In this document: positions 1-64,000 of the stretch, one piece after another
How the letters are laid out: each line of letters begins with the position of its first letter
Position numbering within the stretch: position 1 is the stretch's first letter
Assembly: GCA_965222115.1 (NCBI GenBank)
Contig: CBDCTJ010000007.1
Location: 2,304,001-2,368,000, forward strand
From: Planctomycetota bacterium
Lineage (GTDB): Bacteria > Planctomycetota > PLA2 > JAEUHO01
DNA: 64,000 nucleotides
Reading direction: 5' to 3'
The notes under the pieces: generated by a model
Database searches by the model: none
Seen by the model: the letters and a program-made list of their open reading frames with translations, nothing else
What the model was told of the DNA's origin: nothing
Program-made: the position numbers and the translations under genes

Positions 1-1348
1 TCAGCGCGCCGGCCTTATAGCGGTCCATCTTCGTCCAGGAAGGACCTGGCTCTGTGTGCTTCACCAGCCACGGCTTGATTGCATCGTTCTCTTTGAGTTT
101 CGAAAGTTCCGACTCCGCCGTCATCCATACCAAGCCGTGGGCATCGTCGTGCTCGTCGAGCCATGCGAGTGTCCTTGCCACACCCTCTTCGCCTTTGGTC
201 AATGTTGCCGCCACAGCACCAGGTCCTAACTCGGGCCCCGCGTCGGATCCCAGCGCGGCGCGTTCCTTGCTTGTGGACCATGCGCCCCACGCATTGCGAT
301 TACCGAGCTTTGCTAATGCGATGGCCAGCCGTTCCTTTAGACGCGCGTCTTTCTCACGCTTGAACTGCGCTGCCAACGCGTCACGTGCGCTCGATTTCCG
401 AGGCTCCTCCGTTCGTTTCGAAAGTGCCCCGATGGCAAGTTCTGCAACCTTGGGACCGTCGTGTCCAAGCAAGGAGGCCAACGTCAACTCTACATCATCG
501 CCCTCGCGCGCACTGAGTATGCGAGAGATGAGGTCACTGACGACTCGCGGATCGGCGTGTTTGGCCAGTGCGAATACCGGCGCATGGGACGCAGCCGACA
601 GCTTCTTAGGCAGCAAGATCCCGAGCGGTCGAACGACGGCCATCGTGCGCTTTGCATTGGCGTCTTTGAGGTGGGGGAGCAGCGCTTCGCAAAGAGCACT
701 ATCTCCATCCCATGCATCGTCCTCTTTCTTAGCCGCCTTGCGATGGGCACCGGCCAACATCCAAACCGCAAACTCCGCGGCGTGCCGTACGACGTTGTGC
801 TTTACGCCCATCATGGGTATTACGGATTTGAGCACCGAGGCATCTTTCGAGCGTGCAAGCCCCAAGAGCGCGCCGCGGGCAACCGCAGCATCGTTTGACT
901 TCAACAACGGTACAAGATGCTTCGCGATATCGCTTGCACCAGTCCATCCCATTGCCTCCGCGGCTGCAGCAACTGCACTTGGCGACTTCGATTTGAGATG
1001 GTGCTGAATCGCCTCCGCAAGGTCCTTGCTCTGTGCGATGCCCGCGCACCACAGCGCCGCGTCCAAATCCCCGGCAGTCTTGTGTCCTGCGCGTAGATAG
1101 GTATTGAGCATGGATATCGCCTGAGGATCGTCTTCACCGATACGCCCCAACGCACGCAAGGCATAGAGGCGCGACAGTGGATGCGCATCGGGCGTCAGAT
1201 GCGCTTTCAATGTCTTTGCACCGTGTCGACGCATCTCAACCGCTAGGATCGCCGCACGCTCTTCAAGCGGGGCGGGCGGCTCGGCAAGCGCGAAATTCGG
1301 CGCATAAAGCACAGCCAGAAGGAGGAACGTTCTGCAGGCGTATGACAT
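1..1348 (-). CDS. Secreted HEAT-repeat protein, 3' part runs off the window start (not in the ORF track)
   Basis: Manual translation gives an open minus frame from ATG 1348 (GGAGG RBS upstream): MSYACRTFLLLAVLYAPNFALAEPP...RLYALRALGRIG...AAAAEAMGWTG...ARGALLGLARS. Signal peptide plus HEAT-like helical repeats, no stop before base 1. The + ORF 54..1007 is its shadow. Confidence 0.75.
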   Translation of the reverse strand, partial: MSYACRTFLLLAVLYAPNFALAEPPAPLEERAAILAVEMRRHGAKTLKAHLTPDAHPLSRLYALRALGRIGEDDPQAISMLNTYLRAGHKTAGDLDAALWCAGIAQSKDLAEAIQHHLKSKSPSAVAAAAEAMGWTGASDIAKHLVPLLKSNDAAVARGALLGLARSKDASVLKSVIPMMGVKHNVVRHAAEFAVWMLAGAHRKAAKKEDDAWDGDSALCEALLPHLKDANAKRTMAVVRPLGILLPKKLSAASHAPVFALAKHADPRVVSDLISRILSAREGDDVELTLASLLGHDGPKVAELAIGALSKRTEEPRKSSARDALAAQFKREKDARLKERLAIALAKLGNRNAWGAWSTSKERAALGSDAGPELGPGAVAATLTKGEEGVARTLAWLDEHDDAHGLVWMTAESELSKLKENDAIKPWLVKHTEPGPSWTKMDRYKAGAL

Positions 1349-1500
1349 CAATCGACCTCCGACGCTAGACTAGTCGGGTTGAGGCGCCTCACCGAGCTAT
1401 GGAACCATGGCGCCCAGGCTCGCGCCGTACGTGTGCGGCGGCGCGTGCGCTCAAAACAATATGAAACCACCCGCGGGAAGCGGGCGTTATGAGGTGCACC

Positions 1501-3207
1501 ATGCGGGACGTATCGAACCAAGGCATCGTGTTTCAAGACATCGAGGCGTCGGCGCCCGATCCCGAGGGGCTTGTCGATCAGTATGCCAAGTTGAATGCGG
1601 CCTATGACGAGGCGAAGGACGCCGCGGAGCGTGAGAAGGCCGTGGCTGCTTGGGACGCCCTGCGGCGGAGTGTGTCCACGTGGCATTCGCTTGTGGGACT
1701 AAAGTTCAACCAAGACACGCAGGATGCCGAGCGCAAAGCCGCACTGGATTTTCGCAACGAGTTGGCCCCTAAAATTCAGGAGCACGATCTGGCGTTTATT
1801 CGCCGCGTGGTCTCGGGTGAACATGCGGGCGAACTGTCTTCCAAGTACGGGCGTCAACTGTTGGACTTGTGGGATTGCCAATCCGCATCGTTCGATCCCG
1901 CAATCGAAGAGGAACTCGTAGCCGAGTCCAAGACGGCTTCCGAATACGTTGAACTTACCTCGTCGGCTCGATTTGAGTACAAAGGCGAGACCCTCACGCT
2001 CTCTGAGTTATCCAAGTACCGCGAACACAGCGACCGAGACGTGCGTCACGAGGTCAGCGGAATGTCGTGGGGATGGTTTGAAGACAACGCCGAGAAGCTC
2101 GATCAGATCTTTGATCGACTCGTTGGGCTTCGCGTGACGCAGGCCAAGGCGCTGGGTTACAAAAACTTCGTTGAGCTCGGCTACAAGAAGATGAGCCGGA
2201 TCGACTACAACCAAGACGACGTCGCGCGCTACCGCAAGGCGGTCAAGGACTTTGTGGTTCCGCTGTGTTCCGAGATTCGCGAGAGTCAGCGAAAGAAGCT
2301 CGGCGTGGACAAACTCATGGCGTGGGACCTGCCGGTCCACGACCCGAAAGGCAATCCCAAGCCCAAGGGCGACTATGAGTTCATGGTCAAGCAGGCCCGT
2401 GCCATGTTTGATGAGATGGGCGGGGGCCTTGGCAAATTCTTCCGCGTCATGTCCGATGGCGAGCTCATGGATCTCAAATCGCGTAAGGGCAAAGCGGGTG
2501 GGGGATTTTGCACGAGTTTCCCCAAGTACGGCGTGCCCTACATCTTTGCCAATTTCAATGGCACCAAGGGCGATGTGGAAGTGTTCACGCATGAGATGGG
2601 ACACGCGTTTCAGTGTTGGTCCAGCTCCGACGACCGGATCATGGACACGATTTGGCCCACCTACGAAGCCGCCGAAGTTCACTCCATGAGTCTTGAGTTC
2701 TTGACGTGGCCCCACATGGAGAAGTTCTTTGGCGATGATGCCGAGCGTTTCCGCAAACTCCATCTCACGCAATCGCTGCTCTTCTTGCCCTACGGTGTGG
2801 CCGTGGATCATTTCCAACACCTTGTGTATGAGCGTCCCGATGCAACGCCCGCCGAGCGCCTTGCCCTGTGGAAAGACATGGAAGCTACGTATCTGCCCGA
2901 GTGGGATCACGGCGACCTCAAGCGCGCTGCCGACGGCGGACTCTGGCAACGTCAACGCCATATCTATCGTATGCCGTTTTATTACATCGATTACACGCTG
3001 GCACAAGTGTGCGCGTTTCAATTTCTGCGCCTGTCGCGCAATGATCCCGACGACGCCATGGCGCGCTACGTGAAGCTCTGCAAGCGCGGCGGCGAGGCAC
3101 CCTTCCAGGAACTTGTGCGTTCAGCGGGACTACGCAGCCCCTTTGATGACGGCTGCTTAGAAGATGTCGTAACCACGGCACGCGAAGCGCTCGGTGCCTC
3201 CGTCTGA
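1501..3207 (+). CDS. M3 family oligoendopeptidase (PepF-like)
   Basis: HEMGH zinc motif, GKAGGGFCT, EVHSMSLE, YYIDYTLAQ. Start placed at ATG 1501 after GAGG. Confidence 0.9.
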   Translation: MRDVSNQGIVFQDIEASAPDPEGLVDQYAKLNAAYDEAKDAAEREKAVAAWDALRRSVSTWHSLVGLKFNQDTQDAERKAALDFRNELAPKIQEHDLAFIRRVVSGEHAGELSSKYGRQLLDLWDCQSASFDPAIEEELVAESKTASEYVELTSSARFEYKGETLTLSELSKYREHSDRDVRHEVSGMSWGWFEDNAEKLDQIFDRLVGLRVTQAKALGYKNFVELGYKKMSRIDYNQDDVARYRKAVKDFVVPLCSEIRESQRKKLGVDKLMAWDLPVHDPKGNPKPKGDYEFMVKQARAMFDEMGGGLGKFFRVMSDGELMDLKSRKGKAGGGFCTSFPKYGVPYIFANFNGTKGDVEVFTHEMGHAFQCWSSSDDRIMDTIWPTYEAAEVHSMSLEFLTWPHMEKFFGDDAERFRKLHLTQSLLFLPYGVAVDHFQHLVYERPDATPAERLALWKDMEATYLPEWDHGDLKRAADGGLWQRQRHIYRMPFYYIDYTLAQVCAFQFLRLSRNDPDDAMARYVKLCKRGGEAPFQELVRSAGLRSPFDDGCLEDVVTTAREALGASV

Positions 3208-3491
3208 ACGGATCGCGTGCGCCGGTAGTGGGTTGACCTCACGCAGAGACGCCACGATTCAGAGGCGCAGTGGGAATCTCGCCGATCTGCCATGAGCCTT
3301 GGCGTTACGTCCCTGCGCCCCCGCGCTCTTCGCGCCCTTGCGTGAGGTAGATTGCACCCAACTTAGACGCGTGTGGTTTTTGTCCGTACTCCGCATCGCG
3401 CATTTGCATAGTCTGTACACCCTTTCCCAAACCTGAGCCGCCGCCGTTCGTTGTGTAAAGGAGTTAGGGACTCAACAGATTCTGGGCTGGC

Positions 3492-5312
3492 ATGCCACAC
3501 TTCGAGGAGACTCGCGTGACGCGTCATCTATTTGTTTCGATACTTGTACTTGGCTCCTTGCTTGCACTTCCTGGTGAACTTGCAGAACGCGCACACGCCG
3601 AAGAAGGCGACGAGAAGACCACCAGTGAGCTCACGCTAACAACAGACCGCGTGGTGGTCTTCAAGGATGGCTACAGCCTCTTCGTTCGTCGCGGTACGGC
3701 GACAGCCGATGAGCATGGCGATGTTCATACGTTTGAGGTTCCCGATGCCGCGGTGCTCGGAACGTTCTGGGCATTCTCCGCTGATGCAAAACTGTTGGGT
3801 ATGAAGGCGGAAGTCGTCACCACAAAGTTGGAGAACACGGAGACGTCCCGCGCCGTCTCGATGGTTGATCTTCTGCGTGCTAATCAGGGGAATTCGATCA
3901 CCTTACGATTCGATCAAGATAAGAGCGTGACGGGAATCATTGCCGAGGTCTTGGACCGCGCCGTACGAACTCAGCCCGAGCGACTACGCCGTCTGCAACC
4001 GCCATCCCAGCCGTCACCAACTGTCAGTGAGCGCGAGATTCACACGGAGGGAGGTCAGTTTGTGCGCTTACGCGAAACACCCCGCGGCGAGTTGGTGTTG
4101 CCCGTAGCATCGATCCGCACAATCTCCGCAGCGAGATTGAAGGTCGAGTCCAAGCGTGTCTTTGAGTCCAACGTTGCGCGCAAGCGTCTCACGGTAGCGT
4201 TGGGAAGCGATGCGGCCGGCAAAGACGTTACGGTGCGGCTGCTCTACTTTGCGCCGGGCCTACGGTGGATTCCCAGTTATCGGGTTTCGGGTGAACTCAA
4301 AGACGAGGCGAACCTCGCACTTCAAGGCGAGGTGCTCAATGAGGCGCTAGATCTTGAGGACGTGGCGTTGGATCTCGTTGTTGGTGTGCCCCACTTCAAG
4401 TTCCGCGAGACCGTTTCGCCCCTAAGCCTTGAAACTCACCTTCGCAACGCCTTGCAACGCGCGGCGCCACAGCTCATGGGTCAGATGGCGAGCAATATGT
4501 CGCACACACAATTCCGCACACGCGCGGGCGAGGTTCATGTACCGCGTTCCACAACGACGATGGACATTGCACCGGAACTTGCGTCGGGTGGCAGCAACGA
4601 CCTCTTCGTGTATTCGATTCCCAAACTCAGTTTGACGCGCGGCGGTCGGGCAACCATTCCGCTATGGCAACAGAATGTGCCCCTGCGTCATTTGTATACC
4701 CTCGACATATCCCTGGGGCGCGACGCCCGCGGCGGCAAGACATTTGTGCGCGGAGGCCAAGTCTCCGGGCGCGGTCGCACGACGGGCGACACACCGATCG
4801 ACACCGCCAATCACGTGGTTTGGCACCAACTTGAGCTTAGCAATCAGAGTGATGTGCCCTGGACCACCGGCCCCGCACTCACCATGCGCGGCTTGCTACC
4901 GCTTGGCCAAGACATGTTGACCTACACGTCGGTGGGGGAGAAATCGCTTCTGCCCCTCACTGTCGCCATCGACGTGCGTGCCGACTACACCGAGGAAGAG
5001 GTCAATCGCGAGGCCAATCAACTCACGTGGAGCGGCAAGAAATACGCCCGCGTAACGAAGCAGGCCACAGTAAAGATCAAGAACTTCCGCGGCGAGAACA
5101 CCACGACGCGCATTCGCATAGGCCTTGGTGGTCGCGTGACGACGGTCTCCGACAACGCCAAACACGTCGTCAACGACTTCCGCAGTAGTGATTGGACCCG
5201 CTCCGGCTACGCCACCCGCGTCAACAATCATAGCGATATCGAGTGGACCATCGACCTCACCGCCGGCGAGACCAAGGAGCTGACGTTTACTTATGAGTTT
5301 TACGTCCGCTGA
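3492..5312 (+). CDS. DUF4139-like secreted protein
   Basis: Signal peptide, VVVFKDG N-terminus, LRWIPSYRV, LDLVVGVPHF, C-terminal LTAGETKELTFTY. Start may be GTG 3516. Confidence 0.6.
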   Translation: MPHFEETRVTRHLFVSILVLGSLLALPGELAERAHAEEGDEKTTSELTLTTDRVVVFKDGYSLFVRRGTATADEHGDVHTFEVPDAAVLGTFWAFSADAKLLGMKAEVVTTKLENTETSRAVSMVDLLRANQGNSITLRFDQDKSVTGIIAEVLDRAVRTQPERLRRLQPPSQPSPTVSEREIHTEGGQFVRLRETPRGELVLPVASIRTISAARLKVESKRVFESNVARKRLTVALGSDAAGKDVTVRLLYFAPGLRWIPSYRVSGELKDEANLALQGEVLNEALDLEDVALDLVVGVPHFKFRETVSPLSLETHLRNALQRAAPQLMGQMASNMSHTQFRTRAGEVHVPRSTTTMDIAPELASGGSNDLFVYSIPKLSLTRGGRATIPLWQQNVPLRHLYTLDISLGRDARGGKTFVRGGQVSGRGRTTGDTPIDTANHVVWHQLELSNQSDVPWTTGPALTMRGLLPLGQDMLTYTSVGEKSLLPLTVAIDVRADYTEEEVNREANQLTWSGKKYARVTKQATVKIKNFRGENTTTRIRIGLGGRVTTVSDNAKHVVNDFRSSDWTRSGYATRVNNHSDIEWTIDLTAGETKELTFTYEFYVR

Positions 5313-5401
5313 AACGAGCATTGACTCCGATTCGGATCCTGTAAGCTAAGCTTACGCGCATCGAGCTGCAGCGCTTGCTAGTTCCGCTAGGAGTCTTGAC
5401 C

Positions 5402-6238
5402 ATGCAACCATTTTCGGCCGGCGGGGTGCTTGCCCGTGCAGCAGTCGCCATGGTGCGAAACGCGCCGCTTTTGCTGATCGCGAGTGCACTTGTCTTAACA
5501 CCTTTGGTGCTGTGGCGAGTCGCCACCCTGCCTTCGTTTGAAGAAGTTGAAAAGCTCCTCGCCTACTATGAGTCGATAAAGAGCGTTTTCGACAAGCCAC
5601 CGGCAGAAATCGAAGCCTTGATCTGGCGAAGTGCGAAGGCCGACGCTATTTACTACGGCTTGCTTGTACTGTCTGTGACGTTGATTGCAGGTCTCGTTGC
5701 CCGACCCATTCGGAGTTCACTTTCAACGACAGCCTCTTGGCTCGACGACAACAGCGATACGCCAAGTGGAGACATGCGCGCAACAGCGGTTCGATCCGGT
5801 TCGAACTGGCTCACGCTTGTTCCCCTTCTGCTCCTACTCGCCCTCGTTATCACGCTGGGTGTAATTGCCGGCACTGCGTGCTTGCTCATTCCTGGCATCA
5901 TGATTCTCACGGCGTGGTTCGTCGCGGCACCTGCAATGGCCGTTGAGAACAAGGGTATCGCCGATTCGTTGAGGCGCAGCGCACAGCTTACGCGTGGCGC
6001 TCGTTGGGGCATATTCGGGATCTTGTTTCTCTCTCTAGTCGTCAGTCTTGTTCTCTCGCTCGTAATTGGTATGGCTCTGGGTCCGATTCACGCCGGTAGC
6101 TACAACACGCATATCTGGACACCGATCGCGCTGAATCTCGTACTCGTGATTTTCGGTGCCGTGTGTCAAGTTGTGGCCTATCACGACCTTGTCACCCTTA
6201 AGGAGGGTCCATCGGCACCGCCTTCGGTGGGTTCATGA
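5402..6238 (+). CDS. Multi-pass membrane protein
   Basis: Several hydrophobic helices; LIPG...WFVAAPAMAVE...SLRRSAQLTRGARW pattern. Confidence 0.65.
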   Translation: MQPFSAGGVLARAAVAMVRNAPLLLIASALVLTPLVLWRVATLPSFEEVEKLLAYYESIKSVFDKPPAEIEALIWRSAKADAIYYGLLVLSVTLIAGLVARPIRSSLSTTASWLDDNSDTPSGDMRATAVRSGSNWLTLVPLLLLLALVITLGVIAGTACLLIPGIMILTAWFVAAPAMAVENKGIADSLRRSAQLTRGARWGIFGILFLSLVVSLVLSLVIGMALGPIHAGSYNTHIWTPIALNLVLVIFGAVCQVVAYHDLVTLKEGPSAPPSVGS

Positions 6239-7194
6239 TGAATAGCGAATCTGTTGACTGCAGAGACTGCCTGCTGCGGCGCGCGGGTTTACTTGCCGTC
6301 GTCATGGGCATAGCCGTTGGACTCTTTGCCTGCGGTCGGCCCGATATTCCGAAGGCCAAGCCGTTGGGTCCGGAGGCCTACCAAATCGACGAAGGCGACC
6401 GACCCCAAGCGGGCGAATTTATTCGCTATAAGCCCGCCGATGTACGAGCAGGGGGGCTAGACATCGCATGTATTCGATACGCCCCGACGTCTGGCAAGGG
6501 CCCGGATGTCCTTTTCGTTGGCGTCGTCCATGTGGCCGATGAAACGTATTACCGAACTATTCAAAAGGTGTTGGACGCCTGCCCCACGGTGCTCTATGAG
6601 GCCATCAAACCGCCCGATGTTTCCGTCGCAGATTGGTGGAATCAGAGTCAGGCACACGGGAAAGGGTTGCAAGCGCAGCTCGCGGGGTGGTTTGGATTTA
6701 TCTATCAACTCGCGGCTATCGACTATAGCCATCCGCGATTTGTCCATTGCGACATGACGGCGGAGGAGTTTCAACGCGCCGGAGGGCACGACTTGGTCCC
6801 CGGCCTTGAGCGCCAAGGCGACGTTTCTCAGAAGGTGGGCGGCGTGCTCACGCGGATTCGCTCATTGGGTGACTCGGTACTCACACCCGACAGTCCGCTC
6901 TCGTCCATCGGTCGCACCATGTTCGCAAAGACACTCGGTGCCCAGGATCTTGCGGAGACGCTTGATATGTTTCCCGGCATGGCCGATCTGATTCTTCACA
7001 AACGAAATGACATCGTGATCGAGCGATTGGGCGAACGTCTCGAACGATCGTCCGCGAGTGACGGCCCCATCGCCATTTTTTACGGCGCGGCCCACGGTGA
7101 GGGAATCGAGCAGGGGCTTCGAGAACGTTACAACTACGAACGCATTGACGCCACGTGGTATCGGGCTTGGGCGACGCGTCCACCCATTCGGTAA
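6235..7194 (+). CDS. Hypothetical lipoprotein, TraB/GumN-like
   Basis: Lipobox LFAC; VGVVHVAD, LYEAI, RNDIV and IFYGAAH motifs; overlaps the upstream stop (ATGA). Confidence 0.55.
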   Translation: MMNSESVDCRDCLLRRAGLLAVVMGIAVGLFACGRPDIPKAKPLGPEAYQIDEGDRPQAGEFIRYKPADVRAGGLDIACIRYAPTSGKGPDVLFVGVVHVADETYYRTIQKVLDACPTVLYEAIKPPDVSVADWWNQSQAHGKGLQAQLAGWFGFIYQLAAIDYSHPRFVHCDMTAEEFQRAGGHDLVPGLERQGDVSQKVGGVLTRIRSLGDSVLTPDSPLSSIGRTMFAKTLGAQDLAETLDMFPGMADLILHKRNDIVIERLGERLERSSASDGPIAIFYGAAHGEGIEQGLRERYNYERIDATWYRAWATRPPIR

Positions 7195-7249
7195 ACCCAC
7201 GATCGGCTTATACCTCGTGAGCCCTGCGCAGCAGTACCCTTGATTCAGA

Positions 7250-8206
7250 CTAGCTGCCAGACGCTCCGTCATAGGTTCCGTCGGTCAGCTCAAGGAACTT
7301 GGATTCGAGTGTGGCGCCCTCGTGGAACGCTCGAATGACAAGTCCGTAGTCGGTTGTCAAGAGCTTTTGAATCTGGTGCAGTGCTTCGGCTTTGTCCTCG
7401 GGTGCGATTGAGTTGAGCGACACATTGAATTCGGTCGTAGACGTTGCGTCCACAGACTTGACAATAGGCAATTGCAGAAGTGCCTCGTTCGCGGCATCTG
7501 GCAACTCCGACATCAGGGATATGCGCAGGAGTACGCCCTCGGATGTGAGCTCCGCCATTGACGCGGCACGAACGAGCTTCCCTTGGTGCAAGACGACGAT
7601 GTGGTCGCAGATGTCTTGGATTTCTCGCAAGTTGTGACTGCTCACCATCACAGTCTGATCGCCATGGTACGACGTCATAAGGTCCCGCATTTTGCGCGCG
7701 TTGTCTGGGTCCAGCCCCGCCGTTGGCTCGTCCAAAAAGACGACTTCCGGGGTACCGATGAATGCCTGGCAAAGCGCTACACGCTTAAACATGCCGTGAC
7801 TGAGCGTTGCTGCGCTACGCCCGGCGATTTCTCGCAGCCCGACCAAATCAAGCGCCTGCACGGCCTGCTTGCGCGCCTCACTCAACGAGGCGCCTCCGAG
7901 CCGCGCGAACATGACCAATTGTTCGACAACCGGCGCGCCGCGTTGAAAGGCTGCGTCCTGAGGCAACATGGAGAACCGACCGCAAAGTTCGCCAATCGTT
8001 GACACATCGACGCCCAGCACGCGTACGGTCCCTTGGGTGGGGCGCAAGAATCCGGCTGCGATCGAAAACAGTGTAGTCTTCCCGGCGCCATTGGGACCAA
8101 TCAGTCCACACAACGCGCCGCGCGGCACATCAAACGATACATCGTCCAGCGCGCGCGACGCGCCAAAGTGCTTGGACAGTCCTTGAAAGGAGACGGCCGT
8201 TTCCAT
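7250..8206 (-). CDS. ABC transporter ATP-binding protein
   Basis: Walker A GPNGAGKTT, signature LSHGM, Walker B FLDEP, H-loop SSH. Start METAVSF coupled to the upstream stop (TAATG). Confidence 0.9.
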   Translation of the reverse strand: METAVSFQGLSKHFGASRALDDVSFDVPRGALCGLIGPNGAGKTTLFSIAAGFLRPTQGTVRVLGVDVSTIGELCGRFSMLPQDAAFQRGAPVVEQLVMFARLGGASLSEARKQAVQALDLVGLREIAGRSAATLSHGMFKRVALCQAFIGTPEVVFLDEPTAGLDPDNARKMRDLMTSYHGDQTVMVSSHNLREIQDICDHIVVLHQGKLVRAASMAELTSEGVLLRISLMSELPDAANEALLQLPIVKSVDATSTTEFNVSLNSIAPEDKAEALHQIQKLLTTDYGLVIRAFHEGATLESKFLELTDGTYDGASGS

Positions 8207-9105
8207 TACAAATCTCGCCGATGAAACGCTCGTATTCCCAAAAACAAGAAAAACGCGGTCATGGCCAACAGCACAGTCACGGCCACAAGCCTTGTCATCA
8301 TATCGGGTGAGAGCGAATCGTATTTCCAACCCCAAGGCAGAAGTCGATCAAGCCAGGCTTGGTCTCCGGGGATTTGGCCATTGAGATATTTGAGGCCGAT
8401 TATTGGGATGCCGACCGCCAAAAGACACATAACTAGTGATGCCACCGATTGGCCGCTCGCGGATGATATCCATCCGCAGAGCGCCAGATAAGGAAGCGAA
8501 AGAACGAGGCACGCCACATAGCCCTGGAGAACCCAGGCAAGAATGTTTCCGAAACCATAGATTTTAGAGAACTTTAGGCCCACAAATACGAGCATCACAA
8601 GAAACAGTATCGTGCAAGACACGAAGAGCGATTTGCATGCACCTAGGAATCGCCCAACGTACACGTTGACCCGTTCAGTCCTCAACAGGAGATAGCGCAA
8701 GCCCTTACTGCCGATATCGCCTGCGGTTTGGTTGTAGCCCGCGGTGCAGGCGACAAACGGGAAGAACAACAGAAAGATCACCAAGATAGCGCTCACAAGC
8801 GCAGGCTGTTCTCTCAGCATATATTCCGTTTGGCGTGGGTCACCCGTTACAAATGCCATGGTATCGGAAACGAGCTCTTCTTTGGCGACCTTGTCGATTT
8901 GCGCTAGCGTTTCCGCTTCGTGGTGTCCTGCTTCGCGCCCCTTTTGTAAGGCCATGTCGATGGGCATGATGAGTGCCGACATGATGATGATGCCCACAAG
9001 CAAAGTGGCGAGAAGTGAAGCGATTCCACCTGTTGTGCGGTACGTAAACTTCGACCAGTAGTGGGAGACGAGGCGCACGTGCCGCCAGCGAAGCCCGGTT
9101 AGCAT
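8206..9105 (-). CDS. ABC-2 type transporter permease
   Basis: About 6 TM helices, GLRYLLLR motif, adjacent to the ATPase. Start trimmed to ATG 9105 to avoid the tRNA. Confidence 0.75.
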   Translation of the reverse strand: MLTGLRWRHVRLVSHYWSKFTYRTTGGIASLLATLLVGIIIMSALIMPIDMALQKGREAGHHEAETLAQIDKVAKEELVSDTMAFVTGDPRQTEYMLREQPALVSAILVIFLLFFPFVACTAGYNQTAGDIGSKGLRYLLLRTERVNVYVGRFLGACKSLFVSCTILFLVMLVFVGLKFSKIYGFGNILAWVLQGYVACLVLSLPYLALCGWISSASGQSVASLVMCLLAVGIPIIGLKYLNGQIPGDQAWLDRLLPWGWKYDSLSPDMMTRLVAVTVLLAMTAFFLFLGIRAFHRRDL

Positions 9106-9255
9106 CGATTGCGCCAAGGCAAGTGTCTCCCGGTGGAGCCGACAACGAAAAACGGCGAGACGGACGTAGGCACGTGCCTTAGAACGACGTCGGAACGAAG
9201 CCTCCGACCCATGGGTGACATCGCCACGGGTATAGAGAAAACGGGCAAGCAACAA

Positions 9256-9329
9256 TGGAGGCACCGTCCGGAATCGAACCGGAGTACACGGATTTGCAAT
9301 CCGTTGCCTAACCACTCGGCCACGGTGCC
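9256..9329 (-). tRNA. tRNA-Cys(GCA)
   Basis: GGCACCG acceptor, TGGCCGAGTGG D-arm, anticodon GCA, GGTTCGATTCC T-arm, encoded CCA. Confidence 0.95.
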
Positions 9330-9422
9330 ACGTTCGCGCTCGGAAAACCGAGCAGGTCCGATAGGAAACAACGGCGTTCGGGCGAAGGCAAGATCGGCGT
9401 AGGCGGCGCCGCTAATGTTCAT

Positions 9423-11378
9423 GTGAGCGCAGCAAATGGGGGTTTCAGGATTCTCCCGGCAGGCGACCCCGCTCATGACGTTATGACGTGGAGGACCATG
9501 ACGACCCACCAACGACGGCAACTGATGCGCTTGGTCACGCAGTATGCGCGGCGCGGTTGGTCTGTGGCGTATGGGCTCCTGCGCGATGCCGACGAGGCCT
9601 ACGACGCCGTGCAACAGGGCTACATGGTAGCGGCCCGGAAACCGCACGCGATTCCCGAGGACGATCCCTGGCCCTGGTTTGGTGTGGTGGTTGCTCACGA
9701 GGCGAGAAATCTCCGTCGCAAGAAGCGACCCACGACCAATCGCGATGTGCAGCCGAGCCTCGCAGTCGAGGGATCCGACCCGCAGGCGGTGACCCATGAA
9801 CGTGAGTTGATGCAGCGCGTTCGTGAAGCCATCGATTCGCTGCCGCTCGATGAACGCGATGCTGTCACGTTGATTCACATGACTGGTATGACCCACGCGG
9901 CGGCAGCCGAGGCGCTGGATGTGCCTCGACAGACCGTCACGCTTCGCGCCAAGCGCGGGTTAGAAAGGCTCGCCCACCGCCTTCGCGCGCCGTTGCCAGA
10001 GATTCCTCGTTATGTGGCGGGAATATCCGTCGCAGCGCCTACGTTTGGTTGGGATGTTGCAAAGGCACAGTGGAGTGCCAACGCCTTGACGTCATCAACA
10101 ATCGGGGCAACGACGCCGGTTGCAACGTCCGTCACTGCCGCAGGAGGAGTTGCCGTGGCAACGAAACCAATCTGGATCGTATCGCTCTTGACGGCGTTTG
10201 GCCTTGGGCTTGTGGGTGGGGGCGTATGGCAAGCCTCTCGCACGTCAGCGGCCGATGCGTCGGCGTCGCAACAGACAAAGGAAAATGCCAGCCTCACGGG
10301 TCCGTCCGATGCCACACCCAAGCTCAAGTCAAGTTCGTCGGAGGCGGCGGGTGATGAAGCGACGTCGGCCGAAGCGTGGGCGCGATTGAGATCAGAGAAT
10401 GAGATCCTGCGACGCAAGATGGAGGAACTCTCGAAGCGACTCGAAGAAGCCAAACGCAAGATTCCCGATCACAAGGGACCGCTATTCACCTTTGGGCCCG
10501 TTGGGCAACTGCCTGCCGTACGCGACGCCAATTGGCGCTATCTTGCACATGCATCCAAGGTAGTCAGCGATGTGCTCCGCGAACGATTGCGATATCGCGA
10601 TGCCGGGGAAGCCGTACCGAGAGAACTGAATATTCGCATGCAGGAACACACTGAACAGGTGCGTACCTACGAATACCGCACATTGGATCGCATTGCTAGC
10701 GACGCGAGACACAACGGGGAGCTCACACATCCCATTAGCCTCTGCAACCTTCTGGGGGCTATGGTGGAAGAAGCTGGCCATTCGCTCACCGAGGATCAAG
10801 TCGCAGCGATTACGACGTTGGGCAAGGTGTTTGATAAGCAGTACGAAGACCTGCGCAAGCAGCTCGAGGGTGCACCCCGCGTGAAACGGATCGTGGAGGA
10901 GTACCGATTGAAGGGGCGCTTTGTTGAGGACCTCAAGGGTGTGTTGACCCCGGAACAACGCGCCGTGGCCTACAACGAAGCCACGGAGGGCATGGCGGGC
11001 TTGGATCTCTATTGCCCCACGCTCATGATTCTGCACACCTCGCCGGTGATTGGCGGCACGAGCGCCGACGAGATTGGCACCAAGCTAACCGAGATACTCA
11101 TTCGTAAGTACGGCATTGCGGACGAGCATCAGGCGTCACTTGCACGCATCGTTGCTTCCTGGACTCAGGCTACGTCATCTCTTGTATCGAACGTCGTGCC
11201 AGAAAACCGCGTCCGCAATTACACGTTTGCCGAGGGCCTATCTGCCGGTGAAGCCACCGTTGCCCTCGTCGATCAACTGCTCCGCGATATCGAGTTGACA
11301 GACGAAGCCAAAAAGAAGGTCATGGATGACTACGCCATCTATGTGCCGCGTCGGGTTGTGGAGGGCGAGGGGAAGTAG
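9423..11378 (+). CDS. ECF sigma-70 factor with TM segment and long C-terminal extension
   Basis: Region 2 (DEAYDAVQQGY...WFGVVVAHEARN), region 4 (LPLDERDAVTL...EALDVPRQTV), TM helix, coiled coil. True start may be 9483 or 9498. Confidence 0.75.
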   Translation: MSAANGGFRILPAGDPAHDVMTWRTMTTHQRRQLMRLVTQYARRGWSVAYGLLRDADEAYDAVQQGYMVAARKPHAIPEDDPWPWFGVVVAHEARNLRRKKRPTTNRDVQPSLAVEGSDPQAVTHERELMQRVREAIDSLPLDERDAVTLIHMTGMTHAAAAEALDVPRQTVTLRAKRGLERLAHRLRAPLPEIPRYVAGISVAAPTFGWDVAKAQWSANALTSSTIGATTPVATSVTAAGGVAVATKPIWIVSLLTAFGLGLVGGGVWQASRTSAADASASQQTKENASLTGPSDATPKLKSSSSEAAGDEATSAEAWARLRSENEILRRKMEELSKRLEEAKRKIPDHKGPLFTFGPVGQLPAVRDANWRYLAHASKVVSDVLRERLRYRDAGEAVPRELNIRMQEHTEQVRTYEYRTLDRIASDARHNGELTHPISLCNLLGAMVEEAGHSLTEDQVAAITTLGKVFDKQYEDLRKQLEGAPRVKRIVEEYRLKGRFVEDLKGVLTPEQRAVAYNEATEGMAGLDLYCPTLMILHTSPVIGGTSADEIGTKLTEILIRKYGIADEHQASLARIVASWTQATSSLVSNVVPENRVRNYTFAEGLSAGEATVALVDQLLRDIELTDEAKKKVMDDYAIYVPRRVVEGEGK

Positions 11379-11388
11379 TAGACGTCCG

Positions 11389-11429
11389 GACCCCGCAAAA
11401 AAGTGCCGGGTGTAAATTTGCGAGGTTCG
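11389..11429. repeat. Palindromic ~40-bp repeat P, copy 1 (copy 2 at 42424-42465)
   Basis: CCCGCAAAAAAGTGCCGGGTGTAAATTTGCG is shared by both copies; CGCAAA/TTTGCG stem. Confidence 0.8.
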
Positions 11430-11437
11430 CGTGTCTC

Positions 11438-11628
11438 CCTTCACCCTTCACCCGTCACTCGTCACCCGTTACCCATAACCCGTACTCAAGGGCGGGCATC
11501 CGATGAACGATTCGCGCAGCCTTAACGTGGACGTGGACGTGGACGTGGACGTGGACGTGGACGTGGACGTGGACGTGGACGTGGACGTGGACGTGGACGT
11601 GGACGTGGACGTGGACGTGGACGTGGAC
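11438..11628 (+). repeat. Modular motif copy A: heptamer tract, core, (GTGGAC)17
   Basis: TCACCCG-like tract, CCCGTACTCAAGGGCGGGCATCCGATGAACGATTC, GTGGAC x17 at 11527-11628. Confidence 0.9.
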
Positions 11629-11812
11629 GTGTGGTGGCCACGTGAATACCGCTTGTGAGCGACACCCATAACGCACCGAACTGATTGTTGTGTGACGTGA
11701 AGGCTCACTGGGCAACACCCGCTTGGGAAGTGCTACGTGCATGCCCCATTCGCCACGAGGGCGAGGGCACGCACTCGCATTCCCGCGGGTGCTTCCTCGT
11801 GGAGATTCTCGT

Positions 11813-12199
11813 ATGTCACACAGCAATCAGTTCTCGGTTACTTCCACAGCGAGTCGACTTGAACGATTCGACGTATATCGAATCGCACGGCGTGCCGCGG
11901 CTAGCATTCACAAGCTCTGTGGATCGCTGCCTCGAGGCAACGCCGAGCTTGCGAGCCAAGCTCGACGAGCCTCTACAGCCGTTGTCCTCAACATCGCAGA
12001 GGGCATCGGACGTGCTGGCGCGGGCGCAAAACACCGCTCGTTCTCCATCGCGCGCGGCGAATGCGTCGAGGCGGCAGCAGCCCTCGACCTCATGCAGGCG
12101 ATGGGCATCCTTGCCGGTGCGAGTGCGGCCCCAACGCTCCGCGACCTGGATCGTGTACGTGCGATGTTGAATGCGCTCATTCGTCACTGGAGAGAGTGA
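11813..12199 (+). CDS. Four-helix bundle protein (TIGR02436/23S rRNA IVP/Avd-like), type A copy 1
   Basis: FDVYRIA...LPRG..ELASQARRASTAVVLNIAEG...FSIARGECVE; GGAG RBS; 128 aa. Confidence 0.85.
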   Translation: MSHSNQFSVTSTASRLERFDVYRIARRAAASIHKLCGSLPRGNAELASQARRASTAVVLNIAEGIGRAGAGAKHRSFSIARGECVEAAAALDLMQAMGILAGASAAPTLRDLDRVRAMLNALIRHWRE

Positions 12200-12217
12200 G
12201 AGGCGCCCATTCCAAGT

Positions 12218-12388
12218 TCCCGTCACCCGTTACCCGTACTCAAGGGCGGTCATCCGAAGATCGATTCACGCCGCTTTGACGTGGACGTGGACGTGGACGT
12301 GGACGTGGACGTGGACGTGGACGTGGACGTGGACGTGGACGTGGACGTGGACGTGGACGTGGACGTGGACGTGGACGTGGACGTGGAC
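12218..12388 (+). repeat. Modular motif copy B with (GTGGAC)18
   Basis: CCCGTCACCCGTTACCCGTACTCAAGGGCGGTCATCCGAAGATCGATTCACG, then GTGGAC x18 at 12281-12388. Confidence 0.9.
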
Positions 12389-12395
12389 GTGTATG

Positions 12396-12479
12396 TAGGC
12401 CAGGTGGGACTCGAACCCACATAGGTTTTCACCCGGGGGATTTTAAGTCCCCTGCGTATACCAATTCCGCCACTGGCCC
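12396..12479 (-). tRNA. tRNA-Leu(TAA)
   Basis: GGGCCAG/CTGGCCT acceptor, GGCGGAATTGGTATACGC D-arm, GGGGA-CTTAAAA-TCCCC anticodon arm, long variable arm, GGTTCGAGTCCC; CCA not encoded. Confidence 0.95.
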
Positions 12480-12900
12480 GCGGACGTACACGGTACCGCA
12501 GACGCAGCCGCTGGCTATCAGCGTGCATCGAGGGAATCGACTGCAAGATTTGCGATTCGGTTCACTGTGGAGTCGATCGCTTGCCAATCAAGAATCTCCC
12601 CTTCGCAATCGGATCGATGGGGCGAAGGTAGCGTGCGTTCGTGGAGGCCGCCGCGTAGTCCTCTACGCAAGAACGACACGGGCGTGCGGGACCGAGCATC
12701 CATCGGTCAGCACCTGAATCGGGCCCAGCATCTCGCATAACCCAATCTCATGACGGTGTGCTGACATGGGAGAAGACAAACTACCTACCTTCGCCCTGCG
12801 TCTCGATTGATCTGACCGAACTCGACATGCAGAACCCACTACACTGGTGCGCCATGAGACATTGTCCTTGAAGGTGCCTTGGGCGGGCAGGGAGGTCGTC

Positions 12901-13170
12901 GTGAAGCGTTTTCGATCGAGTCGCTACAAGTCGGTGCGAATGGCGACGATGGTATTTGCGTGCTTGGTGGGTGGGGGACTTCTCGGCTGTGCATCCAGTC
13001 CCGGCTGAGGCCCCGGAGGATGTGGTGACGGGCCGGAGGCCGCGTCCGATATTGCCATTGATTCTCCGGGTCGCGTACGTCGCAGCAGCTTGTTTCAGCG
13101 CGCCAGCCGACCGAACAAGAACACCAAGTACGGGGCGAACAATAAGGACTATTCGCACCCTTGGCCATAG
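12901..13170 (+). CDS. Small lipoprotein with in-frame TGA (13006-13008); candidate selenoprotein or pseudogene
   Basis: GGAGG RBS, GTG start, MKRFRSSRYKSVRMATMVFACLVGGGLLGC-ASSPG*GPGGCGDG...YGANNKDYSHPWP. The C-terminus resembles that of the downstream gene. Confidence 0.6.
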
Positions 13171-13241
13171 CGCTTAGTCGGGTCGCTTGCGATAACGACG
13201 GATCTGCTACGATGGAATCGCCTTGCGATAGGAGGACTCGA

Positions 13242-13457
13242 ATGTCACGCGCACACATTCGTTTAGCACTTGTACTTGCTTTCTTGCTTGTGCTTCCCGT
13301 GGGTCTTGCCGGTTGTCAATCGGAACGTGGATATACCGATGGCGTGGGCATTCCGTCGCCCTTCTCAAGCTCAGGGCGACCCGTATATTCCGGCAGCGAA
13401 GGCAGCCGCGAGGGTCTCGGCGCCAAGGACAAAGACTACGTGCATGCGTGGCCCTAG
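13242..13457 (+). CDS. Small lipoprotein
   Basis: GGAGG RBS, signal peptide with lipobox LAGC, C-terminus GAKDKDYVHAWP. Confidence 0.7.
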   Translation: MSRAHIRLALVLAFLLVLPVGLAGCQSERGYTDGVGIPSPFSSSGRPVYSGSEGSREGLGAKDKDYVHAWP

Positions 13458-13477
13458 ACCACACGGCACGCCAACTG

Positions 13478-13575
13478 CCCGTTTCCCGTATCCTCCGTCA
13501 CCCGTGTCCCCGTAATCCGTTACCCGTGTCCCCGTAATCCGTTACCCGTGAACCGCCCGATGATCGATTCGTCCC
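13478..13575 (+). repeat. Degenerate modular motif copy C (heptamer tract and partial core, no GTGGAC tract)
   Basis: CCGTCACCCGTGTCCCCGTAATCCGTTACCCG with a 22-bp unit x2, then CCGATGATCGATTC. Confidence 0.65.
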
Positions 13576-13614
13576 GCGTCTAGGAGGTCGAGAACAGATA
13601 GGCGAAGCCCATAT

Positions 13615-13678
13615 GCGCGAGACCCCGGTAAGCACCAGCGGATCTTTGATCCGCGCGGTGAGCATCGAAGGGTGGACG
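13615..13678. repeat. REP-like palindromic repeat R, copy 1
   Basis: GACCC..GTAAGCACCAGCGGATCTTTGATCCGCGC.GTG.GCATCGAAGGGT; also at 44021-44079 and 47847-47912. Confidence 0.8.
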
Positions 13679-13843
13679 GGAAATGGGAAACACCCGTCTC
13701 TATCGGAGGAGTAATTGATCGCCGCGAGTGGGCTCATCTCGCGCAGAGGGAACACGCCCCCTTATCGGCAGGCCAATAGCGTGCGAGTTGGATCATATAT
13801 ATCCATTTTGGATAATTTCTGGCCAGTATGGTGGGATCAGGGC

Positions 13844-14113
13844 ATGAATGTGTCACTCTCCGAGGATCAGAAGAAGTTCATCGAGGACGCCATCCAGGGC
13901 GGTCGCTACTTTTCGTCCGCTGAGGTCGTGCGTGCCGGACTTCGATTGCTCATGGAAAGAGAGGAATCACGAAGGGCGCAGCTTGAACGACTCAGAAACG
14001 GAATACAGCTCGGCCTTGACGACATAGAGAATGGCAATGTAGTTGACGCAGGAGAGTTTTTTCAAGCGTTGAGGGAGCAACTATTGGCCCGCAAGTCGGC
14101 TGCGGACGAGTGA
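13844..14113 (+). CDS. parD: Type II antitoxin, ParD family (RHH, CC2985-like)
   Basis: MNVSLS...GRYFSSAEVVRAGLRLL...LRNGIQLG; overlaps the toxin start. Confidence 0.85.
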   Translation: MNVSLSEDQKKFIEDAIQGGRYFSSAEVVRAGLRLLMEREESRRAQLERLRNGIQLGLDDIENGNVVDAGEFFQALREQLLARKSAADE

Positions 14114-14415
14114 GCCGAAGCATCCTTTCCGCACGTGCATCGAGAGACATTGATGCGATTGTGGCGTTTATCGCAGGTGACTCTATTGATGCGGCCCTTC
14201 GCATGATTGACGAATTTTACGACGCGTGCGCCCTGACCTTCGCTCATCCCGGAATAGGTCACGTCCGACCCGATCTTATTAATGACGACCATGTACGCTT
14301 TTGGTCAGTCCGCGCATTCTTGCTGATTTACCGCGTATTCGATTCGAAGCCAATCGTAGTTCGCGTCGTTGACGGACGCAGAGACGTCCCGAACATTCAA
14401 CTGGACAACGATTGA
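14110..14415 (+). CDS. parE: Type II toxin, RelE/ParE family
   Basis: LSARASRDIDAIVAFIA.DS..AA...HPGIGHVRPDL...VVRVVDGRRD. Confidence 0.85.
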   Translation: MSRSILSARASRDIDAIVAFIAGDSIDAALRMIDEFYDACALTFAHPGIGHVRPDLINDDHVRFWSVRAFLLIYRVFDSKPIVVRVVDGRRDVPNIQLDND

Positions 14416-14570
14416 CTCGCTTCTTCGTGTCCTTCGCGAGAGCCACTCCACTGCTTCTTGGCTCGTTCCGCGTTCCGCCGGCCTTAGCCCCCGCCAATTG
14501 CGTTCCACAACGCTTGCGCTCCCAGCGCCTCCGCAACATTGCGTCTCTGCGTGAGGCAAGTCGCGAACAG

Positions 14571-17500
14571 CTACGCCCCCAAATCATCCACCTTTAAGTC
14601 ATCTTCAATGTGTAGCGCGGGATCGTAGGGGAGATCGCGTTGCCAAGAATGGCCGAAGGCCCAGCGAAGGTTGGCGCGTTGGTCTTCGATGATGAGATAG
14701 AAGCAGGGGATAAGCACCAAGATGAGCAGCGTGGCGAATGCGAGGCCGAACACAATCGATACGGCCATGGGAATCAGGAACTGGGCTTGAAAGCTGGTTT
14801 CGAGCATGAGGGGCGCAAGACCCACGCATGTGGTGATGGACGTAAGGAGAATCGCGCGGACGCGACCGCGGGCGCCCTGAACCAACGCTTCGCGTGTGCG
14901 CATGCCGCTGCGACGAAGACGGTTGACGTAGTCCACAAGAATCAATCCGTCATTAACAACAATGCCTGCCAGCGCAACCGAGCCAATCATCGAAAGTAGC
15001 GTAAAGGGATAGCCCAAGAGTGCATGGCCGCCGATGGCGCCAACGAACGAGAATGGAATCACACCCATGACAATGATCGGCTGAACGTAGGAGCGAAACA
15101 CGATGGCAATGATCATGAAGATTACGAGCAGCGCGAGAGGAAAGAGGATCCTGAGAGACCCCAAAGACTCTTGAAGCTCCTTCTTTTCACCCTCAAATCG
15201 CACCGACGCACCACGAAACTCATTGCCGAGCGTGGCGAGTTTCGTCTCCAGAACCTTACTGATTTCATTGACGTTGGCCTTTTGCGTGTCGACTTCGGCC
15301 CGGACCGTGGCGGTGCGTTTGCCATCCACGCGACGCAATGCCGCGTAGCCGCGTTCGGTCGTGAATGTGGCGATCTCCGATAGCTTGGTGCGCTCGCCGC
15401 TTGGCAGTTGCACACGAATCTCACCAAGATCATCGAGGTTTTGACGGTAACGCTCCGGCAACATGACGCGAACCGTCACCTCGTCACGCCCCACTTGAAG
15501 GTCTTGTGCCTCGAATCCAAAAAGTGCGTTTCGAAGTTGAATGGCAAGGCCCGTCGTAGTGACTCCTAGGATCCGTGCGTCCGGGCGCAAGCGTATACGC
15601 GCTTCGAGTTTTCCGAGTTGTAGATCGTCATAGAGTTCTTCTACGCCGTCAAAGGAACGCACCAACTTGCTGACGTGTACGACGGCCCGTCGCAGCGTTT
15701 CTGGCTCGTCGCAGCGCACTTGAATCTCAATGTCGGGCCCCTGCGGGCCTCCACCCAGCGCCTTCCAGCTCAGCCGCTCAACGCCTGCAAACTCAGAGGA
15801 TTGCTTGCGTAGATCGCTCAGCAAGACGCCCGATACGCGCAATCCCTTGGATTCTCGATCTTCTGCGGGCACCAATTCCATGGTGACTTGTCCCACTGTG
15901 GCGGGATCGTTTGCGATCTCCTTACCGCGATCATTGAACGACGCACCCACGACCGTGAATACGGTTTGAACTTCCGGCTGCTTTGAGACCAGACGTTCGA
16001 TTGCAGCGAGTGTGCGCACGGTTTCTGCTTCGGGTGTGCCGGCCGCCATCTCAAGACGCGCGGTAACCGTTTCCGCATCGGTGTCCTGCAACAAGACGAA
16101 TGGAACAATACCGCCGGCAACCAGTCCAGCAGACGCCATCAACAGGCTCGTCACAAGCGCTACCGTCACGTAGCGCCAACGAAGGGCGAATCGAACGAGG
16201 CCTTCTAAGGCATTGGGGATGATGACTTCAAAGATCCGATGCCGCGCTTCCCCGAAACGATGGAAGAACCCTCGAAGGCCCGTAGCGTCCTTTCGGGTCG
16301 TCTTGTTGCCGTGGGCCAAATGTCCCGGAAGAATCAAAAATCCTTCGATCAAAGATACTGACAATGCGGCGATCACCACCACGGGCAATACGCCCAGGAA
16401 AGCACCCATACGTCCTTCAATAAACATGAGCGGCAAAAACGCGGCAATGGTCGTAGATACTGCCGCAATGACCGGCCACGTAACCTCGCGCGCCCCCAAC
16501 TCCGCCGCTGCAAGTGGTGCGAGGCCCTGTCGTCGTCGTCGAAAGATGTTTTCGCCAATGACAATGGCGTCATCCACGATGAGGCCGAGCACCACAATCA
16601 AGCCAAACATGCTGATGAGATTGATCGATGCACCAAATGCGTACATGAGAATAAACGTGCCCATAAACGACACGACCAAGCCAATAGCTACCCACAACGC
16701 GATGCGCAATTCCAAGAACACCGCAAGCGCGATCAATAGGAGAATGAACCCAGCCAACGCATTGCGCGTCATCAAATCGAGACGCTGGCGGATAAAGCGG
16801 CTGAGGTCCGTCGTGACCGAGAGTTTGACCGCGCCGCCCAGTTTGGTGGGGTTGTTCTTGACGTAGGCCGTCACCTGATCCGATATCTTGATTGCATCTT
16901 GCTCAGGTGACTTAAATACGTTGATCGAAATGGCTCGCTTGGAGGCAAATCGCCCCCGCGCTACGACATCTTCAAAGGCGGGCTGAATATCGGCGATGTC
17001 GCGCAGCAATACCGCCGTGCCATCGGGCCTTGTGACGACCACCTTTTCTTCCAGTTCTGCCACGGTGCGCGATTCACCGAGCGTGCGCACCCGTACATTG
17101 GACGTGAGTCCCTTGAGTTGACCGCCGGGGACGTCTTCATTGAGCGCCCGAAGGACGCGGCCGACCGTTTCAAACGTGAGCCCGTACTGCTCCAACATCT
17201 CAGGACGTAATGTGATGTGGTACTCGCGCTCACGCGAACCCGTAACAACGAGCTCTGTGACTTCGGGCAACTCAAGTAAATCGTCTTGAACCTCCTCCGA
17301 AATCGCTCGCAATCGCTCCTCACTCACGTCGCCGTGGACTACCACCGCAATGGCGGGAATGTAGGGCCGCTGCTCAACGATTTCGGGTTCTTCGGCACCA
17401 TCGGGCAAGTCGGGTTTGACCTTGTCGAGCTCGGCCCGCATATCTTCGAGCACCTGCGCGCGATCCGCGCCATCGTCTACTTTGCCAACGATGAGTGTGA

Positions 17501-17762
17501 CGCCTTCAAAGACCTCGGCGCGAATCTCCTCTACGCCAACGACATCTTCGATTTCACGCTCGATGCGGCGCGTGACGCTGCGTTCGATTTCCTCCGGTGT
17601 GGCACCTGGGTACGCAACGGTGATGAGAATCTGCTCGGCTTCAATGTTTGGAAAAAACTCCCGCAGGAGCTTGAACCAACACACGACGCCGCCTAGCAGG
17701 ATGCCCACCATAATGAGGTTGACGGCAACCGGGTTGCGAACCGAAAACCGTGGGATATTCAT
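14571..17762 (-). CDS. RND efflux permease, AcrB/AcrD/AcrF family
   Basis: 1063 aa, NPVAVNL N-terminus, GLIVDDAIVIGENI, RVRAILLTSITT. Confidence 0.92.
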   Translation of the reverse strand: MNIPRFSVRNPVAVNLIMVGILLGGVVCWFKLLREFFPNIEAEQILITVAYPGATPEEIERSVTRRIEREIEDVVGVEEIRAEVFEGVTLIVGKVDDGADRAQVLEDMRAELDKVKPDLPDGAEEPEIVEQRPYIPAIAVVVHGDVSEERLRAISEEVQDDLLELPEVTELVVTGSREREYHITLRPEMLEQYGLTFETVGRVLRALNEDVPGGQLKGLTSNVRVRTLGESRTVAELEEKVVVTRPDGTAVLLRDIADIQPAFEDVVARGRFASKRAISINVFKSPEQDAIKISDQVTAYVKNNPTKLGGAVKLSVTTDLSRFIRQRLDLMTRNALAGFILLLIALAVFLELRIALWVAIGLVVSFMGTFILMYAFGASINLISMFGLIVVLGLIVDDAIVIGENIFRRRRQGLAPLAAAELGAREVTWPVIAAVSTTIAAFLPLMFIEGRMGAFLGVLPVVVIAALSVSLIEGFLILPGHLAHGNKTTRKDATGLRGFFHRFGEARHRIFEVIIPNALEGLVRFALRWRYVTVALVTSLLMASAGLVAGGIVPFVLLQDTDAETVTARLEMAAGTPEAETVRTLAAIERLVSKQPEVQTVFTVVGASFNDRGKEIANDPATVGQVTMELVPAEDRESKGLRVSGVLLSDLRKQSSEFAGVERLSWKALGGGPQGPDIEIQVRCDEPETLRRAVVHVSKLVRSFDGVEELYDDLQLGKLEARIRLRPDARILGVTTTGLAIQLRNALFGFEAQDLQVGRDEVTVRVMLPERYRQNLDDLGEIRVQLPSGERTKLSEIATFTTERGYAALRRVDGKRTATVRAEVDTQKANVNEISKVLETKLATLGNEFRGASVRFEGEKKELQESLGSLRILFPLALLVIFMIIAIVFRSYVQPIIVMGVIPFSFVGAIGGHALLGYPFTLLSMIGSVALAGIVVNDGLILVDYVNRLRRSGMRTREALVQGARGRVRAILLTSITTCVGLAPLMLETSFQAQFLIPMAVSIVFGLAFATLLILVLIPCFYLIIEDQRANLRWAFGHSWQRDLPYDPALHIEDDLKVDDLGA

Positions 17763-19261
17763 CGCCCGCCGGGCTCCTTGGAAGGCGACGCCTTGGAAGC
17801 TGAAGCTTCCTCAGACATGACGCGGATCGTTGTGCCGTCATCGATGGACTCGAGGTTGGTCAGAATGACCTGTTCTCCCGGTTTGAGTCCGTCTTTAAGC
17901 AACACCGATCCAGGCAGGCTGCGCCAAATTTGAACACGTCGGCCTTCGACGGTGGCCACCTTTGACCCCTCGGTTGCATCCGCATCGCCTTCCGTTGCAT
18001 CTGAGGGCTTCGCAATAAACAATCGACCGGCAAGAAACGCTTGACGCGGTATCTGATACACATCGTCGAAGCGCTCGCCTTCGATCACAGCGCGAATGGG
18101 TTGCCCGGGTGCCAGTGGGTTCGTGGTGGGCGTGCCGGGTATCTCTACGTATACACGAAACGAACGTGCGCCTGCTTGAATCACGGGATCCTTACGCGTG
18201 ACCGTACCCTTGAACAATGCCTGCGGTGGATCACGCGTGTCGGCAGGATCAAAGAGCGAAACGTTGCTGCCCGGGCTTACGGCTCGGTAGCGACTGGCGG
18301 GCATCGCGATGGCCGCCTCGAGTGTGCTCATGTCGAGGACCGTAAAGAGGGGGGCGCCCACGCGCACCCATGATTCCTTTTGTGCGTCGCGCGACACGAC
18401 GACACCTTCGAAGGGTGCGCGCACCTTGCCGCGATCAATATTGCGCTGCGCGCTATCCAAGTCGTGACTGCGAACCGCCAACGCCGCCTTTGCGGCGCGC
18501 TCGGCTTGCAGATTATCGTCAAGTTGCGACTCAATGGTGACGACTTGCTGCTCGCGAGACTTCACGACACTGTGTTGACGATCCAAATCGCTGGGTGAAA
18601 GCGTGCGCGGCACGAGCTTTTGTATGCGCCGGTACTCGCGCCGTGCGGCGTCCGAGTCTTCACGCGCAAGTTTGAGGCGGCGCGTCATGCCTTCACGTTG
18701 AACGCCCAGTTTGGCGATCTCTGCTGTTTGGGCCGCGATCTCGCTCTTGAGTCGTGCCGACGCGATTTCGTAGTCCGTCGTGTCAAGCGTCACAAGCACC
18801 GGAAGCTTCTCGGCATTGCCGTTGGCATGGCCCTTTCGAACCGGGACGCCCACCTCGAGCCGTTCATCTACGTCTGCCGTGCGTGCGTTGATCTCCGCCG
18901 ACACTGTCGTTTGGTGAAGTGCGCGCACTTCGCCGTACCCTGTAATGGATTCCTGAACGTTTTCCTGCTTGGCATCCAAGGTGCGAACCAACACGGGAAT
19001 CAACTCGGCCCCGGCGGTCTTGGTCTGTTGCTTCTTCGCGGCGAGCATCTTAAAGACGGAAAAACCTACGAAGAGCAGTAGCCCAATCAATATCAAGCTG
19101 GTGATGAATCGGCGCGTGATGTCGGGTGACGAGTCGTCTCCGGACGTGGCTGCCGATGAAAGCGCGTCAAGCATCTCCGGCGACCGATTGTTGGTTGCGG
19201 AAGAAACGGATTCGTCAGGGGGAGGAGGCGGATTCACGGGCTTTTGATCCGGGGGAGACAC
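17759..19261 (-). CDS. RND efflux periplasmic adaptor (MFP)
   Basis: N-terminal TM, coiled coil, VRAPFEGVV, GLKPGEQVI; coupled to the permease. Confidence 0.85.
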   Translation of the reverse strand: MSPPDQKPVNPPPPPDESVSSATNNRSPEMLDALSSAATSGDDSSPDITRRFITSLILIGLLLFVGFSVFKMLAAKKQQTKTAGAELIPVLVRTLDAKQENVQESITGYGEVRALHQTTVSAEINARTADVDERLEVGVPVRKGHANGNAEKLPVLVTLDTTDYEIASARLKSEIAAQTAEIAKLGVQREGMTRRLKLAREDSDAARREYRRIQKLVPRTLSPSDLDRQHSVVKSREQQVVTIESQLDDNLQAERAAKAALAVRSHDLDSAQRNIDRGKVRAPFEGVVVSRDAQKESWVRVGAPLFTVLDMSTLEAAIAMPASRYRAVSPGSNVSLFDPADTRDPPQALFKGTVTRKDPVIQAGARSFRVYVEIPGTPTTNPLAPGQPIRAVIEGERFDDVYQIPRQAFLAGRLFIAKPSDATEGDADATEGSKVATVEGRRVQIWRSLPGSVLLKDGLKPGEQVILTNLESIDDGTTIRVMSEEASASKASPSKEPGGR

Positions 19262-19380
19262 GGCAGGTCGGTTGAACCGAGGCGAGCGATGCCATGGTAC
19301 GTCTGCGTGCCGGGCGCACGCCGGGCTTTCAGTCAGGAATTCACCCGTTCATTGCGGCCCGTGGCGCCGGTCTCAGGCGA

Positions 19381-20454
19381 CTACCCGCGGGGCACGAACG
19401 AAACCGTGACGTGCATAATGGTCCAGTAGGGAAACGCTTCTCGCGAGAGCAGCGCATGGAAGCCCGCAAGTTGCGGATCGTTGCGAAAGCCGTAAGCCCA
19501 CACGATGCCCGCGGCGAGCAGCGCGAGCACGACCGCGCCATGCATTAGGTTGAATCCCATGCGAGAGCTTCGCCACCATGCCCAACTCTTGGGATTGGCT
19601 TTGCCCGCGGGTCGCGATGCAAGTTGACGATCCACGAATACGTACCACGCGGTGACATGCAACGTGACGATGGCGTACACACGCCCTGTAATCAGTATGT
19701 CGAATATGAGAATCAGGGGGACGGCCAGAAAGACGATCAATATCGGACGATACGTTCGCCCAAATGCTGCGAGTCCTCCTGGGAATGTCTTGTGGCAACG
19801 CCGCAAGGCCCAAATCGTCAGACCAAGCACGGTAAGGAACGCCGTTAGTGCAATCGCCGCCCGCGATGTCGTTGCGAGCCCGTGAAAGATGCCGTCGGTG
19901 TAGCGCCGTGCGCCGCCGATGCGAAATGCGGCGCCCACCAAAAACGTCGCCGCAATACCGCCGAATACGAGCAGCGGCACCGCCCAGAGAAAGGGTCGCG
20001 ACAGGGACTTGGGAACGCCCTCCGGTCCATCGCGGTTGGCGTGGAAGAAAAACATCTGGTCGCGGAAGTCGTGCACCATGAAGTAGCCGTAAAACAGCGC
20101 CGCGGCGAGTGCGCCCTGCAGCGCACCACCTGCGTGAAAGGCCCACGAAAGTAAGACGCCAACGCCCGCCAAACCCGCGAACCAAATCCACGACTTCAGG
20201 CGGCGAAAGGTGCGCGACGTCGCCATGTACACAATGGCGACAATGAAGTGTGCGAGCGCTAGGTAGCGCATCGACGTTTCCACGGCATGCCACACAAGCC
20301 GTTCGGGACGCGCTCGACCTGCGAGGGCGTTTTCCGTGGCGATGATGCCCAAAAAGAGCAGCGAACTTCCAATCACCAGTCCAAGCGCAACGAGCCAATT
20401 GCGTTCCGTCACGGTGGACAACAATCGCGTGGGGGTGGAGGCAACGCCCGTCAT
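19381..20454 (-). CDS. Multi-pass membrane protein with His motifs
   Basis: About 8-9 hydrophobic helices; HF, HDFRD, LHV, MHV motifs. Confidence 0.65.
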   Translation of the reverse strand: MTGVASTPTRLLSTVTERNWLVALGLVIGSSLLFLGIIATENALAGRARPERLVWHAVETSMRYLALAHFIVAIVYMATSRTFRRLKSWIWFAGLAGVGVLLSWAFHAGGALQGALAAALFYGYFMVHDFRDQMFFFHANRDGPEGVPKSLSRPFLWAVPLLVFGGIAATFLVGAAFRIGGARRYTDGIFHGLATTSRAAIALTAFLTVLGLTIWALRRCHKTFPGGLAAFGRTYRPILIVFLAVPLILIFDILITGRVYAIVTLHVTAWYVFVDRQLASRPAGKANPKSWAWWRSSRMGFNLMHGAVVLALLAAGIVWAYGFRNDPQLAGFHALLSREAFPYWTIMHVTVSFVPRG

Positions 20455-20568
20455 GGAAGAAAACCTATCGCGACCCGGGTGGCGACCGTATTCATTTCGG
20501 CGCTATTCCGTGCTGGGGAACGTAGAATGCTCCATCGCCGGCGAACGTCGGTCGCAAAGGAGTCCGTC

Positions 20569-20805
20569 ATGCGCGTAAGCCTCAAGTTCTGCAGCATGTG
20601 AAACTATGAGCCTCAGGCCGTCAGTTTGACGACCCTCTTGCTCGAAAATCTCAAGCAGGGCATTTCAAGCTTTGAACTGATACCCGACGGCGGTGGGTGT
20701 TTCGAACTTACGGTGGACGGAAAGCTGATCTACTCCAAGTTGGAAACGGGTGAGTTTCCTGACGAGAAGAAGATTCTGAAGTCGCTGGCGGCCAGAGTTT
20801 CCTAG
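20569..20805 (+). CDS. SelT/SelW/SelH (Rdx) family selenoprotein, CxxU
   Basis: AGGAG RBS; MRVSLKFCSM-U(TGA 20599)-NYEPQAVSL...LIPDGGGCFELTVDGKLIYSKLETGEFPDE; SECIS-like hairpin CGTCA-GTT-TGACG just downstream. Confidence 0.88.
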
Positions 20806-20869
20806 CCGTATTGCGCGGTCAGATAGATTCTCGACCGGTTACGGGCGAAGGGGAGCCGATGCCCAGCCA

Positions 20870-21511
20870 TTGGACGCAGTGAGTCGAACGTTGGCCTATC
20901 CCTGTCAAGACTGTGGGCGTACGTTGCGCGGCGGTGTGCCCGGTCGTGTGCTCGCCTGTGCTCACTGCGGCAGTCCGGTTGTTGTGCCGCATCACCATGA
21001 GCGAGGCGACGGCGATTCGATCCGTCCGTTGGGCGCGACCGAATCAGTTAAAACCAAAGCATCACAAACCAACGCATCACAAACCAAACGTGCCGTGAAT
21101 ACGTCTGCGACCCGCAAGCCCGCGCGGGCCCCGTCAACGGGCGTTCCGTGGGTGAAGGTCGCCCTCGTTGCCATCGTGTTGACCGCCGTCCATGCTTTCA
21201 TCTACCGCGCGGCGACCAAGGACGCGCGACGTGAGATTGAAGCCATCGAACGCACGCACGACTCGGCTTCGCTCGCAGGGGCGAAGCATCCCGGCGGGGC
21301 ACCGCAGCCGGACACACCAACGTTTGCTACGTGGCGCGAGCAGATGGAGCGATTTGAGGCCCACGAACATCTGGCAAGTAAGCGCAACTACGTATCGCTG
21401 ATGCGCAGCGCGCTGCTTGCGTCCTTGTTAATTCAGCTTGGGCTTATCGCCTGGATGCTTGCGCGCTTTACTCGTGCCCCACGCTCTCGAACGTCGCGCA
21501 CGAATCGATGA
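20870..21511 (+). CDS. Hypothetical membrane protein with N-terminal zinc ribbon
   Basis: CxxC...CxxC N-terminus and two TM segments. Confidence 0.55.
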   Translation: MDAVSRTLAYPCQDCGRTLRGGVPGRVLACAHCGSPVVVPHHHERGDGDSIRPLGATESVKTKASQTNASQTKRAVNTSATRKPARAPSTGVPWVKVALVAIVLTAVHAFIYRAATKDARREIEAIERTHDSASLAGAKHPGGAPQPDTPTFATWREQMERFEAHEHLASKRNYVSLMRSALLASLLIQLGLIAWMLARFTRAPRSRTSRTNR

Positions 21512-21600
21512 TCCACGTCACTCGGTGTCGTTCATCGTCTGAGCGTTCATGGTCTTCGCGTTAATCTTCTTAGCCATGCGCCTGTTCTGACGAGTCCGGG

Positions 21601-22035
21601 CTAGGCTTTGACTTCCTTCGTAGCCTCTTCGGTTCCGGCATCGTCGTTTTCCGAATCTTTGTTTTCTGGGGGCGTTCCGCGTTCAAGGACATGGCCTTCG
21701 ACATCGACCGAACCCGGTTCGCTGTCCCAAATGAAGTCGGCGATGTCGCCCGTGACCCCTGTCTGTAGGTGCTGAAGAAATTGGCGGCGCGCCTCGTGAT
21801 CGCGGAACTTGGCTTGGCCCCGATTACGCGTTCCTGGATGGGGGAAGATGGGGACGTCGATGGGGATTGACTCGTAGTACTTGCCACCTTCGTCCACGTA
21901 GTGCTCGGCGTGAATGCGCAGAGTCAATGGACCGCCGAGCTCTTCCAGCATCGAGCGTTCCTTGCCGTCGGGTGCGATTTCCCAACGGAGAAACAAGTGG
22001 CTCGTATCTTCACCGAGGACGACTTCTGCACGCAT
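21601..22035 (-). CDS. Hypothetical protein
   Basis: Open frame co-directional with the upstream TPR gene; start uncertain. Confidence 0.5.
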   Translation of the reverse strand: MRAEVVLGEDTSHLFLRWEIAPDGKERSMLEELGGPLTLRIHAEHYVDEGGKYYESIPIDVPIFPHPGTRNRGQAKFRDHEARRQFLQHLQTGVTGDIADFIWDSEPGSVDVEGHVLERGTPPENKDSENDDAGTEEATKEVKA

Positions 22036-22116
22036 GCGGGGAGCCTATCGCAAATGTCCGTGGATGCCAGTGCGGTGTCTGCCCGCGACGTTCTCCGTGG
22101 CCGCGACTGCGGGGTG

Positions 22117-23409
22117 CTACGAACAGCCGTTGAATCCGAACCGTCGAACCCGTTCCTTTAGCACCGCATCGCGCTTCTTTTTCGAGGTCCGAATGTAGGC
22201 CTTCCACGCCTCAAGTGGCGCTCGCCACGCCTTTTCTGCCGCGGCCTTCCTTTCTGCGTCCTCATCATCATTGGGTGGCGGCGGATAAAGTTCGTGAATC
22301 TGAATGAGTCGCTCCAGCGATTCGATACAGATCGGATCGGCCTTGTGGGCTTTTCGAAAGTGAGGCTCGGCTTCGTACGGCTTCTCCTCAACGTCCAACA
22401 GGATGTCCCCGAGCCAGCGGTGGCCTTGCGATGCGGTTGGTTCCAACTTGATGTACGTGCGAATCATTCGCTTGGCTCGCGCAAGCATCTCAGCTTGTTT
22501 GACTTCATCCTTTATCGATTCGCTGAGGTAACGGAGGCAGTTGCCCAGTCGAAGATAGGCCAAGCGCATCTGTTGGGGCTCGCCCATGGAACGTTTCCCC
22601 TGTTCCCAGTGCTTGATAGCGTCCTCGTAGCCTGCGGCCGCCTCCTTGTATTTGTTCTGTGCACCCGCACAGAGGGCGTATTCCAGGTGGTATCGCGGAT
22701 CAAAGGGGAACTGCGTTCGAAGCTCTAGAAATATCGACTCCGCGTCCGCATGACGCGCACCCGAGCGATAGGCCGTGGCTTGATTCCACATGGCGGCGGC
22801 GCGCTTGCGCGTATCGCGAAGTCGCTTGGCAACTTCTTTCGCGGCGCCAAACTGTTTCGCCGCTGCGTGTGGATCAGCTCGATGTGCGGCCAAATACTGG
22901 CGCCCCATTGCACTAAATGCTTCGTACAGCAGATTGTCGCGAGCCTGGGCATTGGCACGTGGATTGGCGTGCCGCGCACGGGTCAAATGGAGTGCAGCCT
23001 GGTCCGGGCGACCATCCGCATACAGCGACGCGAAACCCAGGAGGAAGAGCACGTCCGGGTGTTGATCCGCGCGCGGTGTTGCAGACCGTAGGCGAGCAAT
23101 CCATCGATGCGCGCGCTTGGCCGATCCCGCAAGTGCCGCCGCTTGGCCGCCGCCCAAGAGCGCCGCTCGGTGTGTCGGATGTTGATGAAACACGTCTTCG
23201 AACTGCCGCTCGGCCTGAACGGCCAATCGGGCCGCGCCCTTGGTGTCGCCGGCTTTGTGCTTTTGCTCTGCGAGGTTGAGGGCTGTCGCTGCACTGCGGA
23301 TTATGGCATCTAAGTCGGATCGCGCATTGACGGAAGCAGCCAAGGCGGATACACCAAGCAACACGGCGGCGGATTGGAGTGCGAGCGGTTTCAGGGTTGC
23401 CAACTTCAT
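22117..23409 (-). CDS. Tetratricopeptide repeat protein, secreted
   Basis: Signal peptide; TPR-like helices (AYLRLGNCL, GHRWLGDIL, EAEPHFRKA). Confidence 0.75.
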   Translation of the reverse strand: MKLATLKPLALQSAAVLLGVSALAASVNARSDLDAIIRSAATALNLAEQKHKAGDTKGAARLAVQAERQFEDVFHQHPTHRAALLGGGQAAALAGSAKRAHRWIARLRSATPRADQHPDVLFLLGFASLYADGRPDQAALHLTRARHANPRANAQARDNLLYEAFSAMGRQYLAAHRADPHAAAKQFGAAKEVAKRLRDTRKRAAAMWNQATAYRSGARHADAESIFLELRTQFPFDPRYHLEYALCAGAQNKYKEAAAGYEDAIKHWEQGKRSMGEPQQMRLAYLRLGNCLRYLSESIKDEVKQAEMLARAKRMIRTYIKLEPTASQGHRWLGDILLDVEEKPYEAEPHFRKAHKADPICIESLERLIQIHELYPPPPNDDEDAERKAAAEKAWRAPLEAWKAYIRTSKKKRDAVLKERVRRFGFNGCS

Positions 23410-23472
23410 GAAGTGCCTTTGATTCCGCCGTCAAGTGTGTCATGACCCAAGGCCCGAACCGGGTGGTCGAGA

Positions 23473-23997
23473 CTATTTCTTGGAATCGGTCGGCTCAGTG
23501 TTGGGTGCGTCCTGCGATTTTTCAGCCGACGTGCTCTCGGCCGCCATGTTTTCGGCAGACTTGGCAATCTCCACTACCAAACCGCGCATTGTCTCGTCTC
23601 GTATGCGACGGGAGAGGCTGCGCAGCACAGGGGCATGGGTCTTGGCGAGGACGCGAAGTGCCGCCGTGGACGCCTCGACCACCTCCGGACTCGATGAGCC
23701 GAGTTTCATGACCAGATCGCGAATGAACGCGACCGCGGCGGGCGATATGGGACGCTGTCCCGCGGGTTCGATTCGCGCGAGTGTGTTCGACTCCAATTCG
23801 TAAGGCTGGCCGCCGATCTCCACATGCACGCGACCGCGTGTGACGCGCTGGATTTTGCAGAGGAGGCGCTCCCCGCTTTCCAGCACCACGGCATCCGGCG
23901 CCTGTTCGCCTGCCCTGCCCTCGCGAACGGGTACCGCAATGAGGGCGGTGACCGCCGCAATGCTGACAAGGATCAAACGAATCGATGATCGGCTCAT
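23473..23997 (-). CDS. Hypothetical secreted protein
   Basis: GGAG RBS, signal peptide, DAVVLESGERL motif, HEAT-like C-terminal part. Confidence 0.6.
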   Translation of the reverse strand: MSRSSIRLILVSIAAVTALIAVPVREGRAGEQAPDAVVLESGERLLCKIQRVTRGRVHVEIGGQPYELESNTLARIEPAGQRPISPAAVAFIRDLVMKLGSSSPEVVEASTAALRVLAKTHAPVLRSLSRRIRDETMRGLVVEIAKSAENMAAESTSAEKSQDAPNTEPTDSKK

Positions 23998-24639
23998 GGC
24001 GAATCACTCCTATGCGACTCTTGAATCTTAGCCGCGTTCGAAATTGGGGACCATCTCCCCATACGTCGCGCGATATCGCCCACACTCCCGTGCCATTGAT
24101 TCGGGACGTTGGTGTAGCAGACCCGCACGATTGAGAGGCATGCGAACGATGCACAGTGCTCTCAATTTCATAAGCACCTTATTTATATGAGGTTACGAGC
24201 GCGCCGCGTCGAAATTCGGTGGAATGAGTTTTGCGAAAAACACACGACGCCCTCCGACGTTTGGATCGCTGATTGGCATTTGCCCGTCCGCGACCTCGTG
24301 GCGGGCAGAAAATGGCTACCTAACCAGCACCGCGAGCCGGGGCCGGTGGGTGCCGGCAGGTTTTTCCTTTTGAAGATTTCGCCTTTTGGCGATTTCGTCG
24401 CTCGGCCTGATTTTTCCATCCGGCTGGTGAATGTGGGCGCGATGCTTGCGACGCAGGCAGGCGCTCTCTATAAGTTTGGACGTCTCGTCCCGTAAGATAG
24501 GGCGAGTTGTCTGCCGGTGTTTCAACGTGCAGGTTTCAACGCACTCGAGTCCCTCGATCTCTCGATTTGAGCCTCGCGTGTGAGACGAAACCGCATTTGA
24601 CACCGTGGGTTTTGGGCGTGTTTAAGCGTCGGGAGAATT

Positions 24640-27111
24640 TTGATGCTCCGATCTTCGTTTGGGTCTGGTGAATCTCATATTTGGGATTCATGCATTCGGA
24701 ATGCGGCTGTCCTCGTAGCAATTGTGCTTGGGATTACGCTTTCGGCTTGTGGCGGAGGGGCCCCTGGTTCACCGTCCGATGAGCATGTGCAGGAGCCGGT
24801 GGTTCGAAACTTTTCGCCGTTTATGTCGCCCATTGATTTTTCGCAGGGCGCCGGACAGCAGTTTCCCACGTACACCGATTCCGCGTTGACGATCTCTACG
24901 GACCCCAACTATCCGGGCAAGATCGTCATCTACTTCAATAATGACACTGAGCTCGACCCGAACAGCATCTTCATCGCCGGGAATCCATTCCTCGGGGTGG
25001 ACCCATCCGTGCTGTTGTTCACCCATGAGATTCCTGGCGTGGGCAATGCGAAGGTCGACATCGATGCACGCGTGGAGGGCAATCGCATTATTCTTCAGCC
25101 CTTGCCAGGCTTGAATGGTGAATATGCCACACCCGATGGAAGTGGTGGCTACAACACCAATCTTCCCGAGGGCCAGTTCACGGTCGGTATCTTTAAGAAC
25201 TTGAAGAACTCGGCGGGCAAGGATCTGCGTGATGCGCCGGTGTTCCACACGTTCTTTGTAGGCACACTCGACACGGTTCGTCCAACGGTGATCAACAAGT
25301 CGCCAGGCGATGGTGAACTCGGCGTAGGGGCGAGCGTTCCGCCGCCGGCCGCGCCTCCCGGTCTTCCCCCGAGCGCCTATGTCAATGTTACGGGCAGCAT
25401 TTTCGGGGACGTCTCGCCGGATATCGTTGTTCGCTTTAGTGAACCGATTTCAGCCACCAGCGTCTCCTCTAACAACATGATCGTTGACTTCACTGCGCAG
25501 GGCATAGGGACAGTGACCATCGCGCCCGCATTTGGCTACCCCATTCTAAAGAGTTCGCTGCAGCAGGCCACGTTGCCTTCCAATGGACACGAACTCGTAT
25601 TCCGTCCCGATTACTCCAATGGTGGGTACCCCTTTGGTCGTCAGATTCGCGTACGTGTATTGGGACTCTTCGATTTGGACCCCGATACGGGGCTGCCAAC
25701 GAATCCCAATTATCCCGACGAGACGCAGGCGGATAACTCAAGCCCCATCAAGGACTTGTCGGGCAACTCGTTGTTGCACACCGAGGAGTGGACGTTCCAG
25801 ACCATCGCACCTCCGGATCTTCCGGAGAACCCGTATCCCGAGGATCAGGTGTGGTTCTCCGCCACAGACCGCGTAGGTGTGATTGACACAATCAACTACC
25901 CAGACTTCATTAGGGCATCAAATGGCACGCCGTTCCCACAGGGTATCCCCCGCAATGTCTTGCCCCAGTTCACCGACACGATCGCAACCGACGTAACCAT
26001 CCCCAACTTTGACCCCAAGGAGATCAATGTTGACCGTCGTATTGGTAGCAACTGCCACAGCTATGCCTACGTGCAGTCGGAGAACACTGGGCAGATCGTG
26101 ATTGTCAACACGCGAGATTCGATTCCCGTGGCGCTCATCAACACACCCACGCCGGGTGGGTTGACGGTGTACAACGGCGCGGTGAACTCACTGATCGTGA
26201 CGAACAGCTCTGCAAATACGATTTCGTTGTTTGAGATTGGCGCGCTCAATGTGGGACAACAGTTCCTTTCGGGTGCCATTTACGTAAACCGCGTGATCCC
26301 AACCGGTAACTCGCCCAGCTCCATCACCGTTACCGCCGGAGGATCGTTGCGACGTGACCGTTTGCAATCTGGTCCCGCGACCCCAATTATCATGTGGATT
26401 GACCGACTCGATGGAACGGTCAACACGGCCAACTTCACTTCGGAAGGCGCGATCAAGACATTTACGTTTGGTGCCGATACGCCACCCAATGACGTATCGT
26501 GGACGCCGTGTTTCGGCCCCCCCGCGATACCGCCGATCATGTATGCGGCGATCTCGCAGAGTGGTCCGATTCTTGAGGGTAAGGTTGCGTTCTACATCGC
26601 GGGCCCCGGGTGCTCCACGGGTGCACAAACGGTGAATCGCCCCGATGCGATCGTGGGTGACCTTGGAGGGTTTGATAGCCCGGCAGGTCTCGACAATATT
26701 TGGCCGAACTTCAACACGCCGGCCTACTTCTTGGTCGCAGAGTCTGGGTCGTTGGGCAATCGCGTCACGTCGATTCAGCCCGGCTTGAGCGGCTCGCTGC
26801 CCGAGGTATTGGTGCAGTACAACAATGTGGGCGCGAACCCATCGACCGTTGCACACGTGCCAGGCGTTCCGTTCGGCATTACAGTTCCCAACCCACCTCC
26901 TGGATGTATTTACGACGGTTTCATTATGCCGCTTCCTCCGGGGACCTTCACGCCGGCATTTACCAATAATCACAATGACATCTACGTGGGTGCCACGGGC
27001 GGAGGTGTTGTGACGCAGGGCAACATTACGACGGGCTTTAGTCCGGCGTTCCAGTGGAGCCCCATACCGATCTCTGGCTTGCGCGGGATTTATACGACAT
27101 CGAGTCAGTAG
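24640..27111 (+). CDS. Large surface lipoprotein with Ig-like (Big_5-type) and beta-propeller-like regions
   Basis: Lipobox LSAC; DTVRPTVINKSPGDG, IVVRFSEPI, IKDLSGNSL...WTFQT; Pro/Asn/Thr-rich. Confidence 0.7.
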   Translation: MMLRSSFGSGESHIWDSCIRNAAVLVAIVLGITLSACGGGAPGSPSDEHVQEPVVRNFSPFMSPIDFSQGAGQQFPTYTDSALTISTDPNYPGKIVIYFNNDTELDPNSIFIAGNPFLGVDPSVLLFTHEIPGVGNAKVDIDARVEGNRIILQPLPGLNGEYATPDGSGGYNTNLPEGQFTVGIFKNLKNSAGKDLRDAPVFHTFFVGTLDTVRPTVINKSPGDGELGVGASVPPPAAPPGLPPSAYVNVTGSIFGDVSPDIVVRFSEPISATSVSSNNMIVDFTAQGIGTVTIAPAFGYPILKSSLQQATLPSNGHELVFRPDYSNGGYPFGRQIRVRVLGLFDLDPDTGLPTNPNYPDETQADNSSPIKDLSGNSLLHTEEWTFQTIAPPDLPENPYPEDQVWFSATDRVGVIDTINYPDFIRASNGTPFPQGIPRNVLPQFTDTIATDVTIPNFDPKEINVDRRIGSNCHSYAYVQSENTGQIVIVNTRDSIPVALINTPTPGGLTVYNGAVNSLIVTNSSANTISLFEIGALNVGQQFLSGAIYVNRVIPTGNSPSSITVTAGGSLRRDRLQSGPATPIIMWIDRLDGTVNTANFTSEGAIKTFTFGADTPPNDVSWTPCFGPPAIPPIMYAAISQSGPILEGKVAFYIAGPGCSTGAQTVNRPDAIVGDLGGFDSPAGLDNIWPNFNTPAYFLVAESGSLGNRVTSIQPGLSGSLPEVLVQYNNVGANPSTVAHVPGVPFGITVPNPPPGCIYDGFIMPLPPGTFTPAFTNNHNDIYVGATGGGVVTQGNITTGFSPAFQWSPIPISGLRGIYTTSSQ

Positions 27112-27118
27112 CGCCGCC

Positions 27119-27173
27119 TCTATTGAAACCGCGTCTATTGAAACCGCGTCTATTGAAACCGCGTCTATTGAAA
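27119..27173. repeat. 15-bp tandem repeat (TCTATTGAAACCGCG) x ~3.7
   Basis: Directly visible between convergent genes. Confidence 0.85.
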
Positions 27174-27178
27174 TACAT

Positions 27179-27213
27179 GGGCCGCGCACGAATCTGCGCG
27201 GCCCCTTCCATTT
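27179..27213 (+). terminator. Putative intrinsic terminator
   Basis: GGCCGCGCA-CGAATC-TGCGCGGCC stem followed by pyrimidine/T-rich sequence between convergent genes. Confidence 0.5.
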
Positions 27214-27241
27214 TCGCCCGTGTTCGAGAGATTCCCGCCGA

Positions 27242-27823
27242 CTACATTCTGAGCGCTAGGCGAACGATCTCGCCCACTTGAGTTGGGTCCGAGACTTCAC
27301 CTACGCACCGTTCGACGCGCTTGGCGGCGTCAGCGGGCGTCAATCCAAGATTGATGAGGGCCCGCACGGCATCGTGAGTTGCGGTGCCTGTGGTCATCGG
27401 GGCAGGCACATCATCTGCCGTTTGGCTGAACACCTCTCGCAACTCCACGACGATGCGCTCGGCGGTCTTTTTGCCCACGCCTTTGACGCGGGTGAGTGAC
27501 GCGACGTCGCCATGCGAGACCGAGGCCTGTAGTTCCCTTGGCTCAAAGCCTGAGAGCAAAGAGAGCGCCACGACCGGACCCACGCCGGACACGCGAATGA
27601 GCGCGCGAAATACCTCGCGTTCGGAGTTTGTGGCGAATCCGAACATACGCCACTCGTCTTCGCGAACGACAAGGTGAACCCAAAGATGGGCGTTCTCGCC
27701 CTTGGAAGGAAGCGCCTCGTAGGTGGAAAGAGGAATTCGCAGGACATAGCCGATGCCACCCGCGCGGAGCGTGGTTGCGGTAGGGGACTTGGCCAGCACG
27801 GTGCCTTGAATCGAGTCATACAC
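27242..27823 (-). CDS. ruvA: Holliday junction branch migration protein RuvA
   Basis: GGIGY, HLVVRED, LIRVSGVGP, VKGVGKKTAERIVVEL; GTG start 27823. Confidence 0.93.
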   Translation of the reverse strand: MYDSIQGTVLAKSPTATTLRAGGIGYVLRIPLSTYEALPSKGENAHLWVHLVVREDEWRMFGFATNSEREVFRALIRVSGVGPVVALSLLSGFEPRELQASVSHGDVASLTRVKGVGKKTAERIVVELREVFSQTADDVPAPMTTGTATHDAVRALINLGLTPADAAKRVERCVGEVSDPTQVGEIVRLALRM

Positions 27824-28165
27824 GGGCCGAAGTATACCGGCGGGCGCACGACAAACTCGCACCGCGTGGGCAAGTACCTAGCCCGGATTATTCATGAAGC
27901 GCGCGTCGAAGAGACCCCGGTAGGCTCACCGCGGCACGGTTCGTCAGATCCCCGTGACCACGGTCTACTACAGGTGGTTCTTGCGAAGGATTCGGATTCA
28001 AGATCGAAGCGGCAAGTTCGAGGCGATACAAAAAAAGTACCGTCGAGCGACTTTCCGCAAAGAGATTGGATTCGAAGACCAGCAAGAACCGCGCGATTCA
28101 CCCCAGTTCATGAATATTCCGGGCTACGTAGGGTGTCGCCCATTCAACGATGTGAGGATCCCTAA

Positions 28166-29482
28166 ATGCACGACCTGCGTACACGAGTGCCCGTTGGCAA
28201 GCTATCCGAGCACGCGGGTAGCGACAATGCCGTCATGATCGCGGGTTGGGTTCGGCTCCGACGAACGTCGGGCGCCAAACTCGCTTTTTTGGAGATTCGC
28301 GACGGCAGCGGACGCGTTCAAGTGGTCGTGAATCGCAAGGACGTTGGTGACGAAGCCATGGACGCCGTGGCGCGCGTGCCCATTGAGAGCAGTATTGTGA
28401 TTCACGGCACGGTGCACGAAGACAAGCGTCAAGTGGGCGGTGTTGAAATACACGCCACGGGGGTGCATGTACTTCACGAATCCGTGGATGACTACCCGCT
28501 GGGTAAGAAGGACCACGGAGAAGGGTTTCTCCAGGACCAGCGGCATCTGTGGTTGCGTAGCACCAAGACGGCGGCCGTGCTTCGCGTGCGTGCCGAAGTT
28601 ATCGCGGCGTGTCGCGACCATCTGGGTGACCAGGGATTCACGTGTGTGGATGCGCCCATCTTCAACTCAGCGGCCGCTGAAGGGACTGCCACCCTCTTTC
28701 CGGTTGAATACTTTGGTTCCACGGTCTACCTGTCGCAGACGGGGCAACTGCACATGGAAGCCGCGGCGCAAGCGCTGGGCAAGGTGTACTGCTTCGGTCC
28801 TACGTTCCGTGCAGAGAAGTCCAAGACACGTCGCCACTTGACCGAGTTTTGGATGCTTGAACCCGAGATCGCATTCGCGGATCTCGATGAAGACATGGAT
28901 TTGATGGAGAGCTTGATCGCCTACGTCGTAGAACGCGTGATTACCAACTGTTCCGGCGAGTTGGCAACGCTTGAGCGTGACGTGGAATCGCTCAAGCGCT
29001 GCGTGCCCCCGTTTCCCCGCATCTCGTACGACGAGGCGCTAGAACGACTCAAGGGCCACGAAGCGGAGATTCCGTGGGGCGAGGATTTTGGTGCGCCGCA
29101 GGAGACGGCGGTCTCCAAGCAGTTTGATCGACCCATTCTGGTGCATCGCTTTCCAATGAAGATCAAGGCGTTTTATATGAAGGCCGATCCCGAGCGACCC
29201 GAGGTCGTGCTTGGGTGCGACATGATTGCACCCGACGGGTATGGCGAGATCATTGGCGGCGGAGAGCGCTCGTCTGATTTGGCCTATCTCGAACACAAGA
29301 TTGCGGAGGAGGGCCTTCCCAAGGAAGCCTATGAGTGGTATCTCGACTTGCGACGCTATGGCGCGAGTCCGAGTGCGGGTTTTGGTATGGGGCTTGAGCG
29401 CGTCGTGGCTTGGCTATGCGACATTGGCCATGTTCGTAAGGCAATCCCCTTTGCGCGCACCATGGCGAGGACCCATCCCTAA
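28166..29482 (+). CDS. asnS: Asparagine--tRNA ligase
   Basis: OB-fold N-terminus, RHLWLRS, YLSQTGQL, FRAEKSKTRRHLTEFWM, WYLDLRRYG. Confidence 0.93.
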   Translation: MHDLRTRVPVGKLSEHAGSDNAVMIAGWVRLRRTSGAKLAFLEIRDGSGRVQVVVNRKDVGDEAMDAVARVPIESSIVIHGTVHEDKRQVGGVEIHATGVHVLHESVDDYPLGKKDHGEGFLQDQRHLWLRSTKTAAVLRVRAEVIAACRDHLGDQGFTCVDAPIFNSAAAEGTATLFPVEYFGSTVYLSQTGQLHMEAAAQALGKVYCFGPTFRAEKSKTRRHLTEFWMLEPEIAFADLDEDMDLMESLIAYVVERVITNCSGELATLERDVESLKRCVPPFPRISYDEALERLKGHEAEIPWGEDFGAPQETAVSKQFDRPILVHRFPMKIKAFYMKADPERPEVVLGCDMIAPDGYGEIIGGGERSSDLAYLEHKIAEEGLPKEAYEWYLDLRRYGASPSAGFGMGLERVVAWLCDIGHVRKAIPFARTMARTHP

Positions 29483-29604
29483 CTGAATTGCGCGTACCCG
29501 TCTCTCGTTGGAACCATCGGCGCGGCGGTACGTTACTCTTGGTTTGAGCTCAAGCTCGACACGACTGTGCAAACGACGCTAAAGCGTAAGGAGTCCCAGC
29601 CACG

Positions 29605-30645
29605 ATGAATCGTGATCCCAACGCCCCTGCCAGTGGTTTCGATCTGGCGTCGGCCGCCGCACAGATCGCGTCGTTGGAGGCTGCCATTGGCGCCACGGTT
29701 GTGGGTCAGGCAGGCGTGATCGGTGAGGCGGTGGCGTGTGTGTTGGCGGGCGGGCATGGGCTTTTGGAGGGACCTCCAGGACTTGCCAAGACGCTTTTGG
29801 TGCGTTCGCTTGCGAGTGCGGTCGGCCTTTCGTTTTCACGCATTCAATTCACGCCCGATCTCCTTCCCGCCGACATCACCGGCACCGACGTGCTCGTGGA
29901 GGACGGCAACAAGCGATCCTTTGAGTTTCGAGAGGGGCCGCTATTTGGCCACATCGTTCTCGCCGACGAAATCAACCGCGCAACGCCGAGAACACAAGCA
30001 GCGCTGATTGAAGCCATGGCCGAAGGCACCGTGCATTCCGGCGGCGTGCGCCATTCGTTGCCCCAGCCCTTCTCGGTGCTCGCCACCCAGAACCCCATCG
30101 AACACGAAGGGACGTTTCCTCTGCCGGAAGCGCAGCTGGACCGCTTCCTCTTGAAAGTTGTTGTGCGTACGCCACCCGAAGATGCATTGGTTGAGATCCT
30201 CTCGCGTACGAACCGTGCGACGCCCACACTGCCCGACCCTGTCATGACTCGAGAACAACTCCAGGGATTGATCGCCGCAGGACGTTCCGTGGCGTTGGCC
30301 GAACCCTTGGCACGCCACGTGTCTCGTATCGTCACCGCGACCGACGTTACCAGTCCGCGTTGCACCGACGCGGCGCGGCGCAACCTGAGGCTCGGTATCA
30401 GCCCTCGAGGAGGTGAAGCGGTATGTCGCGTGGCGCGCGTTGCAGCACTACGCGCCGGACGAGCGTACGTGTCGGCCGAAGATCTTGCCTGGGCGCTGCG
30501 ACCCGCATTGCGTCATCGCCTGTTACCCAGCTTCGATGCCGAAGCGCGCGGTTTGATCGGTGACGCACTCCTTCGCGATGTGTTACACGACGTGCCCAAA
30601 CTTCCTTCAGAAGTCGAGTCCATCCTTCAAGCCATTGCCGACTAG
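29605..30645 (+). CDS. MoxR family AAA+ ATPase
   Basis: [51 protein letters not shown]. Confidence 0.92.
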
Positions 30646-30678
30646 CTTCTAACCCGGACTATTCATGAGTGGTCCGGG

Positions 30679-33024
30679 TTAGTCCGATGACTTGGGTGTT
30701 GCGGCGTCCACGTTTTCTTGAATATTCTTTTGGGCGCGGTCACGGGCATTCGTCCAATCAGAACGCGCACGGGCATCGCCTGGGTCGGCAATCGATACCC
30801 GGCGAAATGCGCTCGCAGCTCGGGCATAAAGCTCGTGGACCTCTTTCGCGGCCTCGGCCGTGGGCGGTTTTCCTGTAGCGGCGATGCGTTTCAGTGCCAC
30901 GTTGGCCGACCAAACGAACCATTGCCCATAGGCATTTTGAACCGTTGGCTCACTCTCTTCGCCGCTTGAGAGGCGTTTCAACGCGTCGTTGGCAACGTTG
31001 AGCCGCCGCGTGGCCTCGTCGAACTCGCCGAGTGCCGCCACTGTGGGCGCGCTCAGTCCATAGGCCCGAAAGCGCAACATCAAACGCCGCCGATTCGTGG
31101 ATGTGCGATCCGGATCCAGGGCATCCATCGTTGCGATGGCCTCGTCGAAGTGTGCTCGTGTGCGTTTGTGGTTTCCCGAGGCAAGACTTCGTTCGGCGCG
31201 AGTCAAACACAACCACACATACAGCTCGCGCGTAGCCGCGGACGCCTGATCCGTAGGCGCCTGCTCAAATGCGGCGCGTTCGTGGTTCTCGAATGCGACC
31301 TGAAATCCTAGGCGAAACGCTAAATCGGCGGCCACCACATGGGAACGCCGACGAAGGCGCGCTATTTCCTTATCGCCCGGCCGTTCGCGAATGAGCCGAT
31401 CCCAAATTGAAATGGCAATCTGCTGGTTGTCGTAGGCGCGTTTCGTCTGACCCAGATTGGGTACACCGACACGCCCTTGCATCTCGGCCAAGAGCGAAAT
31501 GTGTCTTGCACGCAATGCGGCAAGCTTCGGCTCCTTGCGTCCGTATTCATCAAGTCCAACGAGCCCTTCTTGCACCATGGCGGCCAAACGCTTGCGAACG
31601 TCCAACGTGCCTGGCACATGGCCCAAGTTCTCAACAATGTCGCCGAGCAACGTTCCTAAAAAGTTCTCCGATCCTATAAGGATCTTACGCAGCTTTCCTG
31701 TGGCGCGCTCCGCTGCCACGCGTTGTCGATGGGATTCTTGGGCTTCTTCCTGCGCGAGCCGTTCGTTCTTCTTCGCTTCTAGCGCAGACGCACGCGCAAC
31801 GCCCTCTTGATGCGATGCTTCGCGTGCCCACATAAGACTTGCGGCCGTTCCCGCAATCAAGGCCACCACGGCGAGCGCACCGGCAACGACGACACCCGTG
31901 TGGCGCTTCGCTATCATCTTGGCGCGGTACGCCATGCTCGGCGACCTCGCATCAATCGGTTCGGCATTGAGGTAGCGTTCAATGTCGTCGCGTAATGCAC
32001 GCGCCGAGGCGTAACGACGGTCCGGCTGCTTGGCCAATGCGGTCGTTAGAATGACGTCCAGATCCCCCCCAACAACCGGCATACGCGGCGGTTGTTCGAT
32101 CACACGTCGTGCGGCCTCGTGAATGGGCACGCCTGACACATCATGGGGCAGGCGACCGGCAAGCATTTCGTACAGCACAACGCCTAGTGAATAGACATCC
32201 GCCCGTGCATCCACATCCTCGGGTGCGCCCGACAGTTGTTCGGGACTCAGGTAGCCGGGGGTGCCTACAAGTTGACCTGTTCGCGTCAAGTACTCGGTCA
32301 TGTCGGCGACCTCGGCACCCAACGACTTTGCGATGCCAAAGTCAATCAGCTTCAGCCGGCCCTTCTTCGAGACGAGTACATTGTCGGGTTTGATGTCGCG
32401 GTGGGCAATGCCATGAAGATGACCGTGATGCACGGCATCGCACAGTTGTTGAAAAAGCCGCAACTTGCGCAGCTCGGAATCGGGCGCCGCATATCGTGTG
32501 ATGGGTTGCGCATCTTCGATGTACTCCATGACGAAATACGGGAGGCCGTCGCTCGTCGAGCCCGTCTGATAGATCTGCGCAATGGTGGGGTGCGACAACT
32601 TGGCCAGCAGTTGACTCTCGTAGAGAAAGCGCGACCTGGCCGAAGCGGTCGGCAGCGATTGCGCCATGACTTTGATCGCCACGCGCCGACCCGGTTTGAG
32701 CTGAAAGCCCTCATAGACCACGCCCATGCCGCCGCGCCCAATGCGACGATCCACACGGCATCCGTCAATGACGGTACCCAACAGCGGATCGGCGCCGTCC
32801 AGCCACGCCTGGACGTGTTTCGTCGAAGGAGGCGTTAGCTTATCGCCCGTGCGCACATCGGCTTGCAAGAGTGCATTCACTTCCTCGCGCAACTGCGGGT
32901 TGTCCTTGCACCGCTCCACAAGATAGGCTTCGCGTTCTTTACCGTGGCGGGCTCGCGCTGCCAGGAACACGTCATCAACTTCGTCGCCATCGGCGGTGGG
33001 GGACAGATCGTGGACGTGGCTCAT
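30679..33024 (-). CDS. Serine/threonine protein kinase with TM and TPR-like C-terminus
   Basis: IGRGGMGVVY, VAIK, HRDIKPDN, DFG, GTPGYLSPEQ, DVYSLGV. Confidence 0.92.
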   Translation of the reverse strand: MSHVHDLSPTADGDEVDDVFLAARARHGKEREAYLVERCKDNPQLREEVNALLQADVRTGDKLTPPSTKHVQAWLDGADPLLGTVIDGCRVDRRIGRGGMGVVYEGFQLKPGRRVAIKVMAQSLPTASARSRFLYESQLLAKLSHPTIAQIYQTGSTSDGLPYFVMEYIEDAQPITRYAAPDSELRKLRLFQQLCDAVHHGHLHGIAHRDIKPDNVLVSKKGRLKLIDFGIAKSLGAEVADMTEYLTRTGQLVGTPGYLSPEQLSGAPEDVDARADVYSLGVVLYEMLAGRLPHDVSGVPIHEAARRVIEQPPRMPVVGGDLDVILTTALAKQPDRRYASARALRDDIERYLNAEPIDARSPSMAYRAKMIAKRHTGVVVAGALAVVALIAGTAASLMWAREASHQEGVARASALEAKKNERLAQEEAQESHRQRVAAERATGKLRKILIGSENFLGTLLGDIVENLGHVPGTLDVRKRLAAMVQEGLVGLDEYGRKEPKLAALRARHISLLAEMQGRVGVPNLGQTKRAYDNQQIAISIWDRLIRERPGDKEIARLRRRSHVVAADLAFRLGFQVAFENHERAAFEQAPTDQASAATRELYVWLCLTRAERSLASGNHKRTRAHFDEAIATMDALDPDRTSTNRRRLMLRFRAYGLSAPTVAALGEFDEATRRLNVANDALKRLSSGEESEPTVQNAYGQWFVWSANVALKRIAATGKPPTAEAAKEVHELYARAASAFRRVSIADPGDARARSDWTNARDRAQKNIQENVDAATPKSSD

Positions 33025-33566
33025 GACTCGTCGAGGATGCGTCCGAGTCGCGCGCGCGCCACCGCCCAGTCGCGATCCGCGGTTGCCTTGGAGATACCAA
33101 GTGCTTCGGCGGCCCCCTTGTTGTCGATGCCAACGAAAAATCGCAACTCGACAAGCCTGCGTTGGCGCTCGGAATGCTCGCCCAAGATGTCAAGCGCGTC
33201 GTGCAGGGCGAGCACGTCGAGGTTTTGTTCTTCAAACCAGGTGAGCGCTTCATCCAGAGGCGAAATGCTGTGTTCGCCACCACGCTTTTTCGAATTGCGC
33301 CGCCGGGCGTAGTCCACCAAGACCGATCGCATGGCACGTGCCGCGTACCCAAGAAAGTGCCCGCGACTCTTCCACGTTATTGATTGATCGGCGATTCGAA
33401 GATAGGCCTCATTCACGAGTGCCGTGGGCGTGAGCGTGCGTCCCGGTCGATTGCCAATCCGGCCTGCAATGCCTCGCAGTTCATCGGCAAGCACGGCAAT
33501 TGCCTGGTCCGCAGCTTCGTGATCGCCGTCTTGGGCTCGATTGATGAGCTCGGTTAGCTCCATCAC
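33021..33566 (-). CDS. ECF sigma factor, TIGR02999-like (kinase-associated)
   Basis: TLTPTALVNEAYLR, AMRSVLVDYAR, LVELRFF, RDWAVARA; coupled to the kinase. Confidence 0.9.
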   Translation of the reverse strand: MMELTELINRAQDGDHEAADQAIAVLADELRGIAGRIGNRPGRTLTPTALVNEAYLRIADQSITWKSRGHFLGYAARAMRSVLVDYARRRNSKKRGGEHSISPLDEALTWFEEQNLDVLALHDALDILGEHSERQRRLVELRFFVGIDNKGAAEALGISKATADRDWAVARARLGRILDES

Positions 33567-33746
33567 GTAATCGTACCGCGTGGAATGGCGATCCGCGAGG
33601 GGAAGCGAAGAAATCGCTACACGGTCAAGCGCAATCTTCGCCTAGCGGATACGCGGTGCTCACGCGACTCGCCTCATGTTCCCCAATTTCCAGTGTCAAC
33701 GATTCTCAAGTCAGCGATTCCCATGTCAACGAACTACGCCCGTTTG

Positions 33747-35087
33747 CTACTTCCTGCGCAACGTCAAGTTCATCGCATCAAGCTTGCGTCGAAGCTCATT
33801 AAGCGACGTTTGCCCAAAATTCTTGGAGGCCAACAACTCAGTTTCCGAGTGGCGGAGCAGATCGGCAATGGTGCGAATCTCAAGATTGTCCATGCATCGA
33901 CGCGCGCGAATGGATAGGTCGAGGTGTTCGATGGGGAATTCGGTGGGATCCAAACCCGGTGTGCCAGCCTCGGGCGAACCGCCGAAAATGGCATCGACGT
34001 TGGCCGCTGCGGCGCCCTGGCCCGCGTACAACGGCTGATCGTCTTCATTGGACATGCCCAAGCGAAGACCCTTCTGCGCCAGGATGTCTTTGATCTCTTG
34101 GAGCGACGTTTCGCCGAAATTCTTGTAGGCCAGCAACTCAGCCTCGGATTTGCTGACGAGATCACCCAACGTGGTGATGTTCATCTTTGAAAGACAGTTG
34201 CGGGAACGAACGGAGAGTTCGAACTCCGAAATTGGCGTACGCAAGACTTGTGCGCGGCGGTCTTCGCGGCGCTCGTGGTCCTCGTCATAGAACATATTTT
34301 GCGAAGCAAGTACGTCCTTCAATCCGATCTTTGCCCGCACGTGATTGGGGTCTGCTGCCAGGACGCGGCGATACAGCGCTTCGGCTTCGCTGTGGCGTCC
34401 CACGTCTTCATAGATCAACGCCAGATTGATCAATGGGTTGATATGAACCGGACGGAGTGAAGCACATCGACGATAGGTGTTGATGGCCGCTTCGGTCTCA
34501 CCTTCTGTGTCTTGACGAAGCGCCAAGCGAAATAGCGCAAAGCGGTGATGGGGGTCGCGCGCAATCGCCTCTTCGTACTTGGCGCGCGCGTCGCGGTAGT
34601 CGCCTTCCGACTCCAAGGCGATGCCTTCGGCGTAGAGCGCATCGGCACCATCCGGAAGTTTGGCTGCGGCACGGTGAGCCAAGTCGGCGTCTCCCGCAAG
34701 CGCAGAAGCGGTAGCCAAACGCATCAAGAACACTTGATCGTCGACTTCCGTACCCACCAGCGAACCCAGGGATGTGGAGGCCGCCGCCGGATCACATAGT
34801 TCAAGCGCAATGAGCCCGCGAAGCAACGTGGCTTGCGGTGTTTCGGCTGCGCGCTCCAAAGCGGCCTCGGCCAGGCGCGGGCGACTCAACAAGAACTCTG
34901 CGGTAGCACGACACAATGCATCCTTGCCGTCCGTCTGTTCGGACAAGTTGCCAAGGACTTGTTCTACGGCCTTGCGTTGCTCGGGCGCGTCGTGAATTTC
35001 CGCTTTGAGTGCAGCCAAGGCGCCCGTCGTGAAGTTGAGCGCACTGAGAAATGCAGGCACATCCGTGGCAGGGCTTGTGGCGGTCAT
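33747..35087 (-). CDS. TPR protein with two RNA polymerase alpha C-terminal domains
   Basis: TPR repeats followed by two [17 protein letters not shown]-type alpha-CTD repeats. Confidence 0.85.
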
Positions 35088-35308
35088 GGAGTCTCCCGAG
35101 TGGCGACGGCGAACGGAGCAGCGTACAACAAATCGAGCATCCGGAAAGTCCGCCCGGGGGTCCCATCGCGAAGAGCAGAAGGCCGCGGACTCGGTCTCTG
35201 TTGTGCCAAAGTTGGCTATCTAGCTACCCTCCGGCTTCGCGCCCTCCGACCTCAAAGAAGGGCGGCCGTGGCGGGCCTTCTTGATCAGCATGCCGGGCGG
35301 GAGAATTT

Positions 35309-36580
35309 ATGGATCACTTTGTTGTCGAGGGCGGGACGCGACTCAAGGGACGCGCCACCGTCTCGGGAGCAAAGAACGCCGCGTTGCCCCTTTTGGCGGC
35401 AACCCTACTTGCCGAGGGCACCTGTCGGCTGGAACGGGTCCCGCGCTTGCGCGACATCACCAGCATGGTGGACCTACTACGAACGTTGGGTGCCGAGATT
35501 GAGTGGATCGGCGAAAACACACTGGAGATGTGCACGCCGGGCGAAGGACCCTCCGTTGCGCCCTACGAACTGGTCAAGAAGATGCGCGCCTCGATCTGCG
35601 TGCTTGGCCCGCTCCTTGGTCGACGTGCGCAAGCGGGTGTGAGTCTTCCGGGAGGTTGCGTGATTGGGCCGCGACCCGTCGATCTCCATCTCTACGGTCT
35701 TGAGCGCCTTGGCACCACGATTCGAATTGAAGGCGGGACGATTCATGCCGATGGCCGTGCTCTTCGAGGAGCAGGCGACATCTTTCTGGGGGGCCCGTTC
35801 GGACCCACGGTGCTGGGGACGGCCAATGTGCTGTGTGCCGCAGTCAAGAGTCCCGGCGAAACCGTCATTCAAGGCGCCGCCTGTGAACCCGAAATCGCAG
35901 ATCTCGCTCGATTTCTCGTTGCGATGGGGGCGAAGATCACCGGAGTTGGAAGCCCCACCTTGCGGGTGGTGGGCGTGGACCGCCTTGTGGGGGCCACGCA
36001 CCGGGTGATCCCCGATCGCATCGAGGCCGGAACGTTGATTGCTGCCGCCGCGGCCACGCGCGGCGAGGTCACCATCGAGGGACTTGACCCATCTCATTTG
36101 ACGGCGCCGCTACTCTTGCTCGAACGGATGGGCGTGGAACTGGACCGCGTAGGCGAGCAGTCGTTGCGCGTGCGCGGCGATGGATCGTTCGCACCCACCG
36201 ATGTGGTAACCCTGCCGTATCCGGGCTTCCCCACCGATCTCCAGGCGCAGTTCATGGCAATGCTCGCTCTGGCCGAGGGCAATAGCTTTGTGACCGAGAA
36301 GATCTACCCCGAGCGATTTATCCATATTGCCGAGCTTCAGCGCATGGGCGCCCGCATTCGCAAAGAGGGGGCAACGGCCATGGTGCAGGGTGTATCGAGT
36401 CTTCACGGATGTCCGGTCATGGCGTCGGATCTGCGCGCTTCGGCGGCCTTGGTGATTGCCGGGCTCGCGGCCGAGGGCACAACAACGGTGGAACGCGTCT
36501 ATCACATCGACCGCGGCTATGAGCGCATCGAGGAAAAGCTCGCGAGTTTGGGTGCGCGCATCACGCGTCGAAACAGCTAA
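35309..36580 (+). CDS. murA: UDP-N-acetylglucosamine 1-carboxyvinyltransferase
   Basis: GAKNAALP, MRAS, LPGGCVIGPRPVDLH, PGFPTDLQAQ, HIDRGYE. Confidence 0.95.
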   Translation: MDHFVVEGGTRLKGRATVSGAKNAALPLLAATLLAEGTCRLERVPRLRDITSMVDLLRTLGAEIEWIGENTLEMCTPGEGPSVAPYELVKKMRASICVLGPLLGRRAQAGVSLPGGCVIGPRPVDLHLYGLERLGTTIRIEGGTIHADGRALRGAGDIFLGGPFGPTVLGTANVLCAAVKSPGETVIQGAACEPEIADLARFLVAMGAKITGVGSPTLRVVGVDRLVGATHRVIPDRIEAGTLIAAAAATRGEVTIEGLDPSHLTAPLLLLERMGVELDRVGEQSLRVRGDGSFAPTDVVTLPYPGFPTDLQAQFMAMLALAEGNSFVTEKIYPERFIHIAELQRMGARIRKEGATAMVQGVSSLHGCPVMASDLRASAALVIAGLAAEGTTTVERVYHIDRGYERIEEKLASLGARITRRNS

Positions 36581-36780
36581 CGCGGCCAGCTCAAAACCGC
36601 CCCGCGCGAGGCGTTGGGGTCGCTCCAATCCTTTCCGCCCGCTCAGGTGGTGGTTCAATGCTCGGCTACCCCTTGTGGATGCCGATTTCTCCAATTTCGG
36701 GAGATTTTGAGGGCTCATCTGCCCATCTGGCGCCACGGCCGACATGGGTCCCAAAGCCCTATCAAAGGACCGCTCCCGAC

Positions 36781-38184
36781 GTGTTTGACAACCTTGCCAA
36801 GCGCTTTTCCAGCATCTTTTCCGGCCTCGGGTCCGGGAAGCTGACCGAAAAGAACATCGACGAGGGCATCCGCGAGGTTCGTCAGGCCCTTTTAGAAGCC
36901 GACGTAAACCTGCAGGTCGTCAAGTCCTTTATTGACCGCGTTCGTGAGAAGGCGGTCGGCATCAAGACCATCAAGGACGTCCGCCCCGCGGACCAGTTCG
37001 TCAAGATCGTCAAAGACGAAATGGTGCAACTGCTTGGCGGCGACGAGGGCGAGGTACGCACCAAATGGTCGAGCAAGGGGCCCACTGTCATCATGATGGT
37101 CGGGCTTCAAGGAACAGGTAAGACTACTACCACTGCCAAGATTGCGCGCCATCTCAAGCGCAAGGAGATGAAGAAGCCGCTGCTCGTTGCTGCCGATGTG
37201 CAACGCCCGGCTGCCATTGAGCAGCTCAAGATTCTTGGTGAGCAACTTGAGATTCCTGTCCATGCCGAAGCAGGTGGACGACCGCCCAAGATTTGCAAGC
37301 GAGGCGTGAAGCGCGCGGCGGAACTCGGTTGTGATGTCGTGCTCCTCGATACCGCGGGTCGTCTACACATCGACGCCGAGTTGATGGATGAACTCGAAGA
37401 CATTCGCGATGCCGTAAAGCCCGAAGAAATCTGGCTCGTCGTGGATGCGATGCTCGGCCAAGACGCAGTGACAAGCGCCAGCGAGTTCAATCAACGCCTC
37501 GATGTGAGCGGCATCATTCTCACCAAGACCGATGGCGACGCGCGTGGCGGCGCGGCCTTGGCGGTACGCGAAGTTACCGGCAAGACCATTCGCTATGTCG
37601 GCACGGGCGAGAAGCTCGACAAACTGGAACGATTCGTTCCCGAGCGTATGGCTGGCCGCATTCTCGGCATGGGCGATGTCGTCGGCCTTGTCGAGCAGGC
37701 CCAAGAGGTCGTCGATCAAGCTGAAGCCCAGGCGGCCGCCGAACGTCTTGTACGAGACCGCTTCACGCTCGACGACATGATGATGCTCTACGAAAGAATC
37801 GGCAAGATGGGCAATGTCAAAGACCTCATGGCCAAGTTGCCCGGAGGCGCCGCCATGGTGGGCCAAGCGGGCGATGACATGCCCGACAACAAAGACTTCA
37901 CGCGTTACCGCGCCGTCATTCAGTCCATGACGCGCCGGGAACGCTTCGATCCAAAGATTATTCATATGCAGCGCCGGCACAGGATCGCGCGCGGGTGTGG
38001 TCAGCCCGTGGGGGCCGTCAATGAAGTGCTCAAGATGCACAAGGCCATGCGGCAGCAAATGAAGACGCTAAAAAAAAATGGCCTCGTAGGCCGCGTGGCG
38101 GCTGGGGCGATGAAACGTCAGAAGAATAAGCGCATGAAGAAACTGAAGAAAGAAGGGGCGGACTTCCGTGGCTGGTTTAAGTAA
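36781..38184 (+). CDS. ffh: Signal recognition particle protein
   Basis: ALLEADV, GLQGTGKTTT, DTAGR, TKTDGDARGGAAL, M domain; GTG start 36781. Confidence 0.95.
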   Translation: MFDNLAKRFSSIFSGLGSGKLTEKNIDEGIREVRQALLEADVNLQVVKSFIDRVREKAVGIKTIKDVRPADQFVKIVKDEMVQLLGGDEGEVRTKWSSKGPTVIMMVGLQGTGKTTTTAKIARHLKRKEMKKPLLVAADVQRPAAIEQLKILGEQLEIPVHAEAGGRPPKICKRGVKRAAELGCDVVLLDTAGRLHIDAELMDELEDIRDAVKPEEIWLVVDAMLGQDAVTSASEFNQRLDVSGIILTKTDGDARGGAALAVREVTGKTIRYVGTGEKLDKLERFVPERMAGRILGMGDVVGLVEQAQEVVDQAEAQAAAERLVRDRFTLDDMMMLYERIGKMGNVKDLMAKLPGGAAMVGQAGDDMPDNKDFTRYRAVIQSMTRRERFDPKIIHMQRRHRIARGCGQPVGAVNEVLKMHKAMRQQMKTLKKNGLVGRVAAGAMKRQKNKRMKKLKKEGADFRGWFK

Positions 38185-38317
38185 GTCGTATGCCCAATCG
38201 AGTTCATCCCATTCGCACAGCATCCAACCACATCCATTCACTTCGCTGCTACTCAAGAACGGGTGAAGCGAAGTTACACAATCATTTGGTTCATAACGAA
38301 CGAGGAAGATTTTCACC

Positions 38318-38632
38318 ATGGCTACCGTGATTCGCCTGTCCCGTCAGGGACGCCGTAACCGCCCGCATTACCGTGTAGGTGTTTTTGACCGACGCACTCG
38401 CCGCGACGGTCCCCCCATCGAGTATCTCGGACACTACGACCCCATCGCCCACGACAGCACCAAAAACGTCACGCTTGACAAAGAACGTATCGAGTATTGG
38501 TTGGGGCAGGGTGCCGATATCTCAGAGACCGTGCGCAGCTTTTTGAAGCGTTACGAGATCAAGATTCCTAAGCGCGCCCGGCGTCGCTCGGGTCGCAAGC
38601 GTCGCGTCAAAGATAAAAAGTCCACTGCGTAG
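38318..38632 (+). CDS. rpsP: 30S ribosomal protein S16
   Basis: IRLSRQGRRNRPHYR, RRDG..IEYLGHYDP, YWLGQGA; follows ffh. Confidence 0.95.
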   Translation: MATVIRLSRQGRRNRPHYRVGVFDRRTRRDGPPIEYLGHYDPIAHDSTKNVTLDKERIEYWLGQGADISETVRSFLKRYEIKIPKRARRRSGRKRRVKDKKSTA

Positions 38633-38746
38633 GCACGCCGTGAGGCTCATGGCGACGCGCCACGAGTACGCCCTGACGCGCCCAAGCCTGCACTTGACGA
38701 CGTAACTGCGAAGCGGAATCTCCGACACCGAAAAGGACCCCGGTCT

Positions 38747-40351
38747 ATGGCCCAAACGAAGAAGGCACCCGCAAAGAAGCCCACCATTGACGACGTCATG
38801 GCGGTGCTGGAAGAGCGCTACGGACTACCGCCGAGCGATCTCGGCCGGCCGGAAGACCCGTTAATCGACAAGTTGTTAATGTTGGTGCTTGAGCCCTACA
38901 CGGGCAGCATCGAAAAAGCCAAGGATGCCATTCGCGACGCGTCGCGCCGGGTGATCGACTTCAATGAGTTGCGCGTGAGTGGCCTGCGCGAGTTTGAAGA
39001 CATCATCGCGCCGTATGTGCCCGCGCCGCTGCGTCAACGCGCCGCGTGGGATATGCGCATGGCGCTGCAAGACGTGTGGGATGGTTCCCATGGGCTCGAT
39101 CTTGAACCGCTGCGCAATCGTCCACCGGAGGATCAGCGCAAGTTCTTGGCCGACCTGCCGAATGTTTCGGGTGGGGTTGCCGCGCTCATCTTCCAAATCG
39201 CTTGTGGCGACAAATACGTAGCCTTCGGTCCGCGCGAGGAAAAGTTGTTGGTGCGGTTTGGCTTGCTACCCCGTAGCTCGACGCGCGAACGCATTCGTCT
39301 AGCTATTGAACGACGGGTAAAGCCAGAAGATCGGAGGCGTTTCTCATGGCTGGCGGGCCACGGCGCCAATCTCTTTGAACACGATTTCGATCCAGCAAAT
39401 CCATTTTGCAAGTTGCTTGCGGCGGCCCGGGCCAAGGAACTCCAACTTCGAGCGCAGGAAGCCAAACGCGAAGAAGCCCGACGCAAGGCCGAAGAAAAGG
39501 CGCGTCGAATCGAAGAAGAGAAACAACGTCGCATTGAAGAGCGCGAGCGCAAGCGCATTGAACGCGAAGAAGCCAAGCGCCAGCGCGCCGAAGAGATGAA
39601 GCGTAAGCGCGAAGAAGCCGCTGCCCGACGCAAGGCAGAAGCCCTCGCCCGCAAGGAAGCCGCCGCCAAGCGAAAGGCTGAGATGATTGCTCGCCGTAAG
39701 GCCGAAGCGATTCGCAAGAAGGAAGCTGCCGCCAAGAAGAAAGCGGCCATGATTGCCAAGAAGAAAGCTGCCGCGGCCAAGAAGAAGGCTGCGCTGGCGA
39801 AGAAGAAGGCGGCCGCCAAGAAGAAGGCCGCAATGGCGAAGAAGAAAGCGGCGATGGCCAAGAAGAAGGCTGCGCTTGCAAAGAAGCGCGCTGCGGCAAA
39901 GAAGAAAGCTGCACTCGCCAAAAAGAAGGCCGCTGCCGCCAAGAAGAAAGCTGCTGCTGCGAAGAAGAAAGCAGCGATGGCCAAAAAGCAGGCTGCCGCG
40001 AAGAAGAAGGCTGCGATGGCCAAGAAGCGCGCTGCAGCCGCCAAGAAGAAAGCCGCTCTCGCCAAGAAGCGCGCTGCGGCCAAGAAGAAGGCTGCGAAAA
40101 AGAAGAAGAACGCCAAAAAGTCCGTGAGAAAGAAGACGTCGGCGGCCAAGCGCAAGAAGAAGGCTCCCGCACGAACAAAGAAGAAGGCATCCAAACGCAA
40201 GAAGACGCGTGCCGGCTCAAAGAAGAAGGCTGCGAAGAAGAAGGCAAAGAAGCCCAAGAAGAAGCCAAAGTCGAAACCCAAAAAGAAGGCAGCGCGTCGC
40301 AAGACAAAGAAGAAGGCCAAGCGAAGGGCGACGAAGAAGCGCAGGCGGTAG
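38747..40351 (+). CDS. Endonuclease III/HhH-like N-terminal domain fused to a long Lys/Ala-rich histone H1-like tail
   Basis: DFNELRVS...LDLEPLR...LADLPNV N-terminal domain (family by resemblance); E/R/K coiled coil; about 200 aa of KKKAAA repeats. Confidence 0.65.
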   Translation: MAQTKKAPAKKPTIDDVMAVLEERYGLPPSDLGRPEDPLIDKLLMLVLEPYTGSIEKAKDAIRDASRRVIDFNELRVSGLREFEDIIAPYVPAPLRQRAAWDMRMALQDVWDGSHGLDLEPLRNRPPEDQRKFLADLPNVSGGVAALIFQIACGDKYVAFGPREEKLLVRFGLLPRSSTRERIRLAIERRVKPEDRRRFSWLAGHGANLFEHDFDPANPFCKLLAAARAKELQLRAQEAKREEARRKAEEKARRIEEEKQRRIEERERKRIEREEAKRQRAEEMKRKREEAAARRKAEALARKEAAAKRKAEMIARRKAEAIRKKEAAAKKKAAMIAKKKAAAAKKKAALAKKKAAAKKKAAMAKKKAAMAKKKAALAKKRAAAKKKAALAKKKAAAAKKKAAAAKKKAAMAKKQAAAKKKAAMAKKRAAAAKKKAALAKKRAAAKKKAAKKKKNAKKSVRKKTSAAKRKKKAPARTKKKASKRKKTRAGSKKKAAKKKAKKPKKKPKSKPKKKAARRKTKKKAKRRATKKRRR

Positions 40352-40461
40352 GTAGTTGTCGCGTGTGGGGGTGCGCCTTCGTCTCGTCCTAAGCCGGCTT
40401 CACTTTTTGGGACGCCTCTCAAAAGGCTAGATTTTTGACGACACGGTAGGACCATCGATTC

Positions 40462-41040
40462 GTGAAGCCACTCGTCCTCGCCAGTGCCAGTCCCCGTCGC
40501 GCCGAGTTGCTACGCGAAGGCGGCATCGCATTCGAAGTGTCACCCCGTTTGAATGTGGATGAGTCCTATGAGGCCGGATGGGCACCGACTCAAATCGTCG
40601 AATCGCTGGCGAAGCGAAAGGCCGAGGCCGCGATAGCCCAGTTTCCCGACCGATTCATTCTTGGCGCCGACACGATTGTCGTGCACGAAGGGGATGTCCT
40701 GGGGAAGCCGAAGGATCGAGAAGACGCGGTTGCCATGTTGAAGCGCCTTTCGGATCGCTGGCATGACGTGTGGACCGGCGTCGCAATTGTTGCTCCCGGC
40801 AACCCCGAGGCCGCGCATGTAGGGCATGTGCGTACCGCGCTCTGCTTTCGCGCATTGGACGATCAAGAGATTCACGACTATGTCAATAGCGGCGAACCTA
40901 TGGACAAGGCAGGCGCTTACGCAATTCAAGGCGACGCGGCGGAGTGGGTCACGAAGTGTGAAGGTCCGGTGGACAATGTGATTGGCTTGCCCATGTTGCA
41001 TGTCGAGCGGTACCTGGGGGTGGTGGGGTACGGCGAATAA
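40462..41040 (+). CDS. maf: Maf family nucleotide pyrophosphatase
   Basis: LASASPRRAELL, GADTIV, GKPKD, DKAGAYAIQG, NVIGLP. Confidence 0.93.
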   Translation: MKPLVLASASPRRAELLREGGIAFEVSPRLNVDESYEAGWAPTQIVESLAKRKAEAAIAQFPDRFILGADTIVVHEGDVLGKPKDREDAVAMLKRLSDRWHDVWTGVAIVAPGNPEAAHVGHVRTALCFRALDDQEIHDYVNSGEPMDKAGAYAIQGDAAEWVTKCEGPVDNVIGLPMLHVERYLGVVGYGE

Positions 41041-41059
41041 ACGTGTCCCGCTCGGAACG

Positions 41060-41196
41060 CCGTCATCCGTTTTCCCGTACCCCGTACCCCGTACCCCGTC
41101 ACCCCGTCACCCGGGCACAAGAATGAGTGTTCGATGATCGACTCGTCCATCGTTTAGGACGTGGACGTGGACGTGGACGTGGACGTGGACGTGGAC
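41060..41196 (+). repeat. Modular motif copy D with (GTGGAC)6
   Basis: (CCCGTAC)n tract, diverged core TCGATGATCGACTCG, GTGGAC x6 at 41161-41196. Confidence 0.8.
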
Positions 41197-41198
41197 GG

Positions 41199-41573
41199 TC
41201 AAGGCTCGTCGAACCTTCGTTGAAGCACAAACAACATGGCGGCGCATCGCTCCAGAGTGTTCATGACGCTTGAAACTGCGGCCTCGCTGGCGAGTCCGAG
41301 TAGTAGCGCTTGATGTAGAGCGGCAATGGCTTCGGTGCATTCGGCGTGTGCGATATCGTAAGCTTTGCGTTTCTCGGCTGGCCGCCGTTTCGATATGCCT
41401 TCGGCGACGTTTAGCGCCACGCTGGTACTTGCGCGCCTGAGTTGATCGGCGAGTTTTGCGTGGCCACGAGGCCATTCACCGCAGATGGTGACGCACCCGA
41501 CCGCCGCGGCCTGCGATGCACGGTAGACGTCGAAGCGTTTGAGGTATTCGAGCGTGGAAGACGCGCTTGTCAT
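41199..41573 (-). CDS. Four-helix bundle protein, type B copy 1
   Basis: FDVYRAS...WPRGHAKLADQLRRASTSVALNVAEG...YDIAHAECTE; 124 aa. Confidence 0.85.
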   Translation of the reverse strand: MTSASSTLEYLKRFDVYRASQAAAVGCVTICGEWPRGHAKLADQLRRASTSVALNVAEGISKRRPAEKRKAYDIAHAECTEAIAALHQALLLGLASEAAVSSVMNTLERCAAMLFVLQRRFDEP

Positions 41574-41783
41574 GATGGAGCTCCAGCGTGAAGGGATCGC
41601 AAGCCGTTTGCTCGTGTGTGCCCTTCGCAAAAGAGCCGAAGGCGAAGGAGGGCGCACACGAGCGGGTCGTACAAACAGAACCCCGCGCAATAGCGTCAAC
41701 TCGTTCTCAAGCTGGAGTTCCATCACAAGCGGAGTTCGCGCGTACCGAACGTGCTGGAGCAACTGGCGGTGTTGTCTAAGGCT

Positions 41784-41869
41784 CCGTCACCCGTTACCCT
41801 TTCCCCGAGTTCAAGGGCGGGCATCCGATGAACGATTCACGACCCCTTAACGTGAACGTGGACGTGGAC
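41784..41869 (+). repeat. Modular motif copy E with a short hexamer tract
   Basis: CCGTCACCCGTTACCC...TCAAGGGCGGGCATCCGATGAACGATTCACG...GTGAACGTGGACGTGGAC. Confidence 0.85.
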
Positions 41870-42017
41870 GGTGTGCGCACCGAACTGATTGCTGTGTGAC
41901 GTGAAGGCTCACCGGGCAACACCCGCTTGGGAAGTGCTACGTGCATGCCCCTATTCGCCACAAGGGCGAGGGCACGCACTCGCATTCCCGCGGGTGTTTC
42001 CTCGTGGAGATTCTCGT

Positions 42018-42404
42018 ATGTCACACAGCAATCAGTTCTCGGTTACTTCCACGGCGAGTCGGCTTGAACGGTTCGACGTGTATCGAATTGCACGGCGTGC
42101 CGCGGCGAGCATTCACCATCTCTGTGGATCGCTGCCTCGAGGCAACGCCGAGCTCGCAAGCCAAGCTCGACGAGCCTCTGCGGCCGTCGTCCTCAACGTC
42201 GCGGAGGGCATCGGACGTGCCGGCACGGGCGCCAAGCACCGTTCGTTCTCAATCGCTCGCGGCGAGTGTGTCGAGGCCTCGGCTGCGCTCGACCTCATGC
42301 AGGCAATGGGTATTCTCACAAACGCGTGCGCGATGCCTACACTTCGTGATCTCGACCGCGTCCGCGCGATGTTGAACGCACTTATCCGCCGCTGGAGGGA
42401 ATGA
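42018..42404 (+). CDS. Four-helix bundle protein, type A copy 2
   Basis: Close paralog of 11813-12199, including the ~140-nt leader. Confidence 0.85.
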   Translation: MSHSNQFSVTSTASRLERFDVYRIARRAAASIHHLCGSLPRGNAELASQARRASAAVVLNVAEGIGRAGTGAKHRSFSIARGECVEASAALDLMQAMGILTNACAMPTLRDLDRVRAMLNALIRRWRE

Positions 42405-42423
42405 GGGGAGTTACATGAAAGCC

Positions 42424-42465
42424 GAATCCCGCAAAAAAGTGCCGGGTGTAAATTTGCGGGGTTCG
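42424..42465. repeat. Palindromic repeat P, copy 2
   Basis: Matches 11389-11429. Confidence 0.8.
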
Positions 42466-42476
42466 TCTCACCTTCG

Positions 42477-43784
42477 TCAGCCGTCCTTCTTCTCCAACGC
42501 CTTCCTAAGCAACGCTCCGAGTTGGGTTTCGCCTTCGGCTTCTTGGCCACCGGACAAGACATCGCGAATGGTCGCATCGTCGGCGACGTCGGCAGTGAGC
42601 AAGTCGCCGCGTTCACTTAGTAGCGAGAGTCCGATGCGACGACGATCCGGTTCAATGTTGGCGATGCGCACGCTGAGCGTTTGGCCAATCGACACGACTT
42701 CTTTGGGGGAGCGCACCGAATGGGGCGCAAGTTGGCTTACGTGGGCCAATCCCTCCACACCTTCGGCAACTTCGACGAACGCACCGAAGTGAGCCATGCG
42801 TGTGACTTTGCCCTCGACGACCGATCCTGCAGGATTGCGTTCGATGAATGCGAGCCAAGGATCTTGGTCCAGCGCCTTTTTGCTCAGGCTGATGCGTCGC
42901 CCGTTTTCTTCAATGGACAGAATCTTGACGGTGACTTTGTCGCCTTCAGAAATGTGTTCCTTGGGATCTTCGACGCGTTTCCAAGCGAGTTCGGATACAT
43001 GCAAAAGGCCTTCGACGCCTCCAATATCCACAAATGCGCCAAAAGGCTCAACGCGCGTAACCGAACCACTTACGACGACACCGGGCGCCAAGCTGCTGAC
43101 GGCCTGCGCACGCGATTCTTCGCGTTCTCGTCTTAGGAGTCCGCGGCGGGAGACAATCAATCGTCGTTTTTCCCGATCGATCTCGATCACTTCCACAGAG
43201 AGGGCGCGTCCCACGAAAGTCTCTGGCTCCTCCACTCGCTCAAGCGCGATGTGCGAGACCGGCATGAACGCGGTCAGTACGCCACACTGCACTTCGAACC
43301 CACCCGTATTGGTCGCGCGCACCGTGCCTTGAAGGATCGAACCCACTTCGAGCCCGTCCCACTCCGCCGTTTGAATCGATCGGTGAAGGCTGCACAGGAA
43401 GATGCCCTCTTGTGCATCTTGTTCGCGCACAAAGACTTTGATGGAGCTGCCCACGTCGGGTGGCGTGCCGAAGTGCCCCGCTGGTACAACACCTTGAAGT
43501 CGAGGCCCAAACTCAATGAACACATCTTTGTCGGTGACGCCTGCCACGGTTCCCTGACAGAACGCGCCCTCTTTGGGATCCGTTGAAATGGCGTCTTGCG
43601 TTCTATCCCACGCAGCTAGTGCGTCTTCCATCGACGGTTCGTCGTCCTCGCTGCCCATTAGCGATGTGCCAGCGAGCGCCGCCTCGATTTCCTTTTCCAA
43701 TTCTTCGTCCGTTGGTGCCTTTGAGTCGCCGGTTGGCAAGTCCGGTGTCATGTCGGCGATTGGCTTTTCGTCAGGATCGGACAT
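42477..43784 (-). CDS. S1 RNA-binding domain protein (RpsA-like, four S1 domains)
   Basis: Repeated FGAFVDIGGVEGLLHVSEL and FGAFVEVAEGVEGLAHVSQL motifs. Confidence 0.85.
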   Translation of the reverse strand: MSDPDEKPIADMTPDLPTGDSKAPTDEELEKEIEAALAGTSLMGSEDDEPSMEDALAAWDRTQDAISTDPKEGAFCQGTVAGVTDKDVFIEFGPRLQGVVPAGHFGTPPDVGSSIKVFVREQDAQEGIFLCSLHRSIQTAEWDGLEVGSILQGTVRATNTGGFEVQCGVLTAFMPVSHIALERVEEPETFVGRALSVEVIEIDREKRRLIVSRRGLLRREREESRAQAVSSLAPGVVVSGSVTRVEPFGAFVDIGGVEGLLHVSELAWKRVEDPKEHISEGDKVTVKILSIEENGRRISLSKKALDQDPWLAFIERNPAGSVVEGKVTRMAHFGAFVEVAEGVEGLAHVSQLAPHSVRSPKEVVSIGQTLSVRIANIEPDRRRIGLSLLSERGDLLTADVADDATIRDVLSGGQEAEGETQLGALLRKALEKKDG

Positions 43785-44020
43785 TTGTCAGGCGCTCCGT
43801 GGGGGACCGGATAGTTTCCGTTCGGGCATCGGGCGGTGGCAAGATTGGATTTGGGTGTGAAATGGAAATCGCTGCAAATTGAAGGCGCGTGTGCGACGGG
43901 AGCGGCGTACCTCACGCAGAGGCGCGGACTGGCGAGAGGCGCAGGGAGAACTCAGCTAAAGAAGGCGACAACAACTTAGGGCGCGTGTCGGAGATTCCAA
44001 GGGTCGAAGACCCGATGGAA

Positions 44021-44079
44021 GCGGAGACCCTGAGTAAGCACCAGCGGATCTTTGATCCGCGCAGTGCGCATCGATGGGT
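44021..44079. repeat. REP-like palindromic repeat R, copy 2
   Basis: Matches 13615-13678. Confidence 0.8.
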
Positions 44080-45236
44080 CAGCTGGGAACGCCCCTACTC
44101 GGCCCCTCGTAAAGCAATTCAGAATCCGCGTTGCGCTTCGTCTTTGGCCCGCGTTCTAAACGGAACATGCCAATGGCCAAAAGCACGACACCAACGCCCA
44201 TCGCAACTCCGTGGATGCGCTCATCGATCATCCATCCGGCAACGGTGGCAACCGCGATGGCTAGGCCTGCGAGAACAAAGGTCCATGGCGATGTCGCTTT
44301 GGCCTCTGAAGCATGTCGCGATGCGGGTTGCGCAGGACCTCGAGCGCGTCGTTGTTGATCGTTGAGTACTTCGACCGGCGACCTGAATCCCGAGGCAGCG
44401 CCGGCGAGGTCTTTGGGGGCTCGTGTGAGGCCTTGTCGATTGGCGGCAAGGATCTTCTGCGCGTCTTTGCCGGGTTGTCGGGTGTCGTTTTTGTAAATAT
44501 TGAGAAACGCTTCGCGATCGTCTTCACGCAGCCAACGATTGCCCGTGCGCTCGGCACGAATGGTGGTCATGGTGCGACCCATGTCGTCGTGGCCCGGATG
44601 CACCACGGTTTCGGATGGGCGATTACGGAAGAGGCGTTCCATGGTGTCGAACCATGCATTGCCGTCGCTTCCGGGCGCGTCGCGTACGCCGACGGTTCCA
44701 ATCAACAGTGTGTCGCCCGTGAAGAGTGCGCCGGGCGCCTCAACAACCAGGGCGTCATTGGTAACGCCGGGGGCGTGGTGAATCGTGAGTTGCTGCTCGC
44801 CGAGCGGAAGGATTGCGCCGTCGCTCGGTCGCGCTGTGGCGTTTTGATTTTCGGCGTTGGGATGAACGACATAGTCGCACCCGAGGCGGGCATGAAGGGC
44901 CGCGCCGCCCGATAGGTGATCGCCATGCGAGTGGGTATCCACGACGTAGCGCACGCGCGCCCGCTGGCTCGAGAGCGCTTCCATAGTTTCGCGAATGTTG
45001 TCGAGCACGGGATCGACTACACACGCCTCGCGAGAGCGTGGATCCACCGCGATGTAGGTGCGGCATCCGCGCGCATGGCAGATTTCGGTGACTTCGACGC
45101 GGCGGGGATCTCGGACCATGGCGAAATGATCCCTGGTGGGGGGGACGCCCGACGACCGGGCAGCATGCGGAATGTCGTCCGAAACGAGCCATCCTGCGGT
45201 TCGGGCTCGGTGCTCGCTATCCTGTTTGAATGGCAC
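44079..45236 (-). CDS. MBL-fold metallo-hydrolase (ETHE1/glyoxalase II-like) with C-terminal TM hairpin
   Basis: THSHGDH, FTGDTL, HPGHD; start may be downstream of 45236. Confidence 0.8.
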   Translation of the reverse strand: MPFKQDSEHRARTAGWLVSDDIPHAARSSGVPPTRDHFAMVRDPRRVEVTEICHARGCRTYIAVDPRSREACVVDPVLDNIRETMEALSSQRARVRYVVDTHSHGDHLSGGAALHARLGCDYVVHPNAENQNATARPSDGAILPLGEQQLTIHHAPGVTNDALVVEAPGALFTGDTLLIGTVGVRDAPGSDGNAWFDTMERLFRNRPSETVVHPGHDDMGRTMTTIRAERTGNRWLREDDREAFLNIYKNDTRQPGKDAQKILAANRQGLTRAPKDLAGAASGFRSPVEVLNDQQRRARGPAQPASRHASEAKATSPWTFVLAGLAIAVATVAGWMIDERIHGVAMGVGVVLLAIGMFRLERGPKTKRNADSELLYEGPSRGVPS

Positions 45237-46954
45237 GGCGCACCCACCGAACTCGAGTTGCTACCCTGAGCGGCAAACGCACGCCTGTCACGTCGCTGCC
45301 GCTTCTCATGGTCGCCGCCTTCTGTTTGCTTGTGAACGATGCATGCGGCGGTACGCCACGGTGGGGCATGGGCCCGTTTCCTGTTGGCGGTAAGAACACA
45401 TCCACCGCGGGTGCGCTTGCCGTGCTCACGGGGTTGAGCCCATCGATTGCGCGCACACGAGCCATTGCGTGGGAAGAACTCGAGCCGCGCATGATGCCCG
45501 GTACGCTCGGTCGCTACGAATGGGGGCGACTCGACGCCGCCGTGCGACTTCTGCAGCTCGGCGGATTCGAACCGCTGGTTGTTTTGTCTTGTCGTTCATC
45601 ATGGGCGTGCCAACCCACCGACACAACGGCTTGGGCGAAGCGTTGTTCGAGCGAACTGTCACGTGGCGAAGCTACGGCGGCCTTGGTGGAGACCAACGGA
45701 TCGGGTCGTCCACCGCGCAAGGAACATTGGAAGCGTTGGGAGGTGTTTGTTCAACACCTTATGGAACGCTACGACGGTGACGGGAAGCACGATATGCCCG
45801 GACTGCGTCGCCCCATTATTGGTGTACAGATTCAGGAATCGCCCGGCGAACTTGACGATTGGATTGGCAGCGTCAGCGACTACCTGCGGTTGTTGCACCA
45901 CACAGATCTTGGCGCCCACGCGGCGAGTGCAAGCGCACTTGTCGTCACCGGTGCCGTCGATGTGATGCAAACGGGGCAGGCGCCTCACCCCGCACCGAAG
46001 CAGTGGAAACGGCGCATTCGGGATGTGTTACCCACCGCGCCTCAGTCGGCGGTCATGGCCGCCGAGCGCGCCTTTGAACTCTTGGATCGTCTGCTCGAAA
46101 TGCCCCGTGTCTACGATGTGATTTGCCAGCGCGCATCGGGCAATCTGCACAACGACTTTGCCAATATCCGCTTTCTGCGAAGAACGCTGGATGGCAAGCG
46201 CGAGTATGACCGACGCGTGTGGCTCGTGAATGCGGGACGCAATCTAGAACGAGCCACCATCCGCGGTAAACCCAAACCATCCGAAGACGAACTCCGTATT
46301 CGGCGACGCTGGGTGCCGCCCGCCACCAACCCTGGCCATTCTGAACATGCGCGTGCCAAGGCTTGGTTGCGCTTGGGTCAAGCCTACGACGTTATTCGCA
46401 CCTTTTGTACGGCACGCCTGGCCGGAGCCGATGCCGTGGTATGTCATGCGCCGTTTGATGAAGTGTTGGATGCTCGCGGTCGTACCGTTCGCGGCGCCCA
46501 GTATTTGGGTCTGGTTGACGCGAAAGACCTTGACGTTGCTGCGACGGCATCGCGTACACCCAGTTGGTACGCGGCAAAGCAACTTGGCGATCTACTGCAC
46601 GACCACCGCAGCGTGGCTGAAGCCAACAAAGGGCTCCCGGGTCGAACCGTGTTGTTTCATTTCAACGCGAATGCAAAGCACTCATTTGTCGCCGTCCTCT
46701 TTCGCGATCCATCGCGTACATGGGCCGGCGAACCGGGTCGCAATGGCCGCCCCCCCAAAGCCAAGCTCCACTTTGCCGCCATGCCACTCCCCAATGGCCA
46801 CTACTACGTTGAGTCCATTCGCACCACCGCGAAGCCGGCACCCAAGAAGCGTGTAAACGTGCGCGATGGTGTTCTCGAATTGAGCTTGGGTCCTGCGCCT
46901 GTGTTTGTGTATCCGGTGCCGTTGAACGAAATCACGGCGGATCGGGGGAAGTAG
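45230..46954 (+). CDS. Putative glycoside hydrolase-like secreted protein
   Basis: WEELEP...GRYEW..LDAAV and ERYDGDG..DMPGL motifs resemble GH-A clan TIM barrels; catalytic motif diverged. Confidence 0.5.
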   Translation: MARRTHRTRVATLSGKRTPVTSLPLLMVAAFCLLVNDACGGTPRWGMGPFPVGGKNTSTAGALAVLTGLSPSIARTRAIAWEELEPRMMPGTLGRYEWGRLDAAVRLLQLGGFEPLVVLSCRSSWACQPTDTTAWAKRCSSELSRGEATAALVETNGSGRPPRKEHWKRWEVFVQHLMERYDGDGKHDMPGLRRPIIGVQIQESPGELDDWIGSVSDYLRLLHHTDLGAHAASASALVVTGAVDVMQTGQAPHPAPKQWKRRIRDVLPTAPQSAVMAAERAFELLDRLLEMPRVYDVICQRASGNLHNDFANIRFLRRTLDGKREYDRRVWLVNAGRNLERATIRGKPKPSEDELRIRRRWVPPATNPGHSEHARAKAWLRLGQAYDVIRTFCTARLAGADAVVCHAPFDEVLDARGRTVRGAQYLGLVDAKDLDVAATASRTPSWYAAKQLGDLLHDHRSVAEANKGLPGRTVLFHFNANAKHSFVAVLFRDPSRTWAGEPGRNGRPPKAKLHFAAMPLPNGHYYVESIRTTAKPAPKKRVNVRDGVLELSLGPAPVFVYPVPLNEITADRGK

Positions 46955-46983
46955 GGGTTGGGTACAACTAGATGTGATAAAGC

Positions 46984-47101
46984 TCACCCGTCACCCGTCA
47001 CCCGTCACCCGTTACCCGGACTCAAGTCTGAGCGTCCGATGTTCGATTAGCGCCTGTTCGTGGACGTGGACGTGGACGTGGACGTGGACGTGGACGTGGA
47101 C
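46984..47101 (+). repeat. Modular motif copy F with (GTGGAC)7
   Basis: (TCACCCG)4 TTACCCGGACTCAAGTCTGAGCGTCCGATGTTCGATT; GTGGAC x7 at 47060-47101. Confidence 0.9.
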
Positions 47102-47103
47102 GA

Positions 47104-47478
47104 TCACGGGTCGTCGAATCGACGCTGAAGTACGAACAACATCGCGACACATCGCTCCAAGGAGTTCATCACGCGTGAGGTTATGGCGTCGCTGGCGAGG
47201 CCGAGTAGCAGCGCGTGATGTAGGGCCGCAATGGCTTCAGTGCATTCGGCGTGTGCGATGTCGTACGCTTTGCGTTTCTCGGCTGGACGCCTTTTCGATA
47301 GGCCTTCGGCGACGTTTAGCGCCACGCTGGTACTAGCGCGCCTGAGTTGATCGGCGAGCTTTGCGTGGCCTCGAGGCCATGTGGCACAGAGGGCGTTGCA
47401 TTCAAGTGCCGTGGATTGTGAGGTGCGGTAGACATCGAAGCGTTTGAGGTACTCAAGCGTGGAAGACGCGCTTGTCAT
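47104..47478 (-). CDS. Four-helix bundle protein, type B copy 2
   Basis: Close paralog of 41199-41573, including the leader. Confidence 0.85.
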   Translation of the reverse strand: MTSASSTLEYLKRFDVYRTSQSTALECNALCATWPRGHAKLADQLRRASTSVALNVAEGLSKRRPAEKRKAYDIAHAECTEAIAALHHALLLGLASDAITSRVMNSLERCVAMLFVLQRRFDDP

Positions 47479-47687
47479 GATGGAACTCCAGCGTTAAGGG
47501 AATGCAAGCCGTTTGCTCGCGTGTGCCCTTCGTGAAGGAGCCGAAGGCGAAGGAGGGCACACGCGAGCGGGTCGTACAAAAGAAGCCCCGCGTAATAGCG
47601 ACAACTCGTTCTCAAGCTGGAGTTCCATTGCAAGCGGCGCCCGCGCGTACCGATCCCGCTGGAGCAGCCGGCGGTGTTGCCCAAGGT

Positions 47688-47825
47688 TCCGTCACCCGTT
47701 TCCCGTGCCCCGTTACCCGGACTCAAGTGTGGGCGTCCGATGTTCGATTCACGCCAGCTCGTGGACGTGGACGTGGACGTGGACGTGGACGTGGACGTGG
47801 ACGTGGACGTGGACGTGGACGTGGA
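47688..47825 (+). repeat. Modular motif copy G with (GTGGAC)10
   Basis: CCCGTTACCCGGACTCAAGTGTGGGCGTCCGATGTTCGATTCACGCCAGCTC; GTGGAC x10 at 47761-47820. Confidence 0.9.
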
Positions 47826-47846
47826 GAGCAAATGGCCTTGCCATTT

Positions 47847-47912
47847 GCGCGAAGACCCTGAGTAAGCTCCAGCGGATCTCTGATCCGCGCAGTGCGCTTC
47901 GAAGGGTGGACG
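47847..47912. repeat. REP-like palindromic repeat R, copy 3
   Basis: Matches 13615-13678 and 44021-44079. Confidence 0.8.
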
Positions 47913-47945
47913 CAAAATTGCTCGCGTCAGGTTCCCGGTCAAACG

Positions 47946-48320
47946 CTACTTATACGCCCCATCCTTCTTCATCGCGCATGTCTTGCACGCGGGGCCACCG
48001 TTGGCCTTGTGTTCATAGCAGTCTTTGCACGCGGTTTTGTCGCCTTTGATATAGCCAGCACTGCAGGCTTCGCACCATACGCTTTCGCCGGTCTTGCCCT
48101 TGTAGCAACTTTCGCAGCCCGTCTTATTGCCATCGACGTAGCCCACGCCGCAGGCTTCGCACCAAACGTTCTCGCCTTTCTTGCCCTTTGTGCACGTCGC
48201 GCAGGCCTCGGCCTCTTGGGAATCGCCACAGCCTGTAAGGAGTACGACGGCGGGTGCGGCAACGAACAAGGTGGCGACAATGAACAGCTTGGCGGATAGA
48301 AATCGTGTGAGGGTTTTCAT
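47946..48320 (-). CDS. Small Cys-rich lipoprotein with repeated CxxC units
   Basis: GGAG RBS, lipobox LTGC, six CxxC pairs, internal duplication CxxC-x-KGK-x-GE-x-VWCEAC-xx-GY. Confidence 0.75.
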   Translation of the reverse strand: MKTLTRFLSAKLFIVATLFVAAPAVVLLTGCGDSQEAEACATCTKGKKGENVWCEACGVGYVDGNKTGCESCYKGKTGESVWCEACSAGYIKGDKTACKDCYEHKANGGPACKTCAMKKDGAYK

Positions 48321-48459
48321 GGGGGACTCCGGGCGGAACACTTGCGCGTAAGGATTGAAGCAAGCGCGGTTTGCCTACACACCTGGCAACCGACTACCAT
48401 CCCATGACAACGAGCGTCGTGGGTGGGCGTTGAGAGCCCACGAAGGAGTGTTTGCTGCG

Positions 48460-49035
48460 TTACTTGGACGCTGGCGCTTCCGTCTCGGTGTTCAAGTGTT
48501 CTTCCCAAAGACGCTCAATGGCGATTTTTGCCCACGGCGTAAACATGTCGGGATCTGCCTTGGCAGCCGCCGCGCATTGCGATAGCTCCATCCACGCAAT
48601 GGTGTAGGCATAGTCGGGATTGAGTTTGGCATCTTCGTGGGTGATGGTGCACTCAAAGAGTGTGCAGTGTTCATGTTCACTGCCGAGTTCTTCCGTTGCG
48701 TGATAAACGAACGAGAACTTCTCGTAGAGCGGTGCAGCCAAGCCCCACTCCGCGTGCAAGCATCGCCACGCCGCATCAACGAGTGTTTCGGTTTCGTCTC
48801 CGCGTACGAGCGGGTGTGTAGCACCACCGAGGTCCCAATAGCCGTCCCACAGCTCGGCCCGACGTTTGTGAAGCAGCACGAGACCGCGCGCGTCGCGAAT
48901 CGACAACATGATGGCTTGATGCAGCTGGCCGTTGCCTTCGTGGCACGCGGAGCGCTCCTTGACGCCTGTTGGCGAACCGGATTCGTCACAGAGCACGAGC
49001 ATCTGTTCAGGAAACGGATTCTTCTTTTTCGTCAT
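48460..49035 (-). CDS. idi: Isopentenyl-diphosphate delta-isomerase type 1 (NUDIX)
   Basis: CHEGNGQLHQA, THP, EWG, FVYHA, EHEHC, FTPW. Confidence 0.75.
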   Translation of the reverse strand: MTKKKNPFPEQMLVLCDESGSPTGVKERSACHEGNGQLHQAIMLSIRDARGLVLLHKRRAELWDGYWDLGGATHPLVRGDETETLVDAAWRCLHAEWGLAAPLYEKFSFVYHATEELGSEHEHCTLFECTITHEDAKLNPDYAYTIAWMELSQCAAAAKADPDMFTPWAKIAIERLWEEHLNTETEAPASK

Positions 49036-49078
49036 GATGATTCCTACGCGCCATGCGCAACGCATACGCGGGTCGTCG

Positions 49079-50554
49079 TTACGCGTCCCATGCGGGTGGC
49101 AGCAAACGTCGTTTTCCGTCCTCGGTACGTGGGATGTCGTTCGGCACCGGATCCGCGCCGCGCAAGCCAATCTTGTCCCATAGCTTGCACGTCACTTCTT
49201 TGTGGGCCTGGTCGAGTCCCTCGCAATAGTTCGTATAGGTACAGCGCCGAATCTCGGAACCGCGACCGAGGGCCATTTTCCTGAACCAGTCAGGGTCCGC
49301 CAGTGATTGCCGGGCCGCAGCGATCAAATCGGCATGTCCATCCTTGAGTGCTGCCTCAGCCTGGTCAAATGTGCAGATGCCTCCGGCAGCCACTATTGGC
49401 GTTTCATGGCCATCGGCGCGTACCGCATCCCGGACGGCCCGGGCCAGCGGAATATTGCGCCCAAACGGACCTGGCGGACCGATTCGGGTGGTGGGCATGC
49501 ACTCATGCCCGCTTTCACCTGTGTAGGGATAGATGGCGTGACCAACTCGTGGCCGTTTGGCGTCCTCAAATCGCCCGCCCTTGGACAGCGAGAGGAAGTC
49601 CAGCCCAGCGGCAGCAAAGGCCCGCCCATAGGCAACTGCGTCCTCGATGCGGCTGCCGCCCTCAACGACGTCATCGCCAAGGAAGCGAGCACCTACGCAC
49701 ACCTCATGACCCACGCGCTCGCGAACGGCTTGGATGACCTCAAGTGGCAACGCCATTCTCCGTGCCTGCGTGCCGCCATAGTCATCGCTTCGCACATTGG
49801 TGCGACTCAAGAAGGACGACATGGTGTAGGCGTGTGCAAAATGGAGCTCCACGCCGTCAAAGCCTGCCCGAACCGCGCGATCGCTGGCATCGGCAAAGAG
49901 TGTTGGCAGCGTTACCGGCAACGATCGAATATGGGGGAGATGCGTGTCATTGACCGTTTCTCTGTACCCGAAGTGAAGCGCTTCATGCTCGCGCGCGGAG
50001 AGCAGCCCAAGGTGCTCCGCGGGTGTCGCCGCGGCGACCGCGCTCGCCACATCGTCGTCGGATGCCGTTCGCCATCCAGAATCTCTCCGCAAGTTTGCGA
50101 GCTTCCACCGATGTGCGGCGGTGGGTTTGAAGTATCGCTGAAAGTAGGTCTCGGGTTGTGGCCGTCGATTGACCCGCAGAAAATCGATGATCTGGAGGAG
50201 GAATCGCGTTTGACCCTTGCTGGCCTCTTTGACCCGCTCGGTGAGGCGTTTCATGCCCGGAACGAATCGATCATGACCGATGCGTAAAAGCGGCCCGCTG
50301 GGGATGTCGCGAATGCCTGTGGCCTCGGCCACCAGTACGCCCGGCTGCCCAGCCGCGAAACGCGCATACCAGTCGAGGTTTCGATTCGTGACGAAGCCGT
50401 CATTCGTTGCGCGCCACGGGACCATCGCCGGCACCCACGTGCGCGACCTTGCCGTCAGGGGTCCGACTCGAATGGGGCGAAAGAGCCTCGCGCCCTCGGC
50501 TTGCTCAACGCTTGGCCAGCTCGCATCGGGGAGGGGTACCGGCACCCGCGTCAT
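49079..50554 (-). CDS. NADH:flavin oxidoreductase (old yellow enzyme family)
   Basis: LFRPIRVG, AGFDGVELHFAHAY, R.DDYGG, AAGGI, ARQSLADPDW, RCTYTNYC. Confidence 0.85.
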   Translation of the reverse strand: MTRVPVPLPDASWPSVEQAEGARLFRPIRVGPLTARSRTWVPAMVPWRATNDGFVTNRNLDWYARFAAGQPGVLVAEATGIRDIPSGPLLRIGHDRFVPGMKRLTERVKEASKGQTRFLLQIIDFLRVNRRPQPETYFQRYFKPTAAHRWKLANLRRDSGWRTASDDDVASAVAAATPAEHLGLLSAREHEALHFGYRETVNDTHLPHIRSLPVTLPTLFADASDRAVRAGFDGVELHFAHAYTMSSFLSRTNVRSDDYGGTQARRMALPLEVIQAVRERVGHEVCVGARFLGDDVVEGGSRIEDAVAYGRAFAAAGLDFLSLSKGGRFEDAKRPRVGHAIYPYTGESGHECMPTTRIGPPGPFGRNIPLARAVRDAVRADGHETPIVAAGGICTFDQAEAALKDGHADLIAAARQSLADPDWFRKMALGRGSEIRRCTYTNYCEGLDQAHKEVTCKLWDKIGLRGADPVPNDIPRTEDGKRRLLPPAWDA

Positions 50555-50600
50555 TCGGGAATCCTCCGTCTTTGCTGCGTGTCCGCGTTTAATTGGGCCT

Positions 50601-51113
50601 ATGAGGGTCATTCTACTCCGCCACGGCATTGCCTTACCCCAAGACGGTCGAGAGATTCAGAGCGACGCTGCGCGTCCGCTTAGCCCCGAGGGCATTCGCA
50701 AGACGCGGCGTGCGTGCGCCGGGCTCGCGCGGTTGTTGGACGGTCAATCGGTGGCCGTGCTTTCGAGTCCTCTTGTTCGTGCCCGCGAAACGGCCGAACT
50801 GCTTGGCGAAGAGCTTTCCGCCACCACCGACGTGCGCCTAGTGGACGCGCTTGCCATCGGCGAAGACACCGCGGCGGTGCTTACGGAGCCGGAGTTGCAA
50901 GGCGGTTATGACGCGATCGTGTTGGTTGGACATCAGCCCAGCATGAGTGCCCTTGCAAGTTACCTCGTAGCCGGCGATTGGAGTGTGCGAATGGGGTTCA
51001 AAAAGTCGGCGGCATTTTGCGCTTCTTTCATGGGTCGCGCAGTGCCGGGTCGTGGTGAGATGGAATGGTTCCTTCCGCCCAAAGTACTGCGCGGGTACGG
51101 GAAGGGCCGTTGA
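50601..51113 (+). CDS. sixA: Phosphohistidine phosphatase SixA
   Basis: LLRHG, RPLS..G, SSPLVRARETA, LVGHQP. Confidence 0.85.
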   Translation: MRVILLRHGIALPQDGREIQSDAARPLSPEGIRKTRRACAGLARLLDGQSVAVLSSPLVRARETAELLGEELSATTDVRLVDALAIGEDTAAVLTEPELQGGYDAIVLVGHQPSMSALASYLVAGDWSVRMGFKKSAAFCASFMGRAVPGRGEMEWFLPPKVLRGYGKGR

Positions 51114-51300
51114 ACCAAGCCGCTTGAGGTTGTCGATCGAATCGATCGCTTGACAGGGAGCCTACCGACCCATGCCCGTTGCCAGCTCGGTGCACGAAAC
51201 GCGACAACCATGCAAGGATCCATATGTCTGCATGGTTTCAGGGCCTCGAAGGGAGGCGAACGCATCTGCTGGATCTGCGCGCTCCTGGTCTCTTAACCTC

Positions 51301-53451
51301 ATGACTTGGATTGGATTGCTGCTCATGACGTGCATCTTTGCACCCGCTTCAGCCAAGGAACCTGCGAAGGACGAGAGCTTTGCATACCCCGTGACGCCTC
51401 GAACCGACGTACACGATATGTTGCACGGTGAGCGTGTAGATGATCCGTATCGGTGGTTGGAAGACGACGATGCGCCGGAAGTCATCAAGTGGGACAAGGC
51501 GCAAATGAATGTTGTGCGCAGCACGTTGGATGGTGTCGAGGGACGAGATGCGATTGCTGCGCGCATCGAGGAAGAGTTTGCACTCGACGGCATCGCGTCG
51601 CTCCCACGGTTTTCCGATAAGGCACGTTGGTTTCGTCGTCGCCACAAAGGGCAAAATCACGCCGCCCTGTATAGGACCAATCTTGAAGGCACCGAAAAAC
51701 CCCGTGTCGTCTTGGATCCCAACACGTGGAGCAAAGACGGAACCGAAGGACTCGTGTCGTTCGAGGTGTCGCCCGATGGAAAATACGTGGCGTACTTGCG
51801 CGCCCCCAAGGGATCGGAAAACTCTACGCTCTACATTCGCGACGTGGCAACGGGCCGTGACTTGCCCGAACGCATAGGACGCACGAAATTCTCAAACATA
51901 ATTTGGGATCGCGACAGCCGAGGATTCATGTACTCCCGGATGCCCGATCCCGAACTCGTACCCGCGTCCGAAACGCAACACAACCGGCGCATCTATCACC
52001 ACACGCTCGGCGATGTGCCTATTGATGATCCAATCGTTTGGGGTCGCGGGCGCCCGGCATTGGAATCGAGTTGGTGTTATCGAAGCGCCGACCGAAAGCA
52101 CGTGTATGTGTCCCACGGACTCCCGTATCGTGCGATCAATACGGTTGAAATCGAATGGAATGACGGCACGGCTCGTGAAATTCCGATCATGTCCGATGCG
52201 AAGGACCGCACCTACATCGGACGCAGTGGCGACTACTACGTGCTCAACAGTGACCGGCACGATGGGCGCCGAGAGATTTATGTATCGAAGGTCCAAGAAA
52301 ATCGTGAGCCCGGACCGTGGGAGCGCGTTGCGGTTCCCCCCAGTGAGCGCGGTGCCATCGATAACGTGCACATCGTGGCGGGTCGTCACCTGCTTCTGCA
52401 GGCACGAGACAATGTAGTCAGCTCGCTTTGGGTGATCCCGCTAGAGAGCAAAGACGGCACGCGCAAACGTCGCACGATTGCCCTGCCGAGTCCTGGCACC
52501 GTGTCACGCATCGTGACCCGCGAAGGCGACTCCCGCGTGTGGCTTCGTTTTTCTAGTTACAGCACGCCAGATTCCAACTGGGAAGTCGATCTCGACGATG
52601 AACAGCCCACGACGAGACTCGTGGAGCGGCTACCCACCACGATCGACCTCGATCGACTGGTGAGCGAGCGCCGCATCTACAAGAGCAAGGACGGCACCGA
52701 CGTACCGATTTTCCTATTGAGGCTCCAAGACACGCCACTTGACGGAAGTGCGCCGTGTGTGCTCTACGGATACGGCGGCTTTCGCAACAGCATGACGCCC
52801 CGCTTTGGTCGGGCGTCGGCATTGTGGGCCGAGATGGGCGGCATCTGGGCGGTTGCCTGTATTCGAGGGGGGAGCGAGTTTGGCGAGGCGTGGCACGCGG
52901 CCGGTGCTATGGGCAATAAGCAAAATGTTTTTGACGACTTCATTGCTGCCGCCGATTGGCTGGTGAATGAGAACATCTGCACGCGCGATCGACTTGCCAT
53001 TGCGGGGGGGAGCAACGGCGGTTTGCTCACTGCGGTGTGTGTCAATCAGCGTCCCGACCTCTGTCGCGCTGCGATCAGCGCCGTGCCATTGACCGATATG
53101 CTTCGCTATCACAGGTTTCAATTCGCCAAGTCGTGGACGCTTGAATACGGTGATCCCGACAATCCCAAACACGCCCAATGGTTGCGCAAGTACTCGCCCT
53201 ATCACAACGTGAAGGCCGGCACCGCGTATCCCGCCACGCTGCTGACCGCCGGGCTCCATGACGGTCGCGTCAATGCGCTCCACGCGCGTAAGATGGCCGC
53301 CCAGTGGCAGCATGCCACGACCAGTACCCATCGGCCTATCCTCGTACGAATCGATCGTGAGTCGGGGCACGGGGCCGCCTCCATGAAACAGATGCGGGCT
53401 CAACTGTTGGACCGATTGATGTTCCTCAAACGAGAGCTGGGTGTGCGGTGA
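51301..53451 (+). CDS. Prolyl oligopeptidase (S9A)
   Basis: DPYRWLED, YGYGGF, RGGSEFG, GGSNGG nucleophile, D.RV, SGHG; start uncertain (51172-51301). Confidence 0.92.
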   Translation: MTWIGLLLMTCIFAPASAKEPAKDESFAYPVTPRTDVHDMLHGERVDDPYRWLEDDDAPEVIKWDKAQMNVVRSTLDGVEGRDAIAARIEEEFALDGIASLPRFSDKARWFRRRHKGQNHAALYRTNLEGTEKPRVVLDPNTWSKDGTEGLVSFEVSPDGKYVAYLRAPKGSENSTLYIRDVATGRDLPERIGRTKFSNIIWDRDSRGFMYSRMPDPELVPASETQHNRRIYHHTLGDVPIDDPIVWGRGRPALESSWCYRSADRKHVYVSHGLPYRAINTVEIEWNDGTAREIPIMSDAKDRTYIGRSGDYYVLNSDRHDGRREIYVSKVQENREPGPWERVAVPPSERGAIDNVHIVAGRHLLLQARDNVVSSLWVIPLESKDGTRKRRTIALPSPGTVSRIVTREGDSRVWLRFSSYSTPDSNWEVDLDDEQPTTRLVERLPTTIDLDRLVSERRIYKSKDGTDVPIFLLRLQDTPLDGSAPCVLYGYGGFRNSMTPRFGRASALWAEMGGIWAVACIRGGSEFGEAWHAAGAMGNKQNVFDDFIAAADWLVNENICTRDRLAIAGGSNGGLLTAVCVNQRPDLCRAAISAVPLTDMLRYHRFQFAKSWTLEYGDPDNPKHAQWLRKYSPYHNVKAGTAYPATLLTAGLHDGRVNALHARKMAAQWQHATTSTHRPILVRIDRESGHGAASMKQMRAQLLDRLMFLKRELGVR

Positions 53452-53816
53452 TGTCTGAGTCTGGCGCAATGCCTGAGACCGCAACGACGCCGCGTGCGAT
53501 TCGACTGGACGTTGCGGATGACCTGCTCGAAATCGCCTGGGCCGATGATCACGTGTCCACCTACTGCGGCGCGTACCTGCGGTGGATTTGCCCGTGCGCC
53601 GACTGCCGTGGGCACTACAAGGGGCAAAAGCCCGACCTGGCGTGGCGTGCTGTTTCCCACGTGACCGTGAGCCATGTTGAGGCGGTGGGCACCTACGCGC
53701 TCCGATTTGATCTTAGCGATCGCCATGAATCAGGCATCTACAGCTATACGCTCCTGCGCGAGCGATGTCCGTCCACGCGAAATGACCTGGACGTACGCGG
53801 ACGACCCAAGACGTAG
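53451..53816 (+). CDS. DUF971 / gamma-butyrobetaine hydroxylase N-terminal-like protein
   Basis: W.D.H.S.Y...YLR..CPCADC, VGTYAL...SDRHESGIYSY. Confidence 0.85.
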   Translation: MSESGAMPETATTPRAIRLDVADDLLEIAWADDHVSTYCGAYLRWICPCADCRGHYKGQKPDLAWRAVSHVTVSHVEAVGTYALRFDLSDRHESGIYSYTLLRERCPSTRNDLDVRGRPKT

Positions 53817-53977
53817 GCCTCGAAGAGCCCAACAGGAAGCAAACCGCGTCAGCCAATTCGGCCCCGCCTAGTGGGCCCAATTCGTGACCGTCTTTCCGCG
53901 CGGCGGGGTTGATGGTCGATAGTATTCCCATTTCTAGGGCCCCAGCCCTGCACCAGTTCGTCCAACGGAGAAGCACT

Positions 53978-55573
53978 GTGGACCTACAGCTCAACGCAAC
54001 CGCGGTCAAGGGTCTCTCGGCGGTTCATATGAACCTCAGTCGTCCCGAGCTCTACGAGGCCATTGTGACGCGTGGCGAGGCGCAGCTGGCCAAGGGCGGC
54101 GCGATTGCCGCCACGACCGGTGAATACACGGGACGATCCCCCAAAGACAAATACATCGTGTCCACGTCAACCACGGAAAACGTCATTTGGTGGGACGGCA
54201 AAGAAGCGCATCGATTTACTCGCGAGCAATTCGATGCACTTCATAGAAAACAACTCGACTACCTCAAGGGCAAAGAACTTTTCGTGCGTGATTGCTACGC
54301 TGGCGCAGGTGAACAGAATCAAATGCGCGTACGTATTGCAACGGAGCGCGCGTGGCACAACTTGTTTGCGCACAACATGTTTCGGCGAGTGAACGACGCA
54401 GACGTCCTCAAGAATTGGGAGCCTGAGTTTTCGGTGCTTCAGACCCCCGGATTTTCCGCCACGCCCGACGCCGACGACACGCGCTCCGAGGTGTTTGTTG
54501 CGCTCGACTTGGAGCGCCGCCTCGTCATGATCGGCGGCACGCGCTATGCGGGCGAAATCAAGAAGTCGATCTTTACGGCGCTCAATTACCTATTGCCCCT
54601 GAAGGGCGTACTGGGTATGCACTGCTCGGCTAACACGGGAGCCAATGGCGATAGTGCCGTGTTCTTTGGGTTATCGGGCACAGGAAAAACAACGCTCTCG
54701 GCCGATGCATCGCGCGAGTTGATTGGTGATGACGAGCACGGGTGGAGCGATCAGGGCATCTTCAATTTCGAAGGCGGTTGCTACGCCAAAGTGATTCGAT
54801 TGTCACAAGAAGCCGAGCCCGAGATCCATCGCACCACGGGCATGTTCGGCACCATCCTCGAGAACGTTCCGTTCTTCCGAGGCACGCGCATTCCCAACCT
54901 TGACGACGATTCGCTCACCGAGAATACGCGCGCGTCCTATCCGCTGGAGAGCATCGACAACATCGTTGAGTCGGGCACGGGCGGGCACCCCAAGCATGTC
55001 ATTATGCTCACCTGCGATGCGTTTGGCGTGTTGCCACCCGTGGCCATGCTCTCGCCGGAACAGGCGATGTATCACTTCATAAGCGGGTACACGGCCAAAG
55101 TCGCGGGTACCGAGCGGGGCGTCACGGAACCCAAAGCCACGTTCTCCGCATGCTTTGGCGCGCCCTTCATGCCGCTACATCCCGGTCGTTATGCCGAACT
55201 CCTAGGTAAGAAGATCGAAGAACACGGTACCCGTTGCTGGCTGCTCAATACCGGCTGGAGTGGGGGCGCCTATGGCGTTGGATCCCGCATGCCCATACGC
55301 TATTCGCGTGCGCTTTTGAATGCCGCCCTCGCGGGCACCCTCAACGATGTCGAGATGCGCGTCGATCCCACCTTCGGGGTGTCGGTGCCGGTGTCGTGCC
55401 CCGGCGTCCCGGATGAAATCCTCGATCCGCGTAGCGTGTGGGACGACACGTCCGCCTACGACGAAAGGGCCGCCAAGTTGGCGCAGATGTTTCACGAGAA
55501 CTTCAAAGCCTTTGAGGACGGCGTCACGCCTGCAATCCGCAAAGCGGGCCCGCGGGTGGGGGCGGCGGTGTAG
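53978..55573 (+). CDS. pckA: Phosphoenolpyruvate carboxykinase (ATP)
   Basis: TGRSPKDK, YAGEIKK, MHCSAN, GLSGTGKTTLS, LIGDDEHGW, NTGWSGG. Confidence 0.95.
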   Translation: MDLQLNATAVKGLSAVHMNLSRPELYEAIVTRGEAQLAKGGAIAATTGEYTGRSPKDKYIVSTSTTENVIWWDGKEAHRFTREQFDALHRKQLDYLKGKELFVRDCYAGAGEQNQMRVRIATERAWHNLFAHNMFRRVNDADVLKNWEPEFSVLQTPGFSATPDADDTRSEVFVALDLERRLVMIGGTRYAGEIKKSIFTALNYLLPLKGVLGMHCSANTGANGDSAVFFGLSGTGKTTLSADASRELIGDDEHGWSDQGIFNFEGGCYAKVIRLSQEAEPEIHRTTGMFGTILENVPFFRGTRIPNLDDDSLTENTRASYPLESIDNIVESGTGGHPKHVIMLTCDAFGVLPPVAMLSPEQAMYHFISGYTAKVAGTERGVTEPKATFSACFGAPFMPLHPGRYAELLGKKIEEHGTRCWLLNTGWSGGAYGVGSRMPIRYSRALLNAALAGTLNDVEMRVDPTFGVSVPVSCPGVPDEILDPRSVWDDTSAYDERAAKLAQMFHENFKAFEDGVTPAIRKAGPRVGAAV

Positions 55574-55627
55574 CTCGGATCCTTCCGCCGCAATCCGACT
55601 ATTGAATCGCCGAGCGCCGAATTAGCG

Positions 55628-55690
55628 CTTCGCGACCTCGACCGCGTTCGCGCGATGTTGAACGCGCTCGTCCGCCGCTGGAGGGCGTGA
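55628..55690 (+). pseudogene. 3' remnant of a type A four-helix-bundle gene
   Basis: Translates LRDLDRVRAMLNALVRRWRA*, near-identical to the C-termini at 12199 and 42404. Confidence 0.8.
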
Positions 55691-55764
55691 GGCACTCTCA
55701 TTCATTCAGCGATTCTCGAAATTTGGTGCCAGGCGCAGATTGCGTGTGTCATCCAGTAGCGCAC

Positions 55765-55822
55765 TCCCGTTACCCGAAACCCGTTACCCGTTACCCGACA
55801 CCCGCAACCCGTTACCCGGACT
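55765..55822 (+). repeat. Modular motif copy H, left half (heptamer tract), split by the IS
   Basis: (CCCGTTA)n-like tract ending GTTACCCGGA-CT. Confidence 0.85.
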
Positions 55823-56791
55823 TCTATGAAAGGGCCTGGCATGTCAAGTGCGAAGCCGCGTCGGCGAGCGCATTTACCGCGTTGTGCATGTGTAGTTCGG
55901 CCCCTTGAGTGCGCAACTTACCCTTACCGCCCTTGCCTTTTTGGCAGCGGATCGGGGCGAATCAGATTGCCAGTCATCGTCTCTGGCGCCAGAAAACACG
56001 TCCCATTCAGGCTTCTATGCGCACTCGTGTTGGATCGAAGTTGATGCGACCCGGTGCAAGGTGGGGTCCGAGAACGAGTCTGGGTGCTGCATACTCAGTA
56101 GCGACGTCGCTATACGTCGGTCAGGGCACCGCAGTCACCCGGACTTCTATGAAAGGGCCTGGCATGTCAAGTGCGAAGCCGCGTCGGCGAGCGCATTTAC
56201 CGCGTTGTGCATGTGTAGTTCGGCCCCTTGAGTGCGCAACTTACCCTTACCGCCCTTGCCTTTTTGGCAGCGGATCGGGGCGAATCAGATTGCCAGTCAT
56301 CGTCTCTGGCGCCAGAAAACACGTCCCATTCAGGCTTCTATGCGCACTCGTGTTGGATCGAAGTTGATGCGACCCGGTGCAAGGTGGGGTCCGAGAACGA
56401 GTCTGGGTGCTGCATACTCAGTAGCGACGTCGCTATACGTCGGTCAGGGCACCGCAGTCACCCGGACTTCTATGAAAGGGCCTGGCATGTCAAGTGCGAA
56501 GCCGCGTCGGCGAGCGCATTTACCGCGTTGTGCATGTGTAGTTCGGCCCCTTGAGTGCGCAACTTACCCTTACCGCCCTTGCCTTTTTGGCAGCGGATCG
56601 GGGCGAATCAGATTGCCAGTCATCGTCTCTGGCGCCAGAAAACACGTCCCATTCAGGCTTCTATGCGCACTCGTGTTGGATCGAAGTTGATGCGACCCGG
56701 TGCAAGGTGGGGTCCGAGAACGAGTCTGGGTGCTGCATACTCAGTAGCGACGTCGCTATACGTCGGTCAGGGCACCGCAGTCACCCGGACT
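55823..56791. repeat. Three tandem 323-bp copies of the IS right-end non-coding region
   Basis: Units 55823-56145, 56146-56468, 56469-56791; they appear identical (identical spurious ORFs in the track). Confidence 0.92.
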
Positions 56792-56852
56792 CGAATTGGG
56801 GTACGTGGAAACTGACCTTATCTAATGCTTGCCTAAAGCTGTTGCGCGAGGT
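56469..56852 (-). ncRNA. Putative bridge/seek RNA region of the IS1111-type element
   Basis: Inferred from position (non-coding region 3' of the IS1111 transposase) and short matches to target and donor junction; boundaries unknown. Confidence 0.5.
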
Positions 56853-57902
56853 TCAGGCGGCCACTGGGCATCGAACCGGTATGTACTCTTCGCCTGTTCG
56901 CCACAGCGCAAGCATGAGCACGGAGAGCTTGCGTGCCACGGCGATGACTGCCTTGCGTTTCGCAACTGCGCCTCCACGCGCAATGATCCGCTCACCGTGG
57001 GACTTTAGATCGCATGGCGGGCCCAGTCGCCCGAGGATGTGATGCGCGCACTGAACGAGCAACGACCGAACCATACGGTCCCCAGCCTTCGTTATGCGTA
57101 GCTGCTTGTCCATTTGGCCGGATTGATCACGCCGTGGAACCATCCCGAGAAACGCCCCGACATCTCGGCGGTCTTCAAACCGCGCCCAATCTTGAACGGT
57201 TAACATGAATGCGAGTGCCGTGAGATTGCCCACGCCTGGAATCTGAGTGAGCAACTGTGTATCTGGATATCGCTCGTTCGCCAACTCATCGATCTTTGCG
57301 TCGTAGATCTTTACCAACTCAGTGATTCGCTCGATTGCACCGAGAAGGGGACTAAGCACATCGTAGAGCTCCTCCGGAATCTCGGCCCGCGTCTTCGTTC
57401 CGATGCATTTTGATGCCTGCTTACGCAACCGCCCGCCCATGCTCTTAATGACGCCTCGTAGCGAGTTCACCAACTTGGTTCGTGACGACACAAGCGCGGC
57501 TCGTGCACGAATCAGCGCAAGGTCTCGTTGTGCGGACTCCGGTCGATGCCGAATTGGGGCAAGTAGTTGGGGATCGAAGCGACCGATTTCAGCCAACTTC
57601 TTGGCATCCGTTCGATCGGACTTGCGAGTGTTCCTGTAAATAAAGCTTAGCTCTCGCGGATTCGCGACTAGCGACTGAGCACATCGACCTTCGACGACCC
57701 GACTCGCCCAAGGCGAATGCGTTCCCGCCTCCATCACAACTCGAGCGGTTCGGTGCTTCGATAGAAACTCGTGAAACGATTCGCGCGTTGTCGCTATCTC
57801 GCCTTCTTCCTTCTGAACCCCCGTGTCTTGATCTAAGACGCAATACCAAGAGAATCGGTCGCCTAAGTCGATGCCAATCGTTTCGGTGATACGCTTATGC
57901 AT
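56853..57902 (-). CDS. IS110 family transposase/recombinase
   Basis: GIDLG, VMEAG, KSDRTDA (DEDD); IPGVG, LGMVPRRDQSG; AGGAGG RBS before ATG 57902. Confidence 0.95.
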   Translation of the reverse strand: MHKRITETIGIDLGDRFSWYCVLDQDTGVQKEEGEIATTRESFHEFLSKHRTARVVMEAGTHSPWASRVVEGRCAQSLVANPRELSFIYRNTRKSDRTDAKKLAEIGRFDPQLLAPIRHRPESAQRDLALIRARAALVSSRTKLVNSLRGVIKSMGGRLRKQASKCIGTKTRAEIPEELYDVLSPLLGAIERITELVKIYDAKIDELANERYPDTQLLTQIPGVGNLTALAFMLTVQDWARFEDRRDVGAFLGMVPRRDQSGQMDKQLRITKAGDRMVRSLLVQCAHHILGRLGPPCDLKSHGERIIARGGAVAKRKAVIAVARKLSVLMLALWRTGEEYIPVRCPVAA

Positions 57903-57999
57903 GCTGGTAGCTCCTCCTGGGCCGTAGAGCCCGCTTATTGTTTGCAGCACGGTTTACCGTGACTGCGCGACAGAGGAGCTACCGGCCTTTTCATCCCAT

Positions 58000-58098
58000 C
58001 TCAAGTGTGAGCGTCCGATAGTCGATTCACGCCAGCTCGTGGACGTGGACGTGGACGTGGACGTGGACGTGGACGTGGACGTGGACGTGGACGTGGAC
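58000..58098 (+). repeat. Modular motif copy H, right half with (GTGGAC)10
   Basis: CTCAAGTGTGAGCGTCCGATAGTCGATTCACGCCAGCTC, GTGGAC x10 at 58039-58098; continues the left half as in copy G. Confidence 0.9.
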
Positions 58099-58247
58099 GT
58101 CGGAGGCCAAGGGTGGAGCCCTTGAGCCGGAGACCGCTCTCAGCTCCCTTCATGTGAGCAATTCAGCGGCGTGCCGCCACGCAACGTGCCCAGCAGCCAC
58201 CGAATCACGCCCCGAAACGTTTGGGCTCTGCGTCGTTGTGTGACGTA

Positions 58248-59735
58248 CTACCCAGTCAAACTCGGCTTGGCACCAAGGCTCACACCCACGCTCGACTTGT
58301 CAAAGCGCACGTACTCCCATGCGAACTCGTTGCCGTTGATGCCCTTGCGGGGCGGGGCGATCCAACTGGCGATCTTACCGACCTCGAAGACGGGTGTCAT
58401 GAGGCTCTTGACATAGGCCTGGTCACTGCTGCCGGGGAGCCATGCGTCGCGGTTTTTGTTGAACTCGTCCTCGGTGACGGGCTCGCCTTTGGGATCGAAA
58501 TGGCCTGCGCTGTAGATGCCCATGTTGCGGTGGAAGCGGCGGTGGGGGAGCTCGAATCGGAAGTCAATCTTCTCCTTCTCAAGGATTCGATTCCAACGGC
58601 CCACGACAAATACGCAGTCGCCAATGTAGCCGTCGCGCAGCACTTCATTCATGGCGTTGCGCAGCGGTACCTGCTCCGTGGTCAGCGACACCTTGGTGCC
58701 GCCATTCTTGGTAGGGACTTGCATCTCGTAGGCGCCTTCCAATGCCTTATGGTCTTCGTACTTTGATTCTTTGTAGCGACCCTTGAGGCCATTGGCGAAG
58801 TACACGGATGCGTTGTTGCTGATCTCGCCGCCAAAGAGATTGACCGAAGAACTAAACCAACGATTGATGTAGCGCTGAATGGTCGGCAAATCGATCACGC
58901 CCTGCTGGCGCAGCTTCTCGGGATCGTCGGTCTTGAGTTCATTCATGGCTTCTGCGGTGCGTTGAATCACACGTCCCACGCCCGTCTCGCCCACAAACAT
59001 GTGGTGGGCCTCCTCGGTGAGCATGAATTGCGTGGTGCGGGCAAGGGGGTCTAGGCCCGATTCGGAGAGCGCAAGCAATTGGAACTTGCCGTCGCGGTCG
59101 GTAAACGTCGTAAACATGAAGAACGAGAGCCAGTCTTCCACCGGCTCATTAAACGTGCCCAGGATGCGCGGCGAATCTTCGTGACCGCTACGGCGCCGCA
59201 AGAGATCGTCGGCCTCTTCACGACCATCACGTCCAAAGTGCGTGTGAAGCAGGTACACCATGGCCCACAAGTGTCGCCCTTCTTCAACATTCACCTGAAA
59301 GAGGTTGCGCAAGTCATACAAACTCGGCGCGGTCTGCCCCAAGAGACGCTGCTGTTCGACGCTGGCCGGTTCCGTATCGGCTTGTGTCACAATGATGCGA
59401 CGGAGCGCATTCCGGTATTCGCCGGGAACCTTCTGCCACGCGGGTTGACCCGCGAAATCACCGCAAGGAATCGTGCGGTCCACCTCCTGGGGCTGTAGGA
59501 AAATGCCCCAGCGATAATCGGGCATTTTGACGTAGCCAAATTGTGCCCATCCATCGCGACCCACGTCGATTGCGGTGCGCAGATAGATGTCATCTGCTTG
59601 GAACCCCTCAGGCCCCATTTCTTTCCACCAATCGACAAAGTGGGGTTGCCACGCCTCAAGGGCGCGCTGCAACCGTCGGTCATCTTTTAGACCAACGTTG
59701 TTGGGAATCTTGGCATTAAGGTCCACATTGCCCAT
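58248..59735 (-). CDS. boxB: Benzoyl-CoA 2,3-epoxidase subunit BoxB
   Basis: KIPNNV.L, YVKMPDYRWGIF, DTEPASVEQQR, NVEEGRHLW, TEEAHH diiron motifs. Confidence 0.93.
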   Translation of the reverse strand: MGNVDLNAKIPNNVGLKDDRRLQRALEAWQPHFVDWWKEMGPEGFQADDIYLRTAIDVGRDGWAQFGYVKMPDYRWGIFLQPQEVDRTIPCGDFAGQPAWQKVPGEYRNALRRIIVTQADTEPASVEQQRLLGQTAPSLYDLRNLFQVNVEEGRHLWAMVYLLHTHFGRDGREEADDLLRRRSGHEDSPRILGTFNEPVEDWLSFFMFTTFTDRDGKFQLLALSESGLDPLARTTQFMLTEEAHHMFVGETGVGRVIQRTAEAMNELKTDDPEKLRQQGVIDLPTIQRYINRWFSSSVNLFGGEISNNASVYFANGLKGRYKESKYEDHKALEGAYEMQVPTKNGGTKVSLTTEQVPLRNAMNEVLRDGYIGDCVFVVGRWNRILEKEKIDFRFELPHRRFHRNMGIYSAGHFDPKGEPVTEDEFNKNRDAWLPGSSDQAYVKSLMTPVFEVGKIASWIAPPRKGINGNEFAWEYVRFDKSSVGVSLGAKPSLTG

Positions 59736-59806
59736 GGGGTGCTCCGCGTTTCAATCGGTGATTTCGTATTCGAGTAATTTCGCATTCGAACACATGTCGT
59801 TCGCCC

Positions 59807-61513
59807 TTAGGTCCGGTTCCAGTCAAAGACCGGACGTTCCGGCCGGCCATAGAGCGTTAAGGCGCCCTGTTCGCCAACCGCGTTGGGCCGTTGGAAGATC
59901 CAGTTTTGCCACGCCGAGAGCCGACCAAAGATCTTGGTCTCCAACGTTTCCGGGCCGGCAAAACGCAAGTTGGCTTCCATACCAGTCAATGCGTCGGGCG
60001 AAAGGCTGGCGCGCTCTTCAATCGCGATGCGCACCTCATCCTCGTAGTCGATGTCGTCCGGCGAAAGCGTAACAAGCCCTGCTTCCTCAGCCGCGCGAGC
60101 ATCCCACGTGCCGTCATGTGCTAACGCGGCTTTGAGTGCCTCTGCGCCGCCCAGGAAACGGGTTTCCAAGCGCGTCAAGCCATTGGACATGGGCAGGGGG
60201 CCGCGGTTGAGCGCCGAAAGCTGAATGCTGTTGGGGGCATCGGGATCATCCAGCATGTAACTTCGATCACAGGCCAGCGTGAGTTCGAAAAGCGAACCCA
60301 CGAAACACGAGCCGGGCTCGATCAATGCGAATGCACTGCGCGCCGTTAGGTCGAGGCGTTTCCATACGCGCTTGAGCGTCATCAGCGACTCGAACACAAA
60401 CCAGTCTGTCGCCGCATGCTCGTCAAGAAACGCATCATGCGCCAGAACCTGTGCCGCATCGCCCTCTGTCTTGATCACCAACGTACCAATGTCGGGTCGA
60501 TTGAATCTCAGATCCAAGAGGACATCATCGAGTTCACGGGCCATGCGAAGCGGCCAATAGGTGGTGGCCTGCTTGCGTGCGCCCGCTGCGTCGGTAGGCG
60601 GTACGTCGGAAGGACCCCGGATCACAATGGTGCCGACGCGATCATCAATGGTGAGCGACACGAGCGAATGCGTTACGCCGGTAGCGTCGTAGATGCCCTC
60701 CAAGGGTGGCAGGCCAACGCCTTTGCCCGAGCGTCCACGCGGCGCGTCGTCATCCGCATGCGACGCAACGACTTCCTCGATACGTTTGCCAAACCGGCTC
60801 GACGGAACCGATTCATCGACCAAGCCCCATGATGCGGCGCGTTTTCCTTTGACACCCTCGGCGACCGTACTGAATACGTCGGCCAAGTCGCGGCGTACTT
60901 TGCGCTTGTCCACCAGTCGCGTCAGTCCGCCCGTCCCTGGCAATACGGCGAGCAAAGGCACCTCGGGAAGGCTCACTGCCGTGCTTCCGTCGTCTTGCAA
61001 AATGATCTCGTCGCACGCCATGGCGAGTTCGTAGCCGCCACCGGCGCACGTACCCTTGAGAGATGCAACGGTGTGAATGCCGCATTCGTCTGCCATGTCT
61101 TCGAGATACAGGCGCGTTTCGTTGGTGAACTTGCAGAAGTTCACTTTGAAGCCGTGTGTGGACGAGCAAAGCATATTGATGTTGGCGCCTGCACAAAAGA
61201 TGCCGGCAACGGCACTCTCCACCAGCAACAGGCGTACGTCCGGATGTTCAAAGCGAAGGCGGCGAATCACGTCAGCCAGTTCGATATCCACGCTCAAGTC
61301 GTAGGAGTTTAGCTTGAGTTCGTAGCCGGGCCGCAGCCCCTCATTCGGTTGCACATTCATGCCAAGGCGAGCGACATGACCATCGACACTGAACACCCAA
61401 TGCTGGTAGTGTTCAGGCGAGGATTCGAATCGAACCGGCGCGACCGCCGCATTGTAATTCGTTGCGTCGGAGACCGTTGCAGCATCCGACGATACAGAGG
61501 TTGTTGTACTCAT
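59807..61513 (-). CDS. boxC: 2,3-epoxybenzoyl-CoA dihydrolase BoxC
   Basis: YELKLNSYDL.VDIEL.D, FCKFTNETR, LPEVPLLAVLPGTGG, RLSAWQNWIFQRPNA; upstream of boxB. Confidence 0.93.
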   Translation of the reverse strand: MSTTTSVSSDAATVSDATNYNAAVAPVRFESSPEHYQHWVFSVDGHVARLGMNVQPNEGLRPGYELKLNSYDLSVDIELADVIRRLRFEHPDVRLLLVESAVAGIFCAGANINMLCSSTHGFKVNFCKFTNETRLYLEDMADECGIHTVASLKGTCAGGGYELAMACDEIILQDDGSTAVSLPEVPLLAVLPGTGGLTRLVDKRKVRRDLADVFSTVAEGVKGKRAASWGLVDESVPSSRFGKRIEEVVASHADDDAPRGRSGKGVGLPPLEGIYDATGVTHSLVSLTIDDRVGTIVIRGPSDVPPTDAAGARKQATTYWPLRMARELDDVLLDLRFNRPDIGTLVIKTEGDAAQVLAHDAFLDEHAATDWFVFESLMTLKRVWKRLDLTARSAFALIEPGSCFVGSLFELTLACDRSYMLDDPDAPNSIQLSALNRGPLPMSNGLTRLETRFLGGAEALKAALAHDGTWDARAAEEAGLVTLSPDDIDYEDEVRIAIEERASLSPDALTGMEANLRFAGPETLETKIFGRLSAWQNWIFQRPNAVGEQGALTLYGRPERPVFDWNRT

Positions 61514-61562
61514 TGGCAATCATGCTACGGCCCGTCGGAAGGGGAGCGAACTTCGTCACCAT

Positions 61563-61768
61563 GGTGAACACTTGTGCAATGAAATGGTGGTGTTGGCGAA
61601 TGGAGGTGAACACTTGTGCAACGCGAGTTGGTTCCATCGATATGGATTCGGGGGGCGGGCTCGATGCGCCCAATCTCGGTTGCTCTTTGCCCTGTCCCAC
61701 ACCGCGGTCAGCGGCGAAGATCGTGCGAACGCGCTCGCAAAGTGTCAATTGCTCCTGCACACAGTGCA
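61563..61768. promoter_or_regulatory. Candidate operator sites upstream of boxC
   Basis: 17-bp direct repeat GGTGAACACTTGTGCAA at 61563 and 61605; palindrome TGCAC-ACA-GTGCA at 61756-61768. Confidence 0.45.
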
Positions 61769-62076
61769 AAGAAAACGTACTTCTTGGAGCACGACTCCTA
61801 CGATTCACATGGCTCAAGTCCGATAGAAATTGTAGCGAACCTCACTTGATGGGCTTTGCAGGCGTTGCGTACAACTGCGATCAAGGTACGCGCTACCCGC
61901 GTGATAGGTTATTGTTCGTATATATATCCGGCATATTCGTTGCTTGTTGCCACTTGGACTCCACTGACGGTCGCAAGATCGTCGATAGGAGTTCATCCGG
62001 CGATTTCGGCGACCCGATCCCGTCCGGCTGCCTAGATCGCGCGCTACACGAGTGGCCTGCAACTGGAGTCGCAAGT

Positions 62077-62292
62077 ATGCACGTGCAGTTCAAATGCCTG
62101 CAAGATGGTTTGCGTTACTACCGCGTCATGCGCGATAGCCTCGAGATCTTCGTAGGCACACGCGATGAATGTGATCGGTTCTTGACGATACATTTTGCCA
62201 AGGTTGAACAGGAGCGGTTAGACGGACTCAAGACACCGCGCAGCAAGCCCGTCTTGATTCGTTCGTATCGAGCGATTCGCGCCCAGGCGTAA
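62077..62292 (+). CDS. Small hypothetical protein
   Basis: GGAG RBS, ATG 62077, 71 aa (MHVQFKCLQDGLRYYRV...) with natural composition. Confidence 0.5.
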   Translation: MHVQFKCLQDGLRYYRVMRDSLEIFVGTRDECDRFLTIHFAKVEQERLDGLKTPRSKPVLIRSYRAIRAQA

Positions 62293-62448
62293 CGCCCACA
62301 CACCAGTCCTTTCGTACGGTCAGTCGCCTCGTACACTCGTACTCCCCTCTTACGATTTGTGCCCCTCTTATAGATTCGGGGAGTGAAGCCCAAGATGCAG
62401 CCGTGACATCGCTGCCGCACCATAGCGGATTCGCATCCGATCGACGAG

Positions 62449-63858
62449 ATGCGGGCGAGGCGTTGCGGCGTGGACCCACACCTATTCTCAACTCGACTAC
62501 GGGACCCGTATCTCGGCAACCCTTATCTGGCCGTTGCTGTCGCTCGCGTCAAAGCGGTTGCCTACCGCGTGATCCTTGCACTCGCAGTTTTGGGGGGAAT
62601 CGGTTTCGCCGCCTCGGATGCGTGTGACGCGCGCGAACTCACGGCACTCGAAGCAGGCCCCCTGGGCAATGCACGCGTCGTTGTGCACGGAGCCCTTGAC
62701 TCGGTTTCGGAAGTGGGGGTGCGGTCTGGACGCCAACTGTTGTCCGTTCGTGTGATTGAGATCTTCAAGCAGTCCTGGCCCAAGGGGTCTACCCGGCGAT
62801 TGAGTACAGGCGACGTTGTTCATGTTGCGGTGCGGGGCCCGCGCGGTGTGCTTGGAACCGGCCAAGCGCGACCGCTACATTTTCAGCCGGACGAGAAGGG
62901 GAAGTGTGTGTTCTTCCTCAATCTCGGTGCCAGTGGTGGCCTGTTGCTGCAATCCGTGATTCGCGAGAACGGAAGCGAAGGGAGCGACAAAGTGGACGCG
63001 GTGCGCACCATTGCGCGCTTCATTGCGCTACCGGATCGCGCCGTTAGGGAACGCAAGCTCATAGATTATCTACTTACGCGCGCGGGGGGGCGGGGGCGAT
63101 GGAGCCGCGTCAATGCCACGCGAGAACTTCATCACATCGCGCGCGTTGCGCCGGACCTCTTTGGCTCGTCAGAACGCAAGCGTATTGACGCACTGATGCG
63201 CCGTGCACTGACTCCCGATCAACAACATTGGCTTCAACAGTTGATGCGCACGCTTGGACCGAGCGATGAATTCGGCGAGCCACCGACCGGAGAAGATCTC
63301 GCACGTGATGACGAGAAGCCGGGTTCGCGAGCCAAGCGGCGCACGGACACGTGGCTACGACTCTTCGATGATGCCACGACGGATGTGCAGCGCGAGTCGC
63401 TCTTCACGCAACTCCTGGCTGCAATGGATCCAAGCGATCCTGATCCGCGATCGGTGGCGGCGCTCCTTTCGGCGTTCGGTCGATCGTCGCTTGGGCTGCA
63501 GCGTTGGGTCTTGGATCGACTCATCTACAACCGCTGCTACGCGATTGTTCCGCGACTGCGTGTTCACTACGCGCGTACCGTAGCCATTGAAACTCGCGAG
63601 ATGCTGATTCGTGCCATCGGACTCCTGGGAGAAGACTTGGACGTCGGCTGGCTCACGCAGCGCATGAAAAATCGTGAGTTGCGACGTGCGGTTCTCCTTG
63701 CTCTCGCTCGCATTCGCTCGTCGGCGGCCTTGCAGGTGCTGAAGGCGGAGCACGCGCGTGCGCTGAGCCAATCCGGTGCAAGCGCCCGCGCCGAGGCCGC
63801 TTGGCTGGCCTATTTGCTTTCTGATGACTTTGCCGTGAGACGAGGCGCGAAACGCTAG
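62449..63858 (+). CDS. Hypothetical secreted protein with HEAT-like C-terminus
   Basis: Signal-like segment (true start probably near 62570); REMLIRAIGLLG and RRAVLLALARI helices. Confidence 0.6.
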   Translation: MRARRCGVDPHLFSTRLRDPYLGNPYLAVAVARVKAVAYRVILALAVLGGIGFAASDACDARELTALEAGPLGNARVVVHGALDSVSEVGVRSGRQLLSVRVIEIFKQSWPKGSTRRLSTGDVVHVAVRGPRGVLGTGQARPLHFQPDEKGKCVFFLNLGASGGLLLQSVIRENGSEGSDKVDAVRTIARFIALPDRAVRERKLIDYLLTRAGGRGRWSRVNATRELHHIARVAPDLFGSSERKRIDALMRRALTPDQQHWLQQLMRTLGPSDEFGEPPTGEDLARDDEKPGSRAKRRTDTWLRLFDDATTDVQRESLFTQLLAAMDPSDPDPRSVAALLSAFGRSSLGLQRWVLDRLIYNRCYAIVPRLRVHYARTVAIETREMLIRAIGLLGEDLDVGWLTQRMKNRELRRAVLLALARIRSSAALQVLKAEHARALSQSGASARAEAAWLAYLLSDDFAVRRGAKR

Positions 63859-64000
63859 CTTCGAGACAAGCGAATCAGCGAGCCGGTGCTAATCACGGCT
63901 TAGGACCGAAGGGCCCACAACCGTAGTAAAGGGGTAGGCCGCGTTTTGTTCGCGGGCTGGAGTACCGTCGCCGTGCGCCCTCTCATCTTACGTCTTGCCT

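Follow-up and report, generated by a model that had tools for sequence, protein, structure and literature searches.

Genes of the TIGR02436/PF05635 family, encoding an Avd-like protein and accompanied in cis by arrays of 6-7-nt tandem repeats, occur at several loci of the 64,000-nucleotide stretch of DNA analysed here (the window; C7:2304001-2368000, C7 being the contig) and elsewhere in the same genome. These loci are interpreted, with moderate confidence, as chromosomal, intergenic relatives of the 23S rRNA intervening-sequence (IVS) element, in which recognition of the tracts by the protein and spread of the element are putative. The preliminary description of this DNA knew of no account of such a system and overlooked the IVS element, which according to excerpts of PMC4990558 holds this same ORF flanked by inverted repeats and has variable heptamers in tandem.

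Organisation of the motif and its units

The recurring motif, hereafter referred to as M, is tripartite and consists of three to seven C-rich heptamers (CCCGTNA), a 40-nt core conserved in sequence (identity between copies 0.73) and 0 to 33 units of GTGGAC. A total of 53 copies belonging to ~33 loci were identified in the genome with an nhmmer model, 49 of them on C7 (2.274-2.939 Mb) and four on a second contig, C3, and tracts of at least three GTGGAC units number 27 genome-wide. The matches in the window, at positions 11461, 12217, 13530 (degenerate), 41095, 41786, 46997, 47698 and 57990, account for all eight copies of the preliminary description at the positions given there. A 26-letter IUPAC pattern across the heptamer-core junction, with up to two mismatches allowed, matched the window six times against 0.00 expected by chance, a number reached in 0 of 100 shuffles. 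No conserved RNA fold was found for M (alifold -0.7; z -0.5), and the earlier suggestion of an RNA-protein module is thus not supported where M itself is concerned. Two further recurrent modules beside M had been overlooked, namely GTGCCGGG...AAATTTGC on the left, referred to as the left module, and on the right the hairpin GCAAATGGC-N3-GCCATTTGC; the tail is a second dispersed repeat combining with M (36 nhmmer matches, some of them far from any M).

The GTGGAC tracts of the window comprise 17, 18, 6, 2, 7, 10 and 10 units. M1 (11432-11628, plus strand) carries its heptamer tract, the core at 11484-11526 and (GTGGAC)17 at 11527-11628, and is followed on the same strand by a structured leader (11631-11812), whose 5' arm is predicted to pair with the AUG and the first eight codons of gene A1 (11813-12199; 128 aa, a TIGR02436/PF05635 four-helix-bundle protein). 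M2 (12210-12388, plus; heptamers, core and (GTGGAC)18 at 12281-12388) abuts a tRNA-Leu gene (12395-12479, minus), and the degenerate M3 (13478-13686, plus; nhmmer match at 13530-13582, 21 bits) is without a GTGGAC tract and has a tail module at 13590-13686. At the next locus, M4 (41060-41196, plus), with a variant core and (GTGGAC)6 at 41161-41196, adjoins gene B1 (41199-41573, minus; 124 aa, TIGR02436/PF05635), whose stop codon and the GTGGAC tract are 2 nt apart; the leader of B1 (41574-41783, minus) is structured and predicted to pair with the Shine-Dalgarno sequence. M5 (41784-41870, plus; two GTGGAC units) lies centrally between the divergent B1 and A2, the latter (42018-42404, plus; 128 aa) having its leader at 41876-42017 (plus) and no downstream motif, the next M being 4.6 kb away.

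M6 (46984-47101, plus; (GTGGAC)7 at 47060-47101), gene B2 (47104-47478, minus; 124 aa), its leader (47479-47687, minus) and M7 (47688-47959, plus) form a third locus, M7 having (GTGGAC)10 at 47761-47820 and then the tail module with the GCAAATGGC/GCCATTTGC hairpin. The four intact small genes of two paralog types described earlier were confirmed as PF05635/TIGR02436 members, as was the type A remnant beside a motif, which encodes the last 22 residues and the stop codon (55617-55690, plus). The adjacent M8, placed at 55765/58000 in the preliminary description, is a single motif interrupted by an IS110-family insertion lying outside the system (55813-57999, minus; transposase at 56870-57902, minus; three tandem 323-bp copies of one element end at 55813-56780). 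Its left half (55700-55812, plus) has the left module and the heptamer tract, cut after ACCCGGA, and its right half (58000-58098, plus) starts with CTCAAG and holds the core and (GTGGAC)10 at 58039-58098.

The genome encodes 18 TIGR02436/PF05635 genes (eight type A, ten type B), none with internal stops. The genome-wide association of motif and gene family, which the preliminary description had proposed for examination, was found for every gene: each of the 18 lies within 277 nt of an M on one side or both, and 16 are bracketed, with an M within 469 nt on both sides. Conversely, 30 of the 53 M copies adjoin such a gene, while 23 have none within 500 nt. Full units have the form M-B(reverse)-M-A(forward)-M, an order seen in all four two-gene arrays and recurring in another family of the order (locus L007, genome G020), with n+1 motifs for n genes. 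M flanks each gene as a direct repeat, and genes occur in both orientations between co-oriented copies. Junctions are precise: in several copies each, 2-4 nt separate the B stop codon from the GTGGAC tract, and 10-25 nt separate the A stop codon from the heptamers. The motif is the boundary of the units, as the preliminary description proposed. A fragment of a B leader adjoins a solo M at C7:2443736 (nhmmer match), B-leader-like ends recognised by eye adjoin two more (2728050 and C3:354509), and the subclades of type A track the core variants of M by region. The M-A-M, M-B-M and solo M layouts are compatible with recombination between direct M copies.

All the C7 copies are situated around the GC-skew switch at ~2.78 Mb, in a region amounting to 15% of the genome length, and are largely co-oriented with replication (24 of 29 automatic M clusters on C7, p 0.0005; 27 of 33 clusters with C3 included; 46 of the 53 copies). 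This link of M with the terminus had been overlooked in the preliminary description. Neither the clustering nor the polarity is predicted by a kinship with the IVS.

Age, structured leaders and encoded proteins

A dS of ~0.6 shows the gene copies to be old, and a dN/dS of ~0.1 places them under purifying selection, with a dN/dS of 0.08 and dS of 0.58 for type A (28 pairs) and 0.11 and 0.69 for type B (45 pairs); recent mobility of the copies in this genome is not borne out by these values. The 5' leaders are conserved beyond synonymous sites, their identity being 0.89 (A) and 0.87 (B) against 0.65 and 0.64 at four-fold sites. The leader helices cover the AUG or the Shine-Dalgarno sequence (fold z of the unit -5.1), and the leader fold is thus predicted to mask the start codon or the ribosome-binding site. 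The A helix has 68 pairs, 45 invariant and four compensatory, and the B helix 69, of which 43 are invariant and three compensatory. The conserved structured leaders had also escaped the preliminary description.

The A/B protein is predicted to be an Avd/Xcc0516-like four-helix bundle (pLDDT 93), the solved relatives of which are pentameric. The best structural matches are 2GSC (TM 0.8-0.9), which has five chains, 2RLD and Avd (4DWL/8UBE), with a TMq of ~0.7 to 4DWL and DGR RNP structures at a sequence identity to Avd of ~10%, in agreement with the shared fold stated in the preliminary description. The Pfam family of these proteins is reported as Avd-like in excerpts of PMC10053308, and IVP genes have been found inside cas operons (excerpts of PMC3936711).

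No RT, HUH transposase, IS110 element or tyrosine recombinase recurs beside the units of this genome, consistent with the original observation that no recombinase or RT belongs to them. The genome has seven RVT_1 matches, none within or consistently near a unit, two Y1_Tnp genes, each more than 0.8 Mb from any M, and seven tyrosine recombinase matches, with one near M at a single locus of the ~33, 1.35 kb away. Neither an empty site nor a target duplication nor a circle junction came to light in this genome, where the reads amount to low-depth contigs breaking at repeats; synteny of these loci is lost in family-level relatives, and metagenome scans found nothing near them.

Relatives in other lineages and known systems

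A query built on this genome and G020 gave 228 matches, the best 80 of which served as the sample of relatives in other assemblies; this sample thus represents one subfamily. Tandem tracts of period 5-8, up to 250 nt upstream or 200 nt downstream of the gene, were counted at one locus with full flanks per assembly (n=58). Among these best matches, 45 of the 58 relatives, across phyla, bear such a tract and 25 have tracts on both sides, as against 38 of 809 background windows (4.7%); the other 13 have none by these criteria. The tracts have a median of 5.3 units (IQR 4.1-5.8; 93 tracts), a distribution shaped by the 3.3-copy lower cut-off, and are simple tandem repeats lacking a core. On the protein tree, tracts of like unit type group together, in clades that span phyla (the ACGGGC unit requires seven changes against a shuffled mean of 15.6, a value as low being found in 0 of 500 shuffles), a pattern that indicates co-inheritance only and not binding specificity. 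In a simple element, the two tracts fold into a terminal stem of ~45 bp (z -5.1).

Gain or loss of gene and tracts as one block, in support of the earlier interpretation, was seen for such relatives: the element is present in two Anaeromyxobacter genomes and the site is empty in five (41-105 nt between anchors), and in Hymenobacter the gene was found at its site only in the query genome among the 26 searched. A. oryzae carries a single gene and more than a dozen solo tract matches, distributed from 0.13 to 5.9 Mb of a 6.7-Mb chromosome; the two gene-less tract hairpins that were folded are ~190 nt long (z -4.8 and -4.4).

Inserts in rRNA genes are where this gene family was first recognised. 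The 23S rRNA IVS (Coxiella, Leptospira and the rRNA insertions of CPR) shares with these loci the same protein family as sole ORF, a small size (0.4-0.9 kb), a sporadic distribution with no known mobility gene, and a long terminal stem, formed by the inverted flanks in the simple relatives. Flanking short tandem repeats of variable number are also common to both, as far as excerpts of PMC4990558 describe the Coxiella element, with two to three variable tandem heptamers (GACAGAT x2-3) ahead of the S23p ORF and an inverted-repeat stem of 28 bp that RNase III cleaves. The present units are not known to be cut by RNase III. They differ further in lying between protein and tRNA genes and not in rRNA, in their flanks, which are direct copies of a three-part module instead of an inverted pair, in the leader helix predicted to hide the start site, and in their two paralogs, which keep to one divergent order, their arrays and solo modules, and their 53 copies. 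M is unlike the inverted-repeat stem of the IVS because its heptamer and GTGGAC tracts are not complementary to each other.

REP/RAYT (REPIN) systems and MITEs similarly combine a repeat-flanked gene with many dispersed intergenic gene-less copies, as in A. oryzae and for part of the M copies here. However, the present protein is a four-helix bundle without an HUH/Y1 transposase domain, and in place of a REP palindrome there are 6-7-mers in tandem. The Avd protein of diversity-generating retroelements is alike in fold, but no present unit has an RT gene beside it. Integron cassettes and Xer-dependent dif modules consist of small, promoter-poor genes with a recurrent site between them, with n+1 sites for n genes and the recombinase outside the cassette. 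The arrays described here follow the same plan, with no recombinase inside the cassette, but no integrase lies beside them, the site is composite, 100-300 bp long and contains microsatellites, and the copies are spread over 0.67 Mb instead of forming a single array. Ring proteins such as TRAP read tandem RNA repeats, which offers a working analogy only, in that relatives of the A/B protein form a homo-oligomeric ring that may be compared with tracts of a median 5.3 units; the GTGGAC tracts of this genome differ in ranging from 0 to 33 units.

Competing explanations and proposed mechanism

M may alternatively be an independent repeat of the REP/BIME or terminator-insulator type without a functional tie to the genes, segment duplication and a permissive terminus explaining their adjacency. 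The 23 gene-less copies, the combination of M with the separately dispersed tail repeat and the type A subclades that follow regional core variants, as segmental duplication would give, are in its favour. It is nevertheless unlikely, since all 18 genes adjoin M while 53 copies with 500 nt per side cover ~1% of the genome, the gene-M junctions are precise, and a lineage-specific REP cannot explain different tracts beside relatives in many phyla. A host system for chromosome organisation or replication termination, with polar M sites in two opposed groups acting on forks or on the structure of the terminus domain and A/B as their binding factors, would account for the clustering at the skew switch, the co-orientation with replication and the purifying selection on 18 copies. 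In addition, a four-run C3/G3 pattern is present in 35 of the 53 heptamer tracts, and the repeats would be G-quadruplex-prone on one strand. This explanation is considered quite unlikely, as any strand-biased element flips at the terminus and mobile DNA often gathers there, the A. oryzae solo tracts range over most of their chromosome, and presence or absence of the gene between species is unlike a core chromosome function.

Movement as cassettes by a site-specific recombinase encoded elsewhere (integron-like or Xer/dif), with the 40-nt core as crossover site, would suit a core conserved in sequence and not in structure, the n+1 motifs, cassettes in either orientation relative to M, the location in the terminus region, where Xer acts, and the seven tyrosine recombinase matches. 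It is very unlikely given that no recombinase recurs near the units, that an alignment of the core read by eye has no recognisable XerC/XerD-type imperfect palindrome and that the flanks in other lineages lack the core. Equally improbable is a retro-mobile unit, whose Avd-like protein would recruit an RT from elsewhere (such as that of a group II intron) to copy the unit RNA, template switching yielding direct terminal repeats as in LTR elements and solo M copies being akin to solo LTRs. Among structural relatives of characterised function, Avd is the closest and acts within a complex of RT and RNA, the genome has RVT_1 matches, and direct repeats flank each gene, with solo repeats common; against this, the RT matches of this genome are neither inside units nor consistently close to them, and both gene orientations between co-oriented M copies are not given by a single transcript-copy model.

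In the preferred interpretation as IVS relatives, the tandem tracts of each element would be recognised, as nucleic acid in single-stranded or structured form, by an oligomer of the protein that the element encodes, and M would therefore be the cis site of the protein and not a recombinase site. Spread to new sites may have occurred long ago in this lineage, with machinery supplied in trans. Homologous recombination between direct M copies would then have reduced full units to M-A-M, M-B-M and solo M, and the units would now be retained by selection, with the leader helix normally holding translation off. A host function would account for the long-term purifying selection on the 18 copies no less well than a selfish one. 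Tract-flanked TIGR02436 genes are apparently a hitherto undescribed habit that crosses phyla, of which this genome carries a local form.

The repeat M and the genes that it brackets

A total of 53 copies of M, the tripartite repeat composed of C-rich heptamers, a 40-nt core and (GTGGAC)n, were identified at E <= 0.01 in the 4.55-Mb planctomycete genome under study (7 contigs, 59% G+C). The nhmmer profile used was derived from 26 GTGGAC tracts, taking the 72 nt 5' of each; these 26 seeds match by construction and the 27 other copies are new. Contig C6 (48,116 bases) has a G+C content of 39.7%, against 55-59% in the other six, and is possibly foreign, as a replicon of its own, or a contaminant from binning. 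The window corresponds to C7:2304001-2368000. The preliminary description had claimed a recurrent motif in eight copies, and this is borne out: six matches to a 26-letter junction pattern were found in the window against 0.00 expected, and nhmmer recovers the eight copies of M described at 11438, 12218, 13478, 41060, 41784, 46984, 47688 and 55765/58000, the last being a single M interrupted by an IS110-family element.

M comprises an optional left module (GTGCCGGG...AAATTTGC), 3-7 CCCGTNA heptamers, the core (ACTCAAG-N3-G-N2-C-N-TCCGATGNNCGATTCNCGCC), 0-33 GTGGAC units and, often, a hairpin (GCAAATGGC-N3-GCCATTTGC). M was also considered as an RNA hairpin and rejected as such, the consensus fold being absent (z -0.5). 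Rfam searches of the window at the gathering threshold retrieved two tRNAs and nothing else; at E <= 1 they returned no match on 40950-42450 and one miRNA match, taken as chance, on 46900-48000. Scans for sigma-70 promoters and terminators showed no excess over shuffled sequences. Positions 31-100 of the tail, the module 3' of M, belong to a separate dispersed repeat (window 47848-47917 and 35 other places in the genome), which contains the hairpin GCGGATC-N3-GATCCGC, occurs on contigs C1 and C3 also without M and forms several inverted pairs about 100-200 nt apart.

The genome encodes 18 TIGR02436 proteins, all intact, all exceeding the family cut-off and all located on contig C7 between 2.27 and 2.85 Mb. 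They are of two paralog types, A (8 genes of 128 aa, mutual identity 88-95%) and B (10 genes of 124-129 aa, 83-94%), which are 39-46% identical to each other. TIGR02436 scores are 70.2 bits for A and 59.9 for B (curated cut-off 24), and the corresponding Pfam PF05635 scores are 68.2 and 62.6 (cut-off 33.8). One type B copy (C7:2274575) has 129 aa as against 124, its frame continuing into a GTCCAC tract (...PWPSTS). The structure model of A (pLDDT 93.3) has four long helices and resembles Xcc0516, BT_0352 and Avd, the accessory protein of diversity-generating retroelements (DGR), with TMt values of 0.89-0.91 to 2GSC (Xcc0516, an entry of five chains; phmmer E 7.8e-7) and 0.82-0.88 to 2RLD (BT_0352). 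The fold shared with Avd, as claimed earlier, is therefore supported at the level of the predicted structure. Searches with anti-phage defence models (PADLOC-DB) at E <= 0.01 returned no family for either type, and tblastn against plasmids gave zero matches.

Genome-wide mapping upheld the association of repeat and gene: M lies within 277 nt of 18/18 genes, and on both sides within 469 nt in 16 of them. Type A genes are forward relative to M, with a conserved leader of 140-180 nt 3' of the GTGGAC tract and the stop codon shortly before the next heptamer tract. Type B genes are reversed, with the stop codon 2-4 nt from the GTGGAC tract and a 210-nt leader abutting the next heptamers. Automatic clustering resolved 33 M-bearing loci. 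Four are two-gene arrays, ten hold a single gene (M-A-M at four, M-B-M at five and B-M at one) and 19 are gene-less, some of the latter retaining an A tail or a fragment of the B leader. The order M-B(rev)-M-A(fwd)-M is common to all four two-gene arrays. Genes are flanked by M copies in direct orientation, and the units lie between protein genes, with one adjoining tRNA-Leu. The unit would, in this lineage, have turned into a two-gene, direct-repeat cassette, and recombination between M copies would then have produced the various layouts; the recombination proposed yields every layout observed.

Age, selection and chromosomal position

The copies of A and B in this genome are not recent. The dS values are 0.58 for A and 0.69 for B, with dN/dS ratios of 0.08 and 0.11, respectively. 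Identity at four-fold-degenerate sites is 65% among A and 64% among B genes, whereas the leaders, the conserved 5' regions of the genes, are 89% and 87% identical, respectively; thus, the non-coding leaders are more constrained than silent sites. The M core is 73% identical. When extended by the initial 45 nt of the coding region, the leaders of both types fold into long helices. A segment of the A leader pairs with the AUG and the first eight codons, and two pairs of this helix change on both sides, one double change tracking an N5K codon change and the other occurring in a copy that bears an H3Y codon change. The B leader contains a segment that pairs with the Shine-Dalgarno region, and compensatory changes are present here as well. 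The entire A unit folds with a z of -5.1.

Along C7, the cumulative GC skew is lowest near 0.6 Mb and highest near 2.78 Mb, and all 49 C7 copies of M are confined to 2.274-2.939 Mb, an interval equal to 15% of the genome length. Co-orientation with replication was observed for 46/53 M copies; since copies in one array are non-independent, the cluster counts are the figures to use, and these give 24/29 on C7 (p 0.0005), or 27/33 with C3 added. Grouping of the loci by hand gave 22/27 (p 0.0015). Copy age, selection and the position and polarity of the repeats about the terminus would also be compatible with a host function.

Relatives in the same order and in other phyla

Among 31 genomes of the same family or order, 12 have a match, the genome under study included, and most have few or none. 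Relatives with several copies share the design with different repeat letters. One genome (G020) carries M'-B'(rev)-M'-A'(fwd)-M'-M', its tracts being (ACCCGA)n and its leaders hairpins. In another (G001), four 122-nt units with (GTGGCC)n lie upstream as direct repeats and two further units lie inverted downstream, and a third (G013) has 90-nt units with (ATCCCN)n. A single ancient A/B split shared with G020 was rejected, as A and B group together on the tree, separate from the two types of that genome; the two-paralog state has thus arisen more than once. In no relative with matches are the Maf gene and its neighbour close together: they lie far apart or on separate contigs. A metagenome scan with a flanking protein found no relative, and a 29-letter core pattern matched four metagenomic stretches that carry no heptamers or hexamers and were taken as chance matches.

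The A/B alignment was also used to scan species-representative genomes, and tracts were counted among the best 80 of 228 relatives, which represent many phyla, taking one locus per assembly with full flanks (58 loci). A tandem tract of period 5-8, at most 250 nt upstream or 200 nt downstream of the gene, is present at 45/58 loci, on both sides at 25 and by these criteria at neither side at 13, as against 38/809 control windows more than 700 nt away. The same unit is inverted in ten of the two-sided loci and direct in seven. In typical simple elements, of which L097 is an example, about 5.5 hexamers immediately precede the start codon and their reverse complement adjoins or overlaps the stop codon; the two tracts fold into a terminal stem of about 45 bp (z -5.1). 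The hexamer tract of L097 itself forms the last codons of the gene (GTGTGTGTG...). On the protein tree, tracts of one unit type group together, in clades that mix phyla; gene and tracts are therefore inherited and transferred together, a result that does not extend to binding specificity. Tandem arrays of entire repeat units were seen downstream of the gene in an Anaerolineae MAG (L069:2830-3280; (AATCGY)n-AAGGAGA-(RCGATW)n, about 67 nt long and repeated seven times) and in a Chlamydiae MAG (L098:340-600; a 58-nt unit containing a (GGGCAC)n tract, present four times).

Presence and absence could be followed in two genera. In Anaeromyxobacter oryzae, tracts and gene occupy 700 nt between anchors in the spacer of two conserved flanking genes; the same site holds a 934-nt version in G046 and 41-105 nt in five other genomes (G035, G037, G047, G041 and G052). 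A. oryzae has one gene and over a dozen solo tract matches, two of which, when folded, form gene-less hairpins of about 190 nt from the element's tracts (z -4.8 and -4.4). At a syntenic site in Hymenobacter, the gene was found only in H. rubidus among the 26 genomes searched, the gap being 592 nt in this species as against 95-190 nt in several others. A separate repeat of about 100 nt in H. rubidus (L057:1388-1487) recurs several times, at 83-89% identity, in many of the 26 Hymenobacter genomes and has no relation to the four-helix-bundle element.

Mobility genes, known elements and proposed reading

The earlier statement that no recombinase or reverse transcriptase belongs to the units holds genome-wide, as none of RVT_1, Y1_Tnp, IS110 or tyrosine recombinase recurs beside them. 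A DGR has a reverse transcriptase next to its Avd-like gene, whereas the seven RVT_1 matches in this genome, group II-like by length, all lie outside the units. The closest (C7:2631845-2632531) is 1.2 kb upstream of an M-B-M locus (M at C7:2633763); it is one of three identical-scoring genes with 445-aa frames, and its length and copy number are those of a group II intron-like gene. In REP/RAYT (REPIN) systems the Y1/HUH transposase gene is itself flanked by the repeats, whereas neither of the two Y1_Tnp genes (C7:1411691 and C7:1066506) has an M nearby. Integrons carry a tyrosine integrase beside the cassette array, whereas none of the seven Phage_integrase matches adjoins a gene array, the sole match within 2 kb of an M (C7:2445157) being 1.35 kb from a remnant M at 2443736.

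Six IS110 matches were found, one of them inserted into an M. This element spans window positions 55813-57999, with its transposase on the minus strand at 56870-57902 and, 3' of the transposase, three tandem 323-bp copies of its end, each ending GTCACCCGGACT. Targeting of M by IS110 was rejected, as two sister copies of the element (C7:506880-508412 and C3:484749-486286) lie in unrelated sites, with the target ...GTGTGGATTTT...|CTC...; each of them has one 323-bp end copy. Reads have a depth of 2-6, contigs end at repeats, and the joints connect paralogous repeats; a joint 55797->58000, seen in two runs with 27 letters on the shorter side, is indistinguishable from another motif copy. Two small overlapping ORFs at window 13848-14415, which we take to be a putative ParD-type antitoxin and a ParE/RelE-type toxin, directly follow the degenerate motif and its tail.

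Since 1993 the IVP/S23p family has reportedly been recognised as the ORF carried by rRNA intervening sequences (IVS), and the units of this genome resemble IVS in carrying such an ORF. They differ in that IVS are inserted in 23S (or 16S) rRNA, whereas the units lie outside rRNA, as judged from Rfam in the window, and in that the flanking M copies are direct and unstructured repeats with no terminal inverted-repeat stem. The simple relatives L097 and L061, on the other hand, have a long stem of terminal inverted repeats, as IVS do. The IVS of Coxiella is described as a selfish element; RNase III cuts its 28-bp inverted-repeat stem, and two or three tandem heptamers precede its S23p ORF (PMC4990558). 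IVP genes are recorded in cas loci (PMC3936711; figure legend of PMC10910872), PF05635 is noted to resemble Avd (PMC10053308), and a 2024 preprint on CPR rRNA insertions with IVP ORFs terms them functionally uncharacterised (bioRxiv 10.1101/2024.02.27.582315). A literature search, thin on subscription journals, revealed no description of such genes with tandem-repeat flanks outside rRNA; the supplementary IVP context lists of PMC3936711 and PMC10053308 may bear on this point.

The simplest account is that of IVS-like units outside rRNA, consisting of a small gene, encoding an Avd-like oligomer, and tandem-repeat arrays, which the oligomer presumably reads. A broader joint reading, which we offer tentatively and regard as doubtful, is that TIGR02436/IVP proteins would be the trans-acting partners of a new cross-phylum class of repeat elements, whose ends would be 6-7-nt tandem arrays read by an oligomeric four-helix-bundle ring at about one repeat per subunit. 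Gene-bearing copies would be autonomous and gene-less tract hairpins dependent on them, as with RAYT and REPINs; the 23S rRNA IVS would be copies that landed in rRNA, and M-B-M-A-M a two-protein, direct-repeat derivative retained by the host around the replication terminus.

The loci provide a handle on how IVS elements arise and move. In the sampled subfamily the gene travels with short tandem-repeat arrays in ordinary intergenic DNA of many phyla, gene-less repeat hairpins exist, and gene and repeats come and go as a block. The clustering at the terminus and the replication polarity, if they hold in other genomes, are of separate interest for chromosome biology. With 18 copies under selection, both types of paralog, a defined 40-nt core and folded leaders available in one genome, the old question of the role of the IVS protein is now directly testable. 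If the protein binds the repeats and alters their processing or copying, these loci would represent a new kind of protein-repeat element, and such binding, if true, would also be relevant to what Avd does in retroelements.

What the first reader, a model, noticed from the sequence alone, without database searches (positions are those of the whole stretch)
11675..11838. Type A leader forms a ~25-bp long-range stem that buries the start codon
Seen: ACCGAACTGATTGTTGTGTGACGTG (11675-11699) is complementary to TATGTCACACAGCAATCAGTTCTCGGT (11812-11838, the ATG plus first codons), with G-U pairs on the sense strand. Copy 2 (41879-41903 / 42017-42043) converts one G-U to G-C. An inner hairpin GTGCATGCCC...GGGCACGCAC lies in the loop. 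The ~140-nt non-coding leader is as conserved between copies as the CDS. Inference: a structured RNA that represses translation (autoregulation) or acts as the protein's RNA partner.
Basis: partly seen in the sequence, partly recalled or inferred. Interest (0 to 1): 0.72.

Follow-up and report, generated by a model that had tools for sequence, protein, structure and literature searches.

The report
Start-codon-burying leader of four-helix-bundle gene cassette
A conserved, rod-shaped stretch in front of a small multi-copy gene folds back on the gene's own start codon, most likely keeping the gene switched off at translation, and gives a large protein family of unknown function a testable control element.

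Summary
11675-11699 pairs with 11812-11838, which holds the ATG and codons 2-9, in a 24-bp helix. That helix closes a 165-nt rod (-91.6 kcal/mol, z -7.9). The gene is a PF05635/TIGR02436 "23S rRNA-IVS / Avd-like" four-helix-bundle protein.

The genome has 8 type A copies. Their leaders are 90-96% identical, while third codon positions are only 66% identical, so the leader is under purifying selection. Two stem pairs show compensatory changes. Both involve amino-acid changes in the gene that are matched in the 5' arm. Seven of 8 third positions in codons 2-9 are invariant, against 32 of 119 in the rest of the gene.

Ten type B paralogues have a leader that my type A RNA model does not detect, yet it also buries the Shine-Dalgarno site and brackets the ATG. 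Covariation-supported hairpins that sequester the Shine-Dalgarno site precede homologues in related genera, and unrelated ones occur in Myxococcota.

My best reading is a cis-acting leader that occludes the ribosome-binding site, in an IVS-like cassette outside rRNA, and is probably an RNase III substrate. Autoregulation or a role as the protein's RNA partner is untested. No transcript data exist, and the antisense strand folds equally well.

Earlier notes of this scan describe similar cassettes in other phyla. My literature searches found no description.

The parts
11433..11483 (+). Heptamer array (GTCACCC-like; G3N4 on the opposite strand). This is the left part of the boundary element that flanks the cassettes.
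   Evidence: TRF period 7, 7.3 copies. The same arrangement lies downstream of 7 of the 8 type A genes (alignment).
11487..11513 (+). Conserved boundary core, matching the 27-nt pattern given.
   Evidence: 3 matches in the window (11487, 12241, 41812); 0 expected in 100 shuffles.
11525..11631 (+). (GACGTG)n hexamer array, 17.8 units, upstream of the leader.
   Evidence: TRF, 100% matches. 27 arrays of 3 or more units in the genome, 25 on C7, most within a few hundred bases of the 18 PF05635 genes.
11632..11674 (+). Variable spacer. Similarity among the copies ends here. Promoter not identified.
   Evidence: Mean pairwise identity 0.41. No sigma-70-like site found.
11675..11699 (+). 5' arm of the closing helix. 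The conserved unit begins exactly here.
   Evidence: Mean identity 0.90 among 8 copies.
11700..11811 (+). Inner rod (helices 2-6). It includes the invariant hairpin 11737-11775 and the Shine-Dalgarno GGAG at 11801-11804, which sits in or next to an internal loop.
   Evidence: Consensus fold. Helices 5 and 6 never vary. Mean identity 0.94.
11812..11838 (+). 3' arm of the closing helix: the start codon (11813-11815) and codons 2-9.
   Evidence: 7 of 8 third codon positions are invariant, against 32 of 119 in the rest of the gene. Residues 1-8 are predicted disordered.
11813..12199 (+). Type A gene, 128 aa: PF05635 / TIGR02436 four-helix-bundle protein.
   Evidence: Pfam 68.2 bits (cut-off 33.8), E 8.5e-19. 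TIGR02436 70.2 bits. AF2 model pLDDT 91.8 with four helices. 2gsc TM 0.76-0.80, 2rld, Avd 8ub7/4dwl.
12219..12391 (+). Downstream boundary element in the same orientation: heptamers, core at 12241-12267, and (GACGTG)19 at 12278-12391. It abuts tRNA-Leu (12395-12479, minus strand).
   Evidence: In the MFE fold of 11500-12400 the two arrays pair through their ACGU cores, but z is only -1.3.
41879..42043 (+). Type A leader, copy 2: 5' arm 41879-41903, 3' arm 42016-42043, ATG at 42017.
   Evidence: 97% identical to copy 1 over the leader. The whole unit 41876-42405 is 87.5% identical to 11672-12200.
42017..42403 (+). Type A gene, copy 2.
   Evidence: 92% protein identity to copy 1.
41552..41741 (-). 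Type B leader, not detected by the type A model. 5' arm about 41711-41731. 3' arm about 41564-41587, which holds the paired GGAG, the bulged ATG (41571-41573) and paired codons 2-3.
   Evidence: Alignment and consensus fold of 10 copies. Coordinates are derived from A7 columns by hand. Opening energy 15.9 kcal/mol.
41199..41573 (-). Type B gene (124 aa, PF05635/TIGR02436), divergent from type A copy 2 across one shared boundary element (41780-41870).
47104..47646 (-). Second type B gene (47104-47478) with its leader, between boundary elements at 46984-47102 and 47689-47825.
   Evidence: Leader limits taken by analogy with A7.

Best explanation
The type A leader is the 5' untranslated part of a multi-copy gene cassette. 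The cassette encodes a PF05635/TIGR02436 four-helix-bundle protein, the family first seen in 23S rRNA intervening sequences and related to DGR Avd.

On the mRNA the roughly 165-nt leader folds into one rod. Its closing 24-bp helix pairs the first nucleotides of the conserved unit with the start codon and codons 2-9, so a 30S subunit cannot reach the initiation site. Translation is therefore off by default.

A near-perfect helix of more than two turns is also the kind of substrate RNase III cuts (recalled knowledge). A cut there would sever the initiation region. In the Coxiella IVS, RNase III excision removes the putative Shine-Dalgarno site of the same kind of ORF (PMC4990558, section 16).

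What opens the helix, if anything, is unknown.

Shown here:
- the fold potential
- its conservation under selection
- a few compensatory changes
- suppressed synonymous change in the 3' arm
- the high cost of opening the ribosome-binding site
- the recurrence of this design in paralogues and homologues that share no detectable leader sequence.

Inferred:
- that the sense RNA is the active species
- that the 5' arm is transcribed
- repression of translation
- RNase III cleavage.
For: 1. Fold. -91.6 kcal/mol, z -7.9, 0 of 200 shuffles as good.

2. Copies. There are 8 copies in the genome. Similarity starts exactly at the 5' arm.

3. Selection. Mean pairwise identity is 0.90 for the 5' arm, 0.94 for the inner rod and 0.96 for the 3' arm. 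Codon position 3 is 0.665 and the spacer 0.41. The proteins are 92-95% identical. So the copies are old and both gene and leader are constrained.

4. Compensation.
- Pair 17/161 is A-U in 3 copies, U-A in 3 and broken in 2. The 3' side of this pair is the N5K codon change.
- Pair 25/153 is G-C in 7 copies and A-U in 1. The 3' side is the H3Y codon change.
- 97.6% of cells are paired, against 35-53% when the partner is slid by 1-3 columns.
- 2 of 500 shuffles reach the covariation score.

5. Synonymous sites. 7 of 8 third positions in codons 2-9 are invariant, against 32 of 119 elsewhere. This is the highest 8-codon window in the gene. My hand binomial gives about 6e-4. These residues are disordered in the model.

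6. Ribosome-site access. Opening -14..+5 costs 15.2-21.0 kcal/mol for type A and 15.9-27.8 for type B. For 250 control starts the median is 9.7 and the 95th percentile 16.1. 7 of 8 type A and 9 of 10 type B copies lie in the controls' top 5%.

7. Independent replicate. The type B leader is not hit by the type A model R1. It has its own long-range helix that pairs GGAG and brackets the ATG, with 3 compensatory pairs.

8. Relatives.
- A hairpin that sequesters the Shine-Dalgarno site precedes homologues in four other genomes of the bacterial family. 10 of its 23 pairs have double changes and 0 of 500 shuffles reach that; the alignment was fitted to the model.
- Myxococcota homologues L085 and L091 bury the Shine-Dalgarno site and ATG in unrelated hairpins (z -6.3 and -9.5; 29.0 and 29.8 kcal/mol).

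9. Published parallel. In the Coxiella IVS, tandem heptamers lie upstream of the S23p ATG and vary in number, and RNase III processing removes the putative Shine-Dalgarno site (PMC4990558, section 16, read in full).
Against: - No transcript data. No RNA run is listed for this DNA, so the transcription start and even expression are unknown.
- No sigma-70-like promoter was found in 11380-12480.
- The antisense strand folds as well or better than the sense strand in 7 of 8 type A and 9 of 10 type B leaders. Energy alone cannot say which strand, or whether RNA or DNA, is the active form.
- Covariation within type A rests on only 2 pairs. 6 of the 24 helix-1 pairs are broken in one or two copies.
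- The type A Shine-Dalgarno site itself sits largely in an internal loop. Its pairing probability is 0.56-0.79, against 0.90-1.00 in type B.
- The design is not general in the protein family. Only 9 of 31 homologue leaders from other genomes reach the controls' top 5% and 14 of 31 have z at or below -3. One row, L073, is the same DNA as L030.
- No type A leader was found outside this genome: 0 of 60 relatives with model R1 under stricter filters, 0 metagenome matches to an exact-pattern scan, and no close protein relative. Deeper covariation testing was therefore impossible.
- A helix this stable gives no obvious route to switching on.
Confidence: 0.6

Rival explanations
1. The leader is an operator or RNA partner of the protein. 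The Avd-like pentamer would bind the conserved rod of its own mRNA, either for autoregulation or to form a ribonucleoprotein that is the real product of the cassette. This can coexist with occlusion of the ribosome-binding site.
For: - The inner rod is 94% identical and helices 5 and 6 are invariant. That is more conservation than a helix would need merely to occlude.
- The predicted fold matches the S23p-family structures 2gsc and 2rld. It also matches Avd in the DGR reverse-transcriptase ribonucleoprotein 8ub7 (TM 0.76) and 4dwl.
- Avd and PF05635 are treated as homologous in PMC10053308 (one passage read).
Against: - No binding test is possible with these tools.
- The leaders of type A, type B, the relatives and the Myxococcota homologues share no detectable sequence. 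R1 does not hit type B and R2 does not hit this genome. A common protein-RNA interface would therefore have had to re-evolve with each leader.
- No reverse transcriptase lies in the window. The genome's 7 RVT_1 hits are all outside it.
Confidence: 0.2
2. The palindrome acts at the DNA level. A hairpin or cruciform in single-stranded DNA would be recognised by a recombinase or transposase that spreads or rearranges the cassette, as with attC sites or hairpin-dependent transposition.
For: - The reverse complement folds as well as the sense strand.
- The conserved unit starts exactly at the base of the helix.
- The cassettes are multi-copy (18 genes) and sit between housekeeping genes such as Maf and ribosomal protein S1.
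- A truncated type A remnant lies at 55626-55692, and an IS110-family transposase gene at 56856-57950 sits between the halves of a split boundary element.
- The helix base reads ACCGAAC on one side and GTTC-TC-GGT on the other, with a 2-nt extrahelical bulge. This loosely recalls the R boxes of attC sites (a recalled consensus, not tested).
Against: - The 3' arm lies inside the reading frame, and in type B and in the relatives it is the Shine-Dalgarno/ATG region every time. That pattern points to translation, not recombination.
- The copies have about 33% divergence at third codon positions, so they are not recent transposition products.
- No recombinase gene is part of the unit.
- The helix encloses only the non-coding leader, not the cassette.
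- An empty-site comparison could not be made.
Confidence: 0.1
3. The rod is an independent small RNA, sense or antisense, with a trans-acting role. Its overlap with the start codon would be incidental.
For: Either strand can form a stable rod. The sequence is highly conserved.
Against: - No Rfam family matches: the only gathering-level hits in the window are 2 tRNAs.
- No terminator-like site follows the rod.
- The rod always sits immediately 5' of, and overlapping, a PF05635 start (8 of 8 copies).
- There are no expression data.
Confidence: 0.05
4. The conservation is a by-product of recent duplication or gene conversion, and the fold has no function.
For: All copies are in one genome, within 0.6 Mb of one contig.
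Against: - Third codon positions of the same units are only 66.5% identical and the flanks 41-60%, while the leader is 90-96% identical. Conversion would have homogenised the coding part as well.
- There are compensatory changes.
- Type B and distant homologues have arrived at the same design.
Confidence: 0.03

Closest known systems
ORF-bearing 23S rRNA intervening sequences (IVS), e.g. the Coxiella burnetii helix-45 IVS encoding S23p (PMC4990558)
   Same: - The protein family is the same (PF05635; S23p-family structures 2gsc and 2rld are the top fold matches).
- Short tandem repeats lie just upstream of the ORF and vary in copy number. The paper reports heptamers GACAGAT in 2-3 copies; here hexamer arrays run from 3 to 32 units.
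- The initiation region lies in or next to a long helix, which in Coxiella is cut by RNase III so that the putative Shine-Dalgarno site is removed.
   Different: - None of the 18 genes here is in rRNA. The single 23S gene lies at C7:2146135-2149887, far from all of them.
- The conserved helix lies wholly 5' of the ORF and does not enclose it.
- The flanking arrays are direct, not inverted, repeats. They can pair only through their ACGT cores (z -1.3).
- The genes here are under strong purifying selection, whereas the Coxiella ORF is described as decaying.
Leader hairpins and translational operators that occlude the ribosome-binding site, including RNase III-controlled leaders (general class; recalled knowledge)
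   Same: A 5' UTR helix pairs the Shine-Dalgarno site and/or the start codon. The cost of opening the site lies far above the genome background.
   Different: - The leader is much longer and more stable (63 pairs, about -90 kcal/mol) than typical thermosensors or operators.
- No alternative 'on' fold is evident.
- No Rfam family matches.
- The effector is unknown.
DGR accessory protein Avd in the bRT-Avd-RNA ribonucleoprotein (PDB 8ub7, 4dwl)
   Same: Four-helix-bundle fold (TM 0.70-0.76). Avd works bound to structured RNA next to its own gene (inferred from the PDB entry title and recalled knowledge).
   Different: - Sequence identity in the structural alignment is only 9-12%.
- There is no reverse transcriptase in the window. 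The genome's 7 RVT_1 hits are all outside it.
- I did not search for template/variable repeat pairs; the repeats that one search found beside the cassettes are boundary elements and cassette copies.
- No PADLOC model matches.
Integron attC sites
   Same: An imperfect palindrome with extrahelical bases at the edge of a small gene cassette found in many copies.
   Different: - attC sites lie 3' of the cassette ORF and are 57-141 bp long (recalled).
- Here the palindrome is 5' of the ORF, overlaps the start codon, and is longer and GC-rich.
- I did not search the genome for an integron integrase or an attI site.

Membership tests
PF05635 (23S_rRNA_IVP) / TIGR02436 four helix bundle protein | Profile score above the curated cut-off | tested here: met
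   Pfam 68.2 bits against a cut-off of 33.8. TIGR02436 scores 70.2 bits for type A and 59.9 for type B against a cut-off of 24.
PF05635 (23S_rRNA_IVP) / TIGR02436 four helix bundle protein | Four-helix-bundle fold like the solved family members | tested here: met
   AF2 model pLDDT 91.8 with helices 10-37, 44-66, 70-96 and 102-127. 2gsc TMq 0.76-0.80, rmsd 1.2-1.7; 2rld TMq 0.75-0.80. phmmer to 2gsc gives E 7.8e-7.
23S rRNA intervening sequence (IVS) | Inserted in a 23S rRNA helix | tested here: not met
   The window has no rRNA. The genome's one LSU rRNA match is at C7:2146135-2149887. All 18 PF05635 genes lie at 2274590-2848013.
23S rRNA intervening sequence (IVS) | A long stem formed by sequences on both sides of the ORF | tested here: inconclusive
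   The two flanking (GACGTG)n arrays pair in the MFE fold of 11500-12400, but z is -1.3 and 3 of 20 shuffles fold as well. Copy 2 has no downstream array.
23S rRNA intervening sequence (IVS) | Excision by RNase III | not testable with these tools
   This needs an in vitro cleavage assay or RNA 5'/3'-end mapping.
Any Rfam 15 RNA family | Covariance-model score at or above the gathering threshold | tested here: not met
   The window gives only 2 tRNAs. The hairpins of six relatives' loci give only sub-threshold miRNA-precursor matches of 26-40 bits, against gathering scores of 84-128.
Diversity-generating retroelement (Avd accessory gene) | An adjacent reverse transcriptase and a template/variable repeat pair | tested here: not met
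   The genome has 7 RVT_1 hits, none within the window. I did not search specifically for TR/VR pairs.
Cis-regulatory leader that occludes the ribosome-binding site (functional class) | The initiation region is base-paired in a conserved structure | tested here: met
   Pairing probability of the ATG is 0.91-0.98 in 6 of 8 type A copies and 0.37-0.38 in the other 2. Opening energy lies in the controls' top 5% in 7 of 8 type A and 9 of 10 type B copies.
Cis-regulatory leader that occludes the ribosome-binding site (functional class) | The 5' arm is part of the transcript, and disrupting it raises translation | not testable with these tools
   No RNA run is listed. This needs transcription-start mapping and reporter fusions.
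Integron attC site | Position 3' of the cassette ORF, with R''/R' boxes and an integron integrase | tested here: not met
   The palindrome is 5' of the ORF and overlaps the start codon. The likeness to R boxes is partial and rests on a recalled consensus. I did not search for an integrase.

The most novel reading that the evidence does not exclude
The rod-shaped leader, the phased ACGT-core repeat arrays and the Avd-like protein together form one RNA-protein module of a selfish, IVS-like cassette that lives outside rRNA. In this reading the protein assembles on its own structured transcript, as Avd does in the DGR ribonucleoprotein. The buried start codon would then be the switch that couples RNA processing, for instance by RNase III, to production of the protein or to spread of the cassette. 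That would give a function and a mechanism to one of the largest uncharacterised small-protein families in bacteria.
Probability: 0.15. Interest if true: 0.8.

Novelty: new variant of a known kind. Interest (0 to 1): 0.55.

Why it matters
PF05635/TIGR02436 proteins are very numerous. They have solved structures and a known relative, Avd, yet the stand-alone genes have no known function. The one experimental study I read concluded that the Coxiella IVS copy is probably not translated.

Here the genes are clearly under purifying selection, and each carries a constrained leader that hides its own initiation site. Paralogues and distant homologues reach the same design with different sequences. 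This points to tightly limited, or conditionally released, translation as part of the family's biology.

It also gives concrete experiments: arm mutations with compensatory changes, RNase III cleavage, and protein binding. Finally, it links the non-rRNA cassettes to the classical rRNA IVS through two shared features, short tandem repeats in front of the ORF and an initiation region inside a long helix.

Tried and rejected
- **Type A leader in other genomes.** Model R1 found it in 0 of 60 relatives, under stricter filters. An exact-pattern scan of metagenome contigs found 0 matches. The type A protein had no relative in genome contigs and one weak, partial relative in metagenome contigs (L097, 57% over 50 residues), which I did not use.\n- **Homology between leader families.** R1 does not hit type B. 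R2, built on the relatives' hairpin, does not hit this genome at E <= 0.01. An 8-mer (GAGGGCGA) shared by type A and the relatives' hairpin pairs in a different register, and I treat it as chance.\n- **Empty-site test.** Maf is present in 29 of 29 genomes of the bacterial family, but the S1 gene is not within 1.5 kb of it in any of the 13 relatives' loci fetched. Synteny is not conserved, so no empty site could be compared.\n- **Expression.** No RNA holder is listed, and I laid no reads.\n- **Promoter and terminator scan.** It found nothing useful.\n- **Strand choice by energy.** No asymmetry in favour of the sense strand.\n- **Defence-system membership.** No PADLOC model matches.\n- **A wide 17-sequence protein alignment** was too diverse for the search for related loci. 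I used the narrower alignment A4 instead.\n- **Upstream in-frame extension as a leader peptide.** Rejected, because two copies have stops at -105.\n- **Upstream hexamer array as an alternative partner for the start codon.** Only 5 bp are possible (by eye), so I did not pursue it.\n- **Literature.** Three full-text searches listed no paper describing leader hairpins or repeat-flanked PF05635 cassettes outside rRNA. I checked listings only, apart from PMC4990558 (abstract and section 16) and PMC10053308 (one passage).
Full report
**1. The observation**

The 5' arm is 11675-11699. The 3' arm is 11812-11838, and the ATG is at 11813-11815.

Folding 11665-11850 as RNA gives one unbranched rod of -91.6 kcal/mol. 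The 200 dinucleotide shuffles average -59.9 (sd 4.0), so z = -7.9, and none folds as well. The closing helix has 24 pairs with a 2-nt bulge. It pairs the A, U and G of the start codon with U11698, G11697 and C11696.

The Shine-Dalgarno GGAG (11801-11804) lies mostly in an internal loop just above this helix.

**2. The gene**

The ORF 11813-12199 (128 aa) belongs to PF05635, 23S_rRNA_IVP (68.2 bits, cut-off 33.8), and to TIGR02436, "four helix bundle protein".

An AlphaFold2 model built on a 17-sequence alignment has pLDDT 91.8 and four helices. Residues 1-8, which the 3' arm encodes, are disordered.

The best structural matches are Xanthomonas XCC0516 (2gsc, TM 0.76-0.80), Bacteroides BT_0352 of the "S23 ribosomal protein family" (2rld), and then Avd of the Bordetella-phage DGR, including Avd within the reverse-transcriptase ribonucleoprotein (8ub7; 4dwl).

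**3. Copies and selection**

- The genome holds 8 type A leaders, 91-100% identical to the query.
- It holds 18 PF05635 genes: 8 type A and 10 type B, all on contig C7 between 2.27 and 2.85 Mb.
- Among the 8 type A units, similarity begins exactly at the first base of the 5' arm.

Mean pairwise identity among the type A units:

| Region | Identity |
|---|---|
| Spacer upstream | 0.41 |
| 5' arm | 0.90 |
| Inner rod | 0.94 |
| 3' arm | 0.96 |
| Rest of CDS, all positions | 0.857 |
| Codon positions 1 / 2 / 3 | 0.94 / 0.97 / 0.665 |
| First 60 nt downstream | 0.60 |

The proteins are 92-95% identical. The copies are therefore old. The protein is under purifying selection, and the non-coding leader is as constrained as non-synonymous sites. 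Recent duplication or gene conversion does not explain this pattern.

**4. Evidence for pairing within type A**

Variation is scarce, so the test is weak, but it is positive.

- 97.6% of 503 cells are paired, against 35-53% when partners are slid by 1-3 columns.
- Two pairs carry changes on both sides.
- 2 of 500 shuffles reach the observed covariation score.

Both compensated pairs involve amino-acid changes in the gene:

- AAT to AAA (N5K) is matched by A to U in the 5' arm in two copies and by an inserted U in a third. It is unmatched in two copies.
- CAC to TAC (H3Y) in one copy is matched by G to A.

Six of the 24 helix-1 pairs are broken in one or two copies.

Third codon positions of codons 2-9 are invariant in 7 of 8 cases, against 32 of 119 in the rest of the gene. 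No other 8-codon window exceeds 5. My hand binomial gives about 6e-4. This is what a nucleic-acid constraint overlapping the coding sequence would produce.

**5. A caveat on strand**

The reverse complement folds as well or better in 7 of 8 type A leaders (difference -0.2 to +5.8 kcal/mol) and in 9 of 10 type B leaders.

What points to the sense mRNA is position. The 3' arm is the initiation region, here and in every parallel case described below.

**6. Independent parallels**

*Type B, same genome.* The type B leaders (10 copies) are not detected by the type A covariance model. They fold into a closed rod of similar size. A roughly 20-bp long-range helix pairs GGAG, leaves the ATG as a bulge, and pairs the next codons. 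Three pairs show compensatory change.

*Other genera of the same bacterial family.* PF05635 genes occur in 11 of 29 genomes of the family. In one protein subfamily they are preceded by a hairpin of about 85 nt whose 3' arm carries the Shine-Dalgarno site. On 12 sense-strand instances from four genomes:
- 10 of 23 pairs have double changes
- 92.3% of cells are paired, against 40-53% when slid
- 0 of 500 shuffles reach the observed values.

The alignment was fitted to the model, which favours the structure. That model does not hit this genome.

*Myxococcota.* MAG homologues (L085-L087, L090, L096; L091) have unrelated hairpins that pair both the Shine-Dalgarno site and the ATG.

**7. How unusual the occlusion is**

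I computed the energy needed to unpair -14..+5 within -200..+40. The controls were 250 starts drawn at random from 930 ORFs of at least 300 codons whose ATG is preceded by a Shine-Dalgarno-like word. This is my own crude gene calling.

| Set | Opening energy (kcal/mol) | In controls' top 5% |
|---|---|---|
| Controls | median 9.7; 95th percentile 16.1; max 22.2 | - |
| Type A | 15.2-21.0 | 7 of 8 |
| Type B | 15.9-27.8 | 9 of 10 |
| Homologue leaders from other genomes | 4.3-29.8 | 9 of 31 |

In addition, 14 of the 31 homologue leaders have a fold z at or below -3. One row, L073, is the same DNA as L030. The design is therefore common in the protein family but not universal.

**8. Context: a cassette**

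Each unit is bounded by a composite element made of three parts: a heptamer array (G3N4 on one strand), a conserved core of about 30 nt, and a (GACGTG)n array.

- Of 27 arrays with 3 or more hexamers in the genome, 25 are on C7, and most of these lie within a few hundred bases of a PF05635 gene.
- Array length ranges from 3 to 32 units.
- Type A carries GACGTG on its sense strand and type B carries CACGTC. One boundary element can therefore serve a divergent B/A pair, as at 41074-42405.
- The cassettes sit between ordinary genes: an ECF-type sigma-domain protein and tRNA-Leu for copy 1, and Maf and ribosomal protein S1 for the B/A pair.
- Because the hexamer has an ACGT core, two direct arrays can pair (4 bp plus G-G mismatches). 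They do so in the MFE fold of 11500-12400, but not significantly (z -1.3).
- Short-period arrays also precede homologues in Myxococcota, Chthoniobacterales and Gemmatimonadaceae loci.

**9. Comparison with what is known**

Rfam 15 has no matching family.

The closest described system is the ORF-bearing 23S rRNA IVS. I read section 16 of PMC4990558 in full. In Coxiella a putative Shine-Dalgarno site and two or three tandem heptamers precede the S23p ATG. The repeat number differs between strains. RNase III excision removes the Shine-Dalgarno site, and the protein appears not to be made.

The elements here share three features with that IVS:
- the protein family
- the repeats in front of the ORF
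- an initiation region inside a long helix.

They differ in three ways:
- They are not in rRNA. The only 23S gene is elsewhere and carries a different insertion.
- Their conserved helix lies wholly upstream of the ORF.
- The genes are clearly maintained by selection.

Three literature searches listed no description of such leaders or cassettes outside rRNA (listings only apart from the two papers named).

Earlier notes of this scan describe repeat-flanked PF05635 cassettes with folded leaders that bury the ribosome-binding site, in Polyangia, Acidobacteriota, Patescibacteria and others. These are unchecked AI notes that I used as leads. On this genome I confirm the buried initiation site. I find that the arrays are direct repeats here, not inverted ones.

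**10. Mechanism and verdict**

Most likely (0.6), this is a cis-acting mRNA leader that keeps the cassette gene translationally silent by occluding the initiation site. Its closing helix is a probable RNase III substrate.

Binding by the Avd-like protein, whether as autoregulation or as an RNA partner, is compatible with this reading and untested (0.2). A DNA-level role of the palindrome in cassette mobility cannot be excluded, because the fold is strand-symmetric in energy (0.1). An independent small RNA (0.05) and a functionless by-product of duplication (0.03) are unlikely.

The transcription start, actual repression, and the signal that would release it all remain open.

Noticed in passing
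G000:C7 2.27-2.85 Mb (window 11525-11631, 12278-12391, 41157-41197, 47059-47102, 47760-47825, 58038-58100): (GACGTG)n arrays of 3-32 units: 27 in the genome, 25 on C7, most within a few hundred bases of one of the 18 PF05635 genes. The orientation is fixed relative to gene type: GACGTG on the sense strand of type A, CACGTC on the sense strand of type B. All 18 genes lie in one 0.6-Mb stretch of a 4.5-Mb genome.
   Followed up: partly
window 11433-11483, 41074-41112, 46984-47018, 55766-55818, 13494-13550: Heptamer arrays (CCCGTTA / GTCACCC; G3N4 on the other strand, a possible G-quadruplex motif). Together with a conserved core of about 30 nt and the hexamer array they form the boundary element on both sides of the cassettes.
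   Followed up: partly
loci L078, L079, L081, L083, L088, L089, L092-L094 (upstream of the PF05635 match at about 701): Homologues in Myxococcota, Chthoniobacterales and Gemmatimonadaceae MAGs are also preceded by short-period arrays, such as (GACGGC)n, (GTCACG)n and a 12-nt unit. The link between repeats and this gene family seems to cross phyla.
   Followed up: no
window 55626-55692: A remnant of the last roughly 65 nt of a type A gene (80-88% identical to the ends of copies 1 and 2) lies just after the PEPCK gene. It is followed by the usual downstream segment and heptamers, but has no leader and no rest of the gene.
   Followed up: partly
window 55814-58105: An IS110-family transposase gene (56856-57950, minus strand; PF01548 + PF02371) and a 323-bp unit repeated three times in tandem (55814-56791, 100% matches). 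They lie between the heptamer half (55766-55818) and the core-plus-hexamer half (58000-58105) of a boundary element, as if the IS had inserted into it.
   Followed up: no
window 13609-13678, 44021-44079, 47841-47912 (and upstream of several type B copies elsewhere on C7): A further repeat of about 70-90 nt with a central hairpin (CAGCGGATC...GATCCGCG). It often lies next to a hexamer array and carries no gene.
   Followed up: no
window 13715-14415: A ParD antitoxin / ParE toxin gene pair (PF03693, PF05016) just beyond a heptamer array and the 70-nt repeat.
   Followed up: no
G000:C7:2146135-2149887 (outside the window): The single 23S rRNA match spans 3753 nt against a 2925-position model. The extra part holds an ORF with a LAGLIDADG-like motif (recognised by eye), so it is probably an intron with a homing endonuclease. 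It has no PF05635 ORF and no similarity to the cassettes.
   Followed up: partly
G000: C3:81659, C7:262294, 881482, 1004494, 1984989, 2631845, 3037923: Seven RVT_1 reverse-transcriptase hits, mostly in identical multi-copy sets (445 and 515 aa frames), probably group II introns. One lies about 1.4 kb from the type B gene at 2633969.
   Followed up: no
window 38747-40348 (repeats 39715-40291): An ORF with long degenerate tandem repeats rich in AAG and GCN codons, i.e. a Lys/Ala-rich, histone-H1-like low-complexity protein. No Pfam match.
   Followed up: no

Follow-up and report, generated by a model that had tools for sequence, protein, structure and literature searches.

The best-described counterparts of the element reported here are the IS1111/seekRNA elements. 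According to Siddiquee et al. 2024 (PMC11187229), ISEc11, ISPa11 and ISKpn4 encode a DEDD transposase of 330–350 aa, and elements of this type carry subterminal inverted repeats with 7-nt and 3-nt extensions, have a long non-coding region downstream of tnp, target repeated elements and leave no target duplication. Their RNA places the top-strand match 5′ of the bottom-strand match with an overlap at the core and combines a conserved stem with guides that vary between relatives (ISEc11 versus ISXne4); in IS1111 assays, insertion needs both flanks. The present element shares the transposase type, ends, non-coding region, target behaviour, RNA order and conserved stem with variable guides, but differs in four respects: (i) its transposase has at most 34% aa identity to any plasmid-borne IS110-family transposase, (ii) it is a new clade from environmental bacteria, (iii) the guide-RNA gene and right end are tripled in one copy, and (iv) the occupied sites span three repeat families.

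A two-loop RNA with target and donor loops is likewise described for IS621 (Durrant/Hiraizumi 2024, summarised in PMC13626964). As far as that summary extends, the predicted RNA of the present element resembles it in having one guide per strand per loop and an overlapping dinucleotide core CT/AG, and the segment after guide G1 (AUGG in relatives), which resembles the left end, recalls the handshake guide. In contrast to IS621, the present element has its RNA 3′ of the recombinase gene, reverses the order of guide types within the loop and possesses subterminal inverted repeats, and its donor loop pairs with the left end on the 5′ side only in part (6/9 by eye). ISPpu9/ssr9 (Pares-Guillen et al. 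2025, PMC12288879) likewise has an AG core when read in transposase orientation; downstream of tnp it carries an accessory module that is bounded by a repeat of the right-end terminus and that also occurs as solo copies elsewhere. Here, CATAGA-AG, found both internally and at the right end, bounds the accessory module, and two 192-bp minis lie on contig C1. ISPpu9 differs in belonging to the IS110 group, without subterminal inverted repeats and with its RNA upstream; the internal boundary in the present element is, unlike that in ISPpu9, the donor-guide DNA itself, and tandem amplification is not reported in the available part of PMC12288879.

We analysed a 64,000-nt stretch of a Planctomycetota contig (the window), in which one full copy, copy A, interrupts a dispersed motif termed R1 (Table 1). 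Between 55811 and 58020, the junctions read GTTACCCGGA-CT followed by TCTATGAAAG, and TTCATCCCAT-CT followed by CAAGTGTGAGCGTCCGAT. Removal of 55823–58001 rebuilds R1 with its CT core; the restored 30-mer has one mismatch to each of the two uninterrupted R1 copies of the window, with 0 matches in 100 shuffles, and both R1 and R3 also occur as empty sites. CT is present at both junctions of copies A, B and C and of the minis, and no target duplication extends beyond it. As in the IS1111 group, insertion is site-specific, in a single orientation relative to the target and without target duplication. On the forward strand, subterminal inverted repeats lie 3 nt from the left end (ATGAAAGGGCC) and 7 nt from the right end (GGCCTTTTCAT), offsets that include the core; the 11-bp repeats match at 10/11 positions in copy A and 11/11 in copies B and C, and the repeat ATGAAAAGGCC is kept in 8 relatives. 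Together with the Pfam domains of the transposase, these observations bear out the description in an earlier note on this DNA: an IS1111-type element exactly at the CT core, a motif that is restored on its removal and matches the copies at 47011 and 47712, CT at both junctions without longer duplication, and repeats offset by 7 and 3 nt. A metagenome joint of 55790 to 58000 with GA between was considered as an empty allele and rejected; it most simply derives from a paralogous copy of R1, at C7:2744053, with the same upstream loose end.

Table 1. Features of copy A and of R1 in the window (forward-strand positions; orientation of ends refers to the transposase).
Feature	Position	Strand	Remarks
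IS copy A, 2179 bp	55823..58001	-	transposase on minus strand; right-hand CT (58000-58001) counted with element
Interrupted R1, left half	55766..55822	+	CCCGTNA heptamer repeats, then GTTACCCGGA, CT core (55821-55822)
Interrupted R1, right half	58002..58100	+	CAAGTGTGAGCGTCCGAT..., then (CGTGGA)x10.5 at 58038-58100
Left end	57984..58001	-	subterminal IR GGCCTTTTCAT (57984-57994) + 5-nt extension CCCAT + CT core
TTGACA (-35-like)	55843..55848	-	19 nt inside right end; conserved in relatives
Transposase CDS, 349 aa	56853..57902	-	DEDD_Tnp_IS110 + Transposase_20; GMVPRRDQSG at residue 253
323-bp tandem units	55823-56145, 56146-56468, 56469-56791		three 100% matches
End-proximal 192-bp module	55823..56013, repeated at +323 and +646	-	92-93% identity to two solo C1 minis
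Target-binding hairpin (predicted seekRNA/bridge RNA), transposase-proximal unit	56722..56792	-	covariation
Target-hairpin basal stem	56777-56792 pairs with 56722-56736	-	covariation
Guide G2, 5′ side of target loop, UGCCCUGAC	56766-56774	-	guide-flank comparison
Guide G1, 3′ side of target loop, CUACUGAG	56740-56747	-	guide-flank comparison
Donor-binding hairpin (predicted)	56648..56719	-	end comparison
Two uninterrupted R1 copies	47011-47040, 47712-47741	+	flank 23S_rRNA_IVP family gene 47104-47478 (minus strand)

The transposase reading frame, intact in all three full copies, starts with ATG at 57902, preceded by a GGAGGAG ribosome-binding site. It matches DEDD_Tnp_IS110 (PF01548, 2.6e-18) and Transposase_20 (PF02371, 4.4e-22) above cut-off and carries the G..P....SG motif of the IS110 family, and its length falls within the IS1111-group range of 330–350 aa; the product is a DEDD/serine recombinase. 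The non-coding lengths, 384 nt downstream of tnp versus 99 nt upstream, also fit this group. A tblastn search of plasmids for the closest named IS returned no named element; the labels were all generic ('IS110 family transposase'), with identities of at most 34%. Joining of the circle ends would give TTGACA-17 nt-GAAGAT (GA, the AG core and AT of the left end), a putative junction promoter; no contig with a circle junction was among those listed for the metagenome.

The two other full copies, copy B (C7:506882–508414, 1533 bp) and copy C (C3:484747–486278, 1532 bp), lie in repeat family R2; on C1, the two minis and an end fragment are located within or next to R3/R2-type sequence. Of 7 elements and relics in the genome (G000), one is in R1 and six are in R2/R3-type sequence. 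Further IS-end flanks in metagenome contigs all read C[C/T/G]GTATCT (loose ends 58001/58002), which is R2/R3 type. The guide regions of copies A, B and C are identical. R1 itself occurs genome-wide in about 33 copies at ≤6 mismatches, a count that leaves out the row of the occupied site itself, and about 32 copies are unoccupied. R1 and R2 have the box CCCNNA-CT-C in common, and the R2 variants GCCCGGA-CA-C, GCCCGTA-CN-C and GCCCTGA-CN-C resemble R1 ACCCGGA-CT-C. As a separate lead, we note that R1 is the boundary repeat of small cassettes with four-helix-bundle (23S_rRNA_IVP) genes.

Downstream of the transposase gene, we predict a bridge/seek RNA of roughly 165 nt with two internal-loop hairpins that would be expressed from the element. 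The fold was assessed on nine sequences, the element itself and 8 related elements from sister genomes: 97.5% of cells are paired and 8 of 22 pairs carry compensatory changes, a level reached in 0 of 500 shuffles, with 29–43% paired in slid controls. Near-complete repeats of the target hairpin occur 323 and 646 nt leftward. On the 3′ side of the donor hairpin, CAUAGAAG (56658–56665) equals the right-end terminus plus AG, and ACCCCAC on the 5′ side shows partial complementarity to the core G and the left end ATGGGAT; covariation between donor guide and right end was read by eye from the alignment, and the dinucleotide after the donor guide, compared by eye with the right flanks as a handshake, gave no consistent match. 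By computation, the top-strand match would lie 5′ of the bottom-strand match with an overlap at the insertion point, as in IS1111-group seekRNAs. An Rfam E-value scan of 55600–58200 returned no family, and no curated Rfam model covers the RNA of this element. A 13-nt internal identity to R1, GTCACCCGGACTC, was considered as a programmable guide and rejected, as it is conserved despite other targets and belongs to the covarying basal stem. Because the stem GAGUCCGGGYGAC is conserved across relatives with differing targets and carries compensatory changes, we regard it as scaffold rather than guide.

In the proposed pairing, G2 on the 5′ side would bind the strand that bears the core G and the right flank; G1 (CUACUG-AG) on the 3′ side equals the left flank plus the AG core and so would pair with the other strand. 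G2 follows the flanks of its own element: the mean match is 7.0/9 versus 5.14/9 for flanks of other elements, and the observed sum is attained in 0 of 20000 permutations. Perfect cases are L026 (10-nt run) and L027 (8/8), and the register shifts by 1 nt in L022. For G1, the means are 4.5/6 and 3.57/6 (18 of 720 permutations; p about 0.025), a weak covariation since many relatives share TACGG; L022 provides an example (UAGUGAG against flank TTAGTG-AG). The R2 repeats, in transposase orientation ..GATACSG-AG-TCAGGGCAAAATCCACAC, match the guides best. At the empty R2b site C7:69893, G2 matches 9/9 and G1 5/6, and a genome scan places this site among the 5 best of 445,534 AG sites. R1 offers G-TCCGGGTA beside the AG/CT core, so that the copy A site would pair at 8/9 positions with G2 but poorly on the left half, at 3/6 with G1; the copy C site matches at 6/9 and 4/6, and the copy B site at 5/9 (shifted register) and 5/6. 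In the standard register the right flank of copy B matches 0/8, and it would fit only if 4 nt had been lost after insertion. On a simple 14-position score, the copy A site reaches 10, as do about 4,300 of the 445,534 AG sites, and the score therefore fails to explain insertion into R1; this choice may depend on DNA structure or on the 13-nt identity.

Copy A further differs from the canonical 1533-bp form by a perfect 3.0x tandem repeat of 323 bp at 55814–56791 (TRF score 1956, 100% matches), which accounts for its 2179 bp and is absent from the earlier note. Each unit contains the right end (transposase orientation), the 192-bp end-proximal module and both loops, donor and target, of the predicted RNA. 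Within the unit, a repeat of the right-end terminus bounds the 192-bp module only; about 141 nt of this module are missing from the related elements examined in this respect, L022 and L023. Unit boundaries coincide with a 9-bp microhomology, ACCCGGACT; copies B and C have neither the microhomology nor the duplication. An ISPpu9-like A/A′-B/B′ box structure was rejected for the unit: its ends are unlike those of the IS, and a comparison of one half of the non-coding region with the other showed no homology (global score 75 versus shuffled mean 82).

We consider it probable that an IS1111-group element of the IS110 family, with guides best matched by R2, inserted in copy A at a near-cognate R1 site and was triplicated by recombination at a shared site. 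With 8/9 on one R1 half, 3/6 on the other and 9/9 at R2b, R1 is near-cognate and not the programmed target. The earlier note had held the element to be programmed against R1, its natural and abundant target. Insertion exactly at the CT of R1, the 8/9 match of G2 to the R1 half-site and the roughly 33 R1 copies agree with this, but R1 holds just one of the three full copies and none of the three relics, about 32 R1 copies are empty, G1 matches R1 at only 3/6, the R2b site fits better on both sides (9/9 and 5/6), and all copies carry identical guides. Flanks of the other copies, which were compared with the motif, and those of the additional metagenome ends are R2/R3 type; copies in unrelated sequence were the outcome that the earlier note itself had named as refuting its view. 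Programming against R1 is thus largely refuted and highly improbable. A dual or relaxed specificity for the box CCCNNA-CT-C, in which pairing at one half-site suffices and either repeat is a genuine target, would draw on the resemblance of the R2 variants to R1 and on the good match of each occupied site on one side only. We judge it unlikely: R1 holds a single insertion, relatives pair well on both sides, and the published IS1111 assays (PMC11187229) required both flanks. R2 as the site class preferred in vivo is suggested by the guide matches and by a small sample of 3 full copies.

Under the preferred reading, the triplication would have started from a chance likeness: the basal-stem DNA (CG-AG-TCCGGGTGAC) equals common R1 variants over 13 nt and the flank of copy A over 10 nt. 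It imitates the R1 half-site and marks the boundary of the triplication. After insertion into R1, ACCCGGACT was present both at the right-end junction and at the internal stem site, and recombination between these sites would have doubled and then tripled the 323-bp segment of RNA gene plus right end, either by the recombinase at a pseudo-target or by slippage or unequal exchange on the 9-bp microhomology. An assembly or polishing artefact, with one or two units at the true locus, would be consistent with three perfectly identical units, the metagenome source and short-read contigs that cannot give the unit number; it is very unlikely, as the contig is 3.07 Mb and a 51-nt unitig at 56439–56489 crosses a unit–unit junction (30 and 21 nt on either side) without differences, a span impossible from single-unit copies, although this unitig falls below the 31+31 rule and stems from the same study as the assembly. 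Purely replicative slippage or unequal crossing-over on ACCCGGACT, without recombinase, has only slightly less than an even chance: the unit boundaries are the 9-bp microhomology, and copies B and C, without it, are unduplicated. The same boundaries are expected from a recombinase acting at the AG/CT core of a pseudo-target with 8/9 match to G2, which is not decisive against slippage; as both routes predict equal boundaries, sequence alone cannot separate them. Tentatively, and with a probability that we put on the low side, the recombinase–RNA complex may use its own stem DNA (CG-AG-TCCGGGTGAC, 8/9 with the target guide) as a pseudo-target and so build arrays of guide-RNA gene and right end, and likewise use donor-guide DNA (CATAGA-AG) as an alternative right end, shedding 192-bp minis. 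A literature search for tandem, off-target or pseudo-target events in IS1111 elements gave nothing relevant among the matches listed, which is weak evidence of absence.

The element is an ordinary RNA-guided IS1111-type insertion sequence whose unusual feature is the perfect triplication of the guide-RNA region, and its presence does not mark R1 as its programmed target. For an uncharacterised IS1111 clade, it provides a complete set of natural components: donor ends, both predicted RNA loops, one perfect empty target and three graded occupied sites. The graded sites show the extent of half-site mismatch that natural seekRNA/bridge systems tolerate, a point relevant to how bridge recombinases behave off target. 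That the DNA encoding the guides can undergo recombination is suggested by the tripled module of RNA and right end and by the 192-bp minis; if the complex does act on its own stem and donor-guide DNA, such DNA would by its nature lead bridge-recombinase elements to rearrange themselves and to give rise to MITE-like offspring.

Copy A, the IS element of the window, is inserted precisely at the CT of R1, the dispersed motif that it interrupts. Both junctions were read directly, and the 30-mer restored by removing the element matches each of the two uninterrupted R1 copies in the window with 1 mismatch (0 in 100 shuffles). The minus-strand ORF contains the domains DEDD_Tnp_IS110 and Transposase_20 and encodes a transposase of 349 aa with the sequence GMVPRRDQSG; its ATG is preceded by GGAGGAG, and the two element ends have subterminal inverted repeats of 11 bp, offset 3 and 7 nt from the respective terminus. 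Both the precise insertion and the IS1111-type assignment of the earlier note hold, and copy A agrees with the IS1111 group in every structural criterion that was tested. Its transposase shares no more than 34% identity with the nearest plasmid-borne ones. The length of the element results from a perfect tandem repeat, which had been overlooked.

We searched the genome (G000) by BLAST and found two further full copies, B and C, 98–99% identical to copy A. The transposase ORF is intact in 3/3 copies; six substitutions set the copy A protein apart from those of B and C, all within residues 169–209 of the coiled-coil/variable region, a 41-residue cluster that looks like a recombination patch. The 3′ non-coding regions of A and B are identical save one base in the end repeat, and copy C shows further differences, none inside the target or donor hairpins described below. 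Contig C1 additionally carries a left-end fragment of a related IS (87% identity), as well as two solo copies of the terminal 192 bp of the IS right end (92–93% identity), termed minis. Together with a tandemly repeated ~1.45-kb segment ending in R3 copies, they form a hotspot for IS relics.

Locations, flanks and guide matches of the elements, sites and repeats (slashes mark element ends; flanks of copies A–C in window orientation)
Feature	Location	Extent	Site and flanks	G2	G1
Window	G000:C7:2304001-2368000	64,000 nt
Copy A	window 55823-58001	2179 bp	R1; ..GTTACCCGGA-CT/IS/CT-CAAGTGTGAG	8/9	3/6
Copy A with junctions	window 55811-58020		GTTACCCGGA-CT/TCTATGAAAG...TTCATCCCAT-CT/CAAGTGTGAGCGTCCGAT
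Copy A tandem repeat	window 55814-56791	3.0 copies x 323 bp
Copy A transposase ATG	window 57902, minus strand
Transposase substitutions	window 57275-57400	six residues
Copy B	C7:506882-508414	1533 bp; single 323-bp segment	..GTGTGGATTTTGCC-CT/IS/CT-CGGTATCTCAC	5/9	5/6
Copy C	C3:484747-486278, opposite strand	1532 bp; single 323-bp segment	R2a; ..GTGTGGATTTTTCCCGTA-CT/IS/CT-CCGTATTTCG	6/9	4/6
Minis	C1	192 bp each	R3; AAAAACGCGG-CT/mini/CT-TGGTATCT	5/9	5/6
Relic hotspot	C1:600989-604122
Empty R2b site	C7:69893		GATACCG-AG-TCAGGGCG	9/9	5/6
Internal stem DNA (encodes basal stem of target hairpin)				8/9	2/6
Uninterrupted R1 copies	window 47011 and 47712
R1 copies, nearly all	C7, 2.27 to 2.94 Mb	~33 copies in all
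R1-bounded cassettes	window 47011-47741; C7:2.27-2.85 Mb	~700 bp each
PF05635 gene (6.2e-17)	window 47104-47478, minus strand
R2/R3, examples	C7:641845-669564; C7:2273503-2284303; C3:482381-488562; window ~3371
Paired IS copies in L026	G018:C54, oriented positions 1566 (right end) and 1652 (next left end)	~84 nt apart

We defined the dispersed families R1, R2 and R3 through fuzzy searches of the genome. R2 (GAAAAGTGTGGATTTTGCCC[GTA/TGA/GGA]-CN-CCGTATC, also written GAAAAGTGTGGATTTTGCCCGTA-CN-CCGTATC) has ~20–25 copies and R3 (GTCACGAAGTTGGTGGGAAAAAACGCGG-CN-CGGTATCT) ~20; a box CCCNNA-CT-C is common to R1 and R2. Copies of R2 and R3 occur genome-wide, each followed by short tandem repeats of CCGTATCY or CGGTATCT, and R1 itself is sandwiched between heptamer repeats of CCCGTNA and hexamer repeats of CGTGGA. 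Pairs of R1 enclose cassettes that each hold a 23S_rRNA_IVP/four-helix-bundle gene (PF05635); all 18 such genes in the genome lie within the R1 cluster region, at least 11 of them between R1 pairs. Contig C6 (48,116 bp), with a G+C content of 39.7% vs 55–59% in the other six contigs, may be a foreign replicon or mis-binned.

A DNA search detected related elements at ~65% identity in 10/60 related genomes; a protein-guided scan of species genomes yielded only relatives with ≤50% identity. Relatives in sister genera are also flanked by R2-like sequence, and in L026 two related IS copies stand head-to-tail. We compared eight different relatives whose ends could be used (L022, L023, L024, L025, L026, L027, L029 and L031). 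Their left ends read AG/ATGGGATGAGAAGGCC and their right ends GGCCTTCTCATrsA/AG, and their 3′ non-coding regions can be aligned with that of copy A. The RNAalifold consensus, the predicted target hairpin of a seekRNA/bridge RNA, has a basal stem of 14 bp, a large internal loop and a distal stem of 4 bp. Pairing is found in 97.5% of cells, with both-side changes in 8/22 pairs; 0/500 shuffles reach the observed value, and slid controls are 29–43% paired. The 5′ strand of the basal stem, CCGAGUCCGGGyGACUGCG in all aligned elements, includes the 13 nt that the IS has in common with R1 variants; this stretch, being conserved scaffold, was ruled out as a programmable guide.

The variable 5′ side of the target loop (G2) is complementary to the core G plus right flank, as in L026 (AGCCUGGC, flank G-CCAGGCT), L027 (AGGCUGCC, G-GCAGCCT), L029 (UUAGGGCC, G-GCTCTAA) and L024 (CCCGCC, G-GCGGG). 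Scored over 9 positions as the best of 3 registers, G2 averages 7.0 on own flanks vs 5.14 on those of other elements, and 0/20000 permutations reach the observed sum. On the 3′ side, G1 repeats the sequence of the left flank plus AG: UAGUGAG for TTAGTG-AG in L022, UACGGAG for GTACGG-AG in L024 and L025, CGCAGAG for CCGCAG-AG in L031. Its signal (mean 4.5/6 vs 3.57/6; 18/720 permutations as high) is weaker because TACGG is common to many relatives. The order of the two matches is that of IS1111 seekRNAs, in which, as reported in PMC11187229, the top-strand-complementary match lies 5′ of the bottom-strand match. A second conserved hairpin, the donor hairpin, carries NAUrsAAG on its 3′ side, which by eye co-varies with the right-end terminus (ATAGA, ATACA or ATGGA + AG) in 9/9 elements, L025 with one mismatch. 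Its 5′ side shows partial complementarity to G plus the left end; a left-end G-to-A change in L023 has a C-to-U counterpart in the RNA, and L031 is an exception.

Copy A is unusual in one feature, a tandem amplification with guide-stem DNA at its boundaries. At the unit junctions (...CATAGA-AG-TCCGGGTGAC... in transposase orientation), the right end joins stem DNA exactly as it joins the R1 flank. The repeat boundary ACCCGGACT is present in this flank and also inside the element; copies B and C have no such flank and no duplication. The recombinase could have acted on an internal pseudo-target, either directly, between sister copies, or via self-insertion and a subsequent deletion between 1.2-kb direct repeats; alternatively, slippage or unequal exchange could have occurred on the 9-bp microhomology. 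Both routes would lead to the same product and are inseparable by sequence alone. A 51-nt unitig, probably from the source study, crosses the unit–unit junction with 0 differences (30 + 21 nt on either side, below the bridging rule), so at least a duplication is supported in reads, and the copy number of three is that of the assembly.

The inner boundary of the minis falls exactly on the AG after an internal CATAGA, i.e. donor-guide DNA. They could be remnants of excision that used this internal copy of the right-end terminus, or MITE-like modules mobilised in trans, as for ISPpu9/ssr9 (PMC12288879). Since they diverge by 7–8% from the IS and are located in two different R3 copies, they represent older events of a related lineage.

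For the IS itself, G2 (UGCCCUGAC) and G1 (CUACUG-AG) predict the target CTACTG-AG-TC[A/G]GGG[C/T][A/G] in transposase orientation. In a scan of all 445,534 AG sites of the genome, 5 sites score 13/14, one of which is an unoccupied R2b copy. The earlier note had the IS programmed against R1 and proposed that the flanks of other copies be compared with this motif. This part of the reading does not stand: copies B and C occupy R2-type sites, the minis are found in R3, with a corresponding empty site nearby, and R1 reaches 8/9 for G2 and only 3/6 for G1, vs 9/9 and 5/6 at the empty R2b site. The site of copy B resembles an R2b site after the loss of 4 nt (TCAG) beside the right end, and additional IS-end flanks in metagenome contigs all start with C[C/T/G]GTATCT, the R2/R3 type. 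From the guide scores and these flanks, R2 is the predicted cognate target class of the IS, and R1 a near-cognate half-site.

Follow-up and report, generated by a model that had tools for sequence, protein, structure and literature searches.

A threefold tandem array of a predicted seekRNA gene and right end in an IS1111-type insertion sequence

Within the window, by which we mean the whole 64,000-nucleotide stretch of planctomycete DNA analysed here, an RNA-guided insertion sequence of the IS1111 type is inserted at an AG core inside a REP-like repeat, and its 323-bp 3' module is present three times, head to tail. Judging from the covariation of related elements, each unit appears to comprise a complete seekRNA gene (a stem and three guides) plus the right end of the element. 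As the origin of the observed array we favour a one-step exchange mediated by the recombinase over slippage on a 9-bp repeat, and put the chances of such an exchange at about even.

Anatomy of the element, its target and the array

The array occupies 55823-56791 and corresponds to the 3' end, on the minus strand, of an IS1111-type element of the IS110 family (Table 1). Tandem Repeats Finder reports 55814-56791 as a repeat of period 323 with 3.0 copies, 100% matches and 0 indels (score 1956), and direct comparison found the three head-to-tail 323-bp strings to be letter-identical. On the plus strand every unit opens with TCTATGAAAGGGCC and closes with GTCACCCGGACT, and the genomic flank at 55811-55822 (GTTACCCGGACT) matches the unit end at 11 of 12 positions. 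The initial annotation had described just this, three identical units each starting at the right end and an 11/12 flank match, and the description holds in full. The repeat continues for 9 nt into the genomic flank (ACCCGGACT); when the element was shuffled 5000 times with dinucleotides preserved, 35 shuffles gave a junction-anchored match of at least 9 nt to the flank (P = 0.007). All inter-unit junctions read right end-AG-unit start, and the unit ends all read ...GGCCCTTTCATAGA-AG, keeping the right-end (left-donor) sequence at the boundary.

Table 1. Features of the element, the array and the interrupted target
Feature	Position	Strand	Evidence or remark
Whole IS1111-type element, including both AG core copies	55821..58001	-	Ends from copies B and C and from uninterrupted REP-like targets
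Left half of interrupted REP-like element, including (CGTGGA)10 at 58038-58100	58002..58105	-	
Left core dinucleotide AG (CT on + strand)	58000..58001	-	Uninterrupted targets read ...CACACTTG-AG-TCCGGGT
Left subterminal inverted repeat ATGAAAAGGCC	57984..57994	-	Reverse complement of RE repeat GGCC(C/T)TTTCAT
Transposase gene, 349 aa, intact	56853..57902	-	Pfam, NCBIfam, motif
Spacer, 61 nt, from stop codon to first unit; single copy, not repeated	56792..56852	-	
Unit 1 (closest to transposase gene): predicted seekRNA gene and right end	56469..56791	-	Tandem Repeats Finder, string identity
Unit 2, same letters as unit 1	56146..56468	-	Tandem Repeats Finder, string identity
Unit 3, same letters as unit 1; adjoins genomic flank	55823..56145	-	Tandem Repeats Finder, string identity
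Internal site P, G-AG-TCCGGGTGAC: target look-alike and 5' foot of seekRNA stem	56780..56792	-	
Predicted seekRNA target-binding stem-loop	56723..56791; also 56400-56468, 56077-56145	-	Compensatory changes
Right-target guide zone GTGCCCTGACC, antisense to right flank	56765..56775; also 56442-56452, 56119-56129	-	Covariation
Left-target guide CTACTG-AG, same sense as left flank and core	56740..56747; also 56417-56424, 56094-56101	-	Covariation
Donor-end guide GCATAGA-AG-CC, same sense as right end and core	56656..56666; also 56333-56343, 56010-56020	-	Covariation
Right end: conserved TTGACA (-35-like, 55842-55847) and subterminal repeat GGCCCTTTCAT (55826-55836); at every unit end	55826..55847	-	
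Right core dinucleotide AG	55821..55822	-	RE motif in relatives
Right half of REP-like element: TCCGGGTAAC, then heptamer repeats	55766..55820	-	

Two more copies of the element are present in the genome, copy B at 506880-508415 of contig C7 and copy C at 484746-486286 of contig C3, each about 98.4% identical by BLAST to the copy in the window (copy A). A comparison of unit number between copies of the element had been proposed in the initial annotation: B and C have exactly one unit each, and only copy A has the array. B and C sit in another repeat, whose flank does not resemble the unit start; a matching flank is found only beside copy A. The single-unit form, which the initial annotation had postulated at 1533 bp, is thus seen as such in copies B and C, while its length (body and one core) is 1532 bp.

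The transposase carries the Pfam domains DEDD_Tnp_IS110 (PF01548, E = 2.6e-18) and Transposase_20 (PF02371, E = 4.4e-22) and, with a score of 220.6 bits, exceeds the cut-off of 140 for the NCBIfam model NF033542 ('IS110 family RNA-guided transposase'); its matches to the solved ISCro4 and IS621 chains are weak. The IS110 motif G--P----S/T-G, as given in PMC11187229, is found as GMVPRRDQSG. In the single-unit form the non-coding region downstream of the transposase gene measures 384 nt, against about 100 nt upstream. The subterminal inverted repeats, this longer downstream non-coding region and the order of the guides (right-target guide 5' of left-target guide) therefore place the element in the IS1111 subgroup, an assignment that the initial annotation had already made and that the domain matches and inverted repeats bear out. 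In this family the right-end TTGACA presumably serves as a -35 element; a sigma-70 promoter scan returned 0 sites, with no sign that the unit junction creates a promoter. No Rfam covariance model matched 55500-58300, even with E allowed up to 1 (0 matches).

On the element strand the core is AG (CT on the plus strand); it stands on either side of the body, which runs ATGGG...CATAGA. The repeat interrupted by copy A is REP-like. A single 24-nt anchor detects 23 copies of it, of which 22 are uninterrupted; at the insertion point these read GAGTCCGGGT (12/22), GAGTCCGGGTGAC (4/22) or GAGTCCGGGTAAC (4/22). Occupied and empty sites together give ...CACACTTG-AG-[ATGGG...CATAGA]-AG-TCCGGGTAAC. GA was considered as the core and ruled out by the uninterrupted REP-like copies, which show AG. 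Among relatives, the RE motif CCTTCTCAT(G/A)GA-AG is present in 139 of 166 loci, and AG lies 6 nt ahead of the left-end (LE) motif in 109 of 114.

The predicted seekRNA gene and the internal site P

To collect relatives we used a DNA search within the same order, which gave 5 related elements (about 65% identity for L008 and L010, in which the BLAST alignment covered the whole element), and a search with an alignment of 5 proteins, which gave 80 loci each from genome records and from metagenome contigs; a related-locus search with the single transposase protein as query found none. DNA similarity to the five related elements ends at element position 1347. The seekRNA was located by covariation over about 130 related elements, and guide matches were tested against permuted flanks. 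The basal stem, GGGUG-A-CUGC / GCAG-CACCC, shows compensatory changes at 7 of 12 predicted pairs (33 sequences); at the column pair 8-101, for example, both sides changed in 14 sequences. A single-sequence fold agrees with the basal stem, and the fold of the seekRNA region as a whole (z = -0.37) is not informative. In this element the stem begins at the first bases of the unit.

Three guides could be placed. The right-target guide lies directly after an invariant GACTGCG, and its sequence is reverse-complementary to G and the right flank; an exact match of at least 7 nt was seen in 60 of 120 relatives, compared to 84 of 2400 with permuted flanks. The left-target guide, directly before (A/G)T(T/G)GCAGC, repeats the left flank and AG in the same sense and matches over at least 6 nt in 53 of 94 relatives (51 of 1880 with permuted flanks). 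In 126 of 130 distinct NCRs the donor-end guide is identical to the RE end of the element that carries it, with four covarying variants. Across relatives the antisense right-target guide stands 5' of the same-sense left-target guide; in IS1111 seekRNAs, according to the accessible text of PMC11187229, the top-strand match is likewise 5' of the bottom-strand match. With the guides placed by covariation and the stem by compensatory changes, the guide-RNA content that the initial annotation had ascribed to the repeated right-end non-coding region is borne out. Two other segments were considered as guides and rejected: AGTCCGGGTGAC as a variable target guide, as the motif is conserved in relatives with other targets, and CACTTGA near the right end as the left-target guide, as TTGACA is conserved there in L008 and L092, the two relatives inspected.

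The fit of individual guides to individual sites is weaker evidence. When the register is taken from L009, the nearest relative whose match is clear, the target predicted from the right-target guide GTGCCCTGA-C is G-TCAGGGCAC. The flank of copy A, G-TCCGGGTAA, agrees with it at about 7 of 9 positions, with one mismatch and one G-T wobble, a fit that we estimate to occur by chance at a few per cent; site P agrees at 5 of 9 plus two wobbles in the same register. The left-target guide CTACTG-AG fits copies B and C at 5/6, copy A at 3/6 and site P at 1/6. Such fits are too weak to decide the mechanism.

Site P, the start of the unit, reads CAATTCG-AG-TCCGGGTGAC in context. It is the best target look-alike among the 97 AG sites of the element and the sole one with 9/10 to the right target half; its combined left and right target score of 14/20 is equalled or bettered by none of the 97. 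Over 13 nt (GAGTCCGGGTGAC) it is identical to the 4 of 22 uninterrupted REP-like targets of that form, as it is to the REP-like target consensus. Against the left end it scores 5 of 10 positions, with 3 element sites better and 9 equal (P itself counted). Each internal junction therefore consists of right end, core and a target-like right half, in line with the initial annotation, which had seen in them the look of real target/right-end junctions. The initial annotation had also taken P for an internal self-target site of the element: target-like it is, but it is not specific to this element, since in this family the basal stem of the seekRNA has a conserved 5' strand, AG-T(T/C)CGGG(T/C)GAC-TGCG. 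AG stands at the equivalent place in 63 of 105 distinct relatives, the commonest form being AGTTCGGGT (in 21), and their targets are unrelated. The P motif is thus the family-conserved 5' foot of the seekRNA stem rather than an evolved self-target, and the flank resembles P because copy A landed in a REP that resembles the foot of its own guide gene. In one metagenome run (X4), a contig leaves the element exactly at P and enters DNA that is absent from this genome.

Origin of the array

A second, independent right-end array was found in locus L092, from an Acidobacteriaceae metagenome-assembled genome, whose transposase is 48% identical to that of copy A. Its unit of 155 bp is repeated 6.0 times at 100% identity (L092:4027-4960). 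All units end CCTTCTCATAGA-AG, at the right end; TTATGT-AG precedes the first unit, the flank reads AG-TGTAATGCC, and only AGTG is common to flank and unit. In that genome there are also two copies with a single unit and one solo fragment of 246 bp. The L092 unit is without a seekRNA, which lies about 200-370 nt upstream of it, and its internal site does not stand out, ranking 12-25 of 165 for target-likeness and not being left-end-like. A rule for the choice of the second site is therefore not established, and the expression 'array of the guide-RNA locus' used in the initial annotation fails as a general description. With 4 nt shared, this array argues that the right end itself drives such arrays. 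The survey of IS1111 relatives for similar arrays, another suggestion of the initial annotation, turned up L092 and no other array with a period of at least 100 in the 165 related loci scanned, that is, one in 80 genome loci; the 80 metagenome loci gave no array of that period, although many of these contigs are about 1.3-2.5 kb long and end near the element, and an array there may be unassembled.

Other right-end rearrangements occur in the genome of copy A itself. Contig C1 carries two solo fragments that correspond, at 92% identity, to the final 192-201 nt of the element. Both start precisely past the internal CATAGA-AG in the donor-end guide, and on the left they are flanked by GAGATACCA-AG, similar to the left target of copy B, GAGATACCG-AG. 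They may represent the remnant after joint excision of the left end and an internal pseudo-right-end.

Read data were available as the contigs of four metagenome runs from one study, which may be the source of the assembly and so are not independent of it. In run X1 a 51-nt contig of depth 3.9 crosses the inter-unit junction, with the flank at 3.1 and the unit contig at 11, depths that fit 2-3 units in copy A once copy B is counted. In X3, from the same sample, the A/B-type unit stands at 7.1 against a flank of 3.8, which fits about one unit, and there is no junction contig. Since the X1 and X3 contig depths disagree, the unit number is without independent confirmation. None of the four runs has a contig that spans the array, and an inter-unit junction would equally arise from a 323-bp circle.

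Under the reading that we favour, the element's own recombinase would have exchanged the right junction (right end-AG-right target half) with P, an internal look-alike of the form x-AG-right-half mimic. The exchange could take place between sister copies or through a 323-bp circle; the crossover would lie at the AG and one unit would be added, a sister exchange leaving a unit-less partner. A recurrence of this event would account for the third unit, as would ordinary unequal homologous recombination involving the 323-bp repeats. Several observations speak for it: the matching flank and the array go together, in copy A and not in B or C; the unit ends exactly at the right end, with an AG core, and P is the unique top of the AG sites; the guides as placed by covariation make the unit a complete guide gene plus end; the AGTG shared in L092 is too little for slippage; and the C1 solo fragments point to partial mobilisation at AG sites elsewhere in the genome. 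The left-donor boundaries of a 2026 preprint, the tandem repeats of CazIS110-1 and the transposase-dependent circles of ISPpu9 count in the same direction, as far as the accessible parts of these reports go.

Against the exchange stands the 9-bp direct repeat AGTCCGGGT, on which slippage or short-homology recombination would give exactly the same product, so that no sequence feature discriminates between the two; the recombinase origin proposed in the initial annotation is favoured, but the letters alone cannot separate it from slippage. Also counted against it are the left side of P, with its single agreement to the left-target guide, the mismatch and wobble in the fit of the copy A flank to the right-target guide, the P-like AG motif in 63 of 105 relatives, yet with arrays so rare, the internal site of L092, which is neither target-like nor left-end-like, and the disagreement of X1 and X3 over unit number. 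A recombinase-independent origin, possible in our view though rather doubtful, would start from slippage or short-homology recombination on this repeat, which brackets the module and extends to 11/12 over 12 nt, with unequal homologous crossing-over between the 323-bp repeats giving the third unit. The repeat exists, the phase of the array is ambiguous over exactly those 9 nt, the array is confined to the copy that carries it, and 100% unit identity is as expected of a recent homologous expansion; moreover, no selection is needed for the repeat, a conserved RNA-stem motif having met a look-alike REP. However, 9 bp is short for efficient slippage across 323 bp. In addition, the L092 array ends exactly at the right end with just its 4 nt in common, and the preprint, in its accessible text, reports unit boundaries enriched for donor-end matches relative to shuffles (bioRxiv 10.64898/2026.08.14.744561).

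The initial annotation had envisaged two-step routes, self-insertion followed by deletion or mini-circle re-integration. In the first, a full circle would enter P (body-body-unit-unit) and one body would then be lost by homologous deletion; in the second, an excised 323-bp mini-circle would re-enter, by recombinase or RecA, a chromosome that still has the unit. These we consider quite unlikely: they need more steps than a single unequal exchange, a nested or dimeric element body is absent from the genome, the left half of P fits the left-target guide poorly, and the contig-only read data give no direct sign of circles. They do accord with P as the best target-like site in the element, with an inter-unit junction that is the same as a mini-circle junction, with C1 solo fragments of the form expected after sub-element excision, and with the sub-element circles and re-insertion documented for ISPpu9 in the accessible text of PMC12288879. 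As for an assembly artefact, in which the chromosome would hold one or two units and the extras would come from mis-assembly or from circular or concatemeric module reads, we regard it as very improbable. A 3.07-Mb contig carries the array between unique flanks, the X1 junction contig has about single-copy depth beside the deeper unit contig, and the same kind of array is present in the independent assembly of another organism (L092); the perfect identity of the units, the want of a spanning contig in all four runs, the X3 depths and the capacity of circles to supply junction words would be in keeping with an artefact.

Under a further proposal, which we think unlikely, the array would be more than a neutral by-product. 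The recombinase would use the foot of its own guide gene as a half-site, such that elements landing in look-alike repeats would amplify complete guide genes. This would raise seekRNA dosage per transcript and create a multi-guide locus; through divergence of its units the element could be retargeted, and the guided enzyme would itself have built a primitive array of guides. More generally, guide and scaffold DNA would mimic the substrates of the enzyme and act as built-in secondary ends, a role played by P in the case of the array and by the site of the donor-end guide in that of the C1 solo fragments.

Relation to known systems

Tandem expansion is already known from the 2026 preprint, which, in its accessible text, describes tandem non-coding units at 468 IS110 loci, with left-donor-only (LD-only) matches retained at the unit boundaries; its authors attribute the expansions to the resident recombinase acting on half-matches and leave the other boundary undefined (bioRxiv 10.64898/2026.08.14.744561). 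An expansion of this type has at least two adjacent same-strand units of at least 50 bp and at least 95% identity adjoining the transposase gene, and the present array, 323 bp x 3, 100% identical and 61 nt past the stop codon, is one of them. As in the expansions described there, the units are (near-)perfect, head to tail and next to the transposase gene, and the boundary is left-donor (right-end) sequence. Unlike those described, the other boundary here is a 13-nt look-alike of the target core and right half, and one unit covers precisely the entire guide gene together with the end. Three points are new: the element is of the IS1111 type, the unit comprises a whole guide gene, and the second boundary is explained as mimicry of a target half-site where that gene has its foot. 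Neither IS1111 nor seekRNA is mentioned in the text of the preprint, and its 468 arrays may include IS1111-type cases or target-like boundaries; our literature search found no report of tandem seekRNA genes.

The expansion phenomenon is hereby extended to an IS1111-type element in which the amplified unit is a complete guide gene, and half-site mimicry by the element's own guide locus offers a concrete, testable rule for the second boundary of right-end expansion. Bridge- and seek-RNA recombinases are in development as genome-writing tools, so off-pathway reactions of this kind matter. In addition, the covariation map of three guides in a widespread soil-bacterial IS1111 subfamily would allow target prediction for well over 100 elements.

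Among characterised elements, ISPpu9 is an IS110-family element in REP sequences, with an AG crossover and transposase-dependent sub-element circles; its ssr9 module can circularise alone, and Ssr9 is dispensable for transposition (accessible text of PMC12288879). The present element shares its REP target and AG crossover with ISPpu9-ssr9; in both, a small-RNA module follows the transposase gene and also occurs as solo copies in the genome. However, ssr9 has a left-end-like A' box of its own alongside a right-end-like B' box, whereas the unit start here is not left-end-like (5/10) and the unit lacks such a pair; and the ISPpu9-ssr9 report, in its accessible parts, describes no tandem array, unlike copy A. 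CazIS110-1 gave head-to-tail cargo repeats as an excision by-product in 3 of 96 colonies (accessible text of bioRxiv 10.1101/2025.10.25.684509). There the whole element or cargo was repeated, with both true ends, and the repeats reverted, whereas here a sub-element segment is repeated, with one true end and an internal site. By analogy, the proposed exchange would be a sub-element version of the CazIS110-1 repeats and the ISPpu9 circles. Finally, the element resembles ISEc11, ISPa11 and ISKpn4, as these are described in the accessible text of PMC11187229, in its downstream non-coding region, its subterminal inverted repeats, a top-strand-complementary guide 5' of the bottom-strand one, and REP-type targets; those elements have one seekRNA gene each, and the transposase studied here is probably a distant relative.

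Target repeats of the element

Copy A, the IS1111-type element carrying three 323-bp units, interrupts a copy of a REP-like repeat family that consists of (CGTGGA)n, a conserved core of ~40 nt and heptamer repeats (RACGGGT)n. The core terminates in CTCACACTTG-AG-TCCGGGT, and the heptamer is similar to CGGGTGAC of the seekRNA stem foot. A search with one anchor recovers 23 copies, most of them in contig C7 at 2.27-2.94 Mb. The two single-unit copies, B and C, sit in a second repeat (..AAAATCCACAC(A/T)TTTC). The left-target guide, CTACTG-AG, agrees better with the left targets of B and C (ATACCG-AG and ATACGG-AG) than with that of copy A, so copy A may occupy the less typical target in its REP site.

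Coordinates of the features discussed
Feature	Position	Remark
REP-like repeat interrupted by copy A	window 58002-58105 and 55766-55820	
Other REP-like copies	window near 11.5k, 12.3k, 41.2k, 47.0k, 47.8k	
ORFs across the array	window 55905-57042	+ strand
Second repeat, copy B	G000:C7:506760-506880	same genome
Second repeat, copy C	G000:C3:486287-486400	same genome
Solo right-end fragments	G000:C1:602189-602388 and 603923-604122	outside window
155-bp x 6 array	L092:4027-4960	related element
Serial right ends	L118:1597-1993	related element

Array ORFs and possible partial right-end products

ORFs of 108-163 aa recur across the array at a 323-bp period; they are by-products of the repeat, with no sign of protein coding. 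In metagenome run X4, a 1266-nt contig fuses the element spacer (..CAATTCG-AG-T) to DNA not present in this genome, with its breakpoint at window 56789, exactly the unit start. This contig could represent the reciprocal product that lacks the units, or else another strain's variant of the element.

Contig C1 carries two solo right-end fragments that lack the transposase gene and match the element's final 192-201 nt at 92% identity. Both begin exactly where the internal copy of CATAGA-AG in the donor-end guide stops. On the left they are flanked by GAGATACCA-AG, similar to the left target of copy B, and downstream of each comes a repeat of ~690 bp whose inverted ends measure 31 bp. They resemble the trace that a partial excision would leave if guide-encoding DNA had served as a pseudo right end.

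Right ends of related elements

An independent perfect array of six 155-bp units occurs at the right end of the related element at L092, with which loci L107-L109 of genome G040 were grouped; its unit contains a long perfect hairpin and lacks the seekRNA. At L092 and L108, two of the three full copies, the element lies directly downstream of a different gene's stop codon, and the end of that gene is conserved. At L118, a degenerate right end (CCTTCTCAGGGA-AG) is followed 377 nt downstream by a canonical one, and the sequence between them is unrelated; these are right-end modules in series, not an array.
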